DNA of 64,000 nucleotides, taken from Nitriliruptoraceae bacterium. Its GTDB lineage: Bacteria > Actinomycetota > Nitriliruptoria > Nitriliruptorales > Nitriliruptoraceae. Both the position numbers and the translations under genes were made by a program. How positions within the stretch are numbered: position 1 is the stretch's first letter; every line of letters starts with the position of its first letter. The stretch is taken from NCBI GenBank assembly GCA_041685735.1, contig JAWLFE010000007.1, positions 1,397 to 65,396 on the forward strand, in the 5' to 3' direction. Shown one piece after another: positions 1-64,000 of this stretch. The notes below the pieces were generated by a model. It worked only from the letters and a program-made list of their open reading frames with translations, was not told the DNA's origin and made no database searches.

Positions 1-506
1 ATCGCTCGGCGCGGCGCGTCGGGCAGGGTCGAGTGCTCCCACCGGATACCCGGGAAGTTCTCGATCTGCCCCCGGATCGTGGTCGTCCGCCGCCGCGACT
101 CGAAGGCCGCCGGCTGGGCCTTCGCTCGAGCACCCGTGCCGGCCTTCCAGTCGAGCAACGTCACACCCCTCCTGCCAGCGAGCATGGCCGCGACCCCCTG
201 CTCCGAGCGGATCCGTTGGTCCGCGAGCAGCCGGTGGAAGGCGTGCGGGACGAGGTCGAGCTCGAAGGCCGGTGGATACAGGGAGACGGGCGCCGTCTCC
301 GGCCCAACGAGCGGCCGTACCGAGCGCCGCTTCCGACCCTCCGGCGGTACCGCTTCCAACGCGCGTGCGACGGCAGCGTTGCCGGCGACGGCCTGGGCTG
401 CGTGGAGGATCTCCGGTGCCGTTGCCGCGCGCGTCTGCCGGGTCTGGCGTGCCTGCGAGGCTGGCACGGGAGCACGGCGGCGATCGCCGTAGCTTGGCCG
501 TGCCAT
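1..506 (-). CDS. Hypothetical protein, 5' part only (runs off the left edge). Its N-terminus carries an AGNAAV-type motif
   Basis: This ORF is not in the supplied track because it exits the window. ATG at 506 is preceded by GGGAGG about 8 nt upstream. My translation starts MARPSYGDRRRAPVPASQARQTRQTRAATAPEILHAAQAVAGNAAVARALEA... GC3 is high throughout. The listed ORFs 33..527(+), 79..492(+) and 161..568(-) are Arg/Pro-rich alternative frames. Confidence 0.55.
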   Translation of the reverse strand, partial: MARPSYGDRRRAPVPASQARQTRQTRAATAPEILHAAQAVAGNAAVARALEAVPPEGRKRRSVRPLVGPETAPVSLYPPAFELDLVPHAFHRLLADQRIRSEQGVAAMLAGRRGVTLLDWKAGTGARAKAQPAAFESRRRTTTIRGQIENFPGIRWEHSTLPDAPRRA

Positions 507-707
507 CCTGGCCGCCTCCCTGGGTGACGTCCGGTCCACCGGGGCGGGTCCCAGGTGATGCACGTCACGCACGGTTCATCGCATGGTGTCGCGCGTGCGC
601 GCGCTCGGAGCGCCTGCCTGGAACGCGACGGTTGTTACCGTATCCGGACGACTCGCCACGATGACGGTCATCGTGCCGGCGACCGTCCGACCCACCCCGA
701 GGCTCCG

Positions 708-1244
708 ATGATCGTCCGCCGCAACGTCGTCCTGCTCGGTGGTGTCGTGCTGCTCGCGGGCGTCGTGATCTACCTGCTGACGGGGGGTGAGCAGGCGGAT
801 CCCGGGCCAGGTGGTGGGTCCACCTCCATCGAGGAACCGCAGGCATCGCCCGACGAGACACCTGACGGGGACGGCCCCACCGAGGGGCCAGAGAGCACGA
901 GCGCGGCGCGGGGACCAGACGGCAACCGAACGCTGGACGGGGTCGCCGAGGAACTGCCCCCCGGGCTCATCGCCGACGATGCCAGCGACGTCGAGAGTCG
1001 GGCGGCCCGCTCAGGCGATGATTGGTCCGCCACGGTCACCTACGCATCGGAGGTCGACCGGGACGAGTTGGAGCGGATCGTCGACACAGCAGCCGCCGAT
1101 GGCGGCTTCGAGCGGCGGCAAGCGACCCTCGACGACGAACGGAAGGTCATCGTCTACGACGGCGCCGATGGGTCGATCATGACGGTGACCCTGCAGACCG
1201 ACGGGAGCCGCACGCTGCTGGCGGCCGTCCTCGTCAGTCCGTGA
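708..1244 (+). CDS. Membrane-anchored or secreted hypothetical protein
   Basis: Internal ATG at 708 with GAGG 5 nt upstream. N-terminus MIVRRNVVLLGGVVLLAGVVIYLL looks like a signal anchor, followed by a Pro/Gly/Asp-rich linker and a globular C-terminus. The part of the listed ORF upstream of 708 (from 555) is Arg/His-rich and does not look coding. Confidence 0.6.
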   Translation: MIVRRNVVLLGGVVLLAGVVIYLLTGGEQADPGPGGGSTSIEEPQASPDETPDGDGPTEGPESTSAARGPDGNRTLDGVAEELPPGLIADDASDVESRAARSGDDWSATVTYASEVDRDELERIVDTAAADGGFERRQATLDDERKVIVYDGADGSIMTVTLQTDGSRTLLAAVLVSP

Positions 1245-1313
1245 TGTCTGCAGGACCCCATCCCGCATCGCGTCGGCCCTGCTAGGTTCTGGCTGCCGTG
1301 ATGGAGGGCACCA

Positions 1314-1781
1314 GTGCGTCGTGTCGTGATGATCAGCTTGCTCGCACTGTGCGGCCTGTTCGCCATCTATCCGTCGTTGGTGTGGCTCCTGGCACGAACC
1401 TTCGATGCCGTCGACGACCGTTGGCTGCTGACGCTCGGACTGATGTCCTTCACCGTCCCGATGGCGTTGGCACTGGCCGCCGTCGTCCTCACCGTCCACG
1501 GGCTGCTCCTGAACCGGGCCTTCCAGGAGGAAGCTGCCGAGGAGTTCGAGGAACTGCGCGAACGCGAACGTGAGATGGCGACGGCCATGGCGACGGGCTC
1601 GCCCGTGGTGGGTGGTGGCGATGCACTTCCCGATGGGGCGTCGGTCTCTGCGTCCCGCGAACGCGCATCGCGGTCGAACCAGGAGCCGAAGCCTGAGCGG
1701 TCCAAGGCCGAGAAGCTCAAGCGGCGCGCCAAGTCAGCCGGGCGTCGCAAGATGCGCCAGAGCTTCCGGTGGTTCAGCTAG
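1314..1781 (+). CDS. Small membrane protein (2-3 TM segments) with a basic C-terminal tail
   Basis: GTG start. Hydrophobic N-terminal half (ISLLALCGLFAIYPSLVWLLA, LLTLGLMSFTVPMALALAAVVLTV), then a charged EE/RE segment and a Lys/Arg-rich tail. Convergent with the giant gene that ends at 1813. Confidence 0.6.
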   Translation: MRRVVMISLLALCGLFAIYPSLVWLLARTFDAVDDRWLLTLGLMSFTVPMALALAAVVLTVHGLLLNRAFQEEAAEEFEELREREREMATAMATGSPVVGGGDALPDGASVSASRERASRSNQEPKPERSKAEKLKRRAKSAGRRKMRQSFRWFS

Positions 1782-1812
1782 GCCCGGGGGCTCTCATTGA
1801 TCTGCGAACCGG

Positions 1813-4800
1813 TCAGGACGGTTCGTCGTCGGGTTCGCTCTCGTCGGGCTCTGCGTCCTCGGGACCGTCGTCGGATGCGTCGCCATCCAGATCCTCGGCC
1901 TGGTCCTCCTCCACTTCCTCGCCGGCATCGCTGCCACTGAAGGAGCCCTGACTGCTGGCCGAGCTGTCCGGGTCGTCTCCATCGGATGACGACCCGGATG
2001 ACTCGGAGCCGTCGACCTGGCCGTCTTGCGTGCCATCCGACGTGCCGTCGGACGTGCCATCGGTGATCGGGCCTTCCGACGTGTCGCCGGTCGTGCCGTC
2101 AGCCGGATCACCGTCCGTGGCATCCGACGTGCTGTCAACCGAGTCCACATCGTCGCCGCCGGCGCTCCCCGGGTCCGGGCTGTCCTCGTTGTCGCTGCCA
2201 CCCTCACCGTCCGTGCCACTCCCGCCGTCCGTGCCACCCTCGCTGTCCGTGCCACCCTTGCCGTCGGTGCCACCCTCGCCGTCGGTGCCACCCTCAGCTC
2301 CGTCAGCGTCCTGCCCATCGGCCTCCTGACCGTCGAGGTCTTCGGGGTCACCCTTCTGCGTGTTCGCCTCAAGGCCTTCCTCGTCGTCCTCGCTTGGCAA
2401 TGCCGTCAGCGACACCGTGGTGCTGAAGGACTCCGCGTCGTCGGCCGGCACCTCGATCGAGGTGTCCTCGTAGCCATCGGCGAGGACCTCCCAGGTGCCC
2501 GGCTCGACGCTGCTGAAGGTGTAGACGTTGCTGTCGGGCGGTGACACCGGGGGGCCCAGCATGAGCGGGTCCTTGCTCAGGCGCACGTCCGCGTCGGTGA
2601 CCGGTTCGCCGTCGGAGGTCAGGGTGAGCTCGACCTCCTTGGTGAGCACACCGATGCCGCCGAGATCCACCTCGACCAGGGTGGTGCCACCCGGGGCCAC
2701 GTCGAGGTTGCCGCGCACGATCGCGTCCTGGCCATCCGGGACGATGTCGAGGGTGAAGCGGTTCTGCGGGAGCGAGTTGCCGTCGCCGGGAACCAGGTCC
2801 TCGAACTCGATGACGGCGGTGCCATCCCCACCGAGTTGGACGGCCCGGTCGATCCGGCCGTCGGCGTTCAGGGTCGGGAACGGGGTCTGCTCGGACAGCG
2901 ACACCGCGACGTTCTGGCCGGGCTCGCCGCCGGTGATGCTGAGGTCGATCTGTCCGAGAGCGGTCGGCAGGGTCTGGTTGAGCGCGAGCTCGACGGTGGT
3001 GTCACCGCTGAGCGCGATGTAGCGGGTGACCGGCTGCGCGTCGTAGCCGGGCGGCGGCGCGAACGTGACCGCCCAGGTCTGGCGGTTGTCCAACCCTGCG
3101 AGGGTGTAGCGACCTTCATCGTCGGTGGTCGCCGTGACCGTGCCGACGCCACTGACCGCGGTGATGGACGCGCCTTCGACCCCGGCACCCGACTCGCCAA
3201 CGACCTGTCCACTGACATCGACGGTCGTGGTTGGGAGCACGATCTCCAATTCGTTGCGCGGTGACTCCGGGCTGTCCTTGTGGATCTCGAAGGCGTCGTC
3301 GACAAGCGCGGTCTCGCCGTCACGCGTCGCGGTGATACGCCAGGTCCCCGAGCGCGCACGCAAGCGGTAGTTGGTTCCGTCCTCCTCAGCGGTCGTGCTC
3401 CGCGTCCAGAAGGACTCACCCTCACGATCGGCCTGGACACGGACCCCTTCGAGGTACACGGCTTCCGATCCTCGATACTCGACGACTCGACCCCAGAGAA
3501 CCGAGTTCTGGTCGAGCGAAATGTCGACCGTTCGCGTCGGATCGCCAACCCCTAGGGTCTCGGTCTCGACGCCGAACGCAGTGGAACTGTCTAGGTCCGG
3601 CTGATCAGCTTGGATATCCCAGGTGCCCGGCGCCAACGCCAGGACGACCGGTCCGCTGCTGGTGGTCGACCCTGAGGTGGTGTAGACAGGGTCGCTTGGC
3701 GGTGCCGGCTCGGTGCCGTCCCAGGTCGTCGTGACCTCGAACTCGGTGATCGTCGCCCCATCCGTGTCACTAGCCGTGACCTCGACCGTGATCGGGGTGG
3801 CGATCAGTGTCGTCGTGCCGAGGGCGTTGTCGCCGGTGTAGCCATCAACCTGCACGATCGTGTCGGGGTCGTACTCGCCCGCGTCGACGGTGATCGTCGT
3901 GTCCACACCCGGCGGGATGAACGCCGACCAGGTCCCATCGGTGGTGTCGACGGTCGGCCTCGACACGGGGTCGCCGCCCTGGGTGATGGTCACCGTCGCG
4001 TCCGCGGGCGGGTCGTTCCCGGTGGCGCCGGCGTAGTCCGACACCTGGACGGTCCCGCTGACCTGGGCGTAGCGCGTCAGGGTGAGTGTCTCGGCCACCT
4101 GGCCCGAGCCTGAGGAGACGGTGAGGGACTGACCCGTCTCGTCGACGTGCGGTGGATCCAGGACCGTCGCCTCGGACGTCGTCAGGGTCCAGGTATCCGG
4201 GGTCAGGGTCAGGGTCGCCTCGCCGGTGGATCCCGTGATCCCGTCGACCGTCTCCGTATCGGGCTCAGTACCGCGGGTCGCGGTCACCGTGACGCCGTCC
4301 AACGGCCCGCCACCGTCCGATGAGGTGACCGATACGACGACGTCCCGATCGGTGGGGGTCAGGGTCACGTCCTCGGTCCGCGCACCGGTGACCAAGGAGC
4401 CATCGACGTTGCGGTCCGCGGGCTCGTGATCGGTCGCCGACCAGGCCAGGTCCGTCGCCACCAGTTCCGGTGCGCCGACCTGCCAGGTGCCGTCCACCGC
4501 CGTGGTGGTGACGCCGTTGGCGCCCTGAGTGACCGCCACCTCGGCACCACCCAGCGGTAGGTCGTCGGCGCCCGAGAGGACCGTTCCGTTGATCTCGGCG
4601 AAGGCGGCGATGGGATCAGCAGGTTCGAATGCATCTGAACCCGCGGGAACGTTGAGAGCCACACCCGCGAAGTCGACGTGCGGCAACGTCAGGGTTCCAC
4701 CATCGAGCGACGACAGGGTCCAGCCACCCGGCGCCAACGCATCGTCGCCGACGAAGCGCGCCACCGCGTCGCCATCGACGATCTCGACAACCGACACGGT

Positions 4801-7800
4801 CCGGTTCGGAGTGCCGTCGCGGTCGGCCTCGATCTGGAGACCCACGAGCTCAGCCGCCCCGACCACGGAGGTCAACGTCAGCACGACATCACGGGGTTCA
4901 CCGAAGAGTTCGACCGTGAAGGCCTCGTCGATGGAGCCACCGGTGTAGGTGTTCTTGTCGATCTCCACCTCGCCGTCGGCGAAACCGTCGAGCACGAAGT
5001 TGATGAGGACCTCACGGTTGCCCTGCGTGGGAACGTCGTTGGGCAGCCAGACCTGCCACGCTCCACCGGCGACCGTTGTCTCTGGATCGATGAGGACCGG
5101 GCCATCGACCAGCACCCCATCCGGGTCGCTGACGCTCACCTGGACACCATCCAGCAGATTGTCGGACCCATCCACCACGGTGCCGGATGCGCCGAAGTAC
5201 GGCTCGAGCGTGATCGTGGCCGTGAGGGTCGCGCCATCGTTCAGCGGGACCGTCAGCGCCTCCGCACCGGGGTCAAGGTGCGGACGGACCGGGAAGTCCA
5301 GCGTCGCCGCGTCCGGAACTGTGAACTCCCACGCTCCGGGGGCCAAGCTGAACGTTGCGATCCCGCCGCTCGTCGCGGCCGTGACCGGGCCCGGACCTGG
5401 CGGGGTCTCCGGGCCGTCGTACGTGGCAACCACATCCACGCCATCGAGGTCGGTCGGGGAGATCGTGGTGACCGCCGAGCTCAGCGACACCTCGACGTCG
5501 ACCTCTTCGGCGGTCAAGGTCCGATTGACGGTCGCATCCGCATTGGGCAACAGGATGAGCGCACCATGGGACTCCGTGACGTAGCCGTCGAGCGAGAACT
5601 CGATGGTGTAGGTCTCGGTCTCGTCGGGTTCGACATCGGAGAAGCTGTAGGTGCCGCCACCGGCCGTGGTCGTCTCGAGTGGAACTCCATCCGGGGACGT
5701 CAAGATGACCTTGACACCATCCTGCGGCGACGCAGCGCCACCGTCGAAGTCGCGGGTCGAGACCGTGCCGGAGACCGTTGCCGGCTCGAACGACAGTGCC
5801 ACGTCCAGCTGCCGCGCCTCACCGGGAGCCAGGGTGATGATCTGGGACTCGGAGGCGAACCGGCGATCGTCGGCGTTGACGTCGTGGAAGAACGTCAACT
5901 CGTACTCGCCGGGGACCAGATCGGCGATGGCGTAGGAACCGGCGTCCGTTCCGTCACCAGGATCCGTGGTCGTCGTGGTGAGAGGGGTGAACCCCGCATC
6001 CTGTGTTCGGTCGATGCTGACGGTGATCTCGGTGCCTCCAGGGCCGTACATGACCTCGCCGTTCGGCCCGGACACCAGGCCGGCCACGGAGGCCGGCTCA
6101 GCCTGCAGGGTCGAGGTTCCGACGTCGGTCTCGGTATTCAGCCCGAAGGTCAGTTCCTGATCGGTGATCAGCGACTCATGGTCCAGGGACTCGAACAGCA
6201 GCTCATACCGATCGCCGACCGCCGCCACCGCCGTGCAGGTCAGCCCGCCGAACCCGTCGGGCACACATTCCTGTCCCGTCAGCGGTCCGTCGCGCGGCGG
6301 GACCTCGAAGGTCGACGGGAAGACGAACTCGCCAGGCGCCCCGCCCGGCTCCGCGACAACCGGCTGTCCGTCGGGTTCGATGACGATCGGGTCACCGTTG
6401 GCATCCCGGACGGCATCGATCAGCGTGACCGTGACCTCGCCGGTGGCCACGTCCAGTGGATCGGCGTCGTCGTTGTAGTTGATGATGCCGTTGACCGACC
6501 CGGTCACCTCACCGTAGGCATCCACAACCAGGGGGTCGACCAGCCGGTAGCCGACGGTCCCACCGTCGGTGCCGCCGAGCAGTTCCAGGTTGGTGGAGGT
6601 TGCCGTCAGGAACCCGGCCTGCTCCACGCGGAGCCGATGCAGGTAGGCGGGGAGGTCGCCGAAGAAGGAGGACGTGAACTCGCCCAGGTCCACCTCGACG
6701 AAGGTGACGAGCCCATCGCTGCACCCCGGCCCCCCGGTCGTGTCCGTGGGGACGTCACAGGTCGTGAGCGTGGCGATATCCGCGAACTGCGGCGCGGCGA
6801 AGATCGGGAACGGAGCACGCTGCAGCGTCACCTCGACACCGGACCGTGGCCCCGTTGAGTTCCCCGCAGCATCGCGGCCGAGCACCTGTCCGCGAACCAC
6901 GCCCGTCCGATCGACCTGCGTATCGGGCGCGGCGATCGTGAAGTCAGGGTCGGCGGCCGGCGGCACGGTGATCGACACGGTGCGGTCGACGATCCGGTTG
7001 AAGTCGTCCGTGTACGCGGCCTGGTCGAAATCGCCCTCGATCGAGAGCTCGAAGGCACCGGGCGTGACCGGATCCGGGAAACTGAACGACCCGTCGCTAC
7101 CAGGGGTGACCTCCTGAGGCGTGACGCCCACCCCGTCCAGCGTGACCGACAACCCGGTGAAGATGTCGGCGTTGGCGGTGACATCCAGGTCCTGCATGAA
7201 GGCTGGGATGTTCGCGTCCGCGATCGCTGGATCGAGGGTGATCGTCCCGCTCACGTTGCGTGGCAGGGCGGTCATCTCCACCTCCTCGATGATCAGCGGG
7301 CGGTTGCCGTCCGCGTCCTCCTCCGGGGTCTCGAGCTCGAAGGAGGCCTCGTCGTCCGGGGGCAGTTCCACGGGCTCGAAGCCGGGCGCGTAGATCTCAT
7401 AGCGGATCGGGCCTGGGCGGAAGAACGGGGGGATCGTGAAGTCACCGGTGGGCGTCGCGCCATCGCTGGCAAGCCAGAGGTCATCCTCCGGCTGGGTGGT
7501 CAGGTCTCCGGTGAACACCGTCGAGCGCACGACCCGTGGATCACCGACGAGGTTGCCGTCCTCGTCACGCCAGCCGAAGTCGAAGTCGCCCAGGACGGCA
7601 CAACCCGACCCAGGACAGGTGGTGGAGGTCGGGCGGAAGAACGGCGCCTGCTCGAGCTGCTCGAAGACCGAGGTGCCACGGACGCGCAGGAGCGCCCCCG
7701 GCACCGGGGTGTCGGCCTCGACCTCGTTCGCCGACCGGTAGCGCAACTCGAAGGTGACCTCCTCCGGGTTGGGTTGGAGGATGGCGTTGATGGTCCGGGT

Positions 7801-10800
7801 GTCGTTGAACTGCAGGCCGGCGATCGACTCGAAGCCCTCGGGCTGTCCGGGGCCGCGGGTGAACGTGCCGACGTTGGTGGAGATGACCAGTCGCCACTCG
7901 AACTGCGTCTCGCCCACGTCGGCGGGGATCCGATCGATCCGGTACTGCCCCCGAGCGAGCGTCGATCCCTGGTCGTCGTTGCCGCTGAGGCGAGGTGTCG
8001 GAGCGCCCTCGGGGAGCGGAAGGACGTTGCCGTCCTCGTCCACCCGTTCGAAGGTGATATCGGAACGCTCGACATCGATCGCGTCCAGGCCTTCATCGAT
8101 CGATGACGGTGCGCGCACGTTGCCCTGGACGATCGCGTACCGGCGCAGGTTGGGGTCCAGGCGGGTGGTGGAGCCGGAGTCGATGTCGACGCGGCGAACC
8201 AAGCGCTCGTGGTCCAACGGGACCGTGGTCGCACGGAAGCGCGTGTCGTCGGCGCGGTCCTCCTGGTTGGTGGGGGTCACCAGGACGAAGTTGCCGGTGC
8301 CGAAGGAACGGGTGAACTCGACATCGCCGACGGCGTCGGTCGACGCACACAGACCGTCGAGGGTCCAGTCCTGCCCGTCCAGCTCGAACGACCGCGTGCA
8401 GGCCGAAACGTCCTCGTCCAGCTCCTCCACGCGGGGCGGCGTCCGGCCGTCAGGTTCGTAGACGAACGGGTCGGGGACGACGAACACCTCAGCATCGCCC
8501 ACGACGGCGGACTGGCCCCCGGTGATCCGCAGCGCCAGGCTGCCGAGTGCCGTGATGTCGATGATGCCGGCGTCGGAGACGTCCTGAGCGGAGACGCGGA
8601 CAACCTCGGTGCGCATGTCGTAGCCGGGCGCATCGATCCGGACGGTGGCCGCGCCGGCGCGCAGCCCCGAGATGAGAAAGGCGCCCTCGGCAAGGGTCTC
8701 CGTGACGGCGTCCGGCTGGCCGTCGACGGTGATCACGGTTCCAGCTGGCGGGTCGAAGGGCTCCGATGGGTCGGCGGCGTCCCGGATCACGGCCTGGATG
8801 CGCCCGGCATCGTCCGGGACCGCGGCGGTCAGGCGCATCTGGATCGTGTCCTCGTCGGCCACCTGTGCCAGGGAGGCGGCATCCGCGTCCGGGTCGTCGG
8901 GTGGTGGCGCGGCGGCGGCATCGCCGGGCAGGGTGAGGATGTCGCCGGGTTCGGTGGCAACCTCGTAGAACTGGGAGACGTACCCGAAGCGCTCGAAGCG
9001 GACGAGGTACTCCCCGCCAGGCACACCGGAGAGCTGGAAGCTGCCATCACCGGTCGCCGAGGTGGTCCGCAGCGTCGTGTCCTCGCCGACGAGGGTGACA
9101 CCGACCCCGCCACAGGGCGCCAGCACGGCACCGCTGCGTTGCTCCGGGAACTCGGGGTCCGGGTACCGACAGCCGCCGCCCGGCGCGACCTCCTGGGTCA
9201 CCACACCCTGGACCACGGCCGTCGAGGGCCGCAGGTCGCTGACGTCGACCCGCACGTCGCCGCGGTCGACCACGACCTCCGCGGTCTGGGTCAGCCAGCC
9301 CGGAGCGGAGAAGGTCAGCTGGTAGGTGCCGAAGGTCAGGGCGGGGAAGTCGAAGGTCCCCGCCAGTTCACCCTCGGTGAGGGTCGTCGTCTCGCGTTCG
9401 GTCGGGTTGCCCTCCAGCGCGACCCGAACCCCTCCGACGCCCTCCCCGCGGTGGGTGACCCGTCCTCGGATCGTGCCGAGACCACCTTCGAGTTGGGCGT
9501 CGACCCCCGTGAGCTGCTGCCCACCGTCGAGGTCGACCGACAGGGTCGCCGTGGCGAAGCCGCGCTGCCGCACGATGACCTCGTAGGTCTGCGGCGTGGC
9601 GATCCCGGAAACCGACCAGCTGCCGACGTTGCCCTCGGTCGCCGAGGTGGCGCTGTAGATGAGATCGCCGTCGGTGATCGTGATGTCCGCTCCACCGATC
9701 GGGCTGCCACCTGTGGTGGTGACCGACCCGGACATGCTGCCGGCGGCCGGGTCGAGGAGCAGCTCGACGTCGACCTCGGGTTCCTCCTCGGACGTCGTCA
9801 CGACCCGACTCGCGACCTCGAACCCGGGCCGGGTGGCCGTGACCCGGTAGAAGGCGGGAGCGATCAGCCCATCGGCGAACCGGAAGGTCCCACGATCGTC
9901 GGTGGTCGTCTCGATCCGGTCGATCACCTGCCCGAGTGGCAGCCGGACCGAGGTCAGGGCCGCCAACCGGGTCTGGCCGTCGCCGTTCTGCGGGTCGGTG
10001 GTGCCCGCGTCCCCGAACGCGACACGCTCGATCACCACGGAGGTCCCCTCCGGGTCGGCGGGACCATCGACCGTGCCCTGCACGATGGCGTCGGTCTCGA
10101 AGCCGACACCCCGCGCGCCGATGCGATCACGCTGATCGTCACCGAAGTCGGGGGCCACCAGGAACTTGGCGAGCGGGATGTCGTCGGCGTTCATGTGCGT
10201 CGTGATCGCCACGACCGCGGATGCCCAGAGCGCCAGGACCATCACGAAGGCGACGACCTTGAGGAACAACGGCGACAGCACGGGTTGCTGCGTGAAGGAG
10301 GCGGCGGCCGTGACCGGTGCACCGTCGCTGCGCACGGAGATCAGAGCACCGTGCCGGATCTCGCGGAACCAGGACCGTCGGGTGCGCTCCACCCGGGTCG
10401 GGACCGGCAGGTCCTGGCCGGGATCGAGGGTGATCTCGTCGACGTAGAAGCTGACCTCGATGCCTTCCCCGGCACCATCGAGGCGGACGTGGATCGGGTC
10501 GGACGAGCGGTTGTGCAGGATCGTCTGCAGCTTGGCCGAACGGCGTCCCCGACTGGTCGGCGGGGTGACCTCGACGGCAACGTCCGGGCGATCGCCGACC
10601 TGCATGGTGGCGGTGACCGCCGCCTGTCGATGTGATCCGTCGGGGTCTGTGACCGTGAACCCGATGCGGCGCTCGCCGGCGTTGGCCTCGAGCGGGACCC
10701 GGATGCGCACCACCGCGGTGGCGACCTGGCCGGGGTCGAGTACGACCAGCTCGTCGGGCAGGGTGATCTGTTGGGGATCGAACCCGCTGATCGTCAACGT

Positions 10801-10902
10801 CGGCGCCAGGTCCAGGTCGCCGTCGTTGGCGATCGTGACCTCGAACTCGGCGTCCTCCCCGGGGGCGACGGCCGTGAGCTTCGGCGTGAGCGACAACTTC
10901 AC
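1813..10902 (-). CDS. Giant (about 3029 aa) single-pass membrane protein. It has two cytoplasmic Ig-like modules, one TM helix, a very long external array of carboxypeptidase-regulatory-like/Ig-like beta-sandwich repeats and an acidic C-terminal tail. Third of three CisA-like paralogues
   Basis: The listed ORF runs 1813..11319, but its first 139 codons overlap the upstream gene and are Arg/Ser/Pro-rich. A GTG at 10902 has GGAG 7 nt upstream and starts VKLSLTPKLTAVAPGEDAEFEVTIANDG. TM helix is LFLKVVAFVMVLALWASAVVAITT. Repeats are of the type G.V.G.V...G.P..GA.V......T.TD..G.F.F..L.PG.Y.V......GF. Paired Cys residues suggest an extracytoplasmic location. Confidence 0.85.
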   Translation of the reverse strand: MKLSLTPKLTAVAPGEDAEFEVTIANDGDLDLAPTLTISGFDPQQITLPDELVVLDPGQVATAVVRIRVPLEANAGERRIGFTVTDPDGSHRQAAVTATMQVGDRPDVAVEVTPPTSRGRRSAKLQTILHNRSSDPIHVRLDGAGEGIEVSFYVDEITLDPGQDLPVPTRVERTRRSWFREIRHGALISVRSDGAPVTAAASFTQQPVLSPLFLKVVAFVMVLALWASAVVAITTHMNADDIPLAKFLVAPDFGDDQRDRIGARGVGFETDAIVQGTVDGPADPEGTSVVIERVAFGDAGTTDPQNGDGQTRLAALTSVRLPLGQVIDRIETTTDDRGTFRFADGLIAPAFYRVTATRPGFEVASRVVTTSEEEPEVDVELLLDPAAGSMSGSVTTTGGSPIGGADITITDGDLIYSATSATEGNVGSWSVSGIATPQTYEVIVRQRGFATATLSVDLDGGQQLTGVDAQLEGGLGTIRGRVTHRGEGVGGVRVALEGNPTERETTTLTEGELAGTFDFPALTFGTYQLTFSAPGWLTQTAEVVVDRGDVRVDVSDLRPSTAVVQGVVTQEVAPGGGCRYPDPEFPEQRSGAVLAPCGGVGVTLVGEDTTLRTTSATGDGSFQLSGVPGGEYLVRFERFGYVSQFYEVATEPGDILTLPGDAAAAPPPDDPDADAASLAQVADEDTIQMRLTAAVPDDAGRIQAVIRDAADPSEPFDPPAGTVITVDGQPDAVTETLAEGAFLISGLRAGAATVRIDAPGYDMRTEVVRVSAQDVSDAGIIDITALGSLALRITGGQSAVVGDAEVFVVPDPFVYEPDGRTPPRVEELDEDVSACTRSFELDGQDWTLDGLCASTDAVGDVEFTRSFGTGNFVLVTPTNQEDRADDTRFRATTVPLDHERLVRRVDIDSGSTTRLDPNLRRYAIVQGNVRAPSSIDEGLDAIDVERSDITFERVDEDGNVLPLPEGAPTPRLSGNDDQGSTLARGQYRIDRIPADVGETQFEWRLVISTNVGTFTRGPGQPEGFESIAGLQFNDTRTINAILQPNPEEVTFELRYRSANEVEADTPVPGALLRVRGTSVFEQLEQAPFFRPTSTTCPGSGCAVLGDFDFGWRDEDGNLVGDPRVVRSTVFTGDLTTQPEDDLWLASDGATPTGDFTIPPFFRPGPIRYEIYAPGFEPVELPPDDEASFELETPEEDADGNRPLIIEEVEMTALPRNVSGTITLDPAIADANIPAFMQDLDVTANADIFTGLSVTLDGVGVTPQEVTPGSDGSFSFPDPVTPGAFELSIEGDFDQAAYTDDFNRIVDRTVSITVPPAADPDFTIAAPDTQVDRTGVVRGQVLGRDAAGNSTGPRSGVEVTLQRAPFPIFAAPQFADIATLTTCDVPTDTTGGPGCSDGLVTFVEVDLGEFTSSFFGDLPAYLHRLRVEQAGFLTATSTNLELLGGTDGGTVGYRLVDPLVVDAYGEVTGSVNGIINYNDDADPLDVATGEVTVTLIDAVRDANGDPIVIEPDGQPVVAEPGGAPGEFVFPSTFEVPPRDGPLTGQECVPDGFGGLTCTAVAAVGDRYELLFESLDHESLITDQELTFGLNTETDVGTSTLQAEPASVAGLVSGPNGEVMYGPGGTEITVSIDRTQDAGFTPLTTTTTDPGDGTDAGSYAIADLVPGEYELTFFHDVNADDRRFASESQIITLAPGEARQLDVALSFEPATVSGTVSTRDFDGGAASPQDGVKVILTSPDGVPLETTTAGGGTYSFSDVEPDETETYTIEFSLDGYVTESHGALILLPNADATVNRTLTAEEVDVEVSLSSAVTTISPTDLDGVDVVATYDGPETPPGPGPVTAATSGGIATFSLAPGAWEFTVPDAATLDFPVRPHLDPGAEALTVPLNDGATLTATITLEPYFGASGTVVDGSDNLLDGVQVSVSDPDGVLVDGPVLIDPETTVAGGAWQVWLPNDVPTQGNREVLINFVLDGFADGEVEIDKNTYTGGSIDEAFTVELFGEPRDVVLTLTSVVGAAELVGLQIEADRDGTPNRTVSVVEIVDGDAVARFVGDDALAPGGWTLSSLDGGTLTLPHVDFAGVALNVPAGSDAFEPADPIAAFAEINGTVLSGADDLPLGGAEVAVTQGANGVTTTAVDGTWQVGAPELVATDLAWSATDHEPADRNVDGSLVTGARTEDVTLTPTDRDVVVSVTSSDGGGPLDGVTVTATRGTEPDTETVDGITGSTGEATLTLTPDTWTLTTSEATVLDPPHVDETGQSLTVSSGSGQVAETLTLTRYAQVSGTVQVSDYAGATGNDPPADATVTITQGGDPVSRPTVDTTDGTWSAFIPPGVDTTITVDAGEYDPDTIVQVDGYTGDNALGTTTLIATPITVEVTASDTDGATITEFEVTTTWDGTEPAPPSDPVYTTSGSTTSSGPVVLALAPGTWDIQADQPDLDSSTAFGVETETLGVGDPTRTVDISLDQNSVLWGRVVEYRGSEAVYLEGVRVQADREGESFWTRSTTAEEDGTNYRLRARSGTWRITATRDGETALVDDAFEIHKDSPESPRNELEIVLPTTTVDVSGQVVGESGAGVEGASITAVSGVGTVTATTDDEGRYTLAGLDNRQTWAVTFAPPPGYDAQPVTRYIALSGDTTVELALNQTLPTALGQIDLSITGGEPGQNVAVSLSEQTPFPTLNADGRIDRAVQLGGDGTAVIEFEDLVPGDGNSLPQNRFTLDIVPDGQDAIVRGNLDVAPGGTTLVEVDLGGIGVLTKEVELTLTSDGEPVTDADVRLSKDPLMLGPPVSPPDSNVYTFSSVEPGTWEVLADGYEDTSIEVPADDAESFSTTVSLTALPSEDDEEGLEANTQKGDPEDLDGQEADGQDADGAEGGTDGEGGTDGKGGTDSEGGTDGGSGTDGEGGSDNEDSPDPGSAGGDDVDSVDSTSDATDGDPADGTTGDTSEGPITDGTSDGTSDGTQDGQVDGSESSGSSSDGDDPDSSASSQGSFSGSDAGEEVEEDQAEDLDGDASDDGPEDAEPDESEPDDEPS
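2197..2304 (-). repeat. Six tandem 18-bp in-frame repeats encoding (GGTDGE)-like units within the acidic tail of the giant protein
   Basis: Plus-strand units gccaccctcNccgtcNgt begin at 2197, 2215, 2233, 2251, 2269 and 2287. Translation: GGTDGEGGTDGKGGTDSEGGTDGGSGTDGEGGSD. Confidence 0.8.
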
Positions 10903-10948
10903 GGGCGGACTCCACGAGGGCTGGTCGGACGCTTGAGGTATCGGCAGG

Positions 10949-13426
10949 TCACAGCTCGACCTCGAGGTCGACGGTCTCGCCGGCACGCAGGAACAGGGTC
11001 TGGGAGGTGACGACCGGTCCCCCGGCGGGCACCTGGAACTCGACGATGTAGCTCTGGGGGGCATCCAACCCGACGATGTCGAAGGTCCCACCGGGCGCGG
11101 TGACGGTCTGGGCAGCGACCTCGTTGGGGTACCCATCGAGGGTGTAGACCACGACCCCGACGCCGGCCTCGGGCACACCGTCACGGACCACCTGGCCGGA
11201 GATACCGGCCTGGGCCTCCAACTCGATCGTCTCGAGCTCGAGTTCCTGCCCCGCCTGCAGATCGACGAGCAGCGTCTGGGGCCGTGAACCCGCCCGGGCG
11301 TAGGTGATGGTGTAGGCACCCGGCGGCAGGTCGTCGAACCGGTAGGCGCCCGGCGGCTGATCGCTGCTGCGGGTCACCCGTTCGACCGACGCGCTCTCCA
11401 GGGTGATGTCGACTCCACCGATCGGGCTGCCGGACGGATCGACCACGATCCCGCGGACCGACGCGTTGGCCGAGGCCAGCACCGCGTTGACGTCCGTGCG
11501 GTTGGCCTGCGCCCCGTCCTGCAGTTCGACCGACAGGGCCTGGGTCGCACGTCCCTCCTGGCTGAAGGTGACGGTGTAGGTGCCCGGGACCGGCAGGCCG
11601 GTGGCCAGCCAGCTGCCCACATCCCCCTCGCTGATCGACACCGTGGTGAACTCCTCCTCGGCGCCGTCGATGATGATGTCGACCCCGCCGAGCGGGGTGC
11701 CGTCGGGTGCCGTGACCCGGCCCGACAGGCTGCCGTTGTCGGAAGTCATCACCACGGAGACGTCATCGACCTGCTGCTGTTCGTCGAGGTTGAGCGTGAC
11801 AGACTCCGGGAAGAAGCCCTCCCGCGTGACCGACAGCGTGTAGGTCCCCGGGGTCGGCAGGCCACGCAGTTCGAAGATCCCGGTGTCATCCGCGCCGCTG
11901 AGGGTCCGCGTGACGAAGTCGGACGACCCGTCCGTGGCGGCGATATCGACGTTGGGCAGCGGGTTCCCTGCGGTATCGACCACCGATCCGGCGATCCGGC
12001 CGTCGCCGGTGCGCAGCAGGACCTCGATGCCGTCGCGCTGTTCGCCGGGTCGCAGGCTGACGGTCCGACGCTCGGTGGCGAACCCCTCCTTGGCGATGAG
12101 GATCTCGTAGGTCGAGGGCGTGGCGAGGTCGGTGAGGACGAACTCGCCGGTCGCATCGACCTCGAGCGAGGTGACGATGGCGGGGGTCGGCTCCAACTCG
12201 GAGCCCTCGATCGATCCGCCCGGGATCTCGGCGGCGACGACCGCACCCTCGACGTCCGCACCGATGACGCGTCCACTGACCGATCCCGGGCGCCCGGCCA
12301 GGGCGATGTCGAGGTCGATCAGGTCCGTATCGGGACCCAGTTCGATGACGTCCCCGTCGTTGAACGTCTCCCCGTCGGGGAACCAGACCTCGTCGAACCC
12401 GGCCACCTCGACGCGCAGGTAGTACTCGCCCTCGTCGAGGGTCCCGAACCGGTAGGCGCCGGTCGAGCCGGTCACGGTCGCGTGCGTCGGGACCACGGGG
12501 TTGGAGGTGTCGAACAGTTGCACGGCGGCACCGTCGATGGGGCCCCCGGTGGTCGAGCTGACCTGCCCGCTGACGCTGGACGGGGCGGCGCGGGGGCCGA
12601 TCGGGCGGTCCTCGCCGAGGCCCTGCTTGAGCAGTTGCTCGTTGGCTGCGGTCCGGTCGGCGACGTTGCCGAAGCTCAGCATGATGACGAACGCGAACAG
12701 CGTTGCGACGAAGAGCAAACCGAGCAGCGAGAGCACCGTGCGGCTGATCCGTGGCTTCTGGATCAGGACGAGCGGGACCATGACCGATGCCGCGCCACCG
12801 GTCGCCGTGATGGTCATCGGTCGGACGACCGGCATGCCGAACCAGGGACGCTTCCCGAGCGCCAGGACGTCCACCAGGGCCTGTTCGCCGGGCAGGATCT
12901 CGGTGGCCGGGGGCTCGAAGGTGACCTCGACCTTGCGCTCAGGTTCGTCGGCCACGAGCTTCGGCGTGAGCGTCGTGTTGCCGGTGTTGGCGATGTCGAG
13001 GACGAACCCCCCGGCTTTCCCGACGGTCTGCGAGTTCGGCTCTGCGGTCATCTGCAGACCGTCGCGGGCGGCCACCACCAGGTCGAAGCCGACCATCACG
13101 GTCGCGCCGTCCGCGAGGCCGGGTTCGCTGACCTCGATGGCCACCCGGCGGCGACCGGAGGGGAAGGTGTCCGGGAGCGCCAGCGACACGGTGACGGCCC
13201 GCCGCTCGCCCGGGAACAGGTCCAGGGACGTGTGGTCGACCGACACCCACTGCGCATCGAGGCCGAGGACCTCGACGGTGAAGGACCGGATCACCTCGTC
13301 GACGTTGGTGACCTCGACGGGGACCGTGGCGGCCTCGCCCAGACCGACGTGGACCTCGGGCGTACCGACATCGGCGCGGACCCGGTCGTCCCCACCGCTG
13401 ACCCGTCGTCCGGGCATCCCGGTCAC
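10949..13426 (-). CDS. Single-pass membrane protein (825 aa) with two cytoplasmic Ig-like modules, one TM helix and about 6 carboxypeptidase-regulatory-like repeats. Second CisA-like paralogue
   Basis: The GTG start overlaps the upstream stop (GTGA at 13423-13426); an alternative ATG lies at 13417. Motifs: VGLGEAATVPVEVTNVD, GGFVLDIANTGNTTL, GKRPWFG, QKPRISRTVLSLLGLLFVATLFAFVIMLSFG (TM). These are followed by repeats such as VSGQVSSTTGGPIDGAAVQLF...TGSTGAYRFGTLDEGEYYLRVEVAGF. Confidence 0.85.
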   Translation of the reverse strand: MTGMPGRRVSGGDDRVRADVGTPEVHVGLGEAATVPVEVTNVDEVIRSFTVEVLGLDAQWVSVDHTSLDLFPGERRAVTVSLALPDTFPSGRRRVAIEVSEPGLADGATVMVGFDLVVAARDGLQMTAEPNSQTVGKAGGFVLDIANTGNTTLTPKLVADEPERKVEVTFEPPATEILPGEQALVDVLALGKRPWFGMPVVRPMTITATGGAASVMVPLVLIQKPRISRTVLSLLGLLFVATLFAFVIMLSFGNVADRTAANEQLLKQGLGEDRPIGPRAAPSSVSGQVSSTTGGPIDGAAVQLFDTSNPVVPTHATVTGSTGAYRFGTLDEGEYYLRVEVAGFDEVWFPDGETFNDGDVIELGPDTDLIDLDIALAGRPGSVSGRVIGADVEGAVVAAEIPGGSIEGSELEPTPAIVTSLEVDATGEFVLTDLATPSTYEILIAKEGFATERRTVSLRPGEQRDGIEVLLRTGDGRIAGSVVDTAGNPLPNVDIAATDGSSDFVTRTLSGADDTGIFELRGLPTPGTYTLSVTREGFFPESVTLNLDEQQQVDDVSVVMTSDNGSLSGRVTAPDGTPLGGVDIIIDGAEEEFTTVSISEGDVGSWLATGLPVPGTYTVTFSQEGRATQALSVELQDGAQANRTDVNAVLASANASVRGIVVDPSGSPIGGVDITLESASVERVTRSSDQPPGAYRFDDLPPGAYTITYARAGSRPQTLLVDLQAGQELELETIELEAQAGISGQVVRDGVPEAGVGVVVYTLDGYPNEVAAQTVTAPGGTFDIVGLDAPQSYIVEFQVPAGGPVVTSQTLFLRAGETVDLEVEL

Positions 13427-15630
13427 GAGGTGTCCACACGCAGGGTGACATCTACGGTCTGCGCCGGGCCGAGGGTCTCCAGCACCGTCATCGTGCTGCC
13501 GTTCTCGGTCGTCACCGTGACGGTGTAGCTCCCGGGCGCCAGGTCGCCGATGCTGAACCGTCCCTGTTGGGCCGCCGGCGCCGATGCGCTGGTCGTCTGC
13601 CGGACGGTCGATCCGTCGGAGACCTCGACCTCGGCGCCGGCGATCGGCTCGCCGGTCGCCGCATCGAGGACCTGCCCCGTGATGCGACCGACCGATGAGG
13701 TGAGCACCGCGTTCGCGGTCGCCTCCGGGGTATCGGCTCCCAGACTGACCTGGACGGTCTCGCGCGCGAAGCCATCGATATCGAAGCTGACGCTGTAGAC
13801 CCCCGGCAACGGCAGCCCCGTGAGCCGGAAGCTGCCGACCGCGCCACTGGTCAACGTGTCGGTCGACAGGGTCTGCCCACCGCCCGACACGGTGACGGTC
13901 ACGCCACCGAGGGGGCTACCGTCGGAACTCGAGGCCTGCCCGGTGATCACGCCGGTGGCATCCGACAGCACCACCGTGAGCCCGGAGACCGACTCGCCCG
14001 GACCGAGCTGCACGCCCTGGGTCTCACTGGCGAACCCGTCCAACTCGAACGTCAGGAGGTAGGTGCCCGGGGTCTCGAGGTCGTTGAAGGCGAAGGTGCC
14101 AACCTCGCCGCTGGTGGGCGTGGTCGTGCCGGCTTCCACGTCACCGTCGCGGGCGGTGACCTCCACCCCGCCGAGCGGCGTGCCGTTGCGATCGGTGACC
14201 GTTCCGGAGATCGCCCCGGCGGCAGCCGGGAGCCGGGTGGCGTTGAGCGCGACCTGTTCCCCGGCCGCGAGTTCCTGGGTGACCTCGACGGGAGCGAACC
14301 CGGCCGCGGTGTAGGTGATGCGGTAGGTGGCGGGGGCCGTGAGTCCCTCGGCACTCCAGAGACCGGCCTCGTCAGCGCTGAGCAGGATCGGGGGTTCTTC
14401 CTCCAGCAGGTCGATCGCGGTGACCTGGACATCGATGGCGGCCGGCGCCCCGTCCCCGGCCACCGCCTGCCCACCGATACCGCCGGGCAGACCGGTCAGC
14501 ACGGACGCTTCCGCCTCGGTCTCACCGGTGGCCGCGACGACCAGCTCACCTGCGGTCGCCGCCGTCGGGGCACCGGGCCACCACTGCTCCTCGAAGCCGG
14601 GGGCGCGCAGGCGCAGGCGGTAGCGCGCGGGGAGGAGGGCCGCGAGTTCGTAGCTGCCGTCGTCGTCGGTCGCGGTCGCGGTCACGAGCTGCCCGCGGGC
14701 GTCGAAGGCCTCCACGGTGACACGTTCGACGGGCTGACCGGTGCTGGCGGCGGTCACGGTGCCGGCAACCGTCCCGCCGACCGCCGCGGGATCCAGGTCC
14801 TCCAGGCCGTTGCCCTGCATGAAGGTCTCCGGGACCGACTTGGTCGGGTCCGCAGGTGCCAGGGCGGCCTGGACCCCGAACAGCATGGCCAGGGTCCACA
14901 ACAGCACGATCAGCGCGAGCGTCAGCAGGGTGATGATGCCGGCGGTCAGGCGCGGCTTCTGACGGAACCGGACCTCGGTGGTCTCCTCGAGCCCGTCCCC
15001 CTCCGCCTCGATCGTGATGGTGTGCTCGACCGGCGAGCCGACCCACGGCCGCTTGCCGTGCGCGATGAGCAGGACGTAGGCGGTCTGGTCGACCCGGAGA
15101 TCGACCTGGCGGTCGCTCAGGGACAGGTCGAGGACCCGGTTGCCATCACGCGCCTGCAGCAGCAGGTCGAGTTCGGTGTTGCCCGTGTTCTCGACGAGGA
15201 GCTCGAAGCCACCCCGTTTCCCACTGGTGCGGATCGGTGGCTCGGCACGCAGGTCGACCTGGGAGTTCCGGGGCACCTCGACGGTCAGCGAGCGCTCGGC
15301 CGGAACCGATGCGCCGGACCTTCCCGCCACGACCAGCAGACCTTCATGGGTCCCCGCCGGCAGGGTGGGGTGGAACCGGAGGTCGAGGGCCACCCGGATC
15401 GTCTCCTCCGGGAACAGCGTCAGCTCGGTCGGGGTCTGCACGATCTCCTCGGCCATCAGACCGAGCAGGCGGACGTCGATCTGTTCGATGACCGCGCTGG
15501 TGTTGTGGATCTCGAGCGTCACCGAGACGGGCTCGCCCACCGTCACCTGCACGGTGGGCGTCAGCAGCTCGACCCGCAGCTGCGGGCGCTGCAGGGCCTC
15601 TTCGAGCTCGAAGTCGCTCATGTCACTCAT
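13423..15630 (-). CDS. Single-pass membrane protein (735 aa) with two cytoplasmic Ig-like modules, one TM helix and about 5 carboxypeptidase-regulatory-like repeats. First CisA-like paralogue
   Basis: The ATG at 15630 overlaps the DUF4255 gene's stop by 8 nt. Motifs: VTVGEPVSVTLEIHNTS, GGFELLVENTGNTEL, GKRPWVG, QKPRLTAGIITLLTLALIVLLWTLAMLFGV (TM). These are followed by repeats such as VAGTVTAASTGQPVERVTVEAFD...TDDDGSYELAALLPARYRLRLRAPGF. Confidence 0.85.
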   Translation of the reverse strand: MSDMSDFELEEALQRPQLRVELLTPTVQVTVGEPVSVTLEIHNTSAVIEQIDVRLLGLMAEEIVQTPTELTLFPEETIRVALDLRFHPTLPAGTHEGLLVVAGRSGASVPAERSLTVEVPRNSQVDLRAEPPIRTSGKRGGFELLVENTGNTELDLLLQARDGNRVLDLSLSDRQVDLRVDQTAYVLLIAHGKRPWVGSPVEHTITIEAEGDGLEETTEVRFRQKPRLTAGIITLLTLALIVLLWTLAMLFGVQAALAPADPTKSVPETFMQGNGLEDLDPAAVGGTVAGTVTAASTGQPVERVTVEAFDARGQLVTATATDDDGSYELAALLPARYRLRLRAPGFEEQWWPGAPTAATAGELVVAATGETEAEASVLTGLPGGIGGQAVAGDGAPAAIDVQVTAIDLLEEEPPILLSADEAGLWSAEGLTAPATYRITYTAAGFAPVEVTQELAAGEQVALNATRLPAAAGAISGTVTDRNGTPLGGVEVTARDGDVEAGTTTPTSGEVGTFAFNDLETPGTYLLTFELDGFASETQGVQLGPGESVSGLTVVLSDATGVITGQASSSDGSPLGGVTVTVSGGGQTLSTDTLTSGAVGSFRLTGLPLPGVYSVSFDIDGFARETVQVSLGADTPEATANAVLTSSVGRITGQVLDAATGEPIAGAEVEVSDGSTVRQTTSASAPAAQQGRFSIGDLAPGSYTVTVTTENGSTMTVLETLGPAQTVDVTLRVDTS

Positions 15631-16375
15631 CGGCGGCGTTCTCGGCCCGCGCGGGGGGCTCCACGGTGACCTCGTCGTCCGGGTCGGCTTCGACCGAGTA
15701 CCGCCCGGAGTCCTGGATGATCGCCGAGCCCCTGCGACCGATCACCCGTCCGCCGGCTGCGGAGGCGTCGGTGCGTCCGAACCGACGGCGGCGGCGGGAC
15801 CGCGCCGCGGGCTCACGGGCATCGCTGGTGTACAGCTGCATCGAGGTGGGTGGATCGTTGGCCATGACCGGGACCGGCAGGCCCGTGGGGGTGTAGATCA
15901 ACATCTGGACCGCGGGCCGTGGCGGCACGGACAGGGCCGACCACAGCTGGGTCGCGGAGGTCGTCTCATCCGGCGCGAGCGAGAGGCTCGGCGCGGGCTT
16001 GGCCGCCCGCAGCGCATCGCTCAGGAACTCGACGGGGATGGCGCGGCTGGCTGCGAGCAGGTTCATGACCCGTCCCAGCAGGTCGTGTTCGACACCGGAC
16101 CCGCCACCCCACACGCTGATGAGGTAGCGCGCCTCCACGACCGGCATCACGGGCTCACGTGCCAGGCCCCCGTCCTGTTCGATCAGCTTGCTGCCCGTCG
16201 AGGCGCGATCCTTCGAGGGCGTCAACGAGTACAGGAACAGGTTGAGCAGGGGTGTCGAACGGCGCGACTCCCAATCCCGTTCCGGCGGGTCGAACGAGAT
16301 CTCCGCGACGCTCGCGGGCAGCGGCACCGCAGCACGGAGCCACTTCTCGAGGCAGCGGTCGAGTTCGTCGATCAT
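15623..16375 (-). CDS. DUF4255 (Pvc16/Afp16 N-terminal domain) protein, the likely CIS tail terminator/cap
   Basis: I trimmed the listed ORF to the ATG at 16375, which lies 2 nt after the upstream stop. The sequence MIDELDRCLEKWL...ISFDPPERDWESRRSTPLLNLFLYSLTPSKDRAS...ARYLISVWG matches the DUF4255 pattern as I know it. Confidence 0.75.
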   Translation of the reverse strand: MIDELDRCLEKWLRAAVPLPASVAEISFDPPERDWESRRSTPLLNLFLYSLTPSKDRASTGSKLIEQDGGLAREPVMPVVEARYLISVWGGGSGVEHDLLGRVMNLLAASRAIPVEFLSDALRAAKPAPSLSLAPDETTSATQLWSALSVPPRPAVQMLIYTPTGLPVPVMANDPPTSMQLYTSDAREPAARSRRRRRFGRTDASAAGGRVIGRRGSAIIQDSGRYSVEADPDDEVTVEPPARAENAADE

Positions 16376-16377
16376 CG

Positions 16378-17097
16378 TCAGAGGCCGGCGAAGATCGACA
16401 GCAGCCACAGCGTCCCGGCGATAGCGAGCGCCGCTCCGGCCAGACCGGCAGCGACCACGAACGGCCACGTCACGCTCGGGACCACGTGGGGCATCGGGAC
16501 GGGCATCGGGACCTCGACCTTGACCGGCTCGGGTTCGGGAGGAACCGGCTTGGGCAAGGTGGCCGCGCAGCGCAGGCACGAGGTGATCCCGGGGTCGTTC
16601 ATCTCACCGCAGTGCCAGCACGCCGACGCGCCCAACGCCTGACGACCGCCGGTACCCGGCAGTCGCCGGCGGGCACGGCGCTGCCCGTTGGCGCCGTCAT
16701 CCGACGGGGGTGCCGCCCAGAACACCGGGTAGTCGCACCGTGGGCAGAACCAGGCCGCCGTCGGCCGGGGCGAGGAGTCGCCGACGAGCACCAGCCCGCA
16801 TCCCGGGCACTCGACCTCCACCTCGCTGTCGGTACCGGGGACTCCGGCGCCCCTCCCGTTCGAGGGTGTCTCAGCACGGCCCGGTGGCGGGGGCGCGACC
16901 TGGGGCGTCGGCGCATCGGGCCCGTCACCGACGTTGACCGCGTCGCCGGAGCGATGGTCGTGGGTCTGGGACGCGTCGGCGGTGTCGGAGGTCTCCGCAC
17001 CCGCGACCGGCTGACCCGCCTGCTCGATGCGGTCGGCTTCGGCCTGTGATCCGGGGGTCGGCGGCAGGTTCGCTGGTGGCGCGGGCCGGTCGGTCAT
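16378..17097 (-). CDS. Tail-anchored membrane protein with two zinc-ribbon motifs
   Basis: ATGA overlap with the upstream gene. Motifs are CPGCG...CPRCDYP and CWHCG...CLRCAATLP. A Pro-rich linker leads to a C-terminal TM helix, WPFVVAAGLAGAALAIAGTLWLLSIFAGL, that ends the protein. Confidence 0.7.
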   Translation of the reverse strand: MTDRPAPPANLPPTPGSQAEADRIEQAGQPVAGAETSDTADASQTHDHRSGDAVNVGDGPDAPTPQVAPPPPGRAETPSNGRGAGVPGTDSEVEVECPGCGLVLVGDSSPRPTAAWFCPRCDYPVFWAAPPSDDGANGQRRARRRLPGTGGRQALGASACWHCGEMNDPGITSCLRCAATLPKPVPPEPEPVKVEVPMPVPMPHVVPSVTWPFVVAAGLAGAALAIAGTLWLLSIFAGL

Positions 17098-17648
17098 GCG
17101 ACGTCCTTCTGCGGGTCGGCGATGGTCAGCGACACCCCGAGGTGGGCCGGGACCTCGTCACGGACGAGGTCGGCCAGTTCATGTTCACGCAGGTGCCCCG
17201 TCGAGGACACGACGACCTCGACCACCCAGGTCGACGGATCGGGCTCCGGCGCGTCGGGTCCGACCACGGCGCCCGGGTCGGTGACGGTGACGGGCCCGTC
17301 GGTGATCGCCTCGAGCAGCATGCGCAGTCCGGCGGCGGTTCCTCGCCACGGCAGTGCACGTCCGAGGGCGGCCACGATCTGGCGTTGGTGCTCGGTCGGC
17401 AGGTGCTCATCGAGCACGTCGTACCCGAGCCAGCGCCCGAGGTAGGCCAACATGGCCGGGGTCGTGACGGTCGGGTCGGCGATGCGCTCGATCCCGTCGG
17501 CGCTCGCGCGCAGGGTCCCACCCAGCCGTTCGAAGATGGTGGTGAACCGGACGAGCAGATCGTCGTCCCGCATGCCGACGGGCAGTTGACCCACGAGCCA
17601 GCCCGGTGGGTACTCGGGTGGCGAGGAGACGCGGTCGGTCACGCTCAT
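17094..17648 (-). CDS. Phage tail protein I (P2 gpI)-like baseplate component, in the position of Afp12/Cis12
   Basis: I trimmed the listed ORF to the ATG at 17648, which forms an ATGA overlap with the baseplate J stop. The sequence LVGQLPVGMRDDDLLVRFTTIFERLGGTLRASADGIERIADPTVTTPAMLAYLGRWLG...RALPWRGTAAGL follows the gpI family pattern. Confidence 0.7.
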   Translation of the reverse strand: MSVTDRVSSPPEYPPGWLVGQLPVGMRDDDLLVRFTTIFERLGGTLRASADGIERIADPTVTTPAMLAYLGRWLGYDVLDEHLPTEHQRQIVAALGRALPWRGTAAGLRMLLEAITDGPVTVTDPGAVVGPDAPEPDPSTWVVEVVVSSTGHLREHELADLVRDEVPAHLGVSLTIADPQKDVA

Positions 17649-19579
17649 CGGACCACCACCGCGTTGCCGCCAGACAGGAACAGAGCACCGTCGTCGAGCG
17701 AGATCGCATCCACCGCATCCCCGAGGCGCTGCCGGTTGCGGAGGTCGTACTCGAACAGCGCGAGTTCGTCGACGCCACCGACCCCGGCGACCTCCTCGAG
17801 GACGGAGACGAGTACGGCGGCGTTCAGGTCGCCGTCGAAGGGCCAGCCGGTCGAGCGGGACCCGCCGACCAGCGGGCTCAGGAACCGGGCCAGTGCTGCC
17901 GAGACCCGTTCCCGGACCGCGACCGGCGACCGACCGGCCGCGGCGCGGACACGGACGACCACACTCACACCCTGGTAGTACGGCGCGGTCACCTCGACGA
18001 GTGCCCCCATGGTCCGCCGGGCGTCCAGGTGGGTGCTGATCGTGGTGAACAGTTCGGGGGTGAGCGCGAAGTCGTCGAGTTGGTAGCTCGCCGGGTCGCG
18101 GTCGCTGGCTGGGACGACCAGCACGCGGATCGGGTCCAACGGGGTGGCCGGGACCATGCACCGGGCCCGCGCCACCTGCGGGGTGGATTCCAGGGTGAGC
18201 TGTTCGTAGTCGGAGGGGGTGACGGCACGCTGGCCGGTGCGCAGGGTCCGTGGACCACGGACCTTGACCTCCTCGACGGACTCCGGATCGACGCCACCGC
18301 GGGCCGGGATGAGGTTGGAGACCGAGTCGACGAACGGCACCGCGGTCCGCAGGACGGTCAGGACCCCGGTCCCGACGTTGCCCGCCGACCCACCACCCGT
18401 GCGGTAGCCGGTGACCGCGACCTGGGCGCCGAAGGGTGGGACCGCGCCGTGCTGGACGCGCGATCCGTCGGGGTAGCGCACGCTCGGTCCGAACTCGATC
18501 GCGCCGGCGGCATCGTCGAAGACGACGTGCCGGTCGTTGTGCCCGGAGTCGCTGAAGTCGGCAACCTCGAGGTAGGTGTGCACCTGCCCGTCGGTGATGA
18601 CCTGGACCTCTTCGCCGTCACGACGGGGCAGGACCGGACGGTGGCCGAGTTCGAAGCGTTGGCCGGGGGTGCCGTTACTCGCGCCCAGCACCTCACGGTT
18701 GATCCGTCGCGCGTGTTCCGCGACGACCGAACCGCCGCGACACGACGCCCGCAACGAGGTCAACGTGGGCGAGGTCGTGAAGGTCGGCTGCCCCTCGGCG
18801 GCGTCGAGCAGGCGCACCCGCAACCAGTGGTGGCGCTCTCCACCGAGCGTCAACGGCTCGTGGGCCGGGGGAACGACCATGCGGACGGTGCCACCCCGGT
18901 TCAGACCGCCCGTGGTGTCGCGGATCACGTCGACCGGGATCCAGAACTCGCCGGACCAGACCTCCCAGATGATCGGCACGTCGTCCGGGTCGACCCCGAT
19001 CCCCCGTTCGGCGGTGTCGACCACCAGGTCGACCATCAGCCCGGCGAGTGACACATCGAAGCCGAGGTTGAACGCATCGCCGGCGGCCACCGGTGACGAG
19101 GCGAAGCAGGTGACGCTGTCGCGGTCGTACTCCAGTTGCTCGCGGACATCGACGTAGGCCTGCTCGTCCGACGAGGTCATGGCACCCGTCACCCGGGGCT
19201 GCTGGATCTTCAACTCATCGAGGGTCGCGAAGATCACCCCGCCGGCATCGGCCGTCGTGACCTCGGTCCCGGCGGGGATGGTCACCGGCTGCGCGGTCGC
19301 GGCGGAGAGCCAGAACGTCAGCGGGACCTGCGCGGCCGAAGCCGGGAACGGTGCCGTCCCGAGCAGGTTCAGGAAGTCGACGTACAGCCGCTCCGGTACC
19401 TGGTTGAGGCGGAAGATGACCTGCTCGCTCATCCAGGCGAACAGCTCGATCAGCGCGACCCCCGGATCGGCGACGTTGTGGTTGGTCCATTCCGGGGTCA
19501 ACGACGGGATCATCCGCTTGGCCTCGTCCACGAGGTCCTGGAAGCGGCGGTCGTCGAGGTTGGGGACGGGCAGACTCAC
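17645..19579 (-). CDS. Baseplate J-like protein (T4 gp6 / Afp11 / Cis11 equivalent)
   Basis: N-terminus MSLPVPNLDDRRFQDLVDEAKRMIPSLTPEWTNHNVADPGVALIELFAWMSEQVIFRLNQVPERLYVDFLNLLG is typical of the putative baseplate assembly protein family. It overlaps the gp25 stop. Confidence 0.85.
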   Translation of the reverse strand: MSLPVPNLDDRRFQDLVDEAKRMIPSLTPEWTNHNVADPGVALIELFAWMSEQVIFRLNQVPERLYVDFLNLLGTAPFPASAAQVPLTFWLSAATAQPVTIPAGTEVTTADAGGVIFATLDELKIQQPRVTGAMTSSDEQAYVDVREQLEYDRDSVTCFASSPVAAGDAFNLGFDVSLAGLMVDLVVDTAERGIGVDPDDVPIIWEVWSGEFWIPVDVIRDTTGGLNRGGTVRMVVPPAHEPLTLGGERHHWLRVRLLDAAEGQPTFTTSPTLTSLRASCRGGSVVAEHARRINREVLGASNGTPGQRFELGHRPVLPRRDGEEVQVITDGQVHTYLEVADFSDSGHNDRHVVFDDAAGAIEFGPSVRYPDGSRVQHGAVPPFGAQVAVTGYRTGGGSAGNVGTGVLTVLRTAVPFVDSVSNLIPARGGVDPESVEEVKVRGPRTLRTGQRAVTPSDYEQLTLESTPQVARARCMVPATPLDPIRVLVVPASDRDPASYQLDDFALTPELFTTISTHLDARRTMGALVEVTAPYYQGVSVVVRVRAAAGRSPVAVRERVSAALARFLSPLVGGSRSTGWPFDGDLNAAVLVSVLEEVAGVGGVDELALFEYDLRNRQRLGDAVDAISLDDGALFLSGGNAVVVR

Positions 19580-20007
19580 GAGGCGTTCCCTTGGTCGTTG
19601 CCCTCACCGGGGATCAGGTAGAAGGGATGGACGAGGTTGCGGCTGTCGTTGGTCGAGCGGATCCTGTAGGCGATGTTGATCGTGACCGAGCCGGCGCCAC
19701 CGTCATCGGGGACCACGTCGACGGCGGTGACGTCCGCGCGGGGTTCCCAGCGGGACATCGCCTCACGGACCGCGTCCTCCATCAGGCCGATCGTGTTGGC
19801 GTTGATGGGCTCGAAGAGCAGGTCCCAGATGCCGCACCCGAAGGCGGGCCGCATCGGCCGCTCCCCGATCGCAGTCGACAGGATCACGCGCATCGCCTTC
19901 TCGATGTCGTGGTGACCGGCGCTCAGCGCGATGGAGCCGTTGGCGTCCACCCGGAGGGGGAAGGTCAGGCCCTGCCCGATGTAGGAGGGCGGGTTCAGAT
20001 CACTCAT
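19576..20007 (-). CDS. GPW/gp25 baseplate wedge protein (Afp9/Cis9 equivalent)
   Basis: 143 aa. The sequence GQGLTFPLRVDANGSIALSAGHHDIEKAMRVILSTAIGERPMRPAFGCGIWDLLFEP matches the gp25 family pattern. GAGGGG RBS upstream. Confidence 0.85.
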   Translation of the reverse strand: MSDLNPPSYIGQGLTFPLRVDANGSIALSAGHHDIEKAMRVILSTAIGERPMRPAFGCGIWDLLFEPINANTIGLMEDAVREAMSRWEPRADVTAVDVVPDDGGAGSVTINIAYRIRSTNDSRNLVHPFYLIPGEGNDQGNAS

Positions 20008-20019
20008 CGTCGGTACCCC

Positions 20020-21843
20020 TCAGTTGATCTTCACCATGCCGCCCTTGAGTTCGGCCATGGACTGCCCCTCCACCTTGGCCGTGCCACCCTTGGCCTCGAA
20101 CGCGGACCCGCCGTCGATCTTCACGCCCATCGATCCCTTGAGTGCGACGTCCTGGCCTTCGATCTTCGCGCTGCCGTCGACCTTGATGTCCAGCGATGCT
20201 GCCTTGATCGTGAGGTCGCCCCCATCGGTGATGGTCAGCGAGGCGCTGCCCGACGTCAGATCGATCGGGTTGCCGCTCTTCGAGGTGACCGAGACCCTGT
20301 CCTCGCCGACGTACACGAAGGTCTCGCCGTCGTTCAGTGCGAGGTCGATGTGACGGTCCTCGGGACCGTCACCATCGGAGATGGTGATGCTGTGTCCGAC
20401 GCGCGATGCGATCACCCGCTTGGTCACAACGCCGTCACCGCTGTCCTCGACGATGTCATCGAACGGGGGCTTGAACTGCTCACTCCAGAGCCCCCCGAGC
20501 ACCAGCGGCTTGTCCACGTGGCCACGTTCGAAGCCCACGACGACCTCATCCCCGACCTCGGGGCGGAAGTCCAGTCCCCGATCCTGACCGGCACCGGGGG
20601 TGATGACCCGCGCCCACTCACTCTCGTGTTGATCGAGCAGCGAGGGGTAGGTGACCTTGATCCGACCGAGCTTCTTCGGATCGTTGATGCTGGTGACGTA
20701 CGCCGCCACCAGGCCGCGTGTGGACCAGCCGTCGTAGGGCCCACTCGCGCGGTGGGCGTCGGCTGCCGGGTCCGACGGCGGTCCCTCGGATGCGAACCGC
20801 GTCCGCAGTTCGTGCGCCTGGCCGTACTCGTGGACCACCTCGGTGACGTAGTAGTCCCCGGCCAGTTTTCGGCCGACCCCGGTGATGGTCAGGAGCCGCC
20901 CGGGCTCGACCGCCGGGTTGCAGATCGTGGTGCCACTGACGCGGACACCGTGACGGGCCAGGTCGTGCCCGATCACCTCGCTGCGATCAGCGGCCGACGA
21001 CGCATCCTCCGCGCCCTCGGTCGGCACCGTGAGGTCCCCACCGAACGCGGACACCGCCTTGCCGTACTGCGAGGTGACGAAGCTGCTGTCACCGCGAAGA
21101 ACATCGACCGATGGGGTCGACGTCGCGTCCCAGGACCCGGACACCGACGACTGCTGTGCCGGGTCCCAGCCCGTGACGGTCACCGTCCCGGGCGCGCGTG
21201 CTCCGTCGAACGATGCCGCGAACGCGCGGAGGGTGCCGTCCTTCGGGGAGAGCTCGGGCCCCGCATCCTGCGGCCGCTTACGGAAGTGCAACTCCCGGCC
21301 ATGGACGAACCATTCGTAGCCGATACCGGACGCCAACTGGGTCAGGAAGTGCAGATCCGTGCACGTCTGGATCCGGTAGGCCTTGTCCGTGGTCGCGTCG
21401 GTAACCGCCGTCAGCCCGTGACGATCGGCGATCGCCTCCACGATGTCGGTGGAGGAGTGGTCGAGGTAGGCGGTGAAGTCGGAGGCGTTCGCCAACCGGT
21501 GGCTGACGTCCAGCGCTTCGACGATGATCCGTTGGGTGAGGTCCCCGGCCTCGTCGCCCTGTTCGATACCGACCTGCGCAACCTTGCCCAGGAACACGGT
21601 GGCCACCGAGCTGTCCGAGTCCGGGAGCAGGACCTCCAGTTCATCACCGACGTCGATGTCGAGGCGGTCGAAGAGGTTGTAGAACTCGTCGAAGAAGCGC
21701 AGCGACACCGCGGCCGGGACGTAGACGGACCGCTGGACCCGCATCGAGATCAGGTTGTTGGCCACGTCCGGATCCAGGGCGGACCCGCCGACCTTGATCG
21801 TCGGGGTCCGGGTCTTGGCCTCGGCGGCCGCGGGAGCTGCCAT
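20020..21843 (-). CDS. VgrG-like spike protein: late control gene D domain, gp5-like OB fold and C-terminal beta-helix
   Basis: 607 aa. The N-terminus resembles gpD, the middle contains GLVAAYVTSINDPKKLGRIKVTYPSL...SEWARVITPGAGQDRGLDFRPEVGDEVVVGFERGHVDKPLVLGGLW, and the C-terminus is a repetitive beta-helix (GDLTIKAASLDIKVDGSAKIEGQDVALKGSMGVKIDGG). Confidence 0.85.
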   Translation of the reverse strand: MAAPAAAEAKTRTPTIKVGGSALDPDVANNLISMRVQRSVYVPAAVSLRFFDEFYNLFDRLDIDVGDELEVLLPDSDSSVATVFLGKVAQVGIEQGDEAGDLTQRIIVEALDVSHRLANASDFTAYLDHSSTDIVEAIADRHGLTAVTDATTDKAYRIQTCTDLHFLTQLASGIGYEWFVHGRELHFRKRPQDAGPELSPKDGTLRAFAASFDGARAPGTVTVTGWDPAQQSSVSGSWDATSTPSVDVLRGDSSFVTSQYGKAVSAFGGDLTVPTEGAEDASSAADRSEVIGHDLARHGVRVSGTTICNPAVEPGRLLTITGVGRKLAGDYYVTEVVHEYGQAHELRTRFASEGPPSDPAADAHRASGPYDGWSTRGLVAAYVTSINDPKKLGRIKVTYPSLLDQHESEWARVITPGAGQDRGLDFRPEVGDEVVVGFERGHVDKPLVLGGLWSEQFKPPFDDIVEDSGDGVVTKRVIASRVGHSITISDGDGPEDRHIDLALNDGETFVYVGEDRVSVTSKSGNPIDLTSGSASLTITDGGDLTIKAASLDIKVDGSAKIEGQDVALKGSMGVKIDGGSAFEAKGGTAKVEGQSMAELKGGMVKIN

Positions 21844-22508
21844 CAGTTCTCCAACGTGGGGATCTCGACGCGGCGACCGGCCTGCACGGCGAAGGGATCA
21901 CGGATGCCGTTGGCCGTCGCCAGTCGGCGCCACTGGGTCGGGTCGTTGTAGTAGGCGGCCGAGATCCGATCGAGCGTCTCGCCGGGCTGCACCTGGTGCG
22001 AACGTCCCGGTCGCGGGGTGCCGGAGGTCGGGTTCTGCCGCGGCCAGTCCTGCTCGTCCTCGAACTGGGTCAGATCCATCGACGCCCGGGCACGCAGCGG
22101 CTCGCCATCCTGGGAGAAGTAGGTGAACGACAGCGACAGCCGGGTGACCACGGCCCGGAACGAGTGGAACTTCCCCCAGTGGAACCGGACCCAGGCGGGC
22201 CGACCGTTGTTCTCCGCCTCGTCGTACCCGGGCAGCGACTCATCGATCTTCATCAGCTTGACGAGCTTGTCGGTGTGCGCGGTGACCGTCGTGCCGGTGT
22301 CCGTCGTGTCGAACAGCAGTTCCAGTCCTGAGATCTTGCCGGACCCACCCCCGCCATAGCGCATCTCGGGAGCCTGCTTGCCAGGCATCGAGGTGCTCTC
22401 GTAGGAGTTCTCGAGGGTGATCTCGAGCTTGCTGGGGTTGAACAGGCAGGGCAGCTTGTCGCCCGTCTCGGTCTGCAGGTATGCCTTCTGATCGTTCTGC
22501 TCCGCCAT
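21843..22508 (-). CDS. Tube-initiator-like protein with a C-terminal LysM domain (Afp7/Cis7 equivalent)
   Basis: 221 aa. The N-terminal half is tube-like (LPCLFNPSKLEITLEN...LELLFDTTD). The C-terminus, HQVQPGETLDRISAAYYNDPTQWRRLATANGIRDPFAVQAGRRVEIP, reads as LysM. Its stop overlaps the VgrG start (TGATG). Confidence 0.8.
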   Translation of the reverse strand: MAEQNDQKAYLQTETGDKLPCLFNPSKLEITLENSYESTSMPGKQAPEMRYGGGGSGKISGLELLFDTTDTGTTVTAHTDKLVKLMKIDESLPGYDEAENNGRPAWVRFHWGKFHSFRAVVTRLSLSFTYFSQDGEPLRARASMDLTQFEDEQDWPRQNPTSGTPRPGRSHQVQPGETLDRISAAYYNDPTQWRRLATANGIRDPFAVQAGRRVEIPTLEN

Positions 22509-22510
22509 CG

Positions 22511-23005
22511 TCAGATCCCCTTCCGTCGCAGGTCGGGCTCGATGGGTTGGACGGGATGATCGACCGGTGTCAGCGACCGGGCCAGTCCGCCGGGACCCCG
22601 CGACCGGCCGTGGCGGGTCGCACCGCCACGACGCGCCAGGATCGGCAGACCACGCTCGGGGACCTGGCGGGTGGGCTCACGCTTGCGACGCAACTGCTCC
22701 CGATAGGCCGCCAGCGCCGAGCCCAGGACCGCGACGTCGTCGGTCTGCTGCTCCGTCCGCGGCCAGACGCCCCACGGCAGCTCGGCCACGGCACCGGGTG
22801 ACGGGGGGGCCGGTGTGGCCTGGCGTGCCGAGGCAGCCACACCGATGCCCGCGCTGAAACCCTGCGCTGAGCGTGCCGCGACGCCGATGTCGGGGGCGCC
22901 ACGCATCTGGCGCACCGAACGGGCGGTGCGCAGCATCGGACCGCTGACGCGCGTGGACGTGTCGTTCTCCGCGCCGCCGTTGTGCTCATCCATGGGTGGG
23001 CTCAT
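22511..23005 (-). CDS. Hypothetical 164-aa protein in the Afp6 position; candidate short tape-measure or tube-lumen protein
   Basis: ATGA overlap with the stop of the second tube gene, and only a 2-nt gap before the LysM gene. GC3 is acceptable. The protein is Arg/Ala/Gly-rich with no motif I recognise. Confidence 0.55.
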   Translation of the reverse strand: MSPPMDEHNGGAENDTSTRVSGPMLRTARSVRQMRGAPDIGVAARSAQGFSAGIGVAASARQATPAPPSPGAVAELPWGVWPRTEQQTDDVAVLGSALAAYREQLRRKREPTRQVPERGLPILARRGGATRHGRSRGPGGLARSLTPVDHPVQPIEPDLRRKGI

Positions 23006-23490
23006 TTCTTGAGGGTCTCGGCGGAGAAGCCGTGGTGGGCGACCTCGAGTTGCTCCGAGGCGACGTCGTCGCTGCTATTGGCGAAGCTCGGGCCGCTCCA
23101 CTTCACGGGCATGGCGTCGTAGAGGGTCCAGGTACGCAGCCGCTCCCCAGACGCGCTGACCATCGTGACGTCGACGGTCTTGCGCTCGACCTTGCCCTCA
23201 GCGTTGAACGTGGTCCCGACGCTCTCGTTGAACCAGTCGAACAGCCCGTTGTCGACCGTGATGCCCCGCTTGAGCACCAGGTTCGGCCAGGTCATCCGGC
23301 CGGGGAGCTGATGGGAGAAACCGTTGACGCCGCCCTCCTCGTAGGTCTCGACCTCGACCTGGACCTCGAGCCCACTGCACTCGCTGAACCGCCCGACCGG
23401 GATGTCACCCACCTCCACGAGGAAGAACGCGGTGGTGCTCCCACCACTCTGGAACAGGTGGTCCTTGGGCACCTTGCTGCTCTTGGCCAT
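23002..23490 (-). CDS. Phage tail tube protein, second copy (Afp5/Cis1b-like)
   Basis: 162 aa. FFLVEVGDIPVGRFSECSGLEVQVEVETYEEGGVNGFSHQLPGRMTWPNLVLKRGITVDNGLFDWF fits the T4 gp19-type tube family. AGGAGG RBS about 9 nt upstream. Confidence 0.85.
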   Translation of the reverse strand: MAKSSKVPKDHLFQSGGSTTAFFLVEVGDIPVGRFSECSGLEVQVEVETYEEGGVNGFSHQLPGRMTWPNLVLKRGITVDNGLFDWFNESVGTTFNAEGKVERKTVDVTMVSASGERLRTWTLYDAMPVKWSGPSFANSSDDVASEQLEVAHHGFSAETLKK

Positions 23491-23520
23491 CGGTGCACAC
23501 CTCCTGGCGGGTCAAGGTCG

Positions 23521-23613
23521 TCGGGGTCGGGGTCGGGGGTCGGGTCGGGTCGGGGTCGGGGGTCGGGTCGGGTCGGGGTCGGGGGTCGGGTCGGGGTCGG
23601 GGGTCGGGTCGGG
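23521..23613. repeat. G-tract tandem repeat with unit tcgggg-tcggggg-tcggg-tcggg (23 nt, about 4 copies). It fills the intergenic gap between the DUF6760-like ORF and the second tube gene
   Basis: Read directly from the sequence. On the plus strand there are 16 consecutive G-runs of 3-5 nt, each separated by TC. The plus strand is the template strand for this operon, so the mRNA carries (GACCC)-type C-tracts. The array begins right after the TGA at 23614-23616. Confidence 0.9.
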
Positions 23614-23793
23614 TCAGCTGGTGGCGGAGCTCGTCGTACGGTCACGCCCGCGGCGTTCCAACTCGACGATCCGTCGCACCATCCGGGTGCGGTTGCGGTG
23701 TTCGAGGTCGAGCAACTCGTCGAAACTCCAGTGCAGGTGGTAGGCGAGGAAGGCGATCTCGTCCCACAGTGCGGTCTCTGGGTAGCGCTTCAT
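23614..23793 (-). CDS. Small conserved CIS-associated protein (59 aa, DUF6760-like)
   Basis: Below the track's size cut-off. My translation is MKRYPETALWDEIAFLAYHLHWSFDELLDLEHRNRTRMVRRIVELERRGRDRTTSSATS. Its ATG overlaps the upstream stop (ATGA at 23790-23793). Confidence 0.6.
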   Translation of the reverse strand: MKRYPETALWDEIAFLAYHLHWSFDELLDLEHRNRTRMVRRIVELERRGRDRTTSSATS

Positions 23794-24344
23794 CCCGGCC
23801 GCCCCGAGGACCGTCCGACCTCCTCGATGCGGGCGCGCCTCGGTGAGGTGCGCACGGGTGGCTCATCGGGGAGGTCCTGGTCCTGCGCGTCGGGCGCATC
23901 GTGTGTCGCGGTTCCGTCACGGGCCAGCATCGAACGAGCCGCATCACTGACCGGACTCCCCCCGGTGGCTGGTCCCGGGTCCTGGGGGATCGAGGAGATC
24001 GTGGCTCCACCGGTCGCCTCATCCAGGTAACGCTGGACCTCAGCTGGCGTGCCGTAGTTGATGATCGCGTACACGTCCTGCAGGTAGGCGAGATCGGCCG
24101 CGAACAGGCCGTCGACATCGCGAGGACTGAGACGGTTGTGTGACCCGAGCTGTGTGATCACGCGGGACAGGACGATCACCGAGAGGTACGGGTCGTCTGC
24201 ATCCCGGATCTTGGGGTCGTTGAGGGGCTCGAGTTCGTCGCGGGCGGTCGCCAGGCGCATCGTGCCCTTCTGGTTGAGCCGCCCGTCGCTGTCGATGAGA
24301 CCCTTGGGCAACGTGAACGGGAACTCCGTGCGCAACCCGGCCAT
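23790..24344 (-). CDS. gpE-like tail assembly chaperone with a low-complexity C-terminal half
   Basis: 184 aa. The N-terminal 105 aa (EFPFTLPKGLIDSDGRLNQKGTMRLATARDELEPLNDPKIRDADDPYLSVIVLSRVITQLG...LSPRDVDGLFAADLAYLQDVY) resemble phage tail assembly protein E-type chaperones. It sits between the two tube genes. AGGAGGG RBS upstream. Confidence 0.6.
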   Translation of the reverse strand: MAGLRTEFPFTLPKGLIDSDGRLNQKGTMRLATARDELEPLNDPKIRDADDPYLSVIVLSRVITQLGSHNRLSPRDVDGLFAADLAYLQDVYAIINYGTPAEVQRYLDEATGGATISSIPQDPGPATGGSPVSDAARSMLARDGTATHDAPDAQDQDLPDEPPVRTSPRRARIEEVGRSSGRPG

Positions 24345-24421
24345 CTGGCCCTCCTGCGTTCGTCGTCGGTCGTCGAGTGGTCGGTTCGCGATCGGTGCGG
24401 GGCACCCTCAGGCATGCAGCA

Positions 24422-24453
24422 GGCCTGGGGGTCGCATCAACGACCCCCAGGCC
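24422..24453 (-). terminator. Perfect 13-bp GC-rich stem-loop 22 nt downstream of the first tube gene's stop; putative intra-operon attenuator or mRNA stabiliser
   Basis: GGCCTGGGGGTCG / loop CATCAA / CGACCCCCAGGCC, read directly. No U-tract follows. The next gene in the operon starts at 24344. Confidence 0.6.
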
Positions 24454-24475
24454 CGAACCTCCGTAGGTCGTGCTC

Positions 24476-24913
24476 CTACTTCCGTTCGAGGTACTCGTGG
24501 GTGATCGTCACTTCCTCGATCACGATGTCGTCGCTGCCGGCATCGAGGTCAGAGGCGGACCAGGAGCTGATCCACGCGGCCTCGAAATCCCAACGTCCGG
24601 TCTCCTCGCCGGCGGCGTCGAACATCACGATCGAGCCGTTCTTGCGTTCGACCACGCCGTCGAGCACGGTCTGATACCAGTCGACGAGTGAGTTGTCGTC
24701 GGTCAGACCACGCTTGAGCGTGATGTCGTTGTAGGTGATGCGTCCGGGACGCTTCCGCGTCACGATCTCGCCGCTGATGGTCGTGTCCTGGAAGGTCACC
24801 ACCTCCGCGCTGTAGCCGAGTCCGGTGACGCCGGTGAAGCGTCCGATCTCGACCCCCTCCACCTCGAGGGCGAAGAGTGAGCCGAGATACTCCTGGTCGT
24901 GTTCGTCTGCCAT
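24476..24913 (-). CDS. Phage tail tube protein, first copy (Afp1/Cis1a-like)
   Basis: 145 aa. FALEVEGVEIGRFTGVTGLGYSAEVVTFQD...RKRPGRITYNDITLKRGLTDDNSLVDWY fits the T4 gp19-type tube family. Confidence 0.85.
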   Translation of the reverse strand: MADEHDQEYLGSLFALEVEGVEIGRFTGVTGLGYSAEVVTFQDTTISGEIVTRKRPGRITYNDITLKRGLTDDNSLVDWYQTVLDGVVERKNGSIVMFDAAGEETGRWDFEAAWISSWSASDLDAGSDDIVIEEVTITHEYLERK

Positions 24914-25012
24914 GTCCCTGTCCTGTCCTCGTCGAGTCCTGCGATGGGTCCTGCCTGGGTCCTGGCTGTGGTCGTGCGATGATCATGGTGATCGAGAAGG
25001 GGTCATCGACCC

Positions 25013-25042
25013 GGACCCCACGCCGATCACCGCGTGGGGTCC
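25013..25042 (-). terminator. Perfect 11-bp GC-rich stem-loop 10 nt downstream of the sheath gene's stop; putative intra-operon attenuator or mRNA stabiliser
   Basis: GGACCCCACGC / loop CGATCACC / GCGTGGGGTCC, read directly. No U-tract follows. Confidence 0.6.
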
Positions 25043-25051
25043 GCGATCCGA

Positions 25052-26620
25052 TCAGGCTGCGCTGTCCTTCAGCTGGCTGATACGGAAGATGACGAACTCT
25101 GCCGGCTTCACCGGCGCGATCCCGACCTCGACGATGAGCTTGCCCTCGTCGATCGAGTCCGGCGGGTTGTTGTCCTCGTCACACTTGACGAAGAAGGCCT
25201 GTTCAGCGGTAGCTCCGAACAGCGCGCCGTCACGCCACAGTCCCCGCAGGAACGCGCTGACGGTGCGCTTGACGCCGGCCCAGAGCTTCTGGTCGTTGGG
25301 CTCGAACACCACCCACTGGGTCCCGTCCATGATGGCCTGCTCGACCATGTTGAACAGGCGCCGCACGTTGATGTAGCGCCAGTCGGAGTCTGAGGAGAGT
25401 GTGCGCGCGCCCCAGACCCGGATGCCGCGGGTGCCGAAGGGACGGATGCAGTTGATCCCGATCGGGTTCAGCATCCCCTGTTCGGCCTTGGTGATGGACC
25501 GCTCGACGTCGAGCACGCCACGGATGACCTCGTTCGCCGGCGCCTTCCAGACCCCACGGGTCTCGTCGACACGCGCCCACAGGCCGGCCATGTGGCCCGA
25601 CGGCGGGATGAGGATCTCGTCATCGCCGTTGGTCGGAACCGGGTTGGCGACCTTGATCCAGGGGTAGTACAGCGCCGCGAACGCCGAGTCGTACATCGCG
25701 ACGTCCGAGCGCCACTCCTTGATGTCCTGGACGCCCATGCCCGGAGGTGCGTCGAGCACCGCCATGCGGTTGGCCTGACCCTCGCAGTGGTTGATCAGCG
25801 CGGTCTGGACGGACTTCCACATCCCGAGGTCGACCGAGCCGTCCTCCTTGGTGGCGGCGGTGATCAGGTCGGGGATCAGCACCATCGTGACGTCGTCGGC
25901 GATGACCAGGCCGTTGATGCCCTGGCGCTTGGTCTCGGAACCGGCGAAGGCCGGCGCCTTGACCTCGACGGGCTCGCGCGGGGCCGGCTCGATCGGGTAG
26001 ATGCCGGCCTTGGGCATCGCCAGGGTGATGTCGAGGTCGTCGGTGATCTCGACCTTGGTGGCGACCTTCACACGCTCGGAGGATTCGGTGACCGTGTCCA
26101 CGACGTTGGTCGGTCCGTCGGTCAGGGTCAGCCCGGCGTAGCTCTCGACGACGACGCCGTCCTGCAGGACGCTGAGGTCGAAGACCGGGTCACCGCCGTC
26201 TTCCTCGGGCTCCGCCGGGTCGATCGCGATGGACAGGCCGTCGGCCGGGCCGATCGACTCGAACTCGAGCACGTCGCCGATGGCGCGGTCAGCGGCGGGC
26301 AGACCGAGTTGACCGGGCTCCTCGGAGGGGCGGTTGTGCGGGACCCGCACGATGTAGCAGACCGAGCCGCCGTTCAGGAACCAGCCGTAGACCGCGTGCG
26401 GCAGCATCGCCCCCGGGACGAACCCGCCGTACAACGCTTCGAACTGGTTCCAGTTGGTGACCAGGCGCGGCTTCAAGCCGTCGGGATCATCCGGGTCATC
26501 ATCCGGCGCCCGCTCCGTGAAGCCCACGAACGCCGCGATGGCGGTCGCTCCGGCGGACAGCGATGCCGATCCAGACGGCACCTCTTCGATGTAGACCCCA
26601 GGGGTCAGATAACTGGGCAT
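25052..26620 (-). CDS. Contractile tail sheath protein (Afp2-4/Cis2 equivalent)
   Basis: 522 aa. The N-terminus MPSYLTPGVYIEEVPSGS and the C-terminal part (NPIGINCIRPFGTRGIRVWGARTLS...WRYINVRRLFNMVEQAI) are classic sheath signatures. GGAGGA RBS upstream. Confidence 0.92.
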   Translation of the reverse strand: MPSYLTPGVYIEEVPSGSASLSAGATAIAAFVGFTERAPDDDPDDPDGLKPRLVTNWNQFEALYGGFVPGAMLPHAVYGWFLNGGSVCYIVRVPHNRPSEEPGQLGLPAADRAIGDVLEFESIGPADGLSIAIDPAEPEEDGGDPVFDLSVLQDGVVVESYAGLTLTDGPTNVVDTVTESSERVKVATKVEITDDLDITLAMPKAGIYPIEPAPREPVEVKAPAFAGSETKRQGINGLVIADDVTMVLIPDLITAATKEDGSVDLGMWKSVQTALINHCEGQANRMAVLDAPPGMGVQDIKEWRSDVAMYDSAFAALYYPWIKVANPVPTNGDDEILIPPSGHMAGLWARVDETRGVWKAPANEVIRGVLDVERSITKAEQGMLNPIGINCIRPFGTRGIRVWGARTLSSDSDWRYINVRRLFNMVEQAIMDGTQWVVFEPNDQKLWAGVKRTVSAFLRGLWRDGALFGATAEQAFFVKCDEDNNPPDSIDEGKLIVEVGIAPVKPAEFVIFRISQLKDSAA

Positions 26621-26714
26621 GCGTTCCTCCGAGGAGTGGTAGTTGGTGCATGGGCCTTGCGGGATGCTGCTGGATCTTCGGGTTGCGCTCGTTCAGGGTC
26701 GGGGTCGGGGGGCA

Positions 26715-27104
26715 TCACGGCACCTGGACCGTGAACTGGCCGGGCACGTTGATCTTGATCACGCCGCCGTAGGCACAGTTCAGCAGGCAGGAGTCGTTCA
26801 GCGCGGGCTTGTTGCCGATCGTCACCGTGGGGCTGCCCGGAGCCCAGGGGGCCGGGAGCACGGGGACGCAGGGCATCGGGGTCAGGACCCCGAGGGCAGC
26901 CGACGTCGCGGAGGCGACGGTCGGGTTCGACAGGGAGGTGCACATCCCGAACGGTGGGACGTTGACCATGGGCGCGTTGTCCATGATCGTGGCGGCGGGC
27001 GGGCCGCCGGCGTTGACCATCGCGGACGGAACGACGGACAGCGACGAGGGAGCCACACCGAAGGTGCACTGCAGCATCGCGCCACTGACGACCTGGTTGC
27101 CCAT
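26715..27104 (-). CDS. DUF4280 PAAR-like spike-tip protein (Cis10-like)
   Basis: 129 aa. MGNQVVSGAMLQCTFGVAPSSLSVVPS...PFGMCTSLSNP...PCVPVLPAPWAPGSPTVTIGNKPALNDSCLLNCAYGGVIKI matches the DUF4280 pattern. Confidence 0.8.
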   Translation of the reverse strand: MGNQVVSGAMLQCTFGVAPSSLSVVPSAMVNAGGPPAATIMDNAPMVNVPPFGMCTSLSNPTVASATSAALGVLTPMPCVPVLPAPWAPGSPTVTIGNKPALNDSCLLNCAYGGVIKINVPGQFTVQVP

Positions 27105-27680
27105 CTAGGCGCCCTCCTGTTCGGAGGTGGTCGGGTCGTCCTCGTCGTCGGCCGGATCCTGCGGCGGCTGGGGCAGCATGCGTTCGATGTCCGCCGTTCC
27201 CGCGACGACCGAACCGCTGACCACGTCACGGTCGGGGAACACCAGGACACACACGATCTGACGGTCCCCGACCTCGCTCTCGGCGTTCCAGCCGTCGAAG
27301 GTGGGCAGCATGTAGCTGAAGAACACGCCATCATCGAGGGTGAGCCCGAGCGAGGATTCGAGTTCGGTGAGGCAGGCACCATCGGCGAACGATGCCACCT
27401 CGCTGGCGCCGGGGTAGTCGTCATCGGGGTGGGTGACCAGCCCGAAGACCTCCTGGGTGTGCGGCTCGGCGCAGGGGACGATGTCGATCTGTGAGATCTC
27501 GCCGCTGACCTCGCCACCCGGATCGAGGCAGTCGCCCACCTCGAGCTCGAACACGGAGATCTCGCCGGGGTTGACAACCATGCCGTCCGCGTCGCGGATC
27601 TCGTCCTCGTCCGAACAGCCCAGCAGCACGACGGCGAGCGCGACAGCGAGCAGCACACGACGCGACGACGCTCGTCGCAT
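27105..27680 (-). CDS. Exported lipoprotein of the septum-formation-family type (GDC ... C..PH..EVF motifs)
   Basis: I trimmed the listed ORF to the ATG at 27680. MRRASSRRVLLAVALAVVLLGCS gives a signal peptide plus lipobox. Further motifs: ELEVGDCLDPGG, IVPCAEPHTQEVFGLV, DGACLTE. Its TAG stop directly abuts the PAAR-like gene's ATG (TAGATG). Confidence 0.65.
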   Translation of the reverse strand: MRRASSRRVLLAVALAVVLLGCSDEDEIRDADGMVVNPGEISVFELEVGDCLDPGGEVSGEISQIDIVPCAEPHTQEVFGLVTHPDDDYPGASEVASFADGACLTELESSLGLTLDDGVFFSYMLPTFDGWNAESEVGDRQIVCVLVFPDRDVVSGSVVAGTADIERMLPQPPQDPADDEDDPTTSEQEGA

Positions 27681-28053
27681 GGTCGCATGCGACGGAGCGA
27701 TGCTGGCACGCCTCGTCCCCCGACCCTCGGCACCCACCTGCGACACGACAACTCCTGGGACGAGGGCCGGTCATGCGCCCTGATCAAACGACCGTGACTC
27801 CGTCCACCTGAGCTGGACTCTAAGGGTCCAAGGCATCACGTTGCTGCGTGGTCGTGTCCCGGCCGACGTGTCGTGCGCTCTGCAGTGCTGCCGATGCGTT
27901 CGCCGCATGGTCGAACGAGCCGGTCACGGGCCTCGGTCCCGGACCGGAACCTCGGTCTCTCCTGCACCCTGCACCTGCCGAGGAACGCAGCCCGTCCCAC
28001 CGACGACCTCAGCTAGGTTCGCCGCCCCCCCCCAGCATCCCCGCAGAGGTTCC

Positions 28054-28400
28054 GTGCCCACGGCCCGTCACGACACCCACCGTCGAACACGACGGTCGAT
28101 CGCCCCTACCGGACGGTCCACGCGTCCGGCCGAGTCCTCCCCGTCCGGCCACCACGCCCAGGTGCTGCAGCTCCAGCAGGATGCCGGCAACGCCGCCACC
28201 TCGGCGCTGTTGGAACCATCGAACTCACCGGCCACGGGCGGGGCATCAGCTGGAACTACGAGATCGAGCTTGACACGGTCGCCATCGTCGATGGCCTCTG
28301 GGGGGTGATCTCGCGCTGGGGGTCCTGGCTCTCGGGGGTCTCCAGCTCACTGGACGACGCCCTGACCGATGAAGACGGCGAACCGATCAGGATCTTCTGA
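28054..28400 (+). pseudogene. Small ORF broken by a frameshift. The N-terminal part carries an LQLQQDAGNAATSALL motif and the C-terminal part is hydrophobic/amphipathic
   Basis: Frame 1 from the GTG at 28054 (AGAGG RBS) reads MPTARHDTHRRTRRSIAPTGRSTRPAESSPSGHHAQVLQLQQDAGNAATSALLE with good GC3. After about 28213 GC3 collapses in frame 1 and becomes very high in frame 3, which reads TIELTGHGRGISWNYEIELDTVAIVDGLWGVISRWGSWLSGVSSSLDDALTDEDGEPIRIF and stops at 28398-28400. The frame 3 segment has no start codon of its own. Confidence 0.4.
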
Positions 28401-28885
28401 TGGTCGACCTGCAGTACTACGGACTGCCTGACCTCGGGATCGATATCGCCGCCCCGACCGCGTGGTCGTTCACTACCGATGATGAGGTCGCCGATGCGGT
28501 GTTCTCTGCGGACGAGGCCCACGGTTTCCGCACCAACGTTGCGTTGACCCTCGACCGCCTGGATCCGCCGACCCCCGAACGCTTCGAGCAGATCATCACG
28601 GAGCTCCCCGAGATGCTGGCCGAACGCCACGACAACACCGAGGTACACCTCGACCGGCGGTTCGCGCAGGAAGGCATGCCGGCCTGGCTGGTGCGCTATT
28701 CGTGGCGGCCGGACGGGGCGGCGCACGCCGTCGAACAGGTGATGGCCCTGATCGTCGTCGATCTGGAGCAGGGCGCCGTGGTCCAGTTCGACGCCTCGAC
28801 GATCACCCCGCTCGCCGACGATCACCTCCGGCTGGTCCAGGCGATGCTCGGTTCGGTGCGGCCCTTCAAGGACAGCGACGCCTGA
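28400..28885 (+). CDS. DUF1795 / Eag-like (PsbP-fold) protein; candidate chaperone or immunity partner of the upstream ORF
   Basis: 161 aa. The ATG overlaps the upstream TGA (TGATG). The layout ...PTAWSF...FRTNVALTLDRLDPPTPERFEQIITELPEMLAE...GMPAWLVRYSWRPDGAAHAVEQVMALIV... resembles DUF1795 proteins as I remember them. Confidence 0.55.
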   Translation: MVDLQYYGLPDLGIDIAAPTAWSFTTDDEVADAVFSADEAHGFRTNVALTLDRLDPPTPERFEQIITELPEMLAERHDNTEVHLDRRFAQEGMPAWLVRYSWRPDGAAHAVEQVMALIVVDLEQGAVVQFDASTITPLADDHLRLVQAMLGSVRPFKDSDA

Positions 28886-28909
28886 ACCGCCCGCGGTCGG
28901 TCGCGGTCG

Positions 28910-31123
28910 CTACCTGCGCCGCAGGCCTCGCAACCGGAGCTTGGCGGCTGCCGCCGCTTCCTCGTGGCCGCTGTTGACGACCCGTTCGAACAGCTTGCGG
29001 GCCTCCCGAGCACGCTGCAGGCGCTCCAACAGGATCCCGAGGCTGACCGCCGCCATGGGGCCGATGTCCGGGTGGCCGCTGGCGATGGCCGCCCGGTACA
29101 GGTTCTCCGCCTCCTTGCGGCGTCGCTGCTGCTCCAGGAGCCACGCCAGGTTGTAGGCCGCCATCGGTCCGGCTTCCGGATGACCGCTGTCGACCGCCTG
29201 CTCGTAGGAGCTGATCGCCTCCTCGGTGCGACGCTGCTGTTCGTAGAGCCAGCCGAGGTTGAACGCCGCCATCGGAGTGGCGTCAGCGTGCCGGGCCGCC
29301 AGCGCCTGCTGGTAGGCGACCTCAGCCTCGCCGACCCGCTCGACGTCCTCCAGCACGCCGCCGAGGTGGAACGCCGCCATCGGTGCATGGCCGGCATGGC
29401 CACTCTCCACGGCGTGCCGGTAGGACGCCTCGGCGCGGCCCGCGTGTCCCTGCTGCTCGTAGAGCAGCCCGAGGCCGAACGCCGCCAAGGGCGCGACCTC
29501 ATCGTCGGAGGAACCGAGCGCGCGCTCCCACGCCTGCTCGACGAGGTCGGTGCGCTCGGCGGCCAGCGCCGCACGCCCGACCACGACCACCTGCTCCGGA
29601 GACACGCGGTCGATGATCGTGCGCCAGATCGACGTGGGAACGGGGCCCTCGAGCAGCGCGACCTCGTCGACCACGGTCGACGCGACCCGGTAGGAGGGCT
29701 CACCGGCACCGGGTACCGGGACGAGGAGGGTCCGGTCGGGTGCGACCTCGGCGGTGGCCCGGTCCAACGCCTCGTCGACGGGGTGCCCGTCGGGTGCTCC
29801 GTCCGATCCTGCCGCCGTCTGTCCGACCAGGGCCCGGATGAGATCCACGGGGACGGGACCATGCAGGCCGACCCGGTGCCAGGTGGCGGCTGCCGTGATC
29901 ACGGCAGCCAGGAGGGGGTCGTTCTCGCGGACCTCGCGGTAGCGGTCCCGCAGTTGATCGGCTGCGCCGAACCACGATGGCAACCACCGCAGCCGCGGGT
30001 TGAGTGACTGATCGGGGAACCGTCCGAAGGCACGCCCGAGTTCGTCATCGCTGAGCTCCGGCGACAGATCGTGCGCATCGGATGCGGCCCGCAACCACCG
30101 TTCGACCGGTTCCGCCACCAGGTCGGGCAGCCGCAGACGTGGCGCGGAGATGGTCAGCGCGACGATGCAGCCGGGCAAGCGGCTGACCAACCGGTCCAGC
30201 ACCGGCAGCGTCAATCCCTGACCCAGGTGCTCGTGCGCGTCATCGATCCACACGATGACGGGGCCGCGGTCTGCGAGGTCCAGCGACGGCACGGCGTCCG
30301 CGAGCGCTTCGAGCGGTCGCGCAGCCAGATCGTCACCCCCGGGCAGTGGAGGTTCGACCACCAGCACGGTGCGGTAGCCGGCCGCACGCCGCAGGGCCTC
30401 CCAGAGCGTGCGGCTGGTCCCGGATCCGGGGGCCCCGCGGACGACCACGACGCCACCGGTCGAGGCCAACGCATCAGGCTGGAGTGACCGGTCCAGCGCG
30501 GCATCGACATCACGGCGGACGTACGGGGGCTGGGCCTGCCCGACAACGCGCTGTGCGGTCGCCGAGGCCACGATCCCCACCTGAGCGGGGTCGAGATCGC
30601 CGAGCGGTGTCGGCGCCATGCGCAGGAACGGTCGATGCGGCGCGGGAACGGGTTCCGGCGCGGGTTCGGGTGCCGGATCGGGCTCGGGTTCCGGTTCGGG
30701 CTCCGGCGCCGGCTCCGGTTCCGGCTCGGACTCCGGCGTCGGCTCCGGCTCCGGCGCTGGCTCGGGTTCCGACTCGAGCTCGGGTTCCGGCGCGGGCTCC
30801 GGTTCGGGCTCGGGTTCCGGCGCGGGCGCGGGTTCCGGCCCCGGCTCGGGTTCGGGGTCGGGGGCAGGTTCGGGCTCGGGGTCGGGGTCGGGGGCTGCGG
30901 ACGACGGTTGCTCACCGACCGAGATGCCAGGGGCCGCACGCCGGAGCACCGCGAGCGTCAAGCCGCCGCCGGCCATCGTCAGGACGGCGACGACCACGCT
31001 GATCGACGGATCGGCACCGAACAGGATCGACACGAGCGAGCCGCCGCCGCTGCCGACCAGGGCCCATGCGGCGAGCTCCTGCCACGGACGGGAGCCGCTG
31101 GCCTGCGAGGCGGGATCCGTCAT
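28910..31123 (-). CDS. Membrane-anchored protein with two N-terminal TM helices, an 86-aa (PE)n linker, a degenerate P-loop NTPase domain and about 5 C-terminal TPR-like repeats
   Basis: 737 aa. ATGA overlap with the AAA+ gene's stop. TM helices: [17 protein letters not shown] and [20 protein letters not shown]. Walker A-like GAPGSGTS has Thr where the invariant Lys should be. Walker B-like [12 protein letters not shown]-like repeats are of the type Y..A..SGH....PMAAF.LG.L.E. Confidence 0.8.
30638..30895 (-). repeat. In-frame low-complexity (Pro-Glu/Pro-Asp/Pro-Ala)n coding repeat
   Basis: It translates as [34 protein letters not shown]...EPVPAP, residues 77-162 of the 737-aa protein. The DNA consists of ggctc/ggttc/ggcgc-type 6-nt units. 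Confidence 0.8.
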
Positions 31124-33228
31124 GTGCTCGGAGCCTCCAACAGGTACCGGAACTCACCCAGGTCAGCTGAGGACAGCTGCCGGCCGATCTTTCGGTGTTC
31201 ACGGATCGTGGCGCGAACCAGGTCCTCCATGGTCACCGGGCGTTCCTCGTCCGCAGCTCGGTAGGCGGCACTCACCACGACGTTGCGGATCTCGCTGCCG
31301 GACATCCGGAACCGATCGGCGAGCAGTTCGACGTCGACATCGTCGGCCTGCGGCAGTTCCGGCTGGAGCTTGGCCCGCCACAACCGCTGGCGTTGGTGCT
31401 CGTCCGGGCTCGGGAAGTCGACGATGGCGTCCAACCGGCGCATGAAGGCATCGTCGAGGTTGGCCGCCAGGTTGGTCGTCAGGATGGCCACGCCGTCGAA
31501 GGTCTCCATCCGCTGCAGCAGGAACGCGACCTCGACGTTCGCATGCCGATCCTTGGCGTCCGAGACAGCGGACCGCTTCCCGAAGAGCGCGTCGGCTTCG
31601 TCGAACAACAGCACGCCGTTGACCCGGTCGGCCTCGTCGAAGATCCGCTCGAGGTTCTTGGATGTCTCCCCGATGTACTTGTCGACAACGGTCGACAGAT
31701 CCACGAGGTACAGGTCGAGCCCGAGTTCCCCGGCGATCACCTCGCTGGCCAGCGTCTTGCCGGTCCCCGACCCGCCCGCGAACAGGGCACTGACGCCACG
31801 ACCGCGTGCGGCCCCGCGTCCCATGGCCCAGTCCTCGAGGACCTGGTCGCGATGGCGCCAGCGACTGGCGAGCTCGCGGAGTTGCCCGCCGATCTCAGCG
31901 GGAACGATCAGGTCGTCCCAGCGCGCCGTCGGCTCGACGCGGCGGGCCAGCCGCTGCAAACCGGCCGCGTTCTGCGACCGGGCTCCGCGTTGCACGTCGG
32001 CGTCGGTGATCGGCCGGCCGGATGCACGGGCCTGCTGCCTGGCTGCGGTCGCAGCACGTCGGATCTGACCCGGCGTCAGCCGGAACTGTGCGGTGGTCGC
32101 GACCGGATCGACACCGTCTGCCAACTCCCCGCCGAGGGCCGTCGACCACAGGTCGGCCTGCACCTCATCGCTGATCCGTTCCGCAGCGAGGACGACCGGG
32201 ACATCCGTCGACCAGGTCGGGTCCCAACCCGCCGCGCCGTACAACAGGACGGTCCCCTGCGTGTCCGCGAAGGCCCGGATGCCGTCGTCGCGACCGTCGA
32301 CCAACACGTCGACCGGGCCGGCGACCAGACCGGCGTCCCGCAGACGGGCCTCGCGACCAGCCGCGAGCGCCAGCGCGACGAGGTCCGCGTCGGTCGGGAC
32401 CTGCGACAGGTCCAGCGTGATGGCGGACCGATCCGACGCGGTCAGGGCGGCGACGGCCGTGGCAGCGGCGCCCGCACCGCGATGGTCGACGAGGTAGCCG
32501 AAGGTGGCACCCGCCTGCAGAGCCCGGGCCAGGTGGTCCGCAACCGGATCGGCCACCCCGACCGGATCGACCTCGCAACCACTGAGTGCCGCATCCGGGG
32601 TGTCATCACCGAGGAGATGCGCAACGACACGGTCCGGGACACGCAGGCTACGGGTGAGCATCGGTCGCTCGGGTGCCTCGATCGTGAGCAGTCCGGCGCG
32701 GACGAGCGGTCCCGCAGAGCCCAGCCGCGCCCGTCCCCGCCCGGATGCCATCGAGGCGCCGCAGAGCTGGAGGGCCATCCCGACCGTGGCCCGCCGGAGC
32801 GAGACATCGTCGTTGAGGTAGCCGTACAGGGGCTCGAAACGCTGGTCGAGATCCGGGGCCAGGGCGACGAGGAGGAGCTCGACGTCCAGCGGATCGAGCC
32901 CGAAGGCGTGGCGCAGGCCACGCAGGCGTAACCGGGCACCGGCAGCCTCGTTCTCGTCGGCGTCTCGTTCGGCCTCGACCAGCCAAGCGGCGGTGTCGGG
33001 ATCATCTGTGATCGGCTCGAGGGGCCCCGTCTCGAAGAGCTGATCGACCCGCGCGTCAGAGACGTACAGACCCCGGAATCGGTCGTCGGGATCGGCGCCA
33101 TCGGCTCGACGCCGTGTCACCTCGGCATGGACGCGCGCTTCGATGACCCCGAGCCGGTCGAGCAGGTGACGGACCGACGGATCGTCGTCGACGGCCGTTG
33201 TGGCCACGTTCACGCCTTCCGTCTCCAC
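31120..33228 (-). CDS. CIS-associated AAA+ ATPase (Afp15/Cis15-like)
   Basis: 702 aa. The C-terminal AAA module carries Walker [12 protein letters not shown] and Walker [16 protein letters not shown]. The long N-terminal domain ([37 protein letters not shown]) is typical of eCIS ATPases. The start is uncertain: ATG at 33228 or the GTG 5 codons downstream. Confidence 0.85.
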
Positions 33229-33296
33229 CCGGTGCCACCTCGACCCTGCCTCGGGCCCACCGCATCGCGGTCGTGCCTCCCGGCCCTGCGGCGGGC

Positions 33297-33347
33297 GAGC
33301 CTACTGCCCCCGGCCCGGCCGCAGCCGGGCGCGTGGCGAGTAGGCTC
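33297..33347. promoter_or_regulatory. Extended imperfect inverted repeat in the divergent region upstream of the AAA+ gene
   Basis: GAGCCTACT (33297-33305) pairs with AGTAGGCTC (33339-33347). An inner CCCGGC/GCCGGG stem surrounds a CGCA loop. Read directly. Confidence 0.4.
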
Positions 33348-33370
33348 CCCCACGATCCGGGAGGTACGCG

Positions 33371-33616
33371 ATGCGCATGGAGTCCGTGGCGGTGCTGCGC
33401 TGGATCAGCTCAGCGACGGTCGCTCGTGGCGAGGATGCGGTCGTCGCGGAGCTGGAACCGGCACTCATCGATGCGGTCCGCGGTAACGGGCTGACACCCA
33501 CCGGGGACATGAGCATCCGACAGGTCGACCCATCGGAGTACCCCCAGACGCTGGCCGCCAAGCCCGCGGACGACCCCGGCGCCCTGTTGCATCTGGCCGA
33601 GGTGGACGTCGACTGA
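33371..33616 (+). CDS. Hypothetical small protein (81 aa)
   Basis: ATG with GGGAGG 7 nt upstream and high GC3 throughout. No motif I recognise. Confidence 0.55.
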   Translation: MRMESVAVLRWISSATVARGEDAVVAELEPALIDAVRGNGLTPTGDMSIRQVDPSEYPQTLAAKPADDPGALLHLAEVDVD

Positions 33617-33643
33617 TCGAGCCGGGGCCGGGATCGGATCCGG

Positions 33644-34633
33644 TCAGAGCATGTCCTCGACCGCGGCGCGCTCCTCCTGGAGCTCCGCGACGGTCGCGTT
33701 GAGCTTGTCCTGGGTGAACTCGGACAGTTCGAGCCCCTGGACGATCTCGTAGGAGCCGGCACCGTCGGTGGTGACCGGGAACCCGGAGATGATGCCGTCG
33801 GGGACGCCGTAGGAGCCGTCCGAGGGGACGGCCATCGAGACCCAGTCGCCGTCGGAGGTGGGCTTGCCGCCACACCAGTTCGCGACGTGATCGACCAACG
33901 CGTTGGCTGCCGAGGCCGCCGAGGAGGACCCGCGGGCATCGATGATCGCCTTGCCCCGCTGCTGCACGGTCGTCAGGAACTCACCTTCGAGCCAGGCACG
34001 GTCGGTGATGACCTCCGGCAGTGGCCGGCCACCGAGGCGGGCGTTGTCGACGTCGGGAACCATCGTCGGCGAGTGGTTGCCCCAGACAGCCAGGTTGGTG
34101 ACCTCGGCGACCGGCACGCCGGCCTTCTTCGCGAGCTGGCTCTTCGCACGGTTCTCGTCGAGCCGCACCATCGCGGTGAACCGGTCCGTCGGCACGCCGT
34201 CGGCGTTGGCCGCGGCGATGAGCGCGTTGGTGTTGGCCGGGTTGCCGACGACCGCGACCTTCAGGTCCGAGGCGCCCGCCGATGCAAGCGCCCGGCCCTG
34301 ACCCGTGAAGATCGCACCGTTGTCCTTCAACAGGTCCGCCCGCTCCATGCCCGGACCGCGCGGCTTCGCCCCCACGAGGCAGGCCACGTTCGTGCCGTCG
34401 AAGGCCTCCTCCGCATCGTCGGTCAGGGTCATCCCGGCCAACAGCGGGAACGCGCCGTCGTCGAGTTCCATCGCGACACCCTCGAGCGCACCGAGGGCCG
34501 GCGTGATCTCCAGCATCTGCAGGTGCACCGGCGTGTCGGGCCCGAACATCTGGCCCGAGGCGATGCGGAAGACCAGGGCGTAGCCGATCTGGCCGGCGGC
34601 TCCGGTGATGGCGACACGGACGGGGGTGCTCAT
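33644..34633 (-). CDS. mdh: Malate dehydrogenase
   Basis: I trimmed the listed ORF to the ATG at 34633, which has an [39 protein letters not shown] and the rest of the sequence match MDH. Confidence 0.9.
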
Positions 34634-34674
34634 GGTGGCTCCTGCAACGACGTCGAGGTTGCTCATCAGCCTAG

Positions 34675-35547
34675 TCAGCGACGCGGCAGCCCCCGTCGGG
34701 CGCGCGCGGCCTCCAGCGTGTTCTGCAGCAGCATCGTGACCGTCATCGGCCCGACCCCGCCGGGGACCGGGGTGATGGCCTCCGCGACCTCCGCGACCTC
34801 GTCGTACGCGACGTCGCCGATGAGCTTGCCATCATCACCGCGGTTGGTGCCGACATCGATCACGACCGTGCCGGGCGCCACCATGTCGGCCGTCACGAGC
34901 CCGGCGACACCCACGGCCGCGATCAGCACATCGGCCTGGCGACACACGCCGGCCAGGTCACGCGTGCGGGAGTGGGCGAGGGTCACGGTCGCATCGCGGC
35001 CCTTCAGCGTGAGCATGACCGACAGGGGTCGACCCACGAGGTTGGATCGGCCCACGATGACCACGTTCGCGCCGGCCACCTCGACACCGGCGTGGTCGAG
35101 GATCTCCAGCACGCCGTAGGGCGTGCAGGACAGGAAGGTCGGGTCGCCGACGGCCAGCCGGCCGGCCGTGTACGGGTTCAGCGCGTCGACGTCCTTGTCG
35201 GGGGTGATCAGCTCCTGGACCGGTCGGGGATCGAGGTGATCGGGCAGCGGCAGTTGGACCAGGATGCCGTCGATCTCATCGTCCTCGTTGAGGTCGCGCA
35301 CGACCCGTTCGAGCCCCTCCTGGGCCGTGTCGTCCGGCAGCACGATCTGGCGGGAGACCATCCCTGCGGCTTCCGAGGCGCGATGCTTCATCCCCACGTA
35401 GACCTGGGATGCGGGATCCTCGCCGACCAGGACCGCGGCCAGCCCGGGGACGATCCCGTGCTCCGCCGTCAGCGCGGCGACGTCGGCCGCGATCCGTGCC
35501 CGGACCTCGGTTGCCAATGCCTTGCCGTCCAGCACGCGTGCGGTCAT
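34675..35547 (-). CDS. folD: Bifunctional methylenetetrahydrofolate dehydrogenase/cyclohydrolase
   Basis: [12 protein letters not shown]...[24 protein letters not shown]...[10 protein letters not shown]...[20 protein letters not shown] upstream. Confidence 0.92.
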
Positions 35548-35616
35548 CCCGGAACCTCCCGGTCGGTGGTGGGCCCCTTCGGACCCGGTTCGGACTCGGT
35601 GTCGCGATCGTCGCGA

Positions 35617-37158
35617 TCAGTGGCGGAAGTGGCGACGGGCGGTGAAGACCATCGGGATGCCGTGTTCGTCGGCAGCGGCGATGACCTCCTCGTCACGCAC
35701 CGATCCGCCGGGCTGGACGATAGCGGCCACACCCGCCGCCGCCGCGGCGTCCGGGCCGTCCCGGAACGGGAAGAACGCATCGCTGGCCAGCACCGCACCG
35801 GTGTGGCGCTCGCCCGATCGCTCGACCGCCAGACGGACACTGTCAACTCGACTCATCTGCCCGGCACCGACCCCCACGAGCTGCCGGTCCTTCGCGAGCA
35901 CGATGGCGTTGGACTTGGTGTGCTTGCACACCGTCCACGCGAACCGCAGATCGGCCAACGTCGCCTCGTCCGGCTGCGCCGAGGTGACCACCCGCCACTC
36001 GTCCCACGGTTCGTCACCGACATCGGCATCCTGGACCAGGAGTCCGCCGGTCACGCTCCGGATCTGCCAGGCTCCCTGCGGCCGTCGCGCCGAGGGCATC
36101 GACAGGATCCGTAGGTTGGCCTTGGTCCGCAGCACCTCGAGCGCCGCATCCTCGAACCCCGGCGCGATCACGACCTCGGTGAAGACCTCGATGATCCGCT
36201 CGGCCGTCGCGGCATCGATCGGTCGGTTGCTTGCCACGATGCCGCCGAAGGCACTGACCGGGTCCCCCTCCAGGGCGCGCTCGTACGCGGTCGCCAGGTC
36301 GGCGGCGACCGCCATCCCGGCGGGGTTGGTGTGCTTGATGATCGCCACACAGGGCTCATCGAGGTCGATGGCCATACCCCAGGCCGCGTCGGTGTCCAGG
36401 AGGTTGTTGTACGAGAGCTCCTTGCCCCCGAGCTGCTCCGCCGCTGCCAACCCGCCGACGGAACCGTCGGTGTACAGGGCGGCCGCCTGGTGGGGGTTCT
36501 CGCCGTACCGCAGCACCGCGGTCCGCGGTAGCGCGATCGACAACTGCTCGGGGAGTGCGTGCTCGCGCTGGAACCAGGTGGCGACGGCCGCGTCATAGGC
36601 TGCGGTGTGCTGGAAGGCGGTACTCGCCAATCGACGGCGCAGGTCATCGGTCAAACCCCCGTGCTCGCTGATCTGCGCGAGCGCCTCGTCGTAGTCCGCC
36701 GGATCGACCAGGACGCCGACCGACCGGTGGTTCTTCGCCGCGGCACGCACCATGGTGGGTCCACCGATGTCGATCATCTCCACGACGTCGGCCTCCGTCG
36801 CACCAGCGGCCACGGTGTCCTGGAAGGGGTAGAGGTTGACCACCACCAGGTCGATCGGTCCAACCTCCAGCTCATCGAGTTGTGCGAGGTGCTCGTCCAC
36901 GTGCCGGTCGGCGAGGATGCCCGCGTGGATCCTCGGGTGCAGCGTCTTGACCCGCCCGTCGAGGCACTCGGGGAACCCGGTGACGTCGGCGACCTCGGTC
37001 ACCTCGATCCCTGCATCCCGGATGACACCAGCCGTCGAGCCGGTCGAGAGGATCTGCACGTCGGCAGCCGCCAGCGCAGCGGCCAGCTCCGCGACCCCGG
37101 TCTTGTCGAAACAGCTGATCAACGCGCGCCGGACCTGCATCGTCTGGTCGGTGGTCAC
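35617..37158 (-). CDS. purH: Bifunctional AICAR transformylase / IMP cyclohydrolase
   Basis: RRALISCFDKTG...GRVKTLHPRIHAGIL...C-terminal ARRHFRH. The GTG at 37158 overlaps the purN stop (GTGA). An ATG 6 codons downstream is an alternative start. Confidence 0.92.
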   Translation of the reverse strand: MTTDQTMQVRRALISCFDKTGVAELAAALAAADVQILSTGSTAGVIRDAGIEVTEVADVTGFPECLDGRVKTLHPRIHAGILADRHVDEHLAQLDELEVGPIDLVVVNLYPFQDTVAAGATEADVVEMIDIGGPTMVRAAAKNHRSVGVLVDPADYDEALAQISEHGGLTDDLRRRLASTAFQHTAAYDAAVATWFQREHALPEQLSIALPRTAVLRYGENPHQAAALYTDGSVGGLAAAEQLGGKELSYNNLLDTDAAWGMAIDLDEPCVAIIKHTNPAGMAVAADLATAYERALEGDPVSAFGGIVASNRPIDAATAERIIEVFTEVVIAPGFEDAALEVLRTKANLRILSMPSARRPQGAWQIRSVTGGLLVQDADVGDEPWDEWRVVTSAQPDEATLADLRFAWTVCKHTKSNAIVLAKDRQLVGVGAGQMSRVDSVRLAVERSGERHTGAVLASDAFFPFRDGPDAAAAAGVAAIVQPGGSVRDEEVIAAADEHGIPMVFTARRHFRH

Positions 37159-37868
37159 GGGGTCTCCTCCTGCTGATCGTCGGGGTGCTGATCGTCGGGG
37201 TGCTGATGATCGGGGTGCGGACGGATCACGACGGTCCGATCGCGGACCTCCAGGCGATCCTGGCAGAGCAGACCGATGCAGGCCGGGAACAGCTCGTGCT
37301 CGACCGCTCTGATGCGGTCGTGGAGGCTGGCCTCGGTGTCGTCGGAATGCACCTCGACCGCCTGCTGGGCGACGATGGGGCCATGGTCGACCTGATCGTC
37401 GACCAGGTGCACGGTCGAACCGGTGACCTTGACCCCGAACTCCAAGGCATCACGGACGGCGTTGGCACCACGGAACGCCGGGAGCAGCGAGGGATGGGTG
37501 TTGATGACCCGACCCGGCCACGTGCCGACGAACGCGCCCGACAGCACCCGCATGAAGCCGGCCAGCACGATCACCTCGGGGTCGTGGGCGAGCAGACCGG
37601 ATCGCAGCGCCTCCTCCCAGGTGGCGCGATCCGGATGGTCGCTCAGGGCCTCGACCACCGTCGGCACGCCCGCCGCTTCGGCCCGCACCAGGCCGTAGGC
37701 GTCGGGCCGATCCGCGCCCACCACCACGACCTCACCACCGAACGCCGGATCCGAGGCAGCCCGGTCCAGGACCGCCTGGAGGTTCGAGCCACTCCCGGAC
37801 ACCAGCACGGCCACACGCCGGGGGCTGACCAGCATGGCTGCGGACGCATCGATGGGCACGGACGACAC
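37155..37868 (-). CDS. purN: Phosphoribosylglycinamide formyltransferase with a short His/Asp/Gln-rich C-terminal extension
   Basis: VAVLVSGSGSNLQAVL...INTHPSLLPAFRG...GSTVHLVDDQVDHGPI. The tail RPHPDHQHPDDQHPDDQQEETP is encoded by direct 18-bp repeats at about 37170-37215. The start is uncertain (37868 or 37835). Confidence 0.9.
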   Translation of the reverse strand: MSSVPIDASAAMLVSPRRVAVLVSGSGSNLQAVLDRAASDPAFGGEVVVVGADRPDAYGLVRAEAAGVPTVVEALSDHPDRATWEEALRSGLLAHDPEVIVLAGFMRVLSGAFVGTWPGRVINTHPSLLPAFRGANAVRDALEFGVKVTGSTVHLVDDQVDHGPIVAQQAVEVHSDDTEASLHDRIRAVEHELFPACIGLLCQDRLEVRDRTVVIRPHPDHQHPDDQHPDDQQEETP

Positions 37869-37985
37869 CTCGGCTCAACTGGGACGACGGTCGGTCCACG
37901 ACCCGGACCGATGAGACCGGCCCCGATCCTAACGGGCGGGCCTCGCCCGGGGCGGGGCGAGGAGCTGGCCGTCACCGGGACCGAT

Positions 37986-38719
37986 GTGGGCGCGCAACCC
38001 ACCAACGACACGGCCCGTGCGGATCTCCGAGCCGCGGAAGAGCGGCTCGATCGGCTCAGCGACGAGTTCAACGGAGCGGTCGACGACGACAACCTGGCGC
38101 AGCAGGACCTCGAGGTGGCCCGACTGGCGGCCGCCGAGGCGGATGCCGGGCTCGTCGCGTTGCGACACGAGCGCGTGCTGCTCACCGACGCGACCACGAT
38201 GCACATCCGGCAGCTGCACAAGCTCGGACCGACGATCGAGCTGACGTCGATGTTCTCCGCCAGAGCCGCCGGCGACGCCAGTCAGCGCACCGCGTTGCTG
38301 CGTCGCGTCCAGCGAGCAGCCAGCAGACCGACCTGGAGAGCCTGGGGGCAACGGCCGCGTCCCTGGAGGTCGCCGAAGCCCGCCTGATCGAACAGCGGGA
38401 CGCCGCCGTCACACAGGCTGCCCGGGTCGAGCAGCAGCGCGACCGGATGGAGCGCACGCTCGCGGCCCAGCAGGTTGAGGTCGCCGAACTCGAGGTCACG
38501 CTGCCACGGACATCGGCCAGCCAGTTCGCCAACCTCCGGCGCGTCTCGCGCGGTGAGCTCCAGCCCGGCGACCTGGTGTTCGCCGGTTCGCCCCGCGTGC
38601 ACCACGTCGGCATGTACATCGGCGACGGCCAGATCGTGCACTCCCCACGGGCCGGCAAGCCGGTCGAGATCCGGTCCATGCAACGCTCCGACCTCCGGGG
38701 CTTCGGTCGCCCGGGCTGA
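37986..38719 (+). pseudogene. Degenerate NlpC/P60 (RipA-like) cell-wall hydrolase gene. It has a frameshift, lacks the catalytic Cys segment and has no signal peptide
   Basis: The coiled-coil N-terminal part lies in frame 3 (ARADLRAAEERLDRLSDEFNGAV...) up to about 38310. Coding signal then continues in frame 2 (SSQQTDLESLGATAASLEVAEARL...). That frame ends with the P60 C-terminal part LPRTSASQ...LQPGDLVFAG...HHVGMYIGDGQIVHSPRAGKPV. The frame 2 part contains no Cys at all. Confidence 0.55.
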
Positions 38720-38730
38720 CCGAGGTCGGA

Positions 38731-38967
38731 TCACGGCCCTTCGGCGCCGTCCTCGAGCACCGCGGTGGCGATCCGTCGGGCCTCATCGATCCGGGCCTCG
38801 TCGACGAAGATGCGCACCCCCCAGTCGGCGGCCGAGACGAACCGGGTGAACCGACCCGGGCTCTTGTGCCACCAGACGATCTCCGCGGCATCGAGCCCAT
38901 CGGCGATGGCCATCGCATTGCCATCCTCGAACTGTCCGAGTTCGACCGTCCTGACGCGATCGGTCAT
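38731..38967 (-). CDS. Hypothetical small protein (78 aa)
   Basis: ATG start and good GC3. No motif I recognise. Confidence 0.5.
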   Translation of the reverse strand: MTDRVRTVELGQFEDGNAMAIADGLDAAEIVWWHKSPGRFTRFVSAADWGVRIFVDEARIDEARRIATAVLEDGAEGP

Positions 38968-39025
38968 GGCGAGCCCCGTCCACGGTCGTCGCCCCGCGCC
39001 TGGCCCGTGGCACCTGGTGTCGTCC

Positions 39026-39322
39026 TCATGCTGCGAGCCTCCGCAGGCGGAACGCCTTGACGAAGCACCACACCGAGGCCCCGACGAGCGGCAGGCCGGC
39101 GAGGAGCACGCGCAGGTCCCCGGGGCCGATCAGCATGGTCAACGCGTTCGCCCCCGTCATGATCAGCACCCCGGCACTGGTCCAGACCGTGGCCTGGGCG
39201 CGCAGGTTGTCGGGGTCCCCCGGCTCGCTGGACCGGAAGCGCCGGTAGCCGAGGAACATCGCCACCAGTGCCGCGATGCCGGCGACGAACGTGGCCAGTT
39301 CGACGACCATCGTGGCGGTCAC
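39026..39322 (-). CDS. Small membrane protein (about 3 TM segments)
   Basis: GTG start and good GC3. Hydrophobic segments: VVELATFVAGIAALVAMFLG, TSAGVLIMTGANALTMLIG, LLAGLPLVGASVWCFV. Confidence 0.55.
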   Translation of the reverse strand: MTATMVVELATFVAGIAALVAMFLGYRRFRSSEPGDPDNLRAQATVWTSAGVLIMTGANALTMLIGPGDLRVLLAGLPLVGASVWCFVKAFRLRRLAA

Positions 39323-39452
39323 AGGTGCGCTCCGGGCTGCGGGGACATCGAGGGACTGCGCACCTGTCGCTCCGGCGCGGCAGCCCCCGCACGGTACCGA
39401 CGCGGACCGGCGGTCCGTGCCGGTCCTGCCCGCGTAGGCTTCGCGCAGACCC

Positions 39453-39539
39453 GCGGGCGTGGCGGAGTCGGCAGACGCAGGGAACTTAAAATTCCCCGGG
39501 CGAGAGCCCGCGTGGGTTCGAATCCCACCGCCCGCACCA
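39453..39539 (+). tRNA. tRNA-Leu, anticodon UAA (reads UUA), class II with a long variable arm and an encoded CCA
   Basis: Folded by hand. Acceptor stem GCGGGCG/CGCCCGC. Anticodon stem GGGAA/TTCCC with loop CTTAAAA. Variable arm CGGGC-GAGA-GCCCG. T arm GTGGG-TTCGAAT-CCCAC. Discriminator A, then CCA. Total 87 nt. Confidence 0.9.
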
Positions 39540-39553
39540 CCGCCCGCACCGGG

Positions 39554-41062
39554 TCACGACGAGCCGACCTCGGCCTGATCGGGCGTCCCAGCATCCGTGG
39601 CCCGCCCCTCGGCGGTGAGCCGGACCAGCGGCCCCTTGGAGAAGGGCGAGGGTCCCGTCAGCGTCACACCGGCAGCCTCCCACGCCGCCCGCGGCAGGCC
39701 CACATCGGCGAGGTAGGTGTCCCCGACGTAGGGCTGCACGATCGCCTCGTTCAACGCCATGGTCGGCAGCCCGATCACCACGGTCACGTCTGCGGTGATG
39801 CACGCTCCCTGGAGCCCGATGTCGGCCGACACCCCACTCGGCAGGTCCAGGCCGATCACCGGGACGTCATAGCGGCGCAGCCACGTCGCCGCCACCTCGG
39901 GGAGGGCACGCAACGGCGGCTCGGCACCGATGCCGAGCATGGCGTCGATGACGACCTCGCCGGGCGGCCCCACCTCCTCCAGCCCGTCGGGTGCCACAGC
40001 CCGGACGGGGACCCCGGCGTCACGCAGCAGGTGCGTCTGTTGCGGGAAGCGCGGCGCCCCGACGGTCAGGACCTGCACCTCGGCGCCGGCACTGGCCAGC
40101 AGGCGCGCCGCGGCCAGCCCGCCCGCACCGTTGCTGGACGGCCCCGCGAGGATCGTGACCACGACCCCGTCGGTGTCACCACCCCGCAACCGGCGGACCG
40201 TGTGGGCCAGGGCCCGGCCGGCGTGCTCCGCTCGACGCACCGCGTCGTCGCCACGCTCATCGGCCCATGCCCGGGCACGACGGATCTGGTCAGCGGTGAC
40301 GTGGGGGAGCAGCGACTGCTCGAGGGCCGGCAGGTCACCCTCCAGCCGGGCGCGTCGCTGCCACGACGGGGCCGATTCCCACGGACGCACCGCCCGGTCG
40401 TCGCCCAGGGATTCCGGGGTCGCCCCGCGGTTCCAGTCCTCGACCGCGACGTCGAGCAGCAGCGACATCACGACCGCCGTCGCTCCCCACAACAGGTCGT
40501 CGTCGAGTTGCCAGGCCCAGGTCGAACCCCGGAGCGACAACGGGGCATGACGCCAGCGGTCGGGGTCGAGCAGGTGGGTGAGGGGCACACGCAGGACCTC
40601 GTCGACCTCCCAGGGGTTCTCCGTGAGTTGGTGCGGTGCGACCCACCGCGCGACCACCGGGACGACCCAGAACCGGGAGGGCGGGATGTAGAAGGTCGGT
40701 CCGGATCCGACCACCTCGACGCTGTCGGATCGCAGGCCCACCTCCTCGTGCGCCTCACGAAGCGCTGCATCATGGATCGTCTCGCCAGGGTCGAGGCGTC
40801 CGCCGGCGAACGAGACCTGTCCGGGGTGGGACCGAAGATCGCGGCGACGACGCGTGAGCACGACCCGCGGCCCCTCGTCGGTGTCCTCGAGCACCACCAG
40901 GACGGCGCCGACACGTGCGTCCGCGGGCGGTGTCCTGGCTTCCTCGGGCACCTCGGCGAGCGCTGCTCGGAGCCGGGCCCAGAACACCTCGGGCTGCAAC
41001 CGCGGGTCCATCCGGGCCTCCTCCATCTCCACGTCCAACGGCAGCTGGGCATCGAGCCACAC
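39554..41062 (-). CDS. Fusion protein: N-terminal NUDIX hydrolase (CoA-pyrophosphatase-like) plus C-terminal YjeF_N-type NAD(P)HX epimerase
   Basis: The NUDIX box is GGRLDPGETIHDAALREAHEEVGL. The C-terminal half (VVVTILAGPSSNGAGGLAAARLLASAGAEVQV...VVIDAMLGIG...VIGLDLPSG) follows the YjeF_N pattern. The start is uncertain (41062, 41026 or 41011). Confidence 0.8.
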   Translation of the reverse strand: MWLDAQLPLDVEMEEARMDPRLQPEVFWARLRAALAEVPEEARTPPADARVGAVLVVLEDTDEGPRVVLTRRRRDLRSHPGQVSFAGGRLDPGETIHDAALREAHEEVGLRSDSVEVVGSGPTFYIPPSRFWVVPVVARWVAPHQLTENPWEVDEVLRVPLTHLLDPDRWRHAPLSLRGSTWAWQLDDDLLWGATAVVMSLLLDVAVEDWNRGATPESLGDDRAVRPWESAPSWQRRARLEGDLPALEQSLLPHVTADQIRRARAWADERGDDAVRRAEHAGRALAHTVRRLRGGDTDGVVVTILAGPSSNGAGGLAAARLLASAGAEVQVLTVGAPRFPQQTHLLRDAGVPVRAVAPDGLEEVGPPGEVVIDAMLGIGAEPPLRALPEVAATWLRRYDVPVIGLDLPSGVSADIGLQGACITADVTVVIGLPTMALNEAIVQPYVGDTYLADVGLPRAAWEAAGVTLTGPSPFSKGPLVRLTAEGRATDAGTPDQAEVGSS

Positions 41063-41080
41063 CGCGCCTGCCCGGGCCGG

Positions 41081-42043
41081 TCAGGCGAGGGATGCGACCA
41101 GCCCGTCGAGATTGTCGGCTTCGCTGACGACGACCTCGGCGAAACCGTAACGGGCCAGGACCGCGGTCAGGATGAGGGCACCACCGTGGATCACGTCCTC
41201 GCGACCGGCCTGCATGGGGCCGAGCTCCGCGCGCTGGGCCGAGGTCGACGAGACCAGCCGGAAGCTCAGGTCCGCGAGGGCATCGGCCGGGATGCGCGCA
41301 CCGTGGATGCGCGACGCCTCGTAGGTATCGAGCCCCAGGTGCAGCGCGGCGAGGGTCGTCGCGGTCCCCGCCACACCGATCAGGGCAGCCGCATCCGCGA
41401 GCGCGACACCCTGTTCGGCCAGGCGCGCGTCGGCCTCGTCGAGCCGATCCGTGATGAACGCCTGCGCGTCGACGAGATGCTTGGCGCTGACCGGATCGGC
41501 CAACAGGCAGCGCTCGGTGAGTCGGACGCACCCGAGCTGCAGCGACACACTGCCCGCAAGGCCGTCGTCGTCGCCGATGATCAACTCGGTCGACCCACCA
41601 CCGATGTCGATCACGGCCGTGGGTGCCGCGACATCCACGGCTCGGGCGGCACCGGCGAAGGCCAGCGACGCCTCCTCAGCGCCCGAGATGACCTGGGCAT
41701 CGATGCCGGTCGCCGCGCGGACACCGTCGAAGAAGCGCTCACGGTCGACAGCGTCACGGACGGCGGAGGTCGCGGCGATGCGGACCCGGTCCGTGACACC
41801 GTGCTGTCGCCAGACGTCCCGGTACCCGCTGATGGTGTCCAGGGATCGTTGCAGAGCAGCATCGTCGAGGCGGCCCGTGGCGTCGACACCGGCCGCCAAC
41901 CGGGTGATGGTCATCTGGCGTGTCAGCCGGTGCCCGTCGCCATCGACGACCAACAGCCGGATCGAGTTGGAACCGACGTCGATGGCGGCGCGGGGGTCGG
42001 ACCGAGGGTCGGACCTGGGGTCGGGTCGGGCAGCGGTCTGCAT
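41081..42043 (-). CDS. ppx: Ppx/GppA family exopolyphosphatase
   Basis: AAIDVGSNSIRLLVVD...AATSAVRDA...VIDIGGGSTELI. Its ATG abuts the DUF501 TAG stop. Confidence 0.85.
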   Translation of the reverse strand: MQTAARPDPRSDPRSDPRAAIDVGSNSIRLLVVDGDGHRLTRQMTITRLAAGVDATGRLDDAALQRSLDTISGYRDVWRQHGVTDRVRIAATSAVRDAVDRERFFDGVRAATGIDAQVISGAEEASLAFAGAARAVDVAAPTAVIDIGGGSTELIIGDDDGLAGSVSLQLGCVRLTERCLLADPVSAKHLVDAQAFITDRLDEADARLAEQGVALADAAALIGVAGTATTLAALHLGLDTYEASRIHGARIPADALADLSFRLVSSTSAQRAELGPMQAGREDVIHGGALILTAVLARYGFAEVVVSEADNLDGLVASLA

Positions 42044-42685
42044 CTAGGGCTCCGTCCAGGCCTGTATCTCGTCCTCGGACACGCAGGGTCCGGGACACGG
42101 AGCCGGCGTGGCGTGCTCGACGGTCCACGCACCGATCGGGTTGTCCCCGGTCGCGAGGTGATGGGCGGCATGGACGTGCAGGCACTTGATGTGCTTCGGC
42201 ATGCCACCCGCCCCTGGATCGCCCGGGAGTGGGTCTCCCTGTGCATCACGGAACGCGACGTAGCGCTCGTGGGCGTCGCGGTACGCAGCGGCGAGGTCCG
42301 GCTCGTCCTCGAGCCGCTGGTTCAGACCGACCATGTGGTGATCGGCCTCCAGCGTGCCGACCCGCGAGCGCAGGACCGGACAGGACAGCCAGAAGACCGT
42401 CGGGAAGGGGGTGCCGTCCTCGAGCCGCGGTGCGACGCGCACGACGGTCGGGAGCCCGAACCGGCAGGTGTGCACCACCGCCGGATCACCCCGCGCAGGA
42501 CGACCGAGCTGCGCGGAGATGATGGCACGCTCACGCGGCCCGGCGGCGGGTGCCGATCCGGCCTGCTCGTAGGAGGCCTGCGGATCGGGCCGGACCGCAT
42601 CGGTGAGGGGGCCGGCCGCCGGCTCGTCCCCGGCGGCGTCCCCACCGTCCTGGACGGGGTCGGGGGCCCCGTCCGCGGAGGTCAC
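42044..42685 (-). CDS. DUF501 domain protein
   Basis: GLPTVVRVAPRLEDGTPFPTVFWLSCPVL...GMPKHIKCLHVHAAHHLA. It occupies the conserved position between ftsB and ppx seen in actinobacteria. Confidence 0.8.
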   Translation of the reverse strand: MTSADGAPDPVQDGGDAAGDEPAAGPLTDAVRPDPQASYEQAGSAPAAGPRERAIISAQLGRPARGDPAVVHTCRFGLPTVVRVAPRLEDGTPFPTVFWLSCPVLRSRVGTLEADHHMVGLNQRLEDEPDLAAAYRDAHERYVAFRDAQGDPLPGDPGAGGMPKHIKCLHVHAAHHLATGDNPIGAWTVEHATPAPCPGPCVSEDEIQAWTEP

Positions 42686-43066
42686 GACACCTTGCCGCGC
42701 TTCTGGCGGCGCGCCTCACCCTGGATCATCTGGGACTTGTGCATGAAGCGGCGCAACCGCTTGTTGAAGTCCTTGTCGAGCTTGGAACGCAGGTGGGGGG
42801 TCTCCTCCTCCTGCCACTCGGGGTCCGCTCGCTTGATCGACAGGTCGACCTTGCCGTCCTCCTTGACATCGAGGACCTTGACATCGACCTCGTCGCCTTC
42901 AGCGAGGTAGGCGTAGATGTTCTCGACGAAATCGGCATCGACCTCGGAGACGTGGACCAGGCCGGTGGCCAGGCCTCCGTCTTCGGTCTGTACCTCGACG
43001 AACGCGCCGTATTCCTCCAGCCGGACGACCTTGCCCTTGACGATCTCTCCTTGCAGTTCGATCAAC
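42682..43066 (-). CDS. S1 RNA-binding domain protein (GSP13/YugI-like)
   Basis: GEIVKGKVVRLEEYGAFVEVQTEDGGLATGLVHVSEVDADFVENIYAYLAEGDEVDVKVLDVKEDGKVDLSIK. GC3 collapses upstream of about 43070, so I trimmed the listed ORF. The exact start is uncertain (TTG at 43066 or a nearby CTG). Confidence 0.7.
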
Positions 43067-43440
43067 TCCTCTCGAGGCCAGGCAGCCGCGCAGCTACCAA
43101 CCCGTGCTCGTGGTGCATCACCGGCAGTGGCAGGCAGATGCATGTGGTGGACCCGCGTGCGACGTTCGGTTCCGGAGGTCGGTCCCGGCCCGGGCGTGCG
43201 AGGATCTTGCGGGGCGCGAACGGACCGCGGATCGCGGCCCATGTACCTGACAAGGTACGGAGCGCGCACGGAGGCGGCAACACCGGAGCCCGCTCCGCGC
43301 GCCTGACAGGCCGCCCGACGCCGATCCCGCGGCGGCCGGGAACCCCGGGGCTACGCTCGCGATCGGGTCCGGGGGACGCTCGATCCACCGGGGGTGCGGG
43401 AGCGCTCCGACGGCCACAGGGACCACGGGGAGGGTGCTCC

Positions 43441-44601
43441 ATGGAACACGTCTACACCGTTCCGGTCGCGACGACGGGCTGGGAACTGGCCGATGTCGGC
43501 GCCACGGTCGCGTTCGACTGGGAGTACGACGGCGGCCGGCAGCGGATGCTCAACCTGTACCAGAAGGGCAAGGACAAGCAGTGGGACGCCACCCACCGCA
43601 TCGACTGGTCCCCGACCATCGATCCGACCGACCAGGGGATGCTGCCCGACGAGGTCGTGCCGATCTTCGGTTCCGACACCTGGAGCCGGCTGTCGCGGGC
43701 GGACAAGGACACCGTGCGGCACCACTACCTCGCCTGGACCAACTCGCAGTTCCTCCACGGCGAGCAGGGTGCGCTGATCTGCTCGGCGAAGATCGTGTCG
43801 ACCGTCCCGGAGATCGACAGCAAGTTCTACGCGGCGACCCAGACGATGGACGAGGCCCGCCACGTCGAGACCTACGCGCGCTACCTGACCGACAAGCTCC
43901 AGCTCGCCTACCCGATCAACGACGCGCTGCGCTCCCTGCTCGACCAGACCATCAGCGACCCCCGGTGGGACTTCACCTACCTCGGCATGCAGGTGATGAT
44001 CGAGGGTGTCGCGCTCGCTGCGTTCTCGATGATCCGGGATTACACGACCGACCCGCTCGCCCGGTCGATCAACGCCTACGTGATGCAGGACGAGGCCCGC
44101 CACATCGCGTTCGGCCGGCTGGCACTGAAGGACGCCTACGCGGAACTGACCGAGCCGGAACGACGCGAACGTGAGGAGTTCGTGATCGAGGCCTCCGAGC
44201 TGCTGCGTGACCGGTTCCTCGCGCGGGAGGTCTGGGAGAACCTGGGGTTCGACGCCGATGCGCTGTGCGCCTACGTGGACCAGCACCAGATGATGACCGA
44301 GTTCCGCAAGGCCCTGTTCAGCCGGGTCGTGCCGACGGTCAAGGACATCGGGTTGTGGGGCGACGAGGTCCAGCGCACGTTCGAGCGCATGGGCGTCCTC
44401 GGGTTCCAGGACCTCGACATCGAGGAACTGTCCGACAACGACGAGCGCATCGCCGGGGAGATGGAGGAACTGTTGGCGGCGCGAGCGGCGGGCCGGCCGG
44501 TCGCCACGACCGGCTCACGCGCGGCGGAGATGGCCGCCACGATCGCCGCCGGCGACGACGCTCCGTCCGACGGTGCGCAGGGATCGGACGCGACGAGCTA
44601 G
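43441..44601 (+). CDS. Ferritin-like di-iron carboxylate protein (AurF-like oxygenase family)
   Basis: ATG at 43441. Two E..H motifs (MDEARHVETY and QDEARHIAFG) sit in a helical bundle context. The upstream part of the listed ORF is antisense to the S1 gene. Confidence 0.75.
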   Translation: MEHVYTVPVATTGWELADVGATVAFDWEYDGGRQRMLNLYQKGKDKQWDATHRIDWSPTIDPTDQGMLPDEVVPIFGSDTWSRLSRADKDTVRHHYLAWTNSQFLHGEQGALICSAKIVSTVPEIDSKFYAATQTMDEARHVETYARYLTDKLQLAYPINDALRSLLDQTISDPRWDFTYLGMQVMIEGVALAAFSMIRDYTTDPLARSINAYVMQDEARHIAFGRLALKDAYAELTEPERREREEFVIEASELLRDRFLAREVWENLGFDADALCAYVDQHQMMTEFRKALFSRVVPTVKDIGLWGDEVQRTFERMGVLGFQDLDIEELSDNDERIAGEMEELLAARAAGRPVATTGSRAAEMAATIAAGDDAPSDGAQGSDATS

Positions 44602-45155
44602 TTCGGATCCGAACCGCCGAAGATGGCCTGGACCCGGACCCAGGCCCGCTCGTACCACGCGGGCGGTGCCGGCTCTGGGTCGGCGCGCGAGGTGGTCATC
44701 CGGGGGCGATCGACCTCCGGGGGGACGAGCGCGTACGGGACCTCGCCAGGCCGGATGAACCCCTGCTGTTCGCGGGCCAGCAGCTCGATGGTCTCCTCGT
44801 CCTGGAGGTCGTCCACCCGCTGCTGCATCCGGGTGTTCTCCTCCTCCAGGATGTCGGCCTGCATCTGCAGGACCTCGACCCGCCCACGTGCATCGAGGTA
44901 GTTCTGCGTCGGCCCGGACACCAGGACGATCGCCAGGCCGACCGTGACCAGCAACGCGACGACCAACGGTTTGTCGCCGCTGGTCGCCGCGGTCATGGCA
45001 CGTCGCGCCGCAAGGACGCCCGACCGCACCCCGCCCGCGGCACGCTGGAGAACGACCGGGCCACGGCCCGCGCCACCTCGACGTCGCCGCTTCCCGGCCG
45101 TACGGACCTCCCGCCGCTGGTCGCGGCGATCGGTCAGGCGGGTCGGACCGGGCAT
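44598..45155 (-). CDS. ftsB: Septum formation initiator FtsB/DivIC-like protein
   Basis: I trimmed the listed ORF to the ATG at 45155, which has an AGGAG RBS. A basic N-terminus is followed by TM helix PLVVALLVTVGLAIVLV and a coiled coil (LQMQADILEEENTRMQQRVDDLQDEETIELLAREQ). Located downstream of eno. Confidence 0.75.
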   Translation of the reverse strand: MPGPTRLTDRRDQRREVRTAGKRRRRGGAGRGPVVLQRAAGGVRSGVLAARRAMTAATSGDKPLVVALLVTVGLAIVLVSGPTQNYLDARGRVEVLQMQADILEEENTRMQQRVDDLQDEETIELLAREQQGFIRPGEVPYALVPPEVDRPRMTTSRADPEPAPPAWYERAWVRVQAIFGGSDPN

Positions 45156-45165
45156 GTGGGAACTC

Positions 45166-46497
<1,332 letters not shown>

Positions 46498-46520
46498 TCA
46501 CGCTGGGCGTTCCGCACGTG

Positions 46521-46550
46521 ACCCTACGCCACAACCATGCGGTTTGACAA
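46521..46550 (-). promoter_or_regulatory. Putative sigma70-type promoter for eno
   Basis: On the minus strand: TTGTCA, an 18-nt spacer, then TAGGGT (fits TANNNT). It lies in the only locally AT-richer stretch upstream of eno. This is motif reading only. Confidence 0.3.
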
Positions 46551-46587
46551 CAACTTCAACATCTACAACATCACTCGTGCCGGCGAC

Positions 46588-47049
46588 TCAGTCCGTGAGC
46601 CGCCAGACCTGTCGCACCGCCGCCCCGACCCCGATCCCGAGGCCCGTCCCGATGACCGCACCCTTGAGGCGGGAGGGCAGGACGGTCGCGCCGAGCACGC
46701 CGCCGAGCACGGCGCCGGCCGCGACCACGACGGTGTCGGTCGGGAACGGCGCCCGATCGTGGTTCCAGGTGGCGATCTCGGCGGCATCGGCACCGACATC
46801 CCAGCCGGCCAGGACGTCGCCATCGTCGCGGACCTGCTCGGGGGCGAGGTCCGGCGGGCGCACGCTGGCATCGTCGCCACGAGCCTCGGCCGTGGGGGGC
46901 GTCCCGACAGGATCGGTGGCGCCGACCCCGAACATCTCCCCGGTCAGCGTCGCCGCACAGCGTGGACACGGTTGGTCGCCGTCAGCCAGGCTCTGCACCA
47001 GGTCGTTCTTCAGGAACCGGCCACAGGCCGGGCACTGCTGCGGGGCCAC
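46588..47049 (-). CDS. Zinc-ribbon protein with a C-terminal glycine-zipper membrane segment
   Basis: I trimmed the listed ORF to the GTG at 47049, which has GGAGGA 5 nt upstream. The upstream part overlaps mazG. Motif CPACG...CPRCAATL. C-terminus VVVAAGAVLGGVLGATVL...GAVIGTGLGIGVGAAV. Confidence 0.6.
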   Translation of the reverse strand: MAPQQCPACGRFLKNDLVQSLADGDQPCPRCAATLTGEMFGVGATDPVGTPPTAEARGDDASVRPPDLAPEQVRDDGDVLAGWDVGADAAEIATWNHDRAPFPTDTVVVAAGAVLGGVLGATVLPSRLKGAVIGTGLGIGVGAAVRQVWRLTD

Positions 47050-47113
47050 CGGTGTCCTCCAAGTCTCGTCTGCGGCGAGGTTAGTGCGCTCTGAGCGCGC
47101 CGGGGAGGCACCG

Positions 47114-48268
47114 TCAGCCGCCGTGGTCGGCCGCCTCCCAGAGTTCGAGAACGGTCGCACGATCGACATCCTGCGGATCGATGCCGCGGGAATCGGCGAG
47201 CCGCAACACCTGCTCGACGCGGCGGCGGAAGGTGGTCGCGGCGCGACGAGCCGCAGCCTCCGGGTCGACCCCGAGCGATGCCGCGAGGGACACGACCGCG
47301 CCGATCAACGCACCGAGTGCCTCCTCGCGATCCTCGTCGCTCTGTGCCTCATCCGTCTCGGTGAGGTGCTGCAGGATCGATGCCGCCGGCGCGTCGGTCT
47401 GCGGCGCCGCGACACCGCGCTTGCCCGCCTTGCGCTGCACCGTCTCCACCAGCATGAGGCCGGCCATCGCGTCGGGGACCCCCTCGAACGGGCCCGTGCG
47501 TCCCTTCTCCCGGGCCTTCTGCTGGTCCCAGGTGGCCTGGACATCGTCGGCGGTGGCAGCGTCACCATCGGCGAAGACGTGCGGATGCCTCCGGACCAGC
47601 TTGTCGGTGATGCCGCGGGCGACGTCGTCGATCCCGAACGCGCGACGATCCTGCGCGACCTGCGCGTGGAACACGACCTGCAGCAGGACATCGCCCAACT
47701 CCTCGACCAGATCGACGTCCTGCTCCCGCTCGATCGCGTCGACCAGTTCGTAGGTCTCCTCGAGCAGGTAGCGCACCAACGTGGCGTGGTCCTGCTCCAG
47801 GTCCCAGGGACAGCCCGTCTGCGGGTCCCGGAGCTGGCGCATCACCTCGACGAGGCGCAGCAGTTCGGTCCCGGCCGGGATGGGGGCGAGGAAGACCAGT
47901 TCGATCTCGACGTCGGGCTCGGCGCTCATGCCGGCCAACGCCTTGGCGAGCCCGTCGTCCTCCGGTCCGAGCAGGAACACCGGAGCACCCTCACCGAGCG
48001 CGCGCTCCAGCAGCGCCTTGGCCAACCGACGGTCGTCCGCGGACCCCGGCCGGGTCAGGTCGAGGTCGCCCCGACCGAGCGGCGCGGGCTCGACGGTCAC
48101 GAGGTCCAGGCCGGCTGCGTACAGGTAGGGCGTGCTCGGGTGGCGCTCACGGTCGCGGACGAGGACCTCGTCAGCGAGAGCCAGGGCGTCCCAGGCCTGG
48201 AACGGCAGCAGCCCGGGCAGGGCCGCCGACGTCTCGACCAGGACGATCCGACGCTGGGATGCGGGCAT
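47114..48268 (-). CDS. mazG: MazG-family nucleoside triphosphate pyrophosphohydrolase with an N-terminal methylase-like domain
   Basis: CPWDLEQDHATLVRYLLEETYELVDAIE...ELGDVLLQVVFHAQ. A second MazG repeat is also present. Confidence 0.85.
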   Translation of the reverse strand: MPASQRRIVLVETSAALPGLLPFQAWDALALADEVLVRDRERHPSTPYLYAAGLDLVTVEPAPLGRGDLDLTRPGSADDRRLAKALLERALGEGAPVFLLGPEDDGLAKALAGMSAEPDVEIELVFLAPIPAGTELLRLVEVMRQLRDPQTGCPWDLEQDHATLVRYLLEETYELVDAIEREQDVDLVEELGDVLLQVVFHAQVAQDRRAFGIDDVARGITDKLVRRHPHVFADGDAATADDVQATWDQQKAREKGRTGPFEGVPDAMAGLMLVETVQRKAGKRGVAAPQTDAPAASILQHLTETDEAQSDEDREEALGALIGAVVSLAASLGVDPEAAARRAATTFRRRVEQVLRLADSRGIDPQDVDRATVLELWEAADHGG

Positions 48269-48274
48269 CGTCCG

Positions 48275-49204
48275 CTAGTCGCCGGAGCCGGCGGGCGCCT
48301 CGTCGACGACCTCACCGAGCTCGCTGTCCCAGGCACCGAACGCCGGATCGACCTCGACGTCCGCCTCACCGAACGAGGTCTGCAACAGCTCCGTCAGCTG
48401 GGCATCGAGCGCCTGGCCCTGCGTCCCCGGATCCTGGTCCTCGCCGGACAGGACCGATTCGTCGGTCACCTCGATGATGTGGAACCCGAACTCGGTCTCC
48501 ACCGGGCCGACCACGACGTTGAGGTCGGACTCCCACACCGCTTCCTCGAATCCCTCGACGTAGGAGCCGCGCGGTGCCGGCCCGAGGTCACCACCCTGTG
48601 CCCCGCTGCCGGGATCCTGGGAACGTTCCTCGGCGAGCTCTGCGAAGTCCGCCCCGTCGTCCAGGAGGTCGACGATCTCCTGGGCCTCATCCGCATCGTC
48701 GACCAGGATGTGGCGGGCGGTGCGGACCTCGGTATCGGGGAGGTCCGCCTGCAGCGATGCCCGGATGGCCTCCACCCGCTGCTGGGCCGGGAGCAGCACG
48801 TCCCGGTAGACCTCCAGGGTGAGCTGGGACTGCGCCAACACCTCGGCGAACCCGTCGTCGCCGCCGAGCTCGGCCGTGTCGGCTTCGATCTGCTCCGCGA
48901 TGGCCTGGTCGTCGATCTCGATGCCGCGCTCGTCTGCCACCTCGCGGATGATCTCCGCCTGGATGAACAGGCTGAGCAGTTGCCGCTGGATCGGTGCGAC
49001 GACGTCGGTCCGCGCTTCCGCGTCCGCCCCGTCGATGCTGCCCGTCCGATCCGTGATGTCAGCCACGGCCTCCTCGAGCTGGGACCGGGGGATCTCGGTG
49101 CCGTCCACCGTCGCAGCGGCGGACGCCGGCACGTCCGAGGAACATCCCACCAGGATGAGCACGAGGATGGACAGGGCCGCGACCGCGCGGCGTGGTGTAC
49201 GCAC
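48275..49204 (-). CDS. Parvulin-type peptidyl-prolyl isomerase lipoprotein (PrsA/SurA-like)
   Basis: Signal peptide plus lipobox ALSILVLILVGCS. Parvulin core: RTARHILVDDADEAQEIV...DPGSGAQGGDLG...GFHIIEV. Confidence 0.8.
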   Translation of the reverse strand: MRTPRRAVAALSILVLILVGCSSDVPASAAATVDGTEIPRSQLEEAVADITDRTGSIDGADAEARTDVVAPIQRQLLSLFIQAEIIREVADERGIEIDDQAIAEQIEADTAELGGDDGFAEVLAQSQLTLEVYRDVLLPAQQRVEAIRASLQADLPDTEVRTARHILVDDADEAQEIVDLLDDGADFAELAEERSQDPGSGAQGGDLGPAPRGSYVEGFEEAVWESDLNVVVGPVETEFGFHIIEVTDESVLSGEDQDPGTQGQALDAQLTELLQTSFGEADVEVDPAFGAWDSELGEVVDEAPAGSGD

Positions 49205-49322
49205 AAGGGCTCCGAGGCGTCAAGGGAGCGGAGGGAGTCGGCACCCGGACCGGGTCGGCGACGGTAGGAGTCTAGCCAGCGGGTGTCGCCGCCCGATCGC
49301 TCGCCCCGACCACCGCGTCGCC

Positions 49323-49799
49323 ATGGTGTCGCGCCATTCCGAGAACGTGCCCTACCCTGGCGGCATGGCTACCGACATCCACGCAACCGTCGACGAGCAA
49401 CTCCGTCGGACGCGCCAGCGGTACACGCTGGGGCGGCGACAGCTCGTCGAGCTCCTGCAGGCCGCCGAACGACCGGTGACGATCCCGGAGCTGATGGACC
49501 GCGGCGCCACGCAGTCGCAGAGTTCGCTGTACCGCAACCTCGCGATCCTCGAACAGTGCGGCGCCGTCCACCGTCTCGCGTCCACCGATGATGTCGCACG
49601 CTACGAGCTCACCGAGGAACTCTCGGAACACCACCACCACCTGGTCTGTTCCGCCTGCGGTCGTCTGGACGACGTGGTGCTCCCACCGACGATCGAGAAA
49701 GCCCTGGCCAGCGCCGCGGAGGAAGCCCGCGTCCAGCAGAACTTCACGGTGGATTCGCACCGGTTCGAACTGGTCGGCACCTGCGAGACCTGCACCTGA
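49323..49799 (+). CDS. Fur-family metalloregulator (possibly Zur)
   Basis: RYTLGRRQLVELLQAAERPVTIPEL...SLYRNLAILEQCGAVHRL...HHHHLVCSACGRLDDV...CETC. The start is either 49323 or 49365. Confidence 0.8.
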   Translation: MVSRHSENVPYPGGMATDIHATVDEQLRRTRQRYTLGRRQLVELLQAAERPVTIPELMDRGATQSQSSLYRNLAILEQCGAVHRLASTDDVARYELTEELSEHHHHLVCSACGRLDDVVLPPTIEKALASAAEEARVQQNFTVDSHRFELVGTCETCT

Positions 49800-49877
49800 T
49801 CGTGGTCGGAGCGGCGCCTCGCCGCCATCGGTGAGCCCACAGCCGACCACCTCCAGCCTCAGGTCGGCCCGGGGACG

Positions 49878-50963
49878 TCAGTGCAGCAGCGCGCACCGGA
49901 TGCTGGCCCGCTCGAGTTCCGCGCTGGGGAACTCGATGTCGCGGCGCTCGGTGAACAGCTGCCAGTACACCGCGTTGATGAGCTGCGCGACGGCTGCGTA
50001 GCGACGCACGATGGCCTCGGCCGCAGGTGGCAGGCCACCAGGCCCTCGCACCGATGCGTGTTCCGCGATGTAGGCGTCGCGCGCCGGGACGTCGGTGATG
50101 CCCGTGAGCTCGGTCACCAGGAGGTTGATGAACCTCGTGACCGTGTAGGCAGGGTCGTGCAGTCGGTGCTGCTCCAGGAAGCGCAGCTCACCGTCGTCGA
50201 GGGCGAAGTCGCGGGCGGTCGCCAGACCGAAGTCGCTGACGATCACCTGGCGGCCGTCGGTGAGCAGGTTGGCGAGGTGCCCATCGAAGTGGAACAGCCC
50301 GTGCTGGTTCATCCAGACCACCGGGGCGAGCAGGGTGTCAGCGACCATCTGCATCGCCGCGACGGCAGCCGCACCGCCGGCGTGGAGACGAACGCGAAGC
50401 CAGGTGTCGAGCTGCTGCGGCAGGTACTCCAGGAACAGCACGAGCGCTGTTGTCGATGAACGGATGGCGGCCAGTCGGCGCGCAACACCCTCGGCTCCGT
50501 GCCAGTAGGCCACGGCTCCATCGAGGTCGGCGTGCTCGGGCGCAGGTGGCGGAGGTTCGCCCGGCAGCAGCCGCCAGTGGTAGAGCAGCGGGAACCCGGA
50601 CGCATCCCCGTCGAGGACCCACCTCGTCGCCCGCTCGAGCGCTTCGAGCTCCCGCCACGCGTTGACCCCGGGGGACCCCACGTTGTACTGGCAGTAGGTC
50701 GGCAACCCGAAGTGGTTGACGGTCGATCGCAGGTTGGCTGCGCGCGTCTCCACCTCGGCCAACGACACCGCCTTCACGAACACGGTGGTTCCGCCCACGA
50801 CGACGTGGCGTGTCCTCCCACCGATCCCCGTGCCGACCTCACGCGCGCCGTGCAGCAGATCGGTCAGCTCAGCGTCGTCGAGGGCGGCCAGCAGCGCATG
50901 CACCCTCGACCACGTCGACCCACGCTCGGCATCCACGGACGACATCGATCCACCCTCTCGCAA
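49878..50963 (-). CDS. Protein-kinase-like / aminoglycoside-phosphotransferase-fold protein
   Basis: HGLFHFDGHLANLLTDGRQVIVSDFGLA resembles the catalytic loop plus DFG-like motif of kinase-fold phosphotransferases. Confidence 0.6.
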   Translation of the reverse strand: MREGGSMSSVDAERGSTWSRVHALLAALDDAELTDLLHGAREVGTGIGGRTRHVVVGGTTVFVKAVSLAEVETRAANLRSTVNHFGLPTYCQYNVGSPGVNAWRELEALERATRWVLDGDASGFPLLYHWRLLPGEPPPPAPEHADLDGAVAYWHGAEGVARRLAAIRSSTTALVLFLEYLPQQLDTWLRVRLHAGGAAAVAAMQMVADTLLAPVVWMNQHGLFHFDGHLANLLTDGRQVIVSDFGLATARDFALDDGELRFLEQHRLHDPAYTVTRFINLLVTELTGITDVPARDAYIAEHASVRGPGGLPPAAEAIVRRYAAVAQLINAVYWQLFTERRDIEFPSAELERASIRCALLH

Positions 50964-51006
50964 CGCTCGATGCGCATCATCACCGACCCGCCACCCAGCG
51001 CCGAAC

Positions 51007-51879
51007 TCAACCCGCCGTGACCAGAGAGCGACCCCGGCGGTAGCGCTGCGCGCCGGACCGGACCTCCTTGAGTGCGAGGGTCAGGAAGAAGGCCACGACG
51101 GTCAGCCCGGCGATGGTCGGCGCCGTGGCCGTCCCCGCGTGGAAGCTGATCAGCAGGCCGGCGAGGACGCCGATCGCGCCGATCGCCATCGACACCACCA
51201 TCATGATGGGGACCCGACGCGACACCAGCGCTGCCGTCGCCGGTGGCGCCACGATGAAGGCGAACACCAGCAACGTTCCGACGGTCCGGAACGAGGTGAC
51301 CACGACCAGGGCGACCAGACCGAGCATCGCCAGGTGCGCGAGCTGGGGGTGGAGGCCGAGCACCTGGGCCTTGTCCCGGCTGAAGGACAGCGCCAGGAAC
51401 GGCCGGTACAGCACGATCGTGAGCACGATCGTGACCACGGCGGCGATCGCCGTGGTGCGCAGATCCGACCGCGTCACACCGATCGGGTCGCCGAACAGGA
51501 TCGTCGTCAGGTCACCCGCATAGGCCCCACGCTTCGAGATGATGGCGACCCCCGCCGCCAGCATCCCGACGAACAGCAACCCGATCGCGGTGTCCTCACC
51601 CAGCCGGCTCCTGGCACTGGCCAGCGACACCCCCGCGATCATCACGGCAGCGCTGATCGCACCACCGAGCAGCAACGAGCCCCCGAGGATGAACGCGATC
51701 GCGATGCCCGGGAGGACGCCATGGGCGAGCGCATCGCCCATGAAGGCCATCCCACGCATCACCACCCAGGTGCCGATGAGCGAGCTGGCCACCACGGTCA
51801 GCACCCCCGCCAAGAGCGCGTTGCGCATGAAGGCGAAGGCGAACGGTTCGGTGACCAGCTCGATCAGGGTGGTGATCAC
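51007..51879 (-). CDS. znuB: Metal (Zn/Mn) ABC transporter permease
   Basis: 290 aa, polytopic. Typical ZnuB/MntB-family sequence (FMRNALLAGVL...GDALAHGVLPGIA). It overlaps the binding-protein gene's stop. Confidence 0.85.
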   Translation of the reverse strand: MITTLIELVTEPFAFAFMRNALLAGVLTVVASSLIGTWVVMRGMAFMGDALAHGVLPGIAIAFILGGSLLLGGAISAAVMIAGVSLASARSRLGEDTAIGLLFVGMLAAGVAIISKRGAYAGDLTTILFGDPIGVTRSDLRTTAIAAVVTIVLTIVLYRPFLALSFSRDKAQVLGLHPQLAHLAMLGLVALVVVTSFRTVGTLLVFAFIVAPPATAALVSRRVPIMMVVSMAIGAIGVLAGLLISFHAGTATAPTIAGLTVVAFFLTLALKEVRSGAQRYRRGRSLVTAG

Positions 51880-53102
51880 CGGAGCGCGTCAGCGATCAGC
51901 GTGGCCGTGGTCCGCAGCAAGCCCGGGTAGGTCTCGGCGCCGCTGCCGTCCTCGCCCAGCGCATCGGTGTAGATGCGCACCACCTCGACCTCGAGGTCGC
52001 TGCGACCGATCACCTCGCTGGCGAGCTGGTCGGCGAGCGTCGTGGTGTCGGTGTTCTCCGCGAAGACCGCGGGTACACCGGCGTCCTCGACCGTCTCGAT
52101 GAGCTCCGCGAAGCCGGCTGCGTCCGCCTCTGCCTGCGTGGATGAACCCGGGATCACCGTCGCCAACACCTCGAAGTCGTAGCGGGCGGCAAGGTAGCCA
52201 AGCGCGTCGTGGTTGGTGACGAGCTGCCGGCGCTCGGCCGGGACCGCGGCGAGGATCTCCGCGATCTCCTCGTCGAGTTCCAGCAACTGCGCCGCGTAGT
52301 CCTGCCCGCGACGCTCCCATTCCGCGGCGTCCAGGCGGGTGTCGAGGTCGGCGAGTTCGGCTGCGAGCATCTGGACACCCTCGGCCAGACGGACCGGGTC
52401 GAACCAGACGTGCGGATCCTCGGGGCCGTGATCGTGGTCGTCGTCCTGGTCATCGTGCCCCTGCTCGTCATCGTGACCATCTTCGTCATCGTGACCATCT
52501 TCGTCATCGTGACCGTGCTCATCGTCATGCCCGTGCTCGTCATCGTCACCATGCTCGTCGTCATGGTCTTCGTCGCCGTGGCTGTGCGGCCCATCGAGGT
52601 CGAAGTCGATGGGGTCGAGCTTGTCGGCGAGGGTGAAGACCCGGACGCCCTCTTCCTCAGCGGCATCGAGCGCCGAGAGCAGGGTCTCCTCGAGGTCGAG
52701 GCCGTTGGCGACCACGAGGTCCGCTTCACGCATCATGGCCGCGTCGGAGGCTGATGCCTGGAACCCGTGGGGGTCCGCGCCCGGAGGCATGATCACGTCC
52801 ACCCGGCCGTCGTCGCCGACCAGCGTCGCGACGATGTCGCCGAGGATGCTGGTGGTGACGACTACGTGTGGCCCGTCACCCTCCGCCCCGACGTCCTCGA
52901 CCTCGTCGGGCTCCCCCGGGTCCTCGGCGTCCTCGGTGTCTCCGGTCTCCGCGTCCGCCTCGGACGTTCCGTCCGGCTCGGCCTCATCAGACCCGCTCCC
53001 ACCGTCCCCGCATGCGGCGAGCGCGAAACCGAGCACCGCGATGAGTGCGACGGCCCGCATCGGGAGCGAGGTGGTGGCATGCTTCTGTCTGAACAGGGAC
53101 AT
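51876..53102 (-). CDS. znuA: Metal ABC transporter substrate-binding lipoprotein with a very long His/Asp-rich loop (ZnuA-like)
   Basis: I trimmed the listed ORF to the ATG at 53102. Lipobox LGFALAACG. Cluster-9 SBP core. The loop reads HSHGDEDHDDEHGDDDEHGHDDEHGHDDEDGHDDEDGHDDEQGHDDQDDDHDHGPEDPH. Confidence 0.85.
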   Translation of the reverse strand: MSLFRQKHATTSLPMRAVALIAVLGFALAACGDGGSGSDEAEPDGTSEADAETGDTEDAEDPGEPDEVEDVGAEGDGPHVVVTTSILGDIVATLVGDDGRVDVIMPPGADPHGFQASASDAAMMREADLVVANGLDLEETLLSALDAAEEEGVRVFTLADKLDPIDFDLDGPHSHGDEDHDDEHGDDDEHGHDDEHGHDDEDGHDDEDGHDDEQGHDDQDDDHDHGPEDPHVWFDPVRLAEGVQMLAAELADLDTRLDAAEWERRGQDYAAQLLELDEEIAEILAAVPAERRQLVTNHDALGYLAARYDFEVLATVIPGSSTQAEADAAGFAELIETVEDAGVPAVFAENTDTTTLADQLASEVIGRSDLEVEVVRIYTDALGEDGSGAETYPGLLRTTATLIADALR

Positions 53103-53292
53103 CGGCGAACTCTTCGATCGTGGGTGAACGGGTGGTGACGCATCGTGTCGAGCAGCCATGCTCGTACCAGCCGCTACTGTCCTGCACTCCGCACCGGGGA
53201 GAGTAATGGGAACCGTTCCTGAACCGCCACCCAGAACGTCTCGTACCGCGCGCCAGGCGCCCGATCGGTCCGATGGCGATCGTGACGTCGCT

Positions 53293-54048
53293 GTGCGTCT
53301 CGACCACCTCGACGTCGCCTACGGCCCGATCGAGGCCGTCCGGGATGCGACGGTGGACCTGCACACCGGCAGCGTCGTGGCCATCATCGGCCCGAACGGT
53401 TCCGGCAAATCGACGCTGCTGTCCACGATCTCCGGGCTGGTCACCCCGACGAAGGGGCGGGTGCTGGTGCACGGCCGACCGCCGAAACAGGGACGGCAGC
53501 GTGTCGCGCACGTCCTGCAGTCGACGGTCGCGAACGAGGCGTTGCCACTGACCGTGATCGAGACCGTCCGGATGGGCGCCTATGCGCACACGGGGCTGCA
53601 CCGGCGGCTCTCGCAGCAGGACCGGACGGCGATCGCGGATGCGGTCGAGCGCATGCAACTCGGAGACCTCACGACCCGCCAACTGCACGAACTGTCCGGC
53701 GGCCAACGGCAGCGGGCGTACGTCGCGCAGGGATTGGCGCAACAAGCGGATGTCCTGCTGCTCGACGAACCGATCACCGGCCTGGACCTGGTCACGCAGG
53801 AGACGATCACCTCGGTGATGCAGGCCGAGCGGGAGCGTGGGACCGCCGTGGTCCTGACCACCCACGATGTCGGGACGGCACGGATGGCGGATCAGGTGAT
53901 CCTGATCGCCACCGAGATCGTTGCCGCAGGTCCGCCGGAGGACGTCCTGACCGCCGAGAACCTGGCCGTCGCCTACGGCGGCCACCTCCATGTCCTGGGC
54001 GATGGCAGTGTCGTGCTCGATGACCCCGACCAGCACCGCCTGTCCTGA
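53293..54048 (+). CDS. znuC: Metal ABC transporter ATP-binding protein
   Basis: GPNGSGKSTLL, LSGGQRQRAYVAQGL, LLLDEP. GC3 is poor between 53158 and 53292, so I prefer the GTG at 53293 (RLDHLDVAYGP). The ATG at 53206 is an alternative. Confidence 0.85.
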   Translation: MRLDHLDVAYGPIEAVRDATVDLHTGSVVAIIGPNGSGKSTLLSTISGLVTPTKGRVLVHGRPPKQGRQRVAHVLQSTVANEALPLTVIETVRMGAYAHTGLHRRLSQQDRTAIADAVERMQLGDLTTRQLHELSGGQRQRAYVAQGLAQQADVLLLDEPITGLDLVTQETITSVMQAERERGTAVVLTTHDVGTARMADQVILIATEIVAAGPPEDVLTAENLAVAYGGHLHVLGDGSVVLDDPDQHRLS

Positions 54049-54129
54049 CGATCCCCGCCCCCCGGCATCCCCGACCCTCCCCGTGACCGGTCGCACGTAG
54101 ACTGCCCGTCCCCAGGCGAGGAAGCACAG

Positions 54130-54432
54130 GTGGCGATCACGGAGGCCGACCCGGCTGCGCTCGAGCGCACCACGGAGCTGTTCCGGGCGCTCTCGAACCC
54201 GGCGCGGGTCGCCATCGTGCGCGAACTGGCCTCCGGGGAGCGAGCGGTCCACCAACTCGTGGACGCGCTGGAACTCCCGCAACCACGCGTGTCGGAGCAT
54301 CTGGCGACACTGCGGGCCGCACGCCTCGTCGAGCGCAACCGCAACGGCCGCTCCGTGAGCTACTTCCTGGTGGACAACCACGTCGCCCACATCGTCGAGG
54401 ATGCGATCATCCACGCCGGCGAGGTGGACTGA
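54130..54432 (+). CDS. ArsR/SmtB-family metalloregulator
   Basis: LFRALSNPARVAIVRELASGERAVHQLVDALELPQPRVSEHLATLRAARLVERNRNGRSVSY forms a winged helix-turn-helix. Confidence 0.85.
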   Translation: MAITEADPAALERTTELFRALSNPARVAIVRELASGERAVHQLVDALELPQPRVSEHLATLRAARLVERNRNGRSVSYFLVDNHVAHIVEDAIIHAGEVD

Positions 54433-54522
54433 CCCCCGCCACGCACCCTGCCGTTGCGTATCCCCGTGGCCGGGAGGAGGGCGGCATCGTCGCCCGCCTC
54501 ACCGCGATCCAGGTAATATATC

Positions 54523-54551
54523 TTTACATCGCGATGTTCCGATGTTAGGCT
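54523..54551 (+). promoter_or_regulatory. Putative promoter (TTTACA, 17 nt, TAGGCT) containing a perfect 12-bp palindrome ACATCGCGATGT, a candidate ArsR/SmtB operator
   Basis: Read directly. The -35 element lies at 54523-54528, the palindrome at 54526-54537 and the -10 element at 54546-54551. This is the only AT-richer spot in the intergenic region, 36 nt upstream of the ATG at 54587. Confidence 0.5.
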
Positions 54552-54586
54552 ATGGGCACGCTGCACCCGCTCCCATCGGACCGCTG

Positions 54587-54886
54587 ATGAGTTCCACCTG
54601 CACCGTCCACGAAGACCACATCCACACGCACAGCCCCGACTGCGGTCACCCTGCGGTGGAGCACGACGGGCACGTCGACTACCTGCACGACGGCCACGCC
54701 CATCACCAGCACGACGACCATGTCGATGAGCACGACCTGGCCGGCGTCCACGTCGTCGCCGCCCCACATGACCATGCACACGGCCCGGACTGCGGCCACG
54801 ACACCCTGCAGCACGACGGCCACGTGGACTACATCCACGATGGTCACCGCCACGCCGAGCACGGCGACCACTACGACGAGCACTGA
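54587..54886 (+). CDS. His-rich putative metal-binding protein (99 aa) built from an internal duplication
   Basis: The two repeats are HTHSPDCGHPAVEHDGHVDYLHDGHAHHQHDDHVDEH and HAHGPDCGHDTLQHDGHVDYIHDGHRHAEHGDHYDEH. Located downstream of the ArsR gene and the palindrome. Confidence 0.65.
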   Translation: MSSTCTVHEDHIHTHSPDCGHPAVEHDGHVDYLHDGHAHHQHDDHVDEHDLAGVHVVAAPHDHAHGPDCGHDTLQHDGHVDYIHDGHRHAEHGDHYDEH

Positions 54887-54946
54887 GCCCACCGCACCAC
54901 CGACCCATCGGTTGAGCCCGCCCCCGTGGCGGGCTCCACCATGTGG

Positions 54947-55732
54947 TCAGCCGGTGACGTCCAGGTCCACCACCAGCGGGGCGTGGTCGGATGGCTTGTC
55001 GCCGGCGTCGTTGACCCGCCGGAAGGTGGTGTCCACCTGGCAGCCCACGACCTCGAGGTGGCGACTGGTCAGGGCGTAGTCGATGCGCATGCCCATGCCA
55101 CGACGGAACGCCCCCATGCGGTAGTCCCACCAGGTGAAGCCCTCGCCATCGGGCTCCACCTGCCGGAAGGCGTCGGTCAGGCCGAGCTCGATCAGGGCCG
55201 CGAGTCGCTCGCGCTCCGGTGGAGTGACGTGGGTCGCGTCGACGAACGCCGCGACGTCCCAGACATCCCGATCCTCGAGCGCGACGTTCACGTCACCGGC
55301 GAACACGGTCGGCCCCCCATCGACCAGCGTCTGCAGGTGCTTCCTCGCGGCGTCGAGGAACGTGAGCTTGGCCTGGAACATCGGGTGGTCCGGCTCGCGA
55401 CCGTTCGGCACGTACGCGCTGATGGCGCGCACCCCGTCCACCGTCGCCTCGACCCACCGGGCCTCCGCGGGATCGGGCTCGCCCGGCAGCCCGGTCGAGA
55501 CGTCGGTGACCTCCGCGGTCTCCGGAACCAGCAGGGCCACCCCGTTCCACCGCCCCTCCGAGTGTTCCACGACGCGGTAGCCGACCGCGGCGAGCGCCTC
55601 GCGGGGGAAGGTGTTGGACGCGACCTTGGTTTCCTGGAGGCAGACGACATCCGGAGCATGCTGGTCCAGCAGCTCGAGAACCCGTGGGAGGCGGGCCCGG
55701 ATCGAGTTCACGTTCCAACTGATGAGTCGCAT
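54947..55732 (-). CDS. xthA: Exodeoxyribonuclease III
   Basis: MRLISWNVNSIRARL...VVCLQETK...SDHAPLVVDL. I trimmed the listed ORF to the ATG at 55732. Confidence 0.9.
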   Translation of the reverse strand: MRLISWNVNSIRARLPRVLELLDQHAPDVVCLQETKVASNTFPREALAAVGYRVVEHSEGRWNGVALLVPETAEVTDVSTGLPGEPDPAEARWVEATVDGVRAISAYVPNGREPDHPMFQAKLTFLDAARKHLQTLVDGGPTVFAGDVNVALEDRDVWDVAAFVDATHVTPPERERLAALIELGLTDAFRQVEPDGEGFTWWDYRMGAFRRGMGMRIDYALTSRHLEVVGCQVDTTFRRVNDAGDKPSDHAPLVVDLDVTG

Positions 55733-55884
55733 GGCGGGACCGTACCCCGGGCGGTTGACCGGGTGGCGCTCCGCGGCGGGTGCCGACCCGCCGACGACTA
55801 CCGTCGGCACCGCGTGCCGCACACACGACGCCACGATTATCGACACCTCCGTCAACGGATGTCCCAGCGGACCAAGGAGAGGGC

Positions 55885-57129
55885 GTGGCCACCACCGAAC
55901 CGTCCGGCCGGCCGGTCTGGCTGACCGCGCCCGTCCTGACGGTCTCGGTGCTCTCCGTGGCCTCCGGGATCGGCCAGTTCTCGGTCACGACGGTGATCGG
56001 TGACGTCGCTGCGGCGTTCGGGGAGCCCGCCGGCGACGAGGCTCTCGCCCAGATCGGACTGCCCGTCACGACCGTGGGGATCGCGCTCGCCGTGATCCGT
56101 CTGGCATCGCTCGGTAGCCTCCCCGCGGCCGCGCTCGCGGATCGGGTCGGGCGCCGATCGGTGCTCCTGACCGTCGCCACCATCGGGTTGGCGTTGACCA
56201 CGCTGGCGGCGCTGGCACCTGGGTTCTGGTGGTACGTGGCGCTCGTGGCGCTGGCGCGACCGGCACTGTCGACCGTGAACGCACTGTCGGGGGTGGTCGC
56301 AGCCGAGGAGGCCCGCGCGCGGGACCGGTCAGCAGCCTTGGCGCTGATCGCCGCCGCCTACGGCCTGGGAGCGGGGATCATCGCGGTCACGCGCGGCGTC
56401 CTGCCCGGGGAGCCATCGTTCCGGATCGTCATGGCCCTCGCCGTGATCCCCCTGCTGCTGCTACCTCTGTTGGCCCGCCGGATCCGTGAACCGCGGATCG
56501 CGGAGGACCGGGTGCCGGCCGTCGGCCTCCCCGGCCGGATCCCGCGGCGCTACCTCGGACGGGTCGTCCTGCTGGCGGCGCTGACCGGGAGCATCGCGCT
56601 GGCCACCGGGCCCGGCTTCACCTTCCTGTTCGTCTACGGCGAGCAGGTGCTGGGGGCGTCGCCGCTGTTGTTGTCGATGCTGGTCCTCGGCGCGGGGCCG
56701 GCCGGCCTGGTCGGCATCCTCGCCGGACGGTGGGGCGCCGATCGGTTCGGTCGCACGCTCACCGCCGGGGTGTCGATGGCGGCGACGGGCGGGTCCGTCG
56801 CACTGGCCTACTCGGGCGGGCAGACCGCCCTGATGGTGGGCTACCTGTTGGCGCTGGCCACCAGCAGCGCCTTCGCGCCACCAACCGGCGCGCTGGTCGC
56901 GGAGCTGGTCCCGACGAGCATCCGCGCCACCGTCGCCGGTTGGGAGACGATCGCCGGCGTCCTGGGTGCGGTGGGGGGACTGATGTCCTTCGGGCTCCTG
57001 GCCGACCTCACCGGTGGGTTCGTCGCTGCATCGTTCACGATCGGGGTGATCGTCGCGGTCGTCGCGATCGGGTTCTGGTGGCTACCTGAGACCCTCGGCG
57101 TCGAACTCGAGGACCTCGAGGACGCCTGA
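55885..57129 (+). CDS. MFS transporter
   Basis: GTG at 55885 follows AAGGAGAGG. About 12 hydrophobic segments. Contains an LADRVGRR motif. Confidence 0.8.
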   Translation: MATTEPSGRPVWLTAPVLTVSVLSVASGIGQFSVTTVIGDVAAAFGEPAGDEALAQIGLPVTTVGIALAVIRLASLGSLPAAALADRVGRRSVLLTVATIGLALTTLAALAPGFWWYVALVALARPALSTVNALSGVVAAEEARARDRSAALALIAAAYGLGAGIIAVTRGVLPGEPSFRIVMALAVIPLLLLPLLARRIREPRIAEDRVPAVGLPGRIPRRYLGRVVLLAALTGSIALATGPGFTFLFVYGEQVLGASPLLLSMLVLGAGPAGLVGILAGRWGADRFGRTLTAGVSMAATGGSVALAYSGGQTALMVGYLLALATSSAFAPPTGALVAELVPTSIRATVAGWETIAGVLGAVGGLMSFGLLADLTGGFVAASFTIGVIVAVVAIGFWWLPETLGVELEDLEDA

Positions 57130-57167
57130 GGACCTCCAAGACGCCCGAGGAACTCCAAGACGCCTGA

Positions 57168-58550
57168 TCAGCTGCCCTCGGGCGGTTGCTGATCCGATGG
57201 TGGCGGTGGCGCCGGCTGCGCCGGCGGGGGTGGCGCAGCCTGCTGGGCCGGCGGGGGTGGCGCAGCCTGCTGGGCCGGCGGGGGCGGCGCAGCCTGCTGG
57301 GCCGGCGGGGGCGGCGCAGCCTGCTGGGCCGGCGGTTGCTGGCGCTGGTTCGCGTCGTTCTGAGCAGCTCCCGCCGCAGCCTGGGAGACCATGCCGCCGA
57401 CCAGCCCACCGAGACCACCGCGACGGCCCGCGCGCATGCCGGCGAACGGGTTGCCTCCGGACGCCTGCGGTGACGCCACGGGCTGCTGGAAGGCCTGGCC
57501 ACCGGCGTGCAACGCTGCCGCGCCCGCCTGCGCACCAGCGTCGACGTGACCGCCCTCGATCGCCTGTTGCGGCACCGGCGCGTGGTCCAGCGGATCGGCG
57601 GTCCCACCCGCATGTTCCTGGGCCTTGCCGACCATCTTCTTGAAGCTGTTCGACACCGACTGCAGCCGCTGGTCCCAGACCGCGTTGACCTCGAGCCCAT
57701 CGATCGCGCGGTGGTAGGTGACGACCGTGTAGATCATCGCGAAGGGCTCGAAGATCATGCGGTTCGCCAGCGACGCGAGGATCAGGGTCCCGACGATCAC
57801 GACGACCTGGAACCAGATCTCGTTGAACGCGAAGAGCAGGGCCACCCCCGGGATACCGACGATGAGCAACATGCCGAGGAAGAACAGCCTGCCGAGCAAC
57901 CAGATCCGGACGGCCGATCCCAGGACCGGCTTGTAGGCCTGGGCGTACAGGATCGTGCCGTGGCGGGCGCTCTGCCAGACGTTGGGCGACTCCTTCGCAA
58001 CGGCGTAGGAGAGGATGGCCTCGTCCACGTAGGACAGCGACCGGTTGATGATCGATGCACCGATCTGCGCGATGCTGCTGACCGCGCCGCCGAGGGGCAG
58101 CATGTCGACGAGCCGGACGAACCGACGGGTGAAACGTCGGACGGTCCGATCGATCATCCGGTCCAGGGCGAACAGGATGCTGACGTCACGGAACCGTTCC
58201 TTGACGACACCACGTCCGTACTCGACCTGCCCCTTGCCGTCAGGCAGGTCGCGGCCGAGGACCATCTGGGTCACCACGGCGATGTGCGCGCCCTGCAGCA
58301 GGTAGAGCACGTAGCGGCGCATCAGGCCCATGACCGCGAAGGGCCCGATGATCGCGATGAAGATGAAGATCAGCGACAGGACCTCGACGCGTTCAGCAAA
58401 GACGTAGGCCAACCCGCCGAAGATCCCGAGCCACAGTGCGATCGCGAGGAAGAACCCCCCGTAGATCAGCGCACCCAGCAGCAGGAACGGTGTGGTGCGG
58501 CGCAAGAGGCCGACGGCGGTCTTGAAGTTCCCCTTGGACGGATCGCTCAC
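57168..58550 (-). CDS. Polytopic membrane protein with a Gln/Ala/Pro-rich repetitive C-terminal tail
   Basis: GTG at 58550 with a GGGGAG RBS. About 6 TM segments. The tail is (PAQQAAPPP)x4. Confidence 0.7.
   Translation of the reverse strand: MSDPSKGNFKTAVGLLRRTTPFLLLGALIYGGFFLAIALWLGIFGGLAYVFAERVEVLSLIFIFIAIIGPFAVMGLMRRYVLYLLQGAHIAVVTQMVLGRDLPDGKGQVEYGRGVVKERFRDVSILFALDRMIDRTVRRFTRRFVRLVDMLPLGGAVSSIAQIGASIINRSLSYVDEAILSYAVAKESPNVWQSARHGTILYAQAYKPVLGSAVRIWLLGRLFFLGMLLIVGIPGVALLFAFNEIWFQVVVIVGTLILASLANRMIFEPFAMIYTVVTYHRAIDGLEVNAVWDQRLQSVSNSFKKMVGKAQEHAGGTADPLDHAPVPQQAIEGGHVDAGAQAGAAALHAGGQAFQQPVASPQASGGNPFAGMRAGRRGGLGGLVGGMVSQAAAGAAQNDANQRQQPPAQQAAPPPPAQQAAPPPPAQQAAPPPPAQQAAPPPPAQPAPPPPSDQQPPEGS
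57232..57339 (-). repeat. Four tandem 27-bp in-frame repeats encoding PAQQAAPPP
   Basis: Plus-strand units ggcgcagcctgctgggccggcgggggY begin at 57232, 57259, 57286 and 57313. Confidence 0.85.
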
Positions 58551-58688
58551 GATCGTTGACTCCCCGGTCAGACCTGGCTGACCGGACGGATCGCGTCCAG
58601 CCACCACGCAGTGCCCCATGCACCTGCGTCGGAGCAGAGGTCAACAGACCGGGAGGACGATGTCAAGTACGCATCGGCCGGACAGCAG

Positions 58689-61600
58689 TCAACGTTTCGG
58701 CGCGGCGAACAGCTCGCGCACCGTTCCCGCCACCCACGCAACCAGGTCATCGGGCTTGGGCCGAGGCAGCGGGATGAGCAGGACCTGCTGCTCACGTTTG
58801 AGCACCGCCTTCGGGAAGCGCCGCTCGATCCGGACGAGCTGCGAGTCCTTGAGATCCACGGGCGCGATGCGAAGCTGATCACGGGGCGTCAGCGTGACCT
58901 CGGTCACCCCCCAGCGCCGCAGGGCCGCCTTCAGCGCCGCGATGGTCACCAGGCGCTCCGCCGGTTCGGGCAACGGGCCGAACCGGTCGGTCAGCTCCGC
59001 ACGGACCTCCTTGACGCCGCCGGCATCCCGCACCGCGGAGATGCGCTTGTAGAGCTCGAGGCGCTGGGTCGCATCCTCGACGTAGTCATGCGGCAGGTGG
59101 GCATCGACCGGCAGTTCCAGTTTGATGTCCACCTGCTCCTCGGCCGGCTGCCCGGTGAGCTCCGCGACCTCCTCCTTGAGCAACTGGGAGTACATGTCGA
59201 AGCCGACCGCGGCCACGTGCCCGGACTGCTCCGCGCCGACGACGTTGCCGGCGCCCCGGAGCTCGAGGTCGCGCATCGCGATCGCAAGACCGGACCCCAG
59301 GCGGGTGTGCTCGGCGAGCGTCTTGAGGCGCTCGTAGGCCGGCTCGGTGATCGAGGCACCCTCGGGGAAGAGCAGGTAGGCGTAGCCACGCTCCGCGGAC
59401 CGTCCGACGCGACCTCGCAGCTGGTGCAGTTGGGCGAGGCCGAGCAGGTCCGCGCGCTCGATGATGAGCGTGTTCGCGTTGGAGACATCCAGTCCGGATT
59501 CGATGATGGTGGTGCAGACGAGCACGTCGAACTCGTGCTCCCAGAACCGCACCATGATCCGTTCGAGTTGCCGTTCGTCCATCTGGCCATGAGCGACCTC
59601 GACCCTCGCATCGGGTACCAGTTCCGCGATCCCGGCGGCCACCCGGTGGATCGAGCTGACCTGGTTGTGGACGTAGTAGACCTGTCCGTCACGCAGGAGT
59701 TCGCGACGGATGGCCAACGCGACCTGCGCCTCGTCGAACGGCTGCACCGAGGTCATCACCGGTTGCCGGTCCTCCGGCGGGGTCTCGATCGTCGACAGGT
59801 CACGGATCCCGGAGACCGCCATCTCCAGGGTGCGCGGGATCGGGGTGGCGGACATCGACAGGACGTCGACCGAGGTGCGCAGCTCCTTCAAGCGCTCCTT
59901 CTGCGCGACACCGAAGCGTTGCTCCTCATCGACGATCACGAGGCCGAGGTTCTTCCACTCGACGCTCTTGGCGAGCAGCGCGTGGGTGCCGATCACGACG
60001 TCGACCGTGCCGGCGGCCAGGCCGGCGAGCGTCTGCCGGCGGTCCTTGTCGGTCACGAACCGGCTGAGCTCCTCGACCATGACCGGGAAGCCGGAGAAAC
60101 GTTCACGGAAGGTCTCCAGGTGCTGCTGCGCGAGGATCGTGGTGGGCACGAGCACCGCGACCTGGTAGCCGTCGAACACCGCCTTGCCGGCGGCGCGGAT
60201 CGCGACCTCGGTCTTGCCGAACCCGACGTCACCGGCCAACAGTCGATCCATCGGCAGCGGCGCCTCCATGTCCTGCTTGATCTCGTCGGCGACGGTCAAC
60301 TGATCGGTGGTCTCGACGTGTGCGAAGGAGTCCTCGAGTTCCGCCTGCATCGCACCGTCCGGGCTGAAGGCCGTCCCCTGCGAGTGCATCCGGGCCGTAT
60401 ACAGCCGGATGAGGTCCGCGGCGATGTCCCGGACCGCCTTGCGTACCCGGTTCTTGGCCCGTTCCCACTGCGCACCACCGAGGCTCATGACCGAGGGCGT
60501 CTCGCCGCCCTGGTAACGGGCGATCGCGTCGACCTGGTCGGACGGCACGTAGAGCGTGTCGCCGTCGGCGTACTCGAGCAGCACGTAATCGCGCTTGGCG
60601 GTGCGGCCGTCCATGCCCGGGAACTCACGGGTGACCATGCCGCGGTAGCGCCCGACCCCGTGGGTGTGGTGGACGACGGCGTCGCCTTCGGCCAACTGCA
60701 ACACCGCGTCCGCCGCCGTCGTGCGGGTCCCCATGCGGCGGCTGGCGCGGCGTCGGCGCGGACCGAAGACATCCCACGTCCCGAGCACGGCGAGGTCGAG
60801 GTCATCGGAGAGGAACCCGGTGCGCAGGGGGCTGACCGCGATCTCGACCCTGGCGCCGGGGGGATCGGCGGGCAGGCTGGCGGACACCGATGCGGGCACG
60901 CCCTGTTCGGCGAGGACGTCGGCGATGCGGCGAGCCGGTCCGTCGGCATCGACCGAGACCACGACACGGGCGCCGTCACGGAGCAGGCCCTGCAGCCGCT
61001 CGGCGAGCGTGACGATGTCGCCCCGGAACGAGGTCCAGGGCGTCGCCTGCAGACCCCGGGGGCCGGTGCCGTCCGAGGCGAACGCGCCGAGCCGCCAGAC
61101 CGACCGGGGCCCTCGCTCCAGCAACTCCCCGGGGCGGGCGAACCCATCCTGACCGACCGGGGCCTCGCCTCCGACGCTGGCGACCGTCTGCCAGGCCGTG
61201 TCCGCCAGGACCTCGGCCTCCTGACGCAGTTTGGTCGCCCGGTCCTCCAGCAGCATCGGATCGATCAGGGCGAGCCCGGCGGACGGGGGGAGGAAGTCGA
61301 CCAGCAGCGCGGGCTCCGGGGTCAGCATCGTGACCAGCGACTCGGCACCGTCGAAGACCTGACCCTCTGCGAGCTGATCGAGTTCGCTCGTCAGCTGCGG
61401 CCAGTCCGCGATCGCCGTGCGCGCCCGCTCACGCAGGTCGTCATCCAGCACCAGTTCCCGCGCCGCGTCGATGACCACCTCGTCGGCCGCGTTCGTCGAC
61501 CGCTGATCACCGACGGAGAAGGCCCGCAGCGATTCCAGGTCATCGCCCCAGAACTCGACCCGCACCGCGTGGTCGCCGGCGGTCGGGAACACATCGATGA

Positions 61601-62207
61601 TGCCGCCGCGCACCGCGAACTCTCCGCGGGCCTCCACCTGCGGGGTCCGGCTGTAGCCGAGCGCCGCCAAGCCGTCGATGAGCGCGTCGAAACCCTCCCA
61701 GGAGCGGTCGAGGACGATCGGGCGCTGCTGTCCGAGCCGGGGGTCCATCGGCTGCAGTGCCGCGCGGACCGGTGCCACGATCGCCAGGAGCGGTTCATCG
61801 TGCTCGTCCGGGTGCTGCAGTCGGTCGAGCACGGCCAGCCGTCGACCCACCGTGCGCGGCTGCGGTGACAGGCGCTCGTGAGGCAGCGTCTCCCAGGCCG
61901 GGAACATCCCCACGCGCGCCTCACCGAGGAAGGCGGCGAGACCGTCCGCGATGGCCTCCGCGTCTGACGTCCGGGGGACCAGGACCAGCAACGGCGCGGC
62001 CTGCTCGGCCAACAGGCTCAGCAGGTATGGGCGGACCGCAGGCGACGCGACGACATCGCCCGGAGCTGGGCCGCCGTCCCAGACATCACGGCCGCGGCGC
62101 AGCGACGGCGCCAGGGCGCCGGACGCCAGCCCGGGATCGAGGACGTCGTCGACCGAGCGTGGCTGCGCGACCCCACCGGCCGCCGGTGGCGGCGGGACGT
62201 CGGTCAC
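58689..62207 (-). CDS. mfd: Transcription-repair coupling factor
   Basis: 1172 aa with helicase motifs (LLAGDVGFGKTEVA, DEEQRFG) and a TRCF domain. The GTG start overlaps the upstream stop. Confidence 0.95.
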   Translation of the reverse strand: MTDVPPPPAAGGVAQPRSVDDVLDPGLASGALAPSLRRGRDVWDGGPAPGDVVASPAVRPYLLSLLAEQAAPLLVLVPRTSDAEAIADGLAAFLGEARVGMFPAWETLPHERLSPQPRTVGRRLAVLDRLQHPDEHDEPLLAIVAPVRAALQPMDPRLGQQRPIVLDRSWEGFDALIDGLAALGYSRTPQVEARGEFAVRGGIIDVFPTAGDHAVRVEFWGDDLESLRAFSVGDQRSTNAADEVVIDAARELVLDDDLRERARTAIADWPQLTSELDQLAEGQVFDGAESLVTMLTPEPALLVDFLPPSAGLALIDPMLLEDRATKLRQEAEVLADTAWQTVASVGGEAPVGQDGFARPGELLERGPRSVWRLGAFASDGTGPRGLQATPWTSFRGDIVTLAERLQGLLRDGARVVVSVDADGPARRIADVLAEQGVPASVSASLPADPPGARVEIAVSPLRTGFLSDDLDLAVLGTWDVFGPRRRRASRRMGTRTTAADAVLQLAEGDAVVHHTHGVGRYRGMVTREFPGMDGRTAKRDYVLLEYADGDTLYVPSDQVDAIARYQGGETPSVMSLGGAQWERAKNRVRKAVRDIAADLIRLYTARMHSQGTAFSPDGAMQAELEDSFAHVETTDQLTVADEIKQDMEAPLPMDRLLAGDVGFGKTEVAIRAAGKAVFDGYQVAVLVPTTILAQQHLETFRERFSGFPVMVEELSRFVTDKDRRQTLAGLAAGTVDVVIGTHALLAKSVEWKNLGLVIVDEEQRFGVAQKERLKELRTSVDVLSMSATPIPRTLEMAVSGIRDLSTIETPPEDRQPVMTSVQPFDEAQVALAIRRELLRDGQVYYVHNQVSSIHRVAAGIAELVPDARVEVAHGQMDERQLERIMVRFWEHEFDVLVCTTIIESGLDVSNANTLIIERADLLGLAQLHQLRGRVGRSAERGYAYLLFPEGASITEPAYERLKTLAEHTRLGSGLAIAMRDLELRGAGNVVGAEQSGHVAAVGFDMYSQLLKEEVAELTGQPAEEQVDIKLELPVDAHLPHDYVEDATQRLELYKRISAVRDAGGVKEVRAELTDRFGPLPEPAERLVTIAALKAALRRWGVTEVTLTPRDQLRIAPVDLKDSQLVRIERRFPKAVLKREQQVLLIPLPRPKPDDLVAWVAGTVRELFAAPKR

Positions 62208-62857
62208 CGCGGCTTCGGCCGCTTGCGGTTGGCCGCGGCCATCGGATCGATGCCCTTGGGTACCGGGGCGCCCCGATCCAGCGGCTTGAGTCGCCGTTCG
62301 AGCTTGGGCACCTCACCCTTCTTCAGTTCGCGGGGCAACTTGGTGATGGTGCCCTGCAGCTTGTTCAGCGCCACCTGGCCCTCATCGTCGCCCACCACGA
62401 TCGAGGTGATGGTCGTGTCACCCACCACGCGCTTCAGGCGCTTGCGCTCCTTGGCCAGCAGGCCCTTGACCCGTTGGCTGGAGCCCTCCCCGACCAGCAC
62501 GATCCCGCACCGCCCGACGACCCGGTGCACCATGTCCTGCTTGGCGTTGACCGCGACGGCGGGCGTGAGGAAGAACTGTCCGCGCATGATGTTCAGCACG
62601 GCCGCAGCAGCGCCCGGCTGGCCCTCGATCGCGTTGTACTGCGCCTTCTGCACCCGACGGTTGAAGACGATGAGCGCGCCGAGCACCGCGAACATCAGTC
62701 CGAAGACCGGCATGGCCCAGATCCCGATGACGGCGCCGAGACCGACGCCGAGCAGCAACCCGGCCGTCGCACCCAGCAGGATCAGGGCGATCGCCTTGTC
62801 ATCGACCTGCCGCAACTGCGACCACGCGTCACGGAGCTGGCGGAGCCTGTCCTTCAC
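62204..62857 (-). CDS. DUF4191 membrane protein
   Basis: The sequence LRQVDDKAIALILLGATAGLLLGVGLGAVIGIWAMPVFGLMFAVLGALIVFNRR...PGAAAAVL follows the DUF4191 pattern. GTG start. Confidence 0.8.
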   Translation of the reverse strand: MKDRLRQLRDAWSQLRQVDDKAIALILLGATAGLLLGVGLGAVIGIWAMPVFGLMFAVLGALIVFNRRVQKAQYNAIEGQPGAAAAVLNIMRGQFFLTPAVAVNAKQDMVHRVVGRCGIVLVGEGSSQRVKGLLAKERKRLKRVVGDTTITSIVVGDDEGQVALNKLQGTITKLPRELKKGEVPKLERRLKPLDRGAPVPKGIDPMAAANRKRPKPR

Positions 62858-62912
62858 GGATCGATCCCTTCATCACGGATGTCGATGGTCGCACACGGGC
62901 GGCCCGAACGGG

Positions 62913-63494
62913 TCAGCCGGTCGCGTGGAAACGGTTCTGGGTCGGCTCCAGGCCGTCGGTCACAAGCGACAGGACCGCATCGCCGACGTGCTGGAGGGCG
63001 ACGTCGATCACGTCGCGATCCGCCGGCGAGAAGCGTCGGAGCACGAAGTCGCGGCCGGGCATGCGACCGGGGGGCCGGCCGATCCCGATCCGGATCCGGA
63101 GGTAGTCACGGGTGCCGAGCGCACGGTCCACGTCCTTGAGGCCGTTGTGCCCGGCATGCCCGCCACCCCGCTTGACCCGGATCGAGCCGACGTCGACGTC
63201 GAGGTCGTCGTGGCAGACGATCACACGCTCCGACGGGACCTTGAACCAGCTCGCCGTGGCCTGGATCGGGTCACCGGACCGGTTCATGTACGACGTCGGG
63301 ATCGCCAGGACGATGCGCCGTCCGTCCGCCCTGACCTCGGCGACCTCCGAGCGGGTGCGCTTGTTGCGCGCCAACTCGACGTGTTCACGTGCCGCGAGGG
63401 TGCGGACGGCGTCCGCACCGACGTTGTGGCGCGTGCCGCCGTACTCGGCCTCGGGGTTGCCCAGACCGGCGACCAACCAGCGATCGTCCGACAC
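62913..63494 (-). CDS. pth: Peptidyl-tRNA hydrolase
   Basis: WLVAGLGNPEAEYGGTRHNVG...MNRSG...DDLD...GGGHAGHNGLK. I trimmed the listed ORF to the GTG at 63494, which follows GGAGGGGAG. Confidence 0.9.
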   Translation of the reverse strand: MSDDRWLVAGLGNPEAEYGGTRHNVGADAVRTLAAREHVELARNKRTRSEVAEVRADGRRIVLAIPTSYMNRSGDPIQATASWFKVPSERVIVCHDDLDVDVGSIRVKRGGGHAGHNGLKDVDRALGTRDYLRIRIGIGRPPGRMPGRDFVLRRFSPADRDVIDVALQHVGDAVLSLVTDGLEPTQNRFHATG

Positions 63495-63576
63495 GACTCC
63501 CCTCCAGGGCTGCGAGGTGCAGCAGCGATGTCGGCAGCACCGGTCCCGTGGACGACGCCCAAGGGACCGGAAGCTG

Positions 63577-64000
63577 CTAGTCCTCGTCGGACGCGTCGGC
63601 AGCCTCGTCCAGGACCGCATCGGCGTCCTCGGTCTCTTCGCCGATGACCTCCGGCTCGTCCTCCTCGATCCCGGCGCTGTCCTCCAGGGCCTCGAGCTCC
63701 TCCTCGGAGATCGGGGCGTTCATCGTGATGACGGTGCGCTCCGGGTCGATGTCGAACTCGGCACCTGCGGGAAGCACCGCACGCAGGTCCTCGACCCGAC
63801 GCACGTCACCGATCTCCATGCCCTCGACCGACAGATCCAGTGAGTTCGGCGTATCGAGCGGCCGGACCAGCACGGGAACGGTGTAGAGGATCTGGTTGAG
63901 TACGCCGCCGTCGTCGACGACCTCCTCCTCGTCGATGAGGTGGACCGGGACCTCGACACTGATCGGGACGTCCTTGTTGACGGCCAGCAGATCGACGTGG
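63577..64000 (-). CDS. rplY: 50S ribosomal protein L25 / Ctc, C-terminal part only (the N-terminus lies beyond the window edge)
   Basis: The sequence ...VPISVEVPVHLIDEEEVVDDGGVLNQILYTVPVLVRPLDTPNSLDLSVEGMEIGD is followed by an acidic tail. It sits next to pth, the classic arrangement. Confidence 0.85.
   Translation of the reverse strand, partial: HVDLLAVNKDVPISVEVPVHLIDEEEVVDDGGVLNQILYTVPVLVRPLDTPNSLDLSVEGMEIGDVRRVEDLRAVLPAGAEFDIDPERTVITMNAPISEEELEALEDSAGIEEDEPEVIGEETEDADAVLDEAADASDED

Follow-up and report, generated by a model that had tools for sequence, protein, structure and literature searches.

A salt-lake actinobacterium of the Nitriliruptoria carries on its chromosome, among housekeeping genes, what is probably a complete contractile injection system (CIS) of the Streptomyces lineage (subtype IId, "cytoplasmic CIS"). 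Counterparts exist for 9/9 proteins of the S. coelicolor CIS atomic model, and a PAAR-like tip and an AAA+ ATPase are present in addition. The most informative point on this locus is the membership of three large genes, placed after the cap gene, in the Sco4256-4258 family.

The window (the whole 64,000-nucleotide stretch of DNA that was analysed) holds the CIS genes on its minus strand, and Pfam matches to the core genes have E-values of 1e-6 to 1e-37, far outside chance. A profile-HMM search recovered the sheath, tube, baseplate, LysM, DUF4255 and DUF4280 families, and every core module listed in the original prediction was found again with Pfam or PDB, except for a "gpE-like chaperone". The cluster begins with a Cis15/Afp15-like AAA+ ATPase gene (31120..33228; Pfam WHD, 4e-29, and AAA, 1.6e-23), whose product is 46-49% identical to the ATPases of Streptomycetaceae IId clusters; it contains the sole TTA codon found (32929-32931). 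Further along are the DUF4280 PAAR-like spike tip (26715..27104; PF14107, 1.5e-34), the contractile sheath Cis2 (25052..26620; Phage_sheath_1 and Phage_sheath_1C), which matches the S. coelicolor CIS sheath over its full length (PDB 8bky/9gtp, 6e-140), and the Cis1a-like main tube protein (24476..24913; Phage_T4_gp19, 2.1e-34), which matches CIS tube proteins in the PDB at 5e-14 to 3e-10, with 7adz first and then CIS-Sc chains. The DUF6760 mini-gene (23614..23793; PF20546, 2.2e-10) is ATGA-coupled to the preceding gene. A second tube paralogue, assigned to a Cis1b-like tube initiator layer (23002..23490; Phage_T4_gp19, 2.3e-37), has as its top PDB match 9gtp_a (7e-26), a tube chain that occurs only in the CIS-Sc baseplate entry.

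The remaining core genes are the LysM tube initiator or hub Cis7 (21843..22508; CIS_tube, 1.1e-25, and LysM, 9.6e-8), the VgrG-like spike Cis8, with gp27 and gp5 in one contiguous ORF (20020..21843; Phage_GPD, 3.5e-11, and Phage_base_V, 1.2e-25), and the gp25-like sheath initiator Cis9 (19576..20007; GPW_gp25, 4.9e-24; PDB 9gtp_V, 2.7e-36). They are followed by a single copy of the baseplate J wedge protein Cis11 (17645..19579; Baseplate_J, 7.2e-18), matching PDB 9gtp_1K at 6e-144 over residues 1-639 with a runner-up at 7e-7, the gpI-like wedge protein Cis12 (17094..17648; Tail_P2_I, 1.1e-6; NCBIfam tail_TIGR02242, 9e-15; single PDB match 9gtp_E, 9.5e-5), and the cap or tail terminator Cis16 (15623..16375; Pvc16_N, formerly DUF4255, 1.7e-20; single PDB match 9gts_0A, 1.1e-14).

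Two genes among these stand apart. The first (23790..24344), in the position of Sco4251, was the one taken for a gpE-like chaperone, a name owed to its place after a tube gene; position is all that speaks for it. Its product has no match in Pfam, NCBIfam, PHROGs or PDB profile searches, no fold match comes from its low-confidence structure model (pLDDT 61.5), and none of its more than 3000 homologues contains a Pfam domain. Its N-terminal ~96 aa are nevertheless 45-53% identical in CIS loci of Streptomycetaceae, Myxococcales and Planctomycetota; it is a conserved CIS protein. The second is a small, fast-evolving gene of 164 aa (22511..23005) with homologues in close relatives only and no family match in Pfam, NCBIfam or PHROGs. 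In related loci its slot holds a tape-measure-like or effector gene of 900-1600 aa, and it is unlike the long genes of that slot in L017, L019, L022, L024 and L025-L028.

How close is the relation to Streptomyces? For the large and rare parts, the nearest solved structure is the cytoplasmic CIS of Streptomyces coelicolor: a CIS-Sc chain is the top PDB match for the sheath, the Cis1b-like tube, gp25 and baseplate J, and the gpI and cap proteins match CIS-Sc chains exclusively. The resemblance proposed from the gene content is therefore strong, with the first tube paralogue (7adz) as the exception among the top matches. The diagnostic features of subtype IId were given by Chen et al. (PMC6899500), and those found here are one baseplate J gene, a contiguous VgrG and a PAAR-like gene, with Afp13 and Afp14 absent. 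Synteny is kept across Nitriliruptoria, Acidimicrobiia and Streptomycetaceae.

The trio after the cap comprises "a" (13423..15630, 735 aa), "b" (10949..13426, 825 aa) and the giant "c" (1813..10902), which most likely starts at the GTG at 10902 (3029 aa) and not at 11319. Each has a tandem-Ig N-module and one TM helix, followed by five CarboxypepD_reg domains in "a", six in "b" and at least 15 in "c", where they are recognisable over ~2560 aa and give way to an acidic tail of ~200 aa. The three N-modules are paralogous to one another. The AlphaFold model of residues 1-258 of "a" (pLDDT 95.3) consists of two β-sandwiches and a helix at 230-257, and its Foldseek neighbours (2qsv, RbmA, YadV, CupB2) are the set that Vladimirov et al. 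list for domain 1 of Sco4256. A profile of the trio family matches "hydrolytic protein/hydrolase" genes at four Streptomycetaceae IId clusters (4e-38, 2.5e-40, 2e-40 and 2.4e-35, profile positions 4-230), the link to Sco4256 going by the NCBI name and cluster position of these homologues and not by the S. coelicolor protein itself. By this profile match the trio belongs to the Sco4256-4258 "effector" family, the matched genes being plasmid-borne Streptomycetaceae homologues.

Elsewhere, a family member adjoins cap or baseplate genes in six of eight further loci (L002, L004, L005, L006, L014, L031); at L029 and L030 neither lies beside it within 1.4-2.5 kb on the upstream side. Orthologues of "c" measure 3050 aa (L004), 3227 (L029), 2457 (L030) and 2053 (L005), and clades a, b and c are common to the window, L004, L005 and L030 in an NJ tree (without support values). 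Judged by tree and gene order, the trio has been kept as three groups of orthologues, arranged in a set order and tied to the cap gene even in distant loci.

Are these proteins then cargo, loaded into the tube lumen through the conserved N-module, as proposed for Sco4256-4258, and not anchors or sensors? The trio sits behind the cap gene, where Afp and PVC operons classically carry their payload genes. Polymorphic effectors typically combine a conserved N-terminus with a variable C-terminus, and by a volume estimate one unfolded 333-kDa chain fits the 268-nm tube. The family to which the profile match assigns the trio includes genes whose loss, in a sco4256-4258 triple mutant, reportedly leaves the tube lumens empty and abolishes stress-induced death, and toxicity in E. 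coli was reported as well (Casu et al. 2023, PMC10066040), findings that favour a cargo role; Sco4256 was also detected in purified particles (Vladimirov et al.). However, the trio C-termini are structural β-sandwich arrays without a toxin domain, and it would be unusual for a cargo to be 3029 aa long and to have about 30 folded domains. The three orthologous groups keep a fixed order over deep divergence, without payload-like turnover. In 115 family representatives the TM flanks are positive inside (K+R 2.7 before vs 1.7 after; D+E 0.3 vs 2.0), and a family member of S. clavuligerus ends in a peptidoglycan-binding domain; such flanks, and C-termini of PG-binding or CarboxypepD_reg type, suggest that the C-terminus is exported by a Sec-type route. 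On balance we regard the cargo reading as rather unlikely.

The reading preferred here, a cytoplasmic CIS meeting its own membrane, draws on one more gene. Directly after gpI, in the slot that CisA occupies in Streptomycetaceae loci, lies a gene for a tail-anchored protein of 239 aa (16378..17097; weak Pfam matches to DZR and Zn_Ribbon_1) with a disordered N-terminus, two zinc ribbons and a C-terminal TM helix (residues 219-237). Against the CisA-position proteins of four Streptomycetaceae loci it scores 96.8% in hhalign (E 3e-10), in a match that spans only a generic ribbon, the second, and the hydrophobic helix. By slot and alignment, the product is related to the membrane-proximal part of CisA; unlike Streptomyces CisA, it has no ectodomain.

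In the mechanism that we propose, particles would assemble in the cytoplasm, and the cytosolic part of the CisA-like protein would draw the baseplate up to the cytoplasmic side of the membrane; for the corresponding part of Streptomyces CisA, contact with Cis11 is predicted. The trio proteins would span the membrane N-in/C-out, with the Ig modules contacting the particle and the ectodomains crossing the wall, past which the 3029-aa member could reach far. Since the CisA homologue lacks an ectodomain, the trio may supply the missing extracytoplasmic part, as envelope-state sensor or anchor, and the particles would fire at the membrane of the cell that made them, as has been proposed for Streptomyces. 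In that genus, particles float free and docking via CisA is apparently transient (PMC12237407). Against the mechanism speaks that known effector classes (DUF4157, Sle1/2, Tme), which could account for the killing, were not found at the CIS locus. The original prediction of a membrane-tethered machine gains from two gene sets homologous to membrane proteins of the Streptomyces system, but we infer the docking itself. That the system is fibre-less, also predicted, agrees with the lack of a fibre gene but is debatable, given the CisA-like protein after gpI and the β-sandwich arrays after the cap; the latter may be membrane-rooted fibre analogues.

Six genes, not the seven first counted, have a TM helix or lipoprotein signal by prediction (1813-10902, 10949-13426, 13423-15630, 16378-17097, 27105-27746, 28910-31123), and they do make up over half of the coding length (58%). 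The lipoprotein (27105..27746; signal and lipobox LLGC) has a Septum_form domain (PF13845, 1.2e-7), and its gene abuts the DUF4280 gene at a TAGATG junction; this placement upstream of DUF4280 is kept in Nitriliruptoria and Iamiaceae loci, and in L030 the gene is beside the trio. The membrane protein whose gene is ATGA-coupled to the ATPase gene (28910..31123) has two N-terminal TM helices, a PE-repeat linker, a degenerate P-loop region with a weak nSTAND_NTPase5 match, and TPR repeats (Pfam TPR families), with homologues only in the Nitriliruptoria loci L008, L009, L012 and L014.

Could these membrane proteins be unrelated, linked by chance to a released, Afp/PVC-like particle acting on other organisms? 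The core genes are the eCIS set, subtype IId was first classed as eCIS (PMC6899500), and sheath and tube proteins occur in the extracellular fraction (Vladimirov et al.). Yet the window has no fibre (Afp13), lysis or holin gene and no recognisable toxin. On unrelated contigs, too, the trio and the CisA-like gene are linked to cap and baseplate genes, a separate operon of cap and trio among them, and the nearest characterised relatives, of Streptomyces and Roseiflexus, are cytoplasmic (PMC10066040, PMC12998442). A released particle is thus improbable. Very unlikely, too, is a membrane-anchored machine firing outward into neighbours, T6SS-like in a monoderm, with the giant proteins as trans-envelope conduit or contact sensor. 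The share of membrane and lipoprotein genes would suit it, as would the estimated length of the giant ectodomain, greater than the Gram-positive wall, and outward reach of the long Sco particle was raised as a possibility by Vladimirov et al. Against this, a ClpV-type recycling ATPase and a TssJLM-like complex are both absent, the locus does have a cap (Cis16) and a baseplate J gene, and in Streptomyces stable anchoring was not seen and the cell that fires is killed (PMC10066040, PMC12237407).

The locus had also been described as a long chain of coupled genes. All 12 listed junctions proved correct, eight being overlaps (4-nt ATGA/GTGA, 1-nt or 8-nt) and four having gaps of 0 to 2 nt, but larger gaps break the chain: 94, 138, 131 and 123 nt around the sheath and tube genes, 46 nt ahead of the giant gene, 12 nt between VgrG and gp25, and 1163 nt at 27747-28909. 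Housekeeping genes in other parts of the window overlap likewise, and the coupling is thus what a high-GC operon normally shows. Inside the 1163-nt gap is a plus-strand ORF of 161 aa (28400..28885), a gene in the NCBI record with high GC3, without a Pfam, NCBIfam or PHROGs match and absent from the related loci compared; its part in the CIS system is uncertain. Convergent with the giant gene, two small membrane-protein genes on the plus strand (528-1244 and 1302-1781, span 528..1781) are possible accessory genes, with homologues placed likewise by giant-gene orthologues in L004 and L029; in Egicoccus loci a gene of the 1302-1781 type also lies upstream of that for the ATPase.

The flanking genes encode Mdh, FolD, PurH and PurN, then enolase, Mfd and similar proteins. 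As predicted, positions 1-64000 hold no tail-fibre, long tape-measure, integrase or transposase gene. Every core gene is a phage-tail homologue, but a degraded prophage tail or tailocin cassette is scarcely credible and its exclusion follows from the housekeeping flanks, with no capsid, terminase or lysis gene in the 64 kb either, the single tRNA gene 6 kb off past the PurN gene, even GC content (0.66-0.72), the CIS hallmarks cap, AAA+ ATPase and DUF6760, and the synteny maintained across the three groups.

The Streptomyces CIS kills its own cell from inside, and by its genes the Nitriliruptoria locus is the same kind of machine. The repeat arrays of the trio, facing outward in the orientation that we infer, put in doubt the idea that Sco4256-4258-type genes encode cargo.

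Taken by itself, the contractile injection system (CIS) adds a new member to a known lineage. Genes were called from GC3 and open reading frame structure and then scanned with Pfam, which found the sheath, two gp19-type tube paralogues, a CIS_tube plus LysM protein, DUF4280 and gp25 in the positions where the original prediction had put them. The remaining core modules were recovered as well: Phage_GPD and Phage_base_V (a contiguous VgrG), Baseplate_J, Tail_P2_I, Pvc16_N (the former DUF4255), WHD with AAA, and DUF6760. One label is the exception: the product of 23790-24344, called a gpE-like chaperone, has no match in Pfam, NCBIfam, PHROGs, the PDB profile search or Foldseek. It is a real, widespread CIS protein all the same: over 3000 homologues were found, all of them devoid of Pfam domains, and CIS loci of Streptomycetaceae, Myxococcales and Planctomycetota encode counterparts with 45-53% identity over the N-terminal 96 residues. 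A structure model from 20 homologues is of low confidence (pLDDT 61.5) and without a fold neighbor, a weak test of the fold.

The resemblance to the Streptomyces CIS that had been proposed is borne out by sequence searches, in which the CIS of S. coelicolor or S. venezuelae was the top PDB match for most parts. The sheath matches that of the cytoplasmic CIS of S. coelicolor (CIS-Sc) over its full length (6e-140 and 1.9e-137), gp25 matches Cis9 (2.7e-36), and the second tube paralogue matches Cis1b, a chain unique to the baseplate entry (7e-26). Baseplate J, too, has a full-length match, to Cis11 at 6e-144 over residues 1-639, with Anabaena All3317 as runner-up at only 7e-7. For the cap (15623-16375) and for gpI, Cis16 (1.1e-14) and Cis12 (9.5e-5), respectively, are the sole PDB matches. 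The first tube paralogue is the exception: its top match is the tube chain of 7adz (5e-14), followed by the CIS-Sc tube chains (9e-12 and 3e-10).

Does this place the locus in subtype IId? As defined by Chen et al. (PMC6899500), this subtype has a single afp11, a contiguous afp8 and a PAAR-type gene, and is without afp6, afp13 and afp14. All of the IId features used by these authors are present in the window locus. The eight-gene backbone (tube, sheath, LysM, VgrG, gp25, baseplate J, AAA+ ATPase and cap) is found in full by Pfam; afp11 is in single copy, with one Baseplate_J ORF at 17645-19579, and VgrG (afp8) is one contiguous gp27 plus gp5 ORF, with Phage_GPD and Phage_base_V within 607 aa. 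The PAAR-type tip is present as DUF4280 (26715-27104), not as a PAAR repeat, and lies upstream of the sheath gene. Genes afp6, afp13 and afp14 are absent, and, as had been predicted, no ORF contains a fibre or tape-measure family (Pfam, NCBIfam and PHROGs). Placement inside the IId clade is tentative: the proxy for a curated Afp11 and sheath tree is that Cis11 and the sheath of CIS-Sc are the best PDB relatives, and identities to the Streptomycetaceae loci are 41-43% for baseplate J and 45-51% for the sheath.

All nine structural proteins of CIS-Sc (PDB 8bky, 9gtp and 9gts) have counterparts in the window. Both loci have a single baseplate J gene, a contiguous VgrG, a block of sheath, tube, conserved unknown and DUF6760 genes, and accessory membrane proteins of the CisA and Sco4256 types; both are without an Afp13 fibre and an Afp14 tape measure, in line with the description of CIS-Sc as having neither a conventional fibre nor a typical tape measure (Casu et al.). 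The four Streptomycetaceae loci compared, drawn from a plasmid collection, share the order sheath, tube, conserved unknown, DUF6760, long gene, tube, LysM, VgrG, gp25, J, gpI and zinc-ribbon membrane protein. There are also differences. The window cap gene follows the baseplate genes, whereas that of CIS-Sc sits beside the ATPase gene; the PAAR-like gene is here a DUF4280 gene upstream of the sheath gene and behind a lipoprotein gene; and SARP, LuxR and DUF4157 genes are missing, with a membrane-anchored TPR protein after the ATPase gene instead. No effector gene of the DUF4157, Sle or Tme type was found in the window locus. Finally, the host belongs to the Nitriliruptoria and is not a Streptomyces.

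A further difference concerns the long gene that the Streptomycetaceae plasmid loci carry between their DUF6760 and second tube genes, which corresponds in the window to a gene of 164 aa. The window gene occupies the slot between the second tube and LysM genes (22511-23005), which ranges from 82 to 240 aa in Nitriliruptoria. The long gene measures 908-1383 aa in Streptomycetaceae loci, carrying DUF4157 in Kitasatospora, and ∼570-1600 aa in those of Iamiaceae, Thermomicrobiales, Myxococcales and Planctomycetota. The label "truncated tape measure" is not warranted for the 164-aa product, which has no detectable similarity to the long genes of the comparison loci (L017, L019, L022 and L024-L028).

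As for the organization of the cluster, all 12 junctions listed in the original prediction have the right coordinates; the genes there either overlap by 8, 4 or 1 nt or lie 0-2 nt apart, and larger gaps of 1163, 94, 138, 131, 123, 46 and 12 nt break the gene chain. Overlaps of 4 bases also occur between the housekeeping genes of the window, so that translational coupling is ordinary for such an operon. The estimate that membrane and envelope proteins make up well over half of the coding length holds (58%), with the count of their genes, taken as those with a TM helix or a lipoprotein signal, lowered from seven to six. Within the gaps, perfect GC-rich hairpins stand right after the stop codons of the sheath (24914-25051, the 138-nt gap) and of the first tube gene (24345-24475, the 131-nt gap). 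These hairpins are without T tails and were passed over by the terminator scan; a role as attenuators or mRNA stabilizers, setting the sheath-to-tube-to-baseplate ratio, is possible. No signal in the scan for terminators and promoters rose above the background of shuffled sequence. The gap of 123 nt from the DUF6760 gene to the second tube gene is largely occupied by a tandem repeat (23524-23615), (GACCC/GACCCC)n on the coding strand, in ∼4 copies of a 23-nt unit.

The sole TTA among the ∼16,400 codons examined (32929-32931) is codon 100 of the AAA+ ATPase gene (31120-33228), the first CIS gene, and 6 kb from this gene is the single tRNA of the window, tRNA-Leu(UAA) (39453-39539); no further Rfam family was matched. 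The pair is reminiscent of the bldA control of Streptomyces CIS clusters. The codon was dropped as evidence for control of this type, not being kept in the Egicoccus or Streptomycetaceae orthologues of the ATPase.

Several accessory genes accompany the core. The gene at 28910-31123 is coupled to the ATPase gene through ATGA. Its product starts with two TM helices and ends in TPR repeats, and it also has a (PE)n repeat of ∼100 aa and a degenerate Walker-A-like motif (GAPGSGTS). It resembles the NTPase-TPR part of the SARP-type regulators of Streptomyces CIS clusters; unlike these regulators, it is membrane-anchored and has no DNA-binding domain. A Septum_form lipoprotein gene (27105-27746) abuts the DUF4280 tip gene through the sequence TAGATG, and loci of Nitriliruptoria and Iamiaceae retain the pair; this lipoprotein may confer immunity, or it may be the target or the partner of the tip. 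At the other end, two small membrane-protein genes on the plus strand (528-1244 and 1302-1781) are convergent with the giant gene described below. Homologues of the pair occupy the same position beside giant orthologues in two comparison loci, L004 (47-48% identity) and L029, and a gene of the 1302-1781 type is also found upstream of the ATPase gene in the Egicoccus loci L008 and L014. The two genes may be part of the system, which would then extend past the left boundary first drawn for it.

The novelty of the locus is an enlarged, conserved trio of membrane proteins together with a CisA-like protein that is without an ectodomain. A literature search found nothing that links a CIS with CarboxypepD_reg proteins or with Nitriliruptoria, and returned Sco4256 in a CIS context in the 2023 studies only.

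The CisA-like gene (16378-17097, 239 aa) overlaps the gpI stop codon by 4 nt with its start, and the same slot is used in the four Streptomycetaceae loci (L025-L028). Its product has a disordered N-terminus and two CxxC...CxxC ribbons, the one before the membrane reading CWHC...CLRC, and ends 2 residues after a TM segment at 219-237. This design is kept in 6 of 6 aligned orthologues, which end no more than ∼12 residues past the TM. The proteins in the CisA position of the Streptomycetaceae loci have an N-terminal ribbon that a long disordered linker joins to a second one, followed by a TM and an ectodomain of ∼150 aa, which in L028 is discoidin or F5/8-type-C-like; that of CisA has been described as solute-binding-like (Casu 2025, PMC12237407). 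Direct BLAST between the CisA-like protein and these proteins gave low-complexity matches only, and hhalign aligned them over the second ribbon and the TM (96.8%, E 3e-10).

CisA (Sco4242), which is needed for the firing of CIS-Sc, likewise has its gene directly after gpI/Cis12, a disordered cytosolic part with a ribbon at its start, and a Cys-rich second ribbon before a single TM. What sets the two apart is the conserved extracytoplasmic domain of ∼150 aa, absent from the window protein, which stops a few residues past its TM; outside the ribbon, similarity is at the level of low complexity. In the work of Casu et al., the cytosolic part of CisA is predicted to contact Cis11, and the ectodomain is suggested to sense stress. 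The window protein retains the cytosolic part and is without the ectodomain. Because the ectodomain is missing, we call it "CisA-like" and do not assign it to the CisA family as published.

The trio consists of three minus-strand genes that follow the cap gene, at 13423-15630 (735 aa), 10949-13426 (825 aa) and 1813-10902 (3029 aa). The giant ORF reaches into the preceding gene as an open frame only, and its conserved part starts exactly at the GTG at 10902, which gives 3029 aa. The three proteins are paralogues, with ∼215 N-terminal residues in common (the N-module) and one strongly hydrophobic helix directly after them (hydropathy peaks of 2.6-2.7; helix 230-257 in the model). Behind the helix, 5, 6 and at least 15 CarboxypepD_reg domains are recognizable in the first, second and giant member, respectively, and the giant ends in an acidic tail of ∼200 aa. 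A word-index search with the N-module proved insufficient, with 2 matches for the single-sequence query and nothing but unrelated Ig proteins for the alignment query, while an exhaustive profile search found 419 cluster representatives below 1e-30, so that the variant appears widespread in metagenomes. In most of them the module begins at residue 1 of a protein of 700-900 aa in total, and a few are giants (3050 and 3227 aa).

Where do these genes occur? Cap or baseplate genes adjoin a family member in six of the related loci. In L002 (a Nitriliruptoraceae MAG) and L014 (Egicoccus), the cap is followed by the first member, and in L004 by proteins of 733, 823 and 3050 aa. L005 and L006 have an operon of cap, 727, 910 and 2053 aa that is convergent with VgrG, gp25, J, gpI and a 141-aa zinc-ribbon gene, and in L031 a 913-aa member is convergent with the baseplate operon. 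Two further loci, L030 (957, 852 and 2457 aa, beside a Septum_form lipoprotein gene similar to that of the window) and L029 (841 and 3227 aa), have no CIS gene within the sequence examined, which on the upstream side covers just 1.4-2.5 kb. In a neighbor-joining tree of the N-modules, which is without support values, the first, second and giant members form three clades, each common to the window, L004, L005 and L030; the triplication is thus older than these lineages, which have retained the gene order. The same tree separates these clades from the Streptomycetaceae copies.

Other large proteins occupy comparable places elsewhere. In L031, a metagenomic CIS locus, the gene after gpI, in the CisA slot, encodes a 531-aa CarboxypepD_reg protein (12988-14583), and a Kelch β-propeller gene (7693-9951) precedes the tandem-Ig family member. 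Accessory slots seem to swap ectodomain types between lineages. In L028 (Streptomyces sp. NBC_01324), the gene for a 1065-aa PD40 β-propeller and DUF11 protein (13752-16949) overlaps the start of the cap gene; here, too, a large repeat protein is coupled to the cap.

The trio can be tied to proteins of S. coelicolor. A family HMM built from 24 N-modules, with matches spanning profile positions 4-230, hits a "hydrolytic protein" gene of Streptomyces sp. NBC_01324 (4e-38), a "hydrolase" gene of S. clavuligerus (2.5e-40), an ORF on the pSCAT plasmid (2e-40) and a Kitasatospora gene (2.4e-35), and all four adjoin an IId cluster of their own. Sco4256-4258, labeled "CIS-associated effectors" (Casu 2023, PMC10066040) and a "putative toxin" (Vladimirov 2023), are three proteins that are highly alike at the N-terminus and variable at the C-terminus, with one TM domain each (PMC10066040); Sco4256 was annotated as "hydrolytic" by Vladimirov et al., who distinguish a first domain of the Ig-like, PapD type, a TM region and a third domain that varies. 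For residues 1-258 of the first trio member, a confident AlphaFold model (pLDDT 95.3) has two β-sandwiches and then helix 230-257, and its N-module has 2qsv, RbmA, YadV and CupB2 as Foldseek neighbors, the very entries reported by Vladimirov et al. for domain 1 of Sco4256. It also has ASH and Cep192-type Ig domains as neighbors, and these give weak Pfam matches in the Streptomycetaceae proteins.

The trio and Sco4256-4258 are alike in the tandem-Ig (PapD/ASH-like) N-module of ∼215 aa followed by a single TM helix, in numbering three paralogues per cluster, and in belonging to IId clusters near the cap gene. They differ in their C-termini: Sco4256-4258 carry a ricin or lectin domain in proteins of ∼450-560 aa, whereas the trio has CarboxypepD_reg arrays in proteins of 735-3029 aa. 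The trio would accordingly be placed in the Sco4256-4258 family, with the final step to the S. coelicolor proteins taken through the annotation and cluster position of the plasmid-borne homologues.

What is the topology of these proteins? CarboxypepD_reg, SdrD_B and SpaA-type domains are mostly found in surface proteins. The trio-family proteins have no N-terminal signal peptide. Among 115 family representatives, the 15 residues before the TM contain 2.7 K+R and 0.3 D+E and the 15 after it 1.7 K+R and 2.0 D+E, flank charges that fit an N-in, C-out orientation. The family member of S. clavuligerus has a peptidoglycan-binding domain at its C-terminus. The most economical reading is that the trio would be three type-II membrane proteins, with the tandem-Ig modules in the cytoplasm and the arrays outside it.

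Could these proteins instead be cargo of the tube, as was proposed for Sco4256-4258? This is the main rival, and in its favor are the empty lumens seen in the sco4256-4258 triple mutant (PMC10066040). Effector behavior, with toxicity on expression and a filled tube lumen, is reported for Sco4256-4258 from experiments (PMC10066040). Yet a toxin domain is absent from the trio, its C-termini are of the export type, and its fixed, orthologous presence next to the cap gene across distant lineages is hard to square with simple cargo; these points make cargo the less probable reading. A bolder alternative, which we regard as possible but doubtful, is that the Sco4256-type "effectors" are a conserved heteromeric trio of type-II membrane proteins, an inside-out tail fibre and not lumen cargo. 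The cytoplasmic tandem-Ig modules would then dock the cytoplasmic CIS, and the ectodomains, with 5, 6 and ∼30 β-sandwich domains, would report on the state of the wall or surface and license firing. The longest ectodomain would extend well past the wall, and the trio would do the sensing in place of the ectodomain missing from the CisA-like protein.

A released eCIS is less likely. Afp, PVC and the thylakoid-anchored CIS of Anabaena share with the window the tube, sheath, LysM hub, VgrG, gp25, baseplate J, ATPase and cap. Afp and PVC are set apart from the window by fibres (Afp13), a tape measure (Afp14) and toxin payloads, and by having three sheath paralogues. The Anabaena system, distant from the window in its baseplate J, uses TM segments to hold its particle at a membrane.

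Also less likely is a prophage remnant, and this reading, like that of a tailocin, is ruled out by the housekeeping flanks and the gene content. The high-coordinate flank holds malate dehydrogenase, FolD, PurH and PurN, and beyond PurN a NUDIX/YjeF protein, Ppx, enolase, MazG, a PPIase, an ABC permease and Mfd; GC is ∼70% across the whole window. The 64 kb contain no integrase or transposase, as had been predicted, and no capsid, terminase, holin or endolysin family, lysis cassette, fibre or receptor-binding gene, or att site.

A sheath protein identical to that of the window is found on NCBI contig JAWLDM010000006.1 (assembly GCA_041686595.1). Among species-representative genomes, the nearest loci by sheath are from Nitriliruptoraceae and Egicoccus MAGs (84-89% identity), Egicoccus being in the class Nitriliruptoria of the phylum Actinomycetota, followed by Acidimicrobiia and Iamiaceae (73-75%). 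The genome scan by sheath, which relied on poorly conserved peptides, returned 18 close loci, none from Streptomyces. Further away, the cytoplasmic CIS of Roseiflexus and Deinococcota are of the same subtype as the window, forming a IId clade from extremophiles, and come from different phyla (PMC12998442); Deinococcus plasmid sheaths are 41-44% identical to that of the window. For those systems, cytoplasmic particles and no close cisA homologue have been reported (PMC12998442). Sco4256 homologues have been reported from Chloroflexi (Vladimirov et al.).

The gene content, the links to known families and the predicted topology are shown here; the mechanism is inferred. Particles would assemble in the cytoplasm, and their baseplate would be brought to the membrane by the CisA-like anchor. 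Contact of the trio with the particle would be via the Ig modules, and its ectodomains would report on, or grip, the wall. The repeated adjacency of trio and cap genes may point to contact at the cap end, or may merely be an ancestral payload position. Firing would take place at the membrane of the producer itself; outward firing in the manner of a T6SS is less likely.

The locus bears on two questions: how does a free-floating particle meet the membrane, and what is the real role of Sco4256-4258? It offers natural variants for both, namely, a CisA-type protein reduced to its cytosolic part and anchor, and Sco4256-type proteins enlarged up to 3029 aa with surface-type β-sandwich repeats. With it, the Streptomyces-type CIS is now also found in Nitriliruptoria, beyond the filamentous, developmentally complex hosts of the cell-death proposal.

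Follow-up and report, generated by a model that had tools for sequence, protein, structure and literature searches.

Contractile injection system (CIS) operons can be recognized by their tube, sheath and baseplate genes, and the question raised by the 64,000-nucleotide stretch of DNA analyzed here (the window) is what the three tandem genes that end such an operon on its minus strand contribute to the machine, and to which known CIS proteins they are related. An earlier note had taken these genes (g1, g2 and g3) for adaptors of the CisA type. The evidence below places them instead in the family of Sco4256, Sco4257 and Sco4258 from Streptomyces coelicolor, as an ancient cassette of probable envelope proteins.

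Results

Gene organization of the distal CIS operon

The gene upstream of g1 matches Pvc16_N/DUF4255 (E 2.8e-20; Table 1). This cap gene and g1 overlap by 8 nt (ATGAGTGA) and are translationally coupled, g1 and g2 overlap by 4 nt (GTGA), and a 46-nt spacer lies between g2 and g3; both overlaps, as well as the three gene lengths, had been given correctly before and were seen again upon inspection of the open reading frames and their starts. The start of g3 is a GTG at 10902 with GGAG just before it, and the resulting N-terminus (MKLSLTPK) agrees with that of its orthologue P0103 (MKLTTSPP).

Table 1. Features of the trio and of the CIS operon, in window positions
Feature	Residues	Position	Strand	Remarks
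g1 (position-1 type)		13423-15630	-	735 aa, ATG start
g1 N-terminal tandem Ig module	about 15-225	14956-15588
g1 TM helix	229-252	14875-14946
g1 ectodomain	253-735	13426-14874		5 CarboxypepD_reg-like modules
g2 (position-2 type)		10949-13426	-	825 aa, GTG start
g2 N-terminal tandem Ig module	about 15-227	12746-13384
g2 TM helix	231-253	12668-12736
g2 ectodomain		10952-12667		6 CarboxypepD_reg-like modules
g3 (position-3 giant)		1813-10902	-	3029 aa, within ORF 1813-11319
g3 N-terminal tandem Ig module	1-208	10279-10902
g3 TM helix	212-234	10201-10269
g3 ectodomain	235-2830	2413-10200		at least 16 CarboxypepD_reg-like modules, 5 Cys pairs
g3 acidic D/G/S/E tail	2831-3029	1816-2412
cis16/Pvc16_N (DUF4255) cap gene		15623-16375	-	about 250 aa from MIDELD start; directly upstream of g1
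Zinc-ribbon-TM protein		16378-17097	-	239 aa
CIS operon remainder		17094-33228	-
cis12/Tail_P2_I		17094-17648	-
Baseplate J		17645-19579	-
gp25		19576-20007	-
VgrG		20020-21843	-
LysM tube		21843-22508	-
Tube (gp19)		23002-23490	-
Tube (gp19)		24476-24913	-
Sheath		25052-26620	-
TPR protein		28910-31123	-
AAA+ ATPase with WHD		31120-33228	-

A shared plan with a folded N-terminal module and a single membrane helix

By BLAST, the N-terminal regions of g1 and g2 share 34% identity along 215 aa (E 1e-28) and that of g3 is weakly similar (26% over 76 aa), and a family HMM made only from sequences outside the window detects all three (E 1e-67 for g1, 3e-74 for g2 and 8e-59 for g3, orders of 1e-59 to 1e-74), in agreement with the earlier note, which had called the genes paralogues. 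The plan that it had described is seen in all three proteins as well: an N-terminal signal peptide was sought and found in none, about 215 residues form two Ig-like beta-sandwiches, one hydrophobic helix per protein follows, and a repeat array makes up the remainder. In an AlphaFold2 model of g1 residues 1-260 (pLDDT 85.9) the two beta-sandwiches precede the helix, and Foldseek neighbors of the model comprise FAP47/hydin-type ASH domains, the CEP192 SPD-2 domain, 2QSV, RbmA, protein 4.2 and transglutaminase, so that of the proposed Ig/CARDB-like assignment the Ig part stands while the fold search points to a PapD/ASH-like rather than a CARDB-like module. Related Ig modules also form repeats in proteins that carry a signal peptide, and the fold alone is therefore no sign of cytoplasmic location. 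Neither g1 nor g2 contains a cysteine. Their GKRPW(V/F)G loop, reported earlier for these two genes, is indeed restricted to them (the g3 counterpart reads TRRSWF), and the QKPR-type stop-transfer ascribed to the trio as a whole is present in g1 and g2 but not in g3, which has QQPV and weak membrane-flanking charges. Among 100 family representatives, the net charge flanking the helix is +2.4 on its N-side and -0.3 on its C-side.

Beyond the helix, all three proteins match CarboxypepD_reg (PF13620; E 8e-55, 3e-61 and 2e-67 for g1, g2 and g3, respectively), with 5, 6 and at least 16 modules counted by iterated HMM searches, and the g3 ectodomain also holds beta-rich stretches outside these modules. 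Pfam NOMO1-like domains were matched too, and the best PDB match for the g1 ectodomain is NOMO2 (E 1.4e-4); NOMO, a component of the BOS complex, likewise crosses the membrane once and exposes a beads-on-a-string domain on the distal side, but it belongs to the eukaryotic ER and has no relation to CIS, and the likeness is one of fold and rod shape only. The paired cysteines and acidic tail attributed to g3 are both there: the 10 Cys form 5 closely spaced pairs, and the tail spans 199 aa and has a net charge of -66. DNA tandem repeats in g3 are confined to this tail, and GC3 stays at 0.82-0.90 along the gene, with the exception of its final 29-codon block. Domain and profile searches of the trio for a toxin or enzyme domain found none.

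An ancient three-gene cassette tied to CIS clusters

Each of the 11 related loci examined belongs to a CIS cluster, and in 9 of them the Pvc16_N cap gene immediately precedes the first gene of the family; L012 and L013 have a weak match to cis16 a few hundred bases upstream of the g1 gene. The complete series of small, medium and giant genes is present in 8 of the 11, with giant orthologues of 2053 to 3227 aa, and the cassette including the giant is kept in MAGs of little-studied actinobacteria (Nitriliruptoria and Acidimicrobiales) as well as in unclassified metagenome contigs. The N-domains fall into three orthologous clades sorted by gene position. The genetic tie to CIS, for which a survey of relatives next to DUF4255 had been proposed, is thus borne out, while a local triplication followed by expansion of one copy is contradicted by the three clades and by the conservation of the giant in distant lineages. 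The trio is an ancient cassette in the order cis16 cap gene, position 1, position 2, position-3 giant, and the orthology of its members across distant actinobacterial lineages argues for three putatively non-redundant subunits.

Kinship with Sco4256, Sco4257 and Sco4258

The family HMM was run on all ORFs of L005, L007 and L008, three Streptomycetaceae loci that encode CisA-like proteins, and directly on two further such proteins, those of L015 and L016. Five CIS clusters of Streptomycetaceae each yielded exactly one matching gene: a "hydrolytic protein" of L007 (E 4e-39), a "RICIN domain-containing protein" beside cis15/cis16 in L016 (E 4e-46), a "hydrolase" of L015 (E 2e-45), a pSCAT ORF (E 2e-39) and a Kitasatospora protein (E 2e-36). 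The N-terminal module is fused in these clusters to quite different C-terminal domains. SCO4256 bears the same name as the L007 gene, "hydrolytic protein".

Published work presents Sco4256, Sco4257 and Sco4258 as a set of three paralogues that resemble each other at the N-terminus, possess one TM helix each and differ in their C-terminal parts, and the HHpred list reported for domain 1 of Sco4256, whose TM helix spans residues 219-250, contains the same set of neighbors as our Foldseek search with g1 (PMC10066040; PMC10020575). The trio is assigned to the Sco4256/4257/4258 family, by way of Streptomycetaceae plasmid homologues that match the published proteins in annotation, position and architecture.

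Discussion

A model for CIS-binding envelope proteins

We favor, as probable though well short of certain, a model where the trio are bitopic proteins of the Sco4256/4257/4258 family, encoded by an ancient three-gene cassette and acting as N-in/C-out, CIS-binding envelope proteins. The single TM helix would serve as a signal anchor, a topology suggested by sequence rules and by the homologue SCO4256, a membrane O-glycoprotein that carries Hex3 on Ser317; as this site is C-terminal to the TM helix, SCO4256 is inserted in the membrane. The conserved cytoplasmic tandem PapD/ASH-like Ig module would then be the part by which the proteins bind the CIS particle, as published data on Sco4256-4258 suggest by analogy. 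The ectodomains, as rod-like CarboxypepD_reg-like arrays, may span the wall, with that of the giant reaching beyond it, and could either fix the membrane site of cytoplasmic CIS action or report the envelope state to the CIS. The general idea of the earlier note, that of an extracellular part connected to a machine within the cell, is plausible in light of the shared plan and the tight genetic link to CIS, although its identification of that part with CisA does not hold.

Sco4256-4258 themselves were published as CIS-associated "effectors" or a putative toxin: they are toxic in Escherichia coli, Sco4256 co-purifies with CIS particles, and deletion of sco4256-4258 resembles a CIS deletion in phenotype and leaves tubes mostly empty (PMC10066040; PMC10020575). 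That the trio, as members of the same family, are cargo or toxin effectors loaded in the tube lumen and expelled on firing is nonetheless unlikely in our view, as a 3029-aa protein in which a signal-anchor helix precedes about 2,800 beta-sandwich residues is implausible as luminal cargo, toxin and enzyme domains were not found in the trio, and the glycosylation of SCO4256 indicates membrane insertion. In Streptomyces lividans, moreover, the tape-measure-like protein Sle1 is reported as the cognate cargo. The emptying of the tube lumen upon loss of Sco4256-4258 does not, in turn, sit easily with a purely membrane-anchor role.

The position of the trio downstream of the baseplate genes, the usual site of fibre genes in extracellular CIS, and its long, repetitive ectodomains could also suggest that the three proteins form fibres or bind receptors on a released, extracellular CIS, the repeat arrays being the fibre shaft. 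We consider this improbable: a folded N-terminal module ahead of a TM helix is not a fibre design, the immediate neighbor in most loci is the cap gene rather than baseplate genes, and Pfam, PDB and viral fold searches found nothing resembling a fibre protein.

CisA (SCO4242), the membrane protein that the S. coelicolor CIS needs for firing, is bitopic (N-in/C-out) and has been proposed to connect a cytoplasmic CIS with the membrane and perhaps also to perceive extracellular signals (PMC12237407). It shares this broad topology and an origin in a CIS cluster with the trio, which lies at the distal operon end near baseplate genes, yet it is highly improbable that the trio are triplicated, expanded adaptors of this type recruiting the CIS baseplate to the membrane. 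The cytoplasmic N-terminus of CisA is largely unstructured, and a Cys-rich, zinc-like motif directly precedes its TM helix (PMC12237407), whereas the trio has folded Ig modules, Cys-free in g1 and g2, a difference that speaks against CisA homology. Sequence comparison of the trio with CisA-like proteins agrees: hhalign gave a 1.7% probability of homology for the N-domain, BLAST nothing significant, and the family HMM matched none of the CisA-like proteins of L005, L007, L008, L015 and L016. Nor is CisA described as having the carboxypeptidase-regulatory-like domain that the earlier note ascribed to it, its C-terminal domain of about 150 aa resembling sugar- or solute-binding domains instead (PMC12237407); the two CisA-like proteins scanned with Pfam carry F5/8-type-C and no CarboxypepD_reg, the type found in the trio. 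Finally, the slot of CisA-like proteins in Streptomycetaceae clusters, directly after cis12, is already taken in the window by the 239-aa zinc-ribbon-TM protein, whose disordered N-terminus is followed by two zinc ribbons (residues 97-125 and 160-181) and, at the C-terminal end, by a TM helix (212-239); this protein resembles CisA without the extracytoplasmic C-terminal domain of the latter and is a better candidate for a CisA counterpart than the trio.

Ordinary cell-surface or S-layer-like proteins merely adjoining the operon are scarcely credible. CarboxypepD_reg arrays are common in surface proteins, and an anammox S-layer glycoprotein model is matched weakly and partially (E 3e-8, far below its cut-off), but every related context is a CIS cluster, gene order is kept across distant lineages, g1 overlaps the cap gene, and in Streptomycetaceae the N-terminal module stays in CIS clusters with quite different C-terminal domains.

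Comparison with known systems

Both the trio and Sco4256-4258 are sets of three paralogues within a type IId-like CIS cluster. Their N-termini lack a signal peptide and form, from residue 1 on, a PapD-like tandem Ig module about 215 aa long; one TM helix follows at about 210-250, and the C-terminal part varies. In Sco4256-4258 this part comprises about 100-300 aa of linker and then a small domain such as a lectin or ricin domain, whereas in the trio it is a CarboxypepD_reg array (475 to about 2,800 aa) lacking any toxin-like domain; furthermore, the members of the trio represent orthologous types that diverged long ago and follow cis16 in a constant order, one of them a giant of about 3,000 aa. 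The Sco4256-4258-type plan is thus already known, and what is new here are the CarboxypepD_reg arrays and the 3,000-residue giant. In concept, the model of CIS-binding envelope proteins resembles the T6SS membrane complex and the thylakoid-anchored cyanobacterial tCIS (PMC12237407), where envelope proteins hold a contractile machine; these anchors attach via the baseplate, whereas the nearest gene neighbor of the trio is the cap gene.

Results

The contractile injection system (CIS) operon of the window, whose GC content is about 70%, lies on the minus strand with an AAA+ ATPase gene (cis15, encoding a winged-helix N-domain) at one end and the giant third gene of the trio at the other, while genes for a TPR protein, the sheath, two gp19-type tubes, a LysM tube, VgrG, gp25, baseplate J and Tail_P2_I (cis12) stand between the ATPase gene and a 239-aa zinc-ribbon gene. 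The latter is separated by a 2-nt gap from the cap gene (cis16), which overlaps gene 1 by 8 nt; gene 1 in turn shares 4 nt with gene 2, and a 46-nt spacer carrying GGAG precedes gene 3. The proposed starts of all three genes match the N-termini of their orthologues, and a search downstream of gene 3 for a terminator-like or sigma-70-like site found none. The sheath shares 45-51% identity with Streptomycetaceae sheaths.

Positions of the features discussed, in window coordinates unless another locus is named
Feature	Locus	Positions	Strand
tRNA-Leu (anticodon UAA)	window	39453-39539	+
AAA+ ATPase gene (cis15)	window	31120-33228	-
737-aa protein	window	28910-31123	-
213-aa protein	window	27105-27746	-
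Short genes between two tube genes	window	23490-24476	-
239-aa zinc-ribbon protein with C-terminal TM helix	window	16378-17097	-
Pvc16_N/DUF4255 cap gene (cis16)	window	15623-16375	-
Gene 1, 735 aa	window	13423-15630	-
Gene 2, 825 aa	window	10949-13426	-
Gene 3, 3029 aa	window	1813-10902	-
1065-aa repeat protein	L007	13752-16949	+
CisA-like protein	L007	32185-33294	
CisA-like protein	L016	32717-34354	
CisA-like protein	L015	33271-35025	
CisA-like protein	L005	33042-35030	
CisA-like zinc-ribbon protein	L008		
1243-aa ORF (ENA contig_51349)	L011	10001-13732	

Several other features of the region were recorded. The 737-aa protein encoded between the AAA+ and sheath genes combines a long Glu/Pro/Ala-rich low-complexity region with C-terminal TPR repeats and a weak STAND-NTPase-like match, and between the TPR and sheath genes a 213-aa product, hydrophobic near its N-terminus, matches the Septum_form domain (PF13845, E 1e-7). 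Only short genes are found between the two tube genes, one with a 184-aa product that resembles a small protein at the same place in the Streptomyces sp. NBC_01324 locus (L007); Streptomycetaceae loci have in this place an approximately 3-kb gene for a DUF4157 or tape-measure-like (Sle1-type) protein, and no cargo-like gene of either type was seen there in the window. A distance of about 6 kb separates the bldA-type tRNA-Leu gene from the CIS operon, and the sole TTA codon among 17 operon genes checked is codon 100 of cis15; TTA codons in Streptomyces eCIS clusters have been tabulated by Vladimirov et al. (PMC10020575).

That the three consecutive genes are paralogues with one shared plan, as the earlier note had observed along with their coordinates and overlaps, is borne out by gene calls, HMM comparison, AlphaFold2, Pfam and TM prediction. 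None of the products has a signal peptide, each has one strongly hydrophobic helix (residues 229-252, 231-253 and 212-234, respectively), and all match a family HMM free of window sequences at E 1e-59 to 1e-74. By BLAST the N-terminal regions of products 1 and 2 share 34% identity (E 1e-28), with product 3 far more distant. AlphaFold2 models residues 1-260 of product 1 (pLDDT 85.9) as two beta-sandwiches (residues 15-225) followed by a long helix, and this tandem Ig-like N-module, previously read as CARDB-like, is PapD/ASH-like instead. The GKRPW and QKPR motifs noted earlier are indeed present in products 1 and 2, but both are absent from the giant.

C-terminal of the helix, the ectodomains contain CarboxypepD_reg domains (Pfam E 8e-55, 3e-61 and 2e-67 for products 1 to 3), of which an iterated profile counts 5, 6 and 16 modules, with several stretches of the giant not covered; the best solved-structure match, for the product 1 ectodomain, is NOMO2. 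The giant also has ten cysteines in five close pairs, the first at residue 578 (products 1 and 2 have none), and a 199-residue C-terminal tail of net charge -66, to which the DNA-level tandem repeats of the gene are confined. Its residues 760-1250, with cysteine pairs and no Pfam match, gave an unusable AlphaFold2 model (pLDDT only 37), and a sequence search of residues 760-1608 against the PDB returned no match. A viral fold library yielded nothing beyond generic Ig-like matches. The 9-kb open reading frame is probably intact: its orthologues measure 2053 to 3227 aa, and third-position GC stays uniform (0.82-0.90) except in the final 29-codon block.

The published family that this plan recalls is that of Sco4256, whose members are divided into a domain 1 similar to pilus chaperones, a domain 2 that holds the TM segment and a domain 3 that varies, with HHpred matches of domain 1 (residues ~2-215) to RbmA, PapD-like chaperones, 2QSV, CEP192, protein 4.2, transglutaminase and FAP47, and a TM segment at 219-250 (Vladimirov 2023, PMC10020575). 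Nearly the same set was recovered as Foldseek neighbours of the product 1 model (7SQC FAP47/hydin-type ASH domains, the CEP192 SPD-2 domain, 2QSV, RbmA, protein 4.2 and transglutaminase 2), and the TM helices of the trio likewise come right after domain 1. Furthermore, when run on five CIS clusters from Streptomycetaceae, the family HMM picked a single gene per cluster (E 1e-36 to 1e-46): a 'hydrolytic protein' in L007 (E 4e-39), a legacy name that SCO4256 also bears, a 'RICIN domain-containing protein' adjoining cis15 and cis16 in L016 (E 4e-46), a 'hydrolase' in L015 (E 2e-45), an ORF on S. cattleya pSCAT (E 2e-39) and a Kitasatospora protein (E 2e-36). These members share the N-module and TM position, continue with a linker rich in Gly and Pro and finish in a small C-terminal domain; they surfaced only by HMM scanning of CIS loci retrieved via the sheath, a tblastn search of the gene 1 N-domain against plasmids having returned nothing. 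The C-terminus of the family is variable according to the papers, and only some one in three of the homologues they report has a lectin, ricin or toxin-like domain there; we found none in the trio, which has CarboxypepD_reg-type modules only. With the Streptomycetaceae plasmid members standing in for the SCO4256-4258 sequences themselves, the sequence evidence makes a strong but indirect case that the trio belongs to the Sco4256/4257/4258 family. Both this family and its three-copy habit are already published: the S. coelicolor CIS cluster has three Sco4256-type copies, and the window likewise has three, in a type IId-like cluster.

The alternative put forward in the earlier note, that the trio are homologues of CisA, does not withstand comparison. 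In CisA (SCO4242, 468 aa) the cytoplasmic N-terminus (1-285) is mostly unstructured; a TM helix follows, and the extracytoplasmic C-terminal domain (310-468, about 150 aa) resembles solute- or sugar-binding domains (PMC12237407). Just ahead of the helix, some 50 residues are rich in Cys and probably bind zinc (Vladimirov et al., PMC10020575). The carboxypeptidase-regulatory-like domain ascribed earlier to CisA is not what the papers describe; the 2025 paper on CisA (PMC12237407) does not use the word 'carboxypeptidase' in its main text, and no paper in the literature searched joins such a domain with contractile injection systems. In the Streptomycetaceae CIS loci, which are on plasmids and were retrieved via the sheath protein, cis12 is directly followed by genes for proteins that combine at least one zinc ribbon with a disordered stretch and a TM helix, and the two scanned with Pfam both carry an F5/8-type-C-like C-terminal domain (PF25302). 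These proteins, a set picked by position and architecture that does not include SCO4242 itself, follow the published CisA plan. Comparison by hhalign of the trio N-domain profile (alignment A2) with the CisA-like profile (A6) gave 1.7% probability, and BLAST found no significant match between the two groups. Where the N-terminus of CisA is disordered, that of product 1 is predicted to fold into beta-sandwiches; the CisA-like proteins have a zinc-ribbon-like Cys segment before the helix, whereas the trio has no cysteine there; the sugar- or solute-binding-type domain of CisA contrasts with CarboxypepD_reg arrays; and cisA lies directly downstream of cis11/cis12, whereas the trio follows cis16. 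Of six defining features of CisA the trio thus lacks five, sharing only a single TM helix with an N-in/C-out plan that is predicted for the trio from the helix and its flanking charges.

The slot directly after cis12 is occupied in the window by the 239-aa gene, whose product begins with a disordered region, continues with two zinc ribbons and ends in a TM helix, with no extracytoplasmic domain. It is kept in the same slot in eight related loci (L001, L002, L003, L009, L011, L012, L013 and L018), and its profile aligns with the membrane-proximal zinc ribbon of the CisA-like proteins at 95.6% probability (hhalign, E 1e-8), over 30 columns only. The 239-aa protein is a better candidate than the trio for a CisA counterpart, putatively a form without the outside domain, and the locus flags such a minimal CisA-like protein for comparison.

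An exhaustive profile search among representatives of 50% identity clusters retrieved 422 with E-values no higher than 1e-30 and 4429 at the looser cut-off of 1e-10. The leading matches are mostly 700-900 aa long, with the N-module at residue 1 and the TM helix near 210-245; giants among them are few (3050 and 3227 aa), and CarboxypepD_reg arrays are present in the family representatives scanned. Word-indexed protein searching was insensitive here (2, 2 and 7 matches) and missed the Ilumatobacter proteins given by Vladimirov et al. as homologues of Sco4256, and a genome contig search with a narrow N-domain alignment (A4) gave three MAG loci only, from Egicoccus and Nitriliruptoraceae. All 11 genomic contexts examined lie within CIS clusters; in nine Pvc16_N is directly followed by family genes, and eight have a complete small/medium/giant series, among them 733/823/3050, 727/910/2053, 724/893/at least 2895, 1000/850/at least 2512, 750/920/at least 2282 and 774/890/3038 aa. 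Two Egicoccus MAGs show full synteny with the window. In a neighbour-joining tree the N-modules of the examined loci form three clades by gene position, with the Streptomycetaceae members as a fourth, and the best 149 representatives divide into 57 position-1-like, 73 position-2-like, 5 position-3-like and 14 others. Since the clades follow position and the series recurs in 8/11 contexts, the triplication and the giant are old and maintained rather than peculiar to this genome, contrary to the local triplication and expansion first supposed. Neither giant-rod ectodomains nor the fixed order of cap gene and positions 1, 2 and 3 was found described in the literature searched. Tandem Sco4256 homologues in Ilumatobacter and Roseiflexus, which may be the same genes as the trio, already figure in Vladimirov's table (PMC10020575).

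In one locus (L011) positions 1 and 2 appear joined in a 1243-aa ORF, which thereby encodes a pair of N-modules and a pair of TM helices. We rejected this fusion as evidence of interaction because the adjacent genes are fragmented, with downstream family genes in pieces of 199-697 aa, and because the fused topology would put the second Ig module outside the cell; an assembly frameshift error is more likely. Separately, in L007 another large repeat protein is coupled to cis16: a 1065-aa product with PD40 beta-propeller repeats and DUF11 domains, its gene directly upstream of and overlapping the DUF4255 cap gene.

With no signal peptide and a single helix, a signal-anchor is the default reading of the topology. 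Net charge in 100 family members is +2.4 over the 15 residues that precede the helix and -0.3 over the 15 that follow, and the flanking charges of the trio agree with the positive-inside rule. Actinobacterial protein O-mannosylation takes place on the outer face of the membrane. SCO4256 has been found among the membrane glycoproteins of S. coelicolor, carrying three hexoses on Ser317, a residue of a Gly-rich peptide C-terminal of the TM helix. Given that location of the modification, the finding is experimental evidence that family members are oriented C-out. For the window proteins we infer an N-in/C-out orientation.

Discussion

As to how cytoplasmic CIS of Gram-positives contact the membrane and are triggered, CisA and Sco4256-4258 are, to our knowledge, the sole accessory factors studied so far. 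We find the Sco4256-type N-module joined to very different outside parts; in Nitriliruptoria and Acidimicrobiales, hence in at least two lineages of actinobacteria, these are huge rod-like arrays too large for the tube lumen. Such outsized arrays and the published glycosylation of SCO4256 C-terminal of its helix jointly put the 'effector' label in question, and the same evidence points to a conserved three-subunit envelope complex.

The cytoplasmic Ig module would be the likely handle for the CIS, as it is the only part common to the whole family. Consistent with such a role, Sco4256 co-purifies with CIS particles and the triple deletion of sco4256-4258 behaves like a CIS deletion in S. coelicolor (PMC10066040, PMC10020575); particle association, a requirement in CIS-dependent cell death and toxicity are reported for S. 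coelicolor Sco4256-4258 only. The recurrent adjacency of the cap gene offers a lead to the CIS partner of the trio, and the three orthologous types in fixed order suggest three non-redundant subunits. On the outer side, the ectodomains are beads-on-a-string rods, of which those with five or six modules could span the Gram-positive wall and the giant would reach well past it.

The luminal-effector reading published for the family fits the trio poorly, given the size of the proteins, their membrane insertion and the lack of any toxin domain found in them. For the particle of S. lividans, a cargo resembling a tape-measure protein has since been reported, and the empty-lumen phenotype remains unexplained by a pure anchor model. 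We advance only tentatively, as a possible if doubtful generalization, that the Sco4256 family is not luminal cargo but the trans-envelope partner of cytoplasmic CIS in monoderms, forming a heteromeric three-subunit membrane complex. From the earlier interpretation, rods outside the cell coupled to the CIS remain plausible, whereas CisA identity and local triplication fail on the profile and clade evidence.

In such a trans-envelope complex, the cytoplasmic Ig modules would dock the particle while the beta-sandwich rods cross the wall, the giant extending beyond it, and the whole might act as anchor, sensor or firing checkpoint. The complex would then be analogous in function to the membrane complex of the T6SS, and the Streptomyces 'effectors' would be short-ectodomain forms of the same device.
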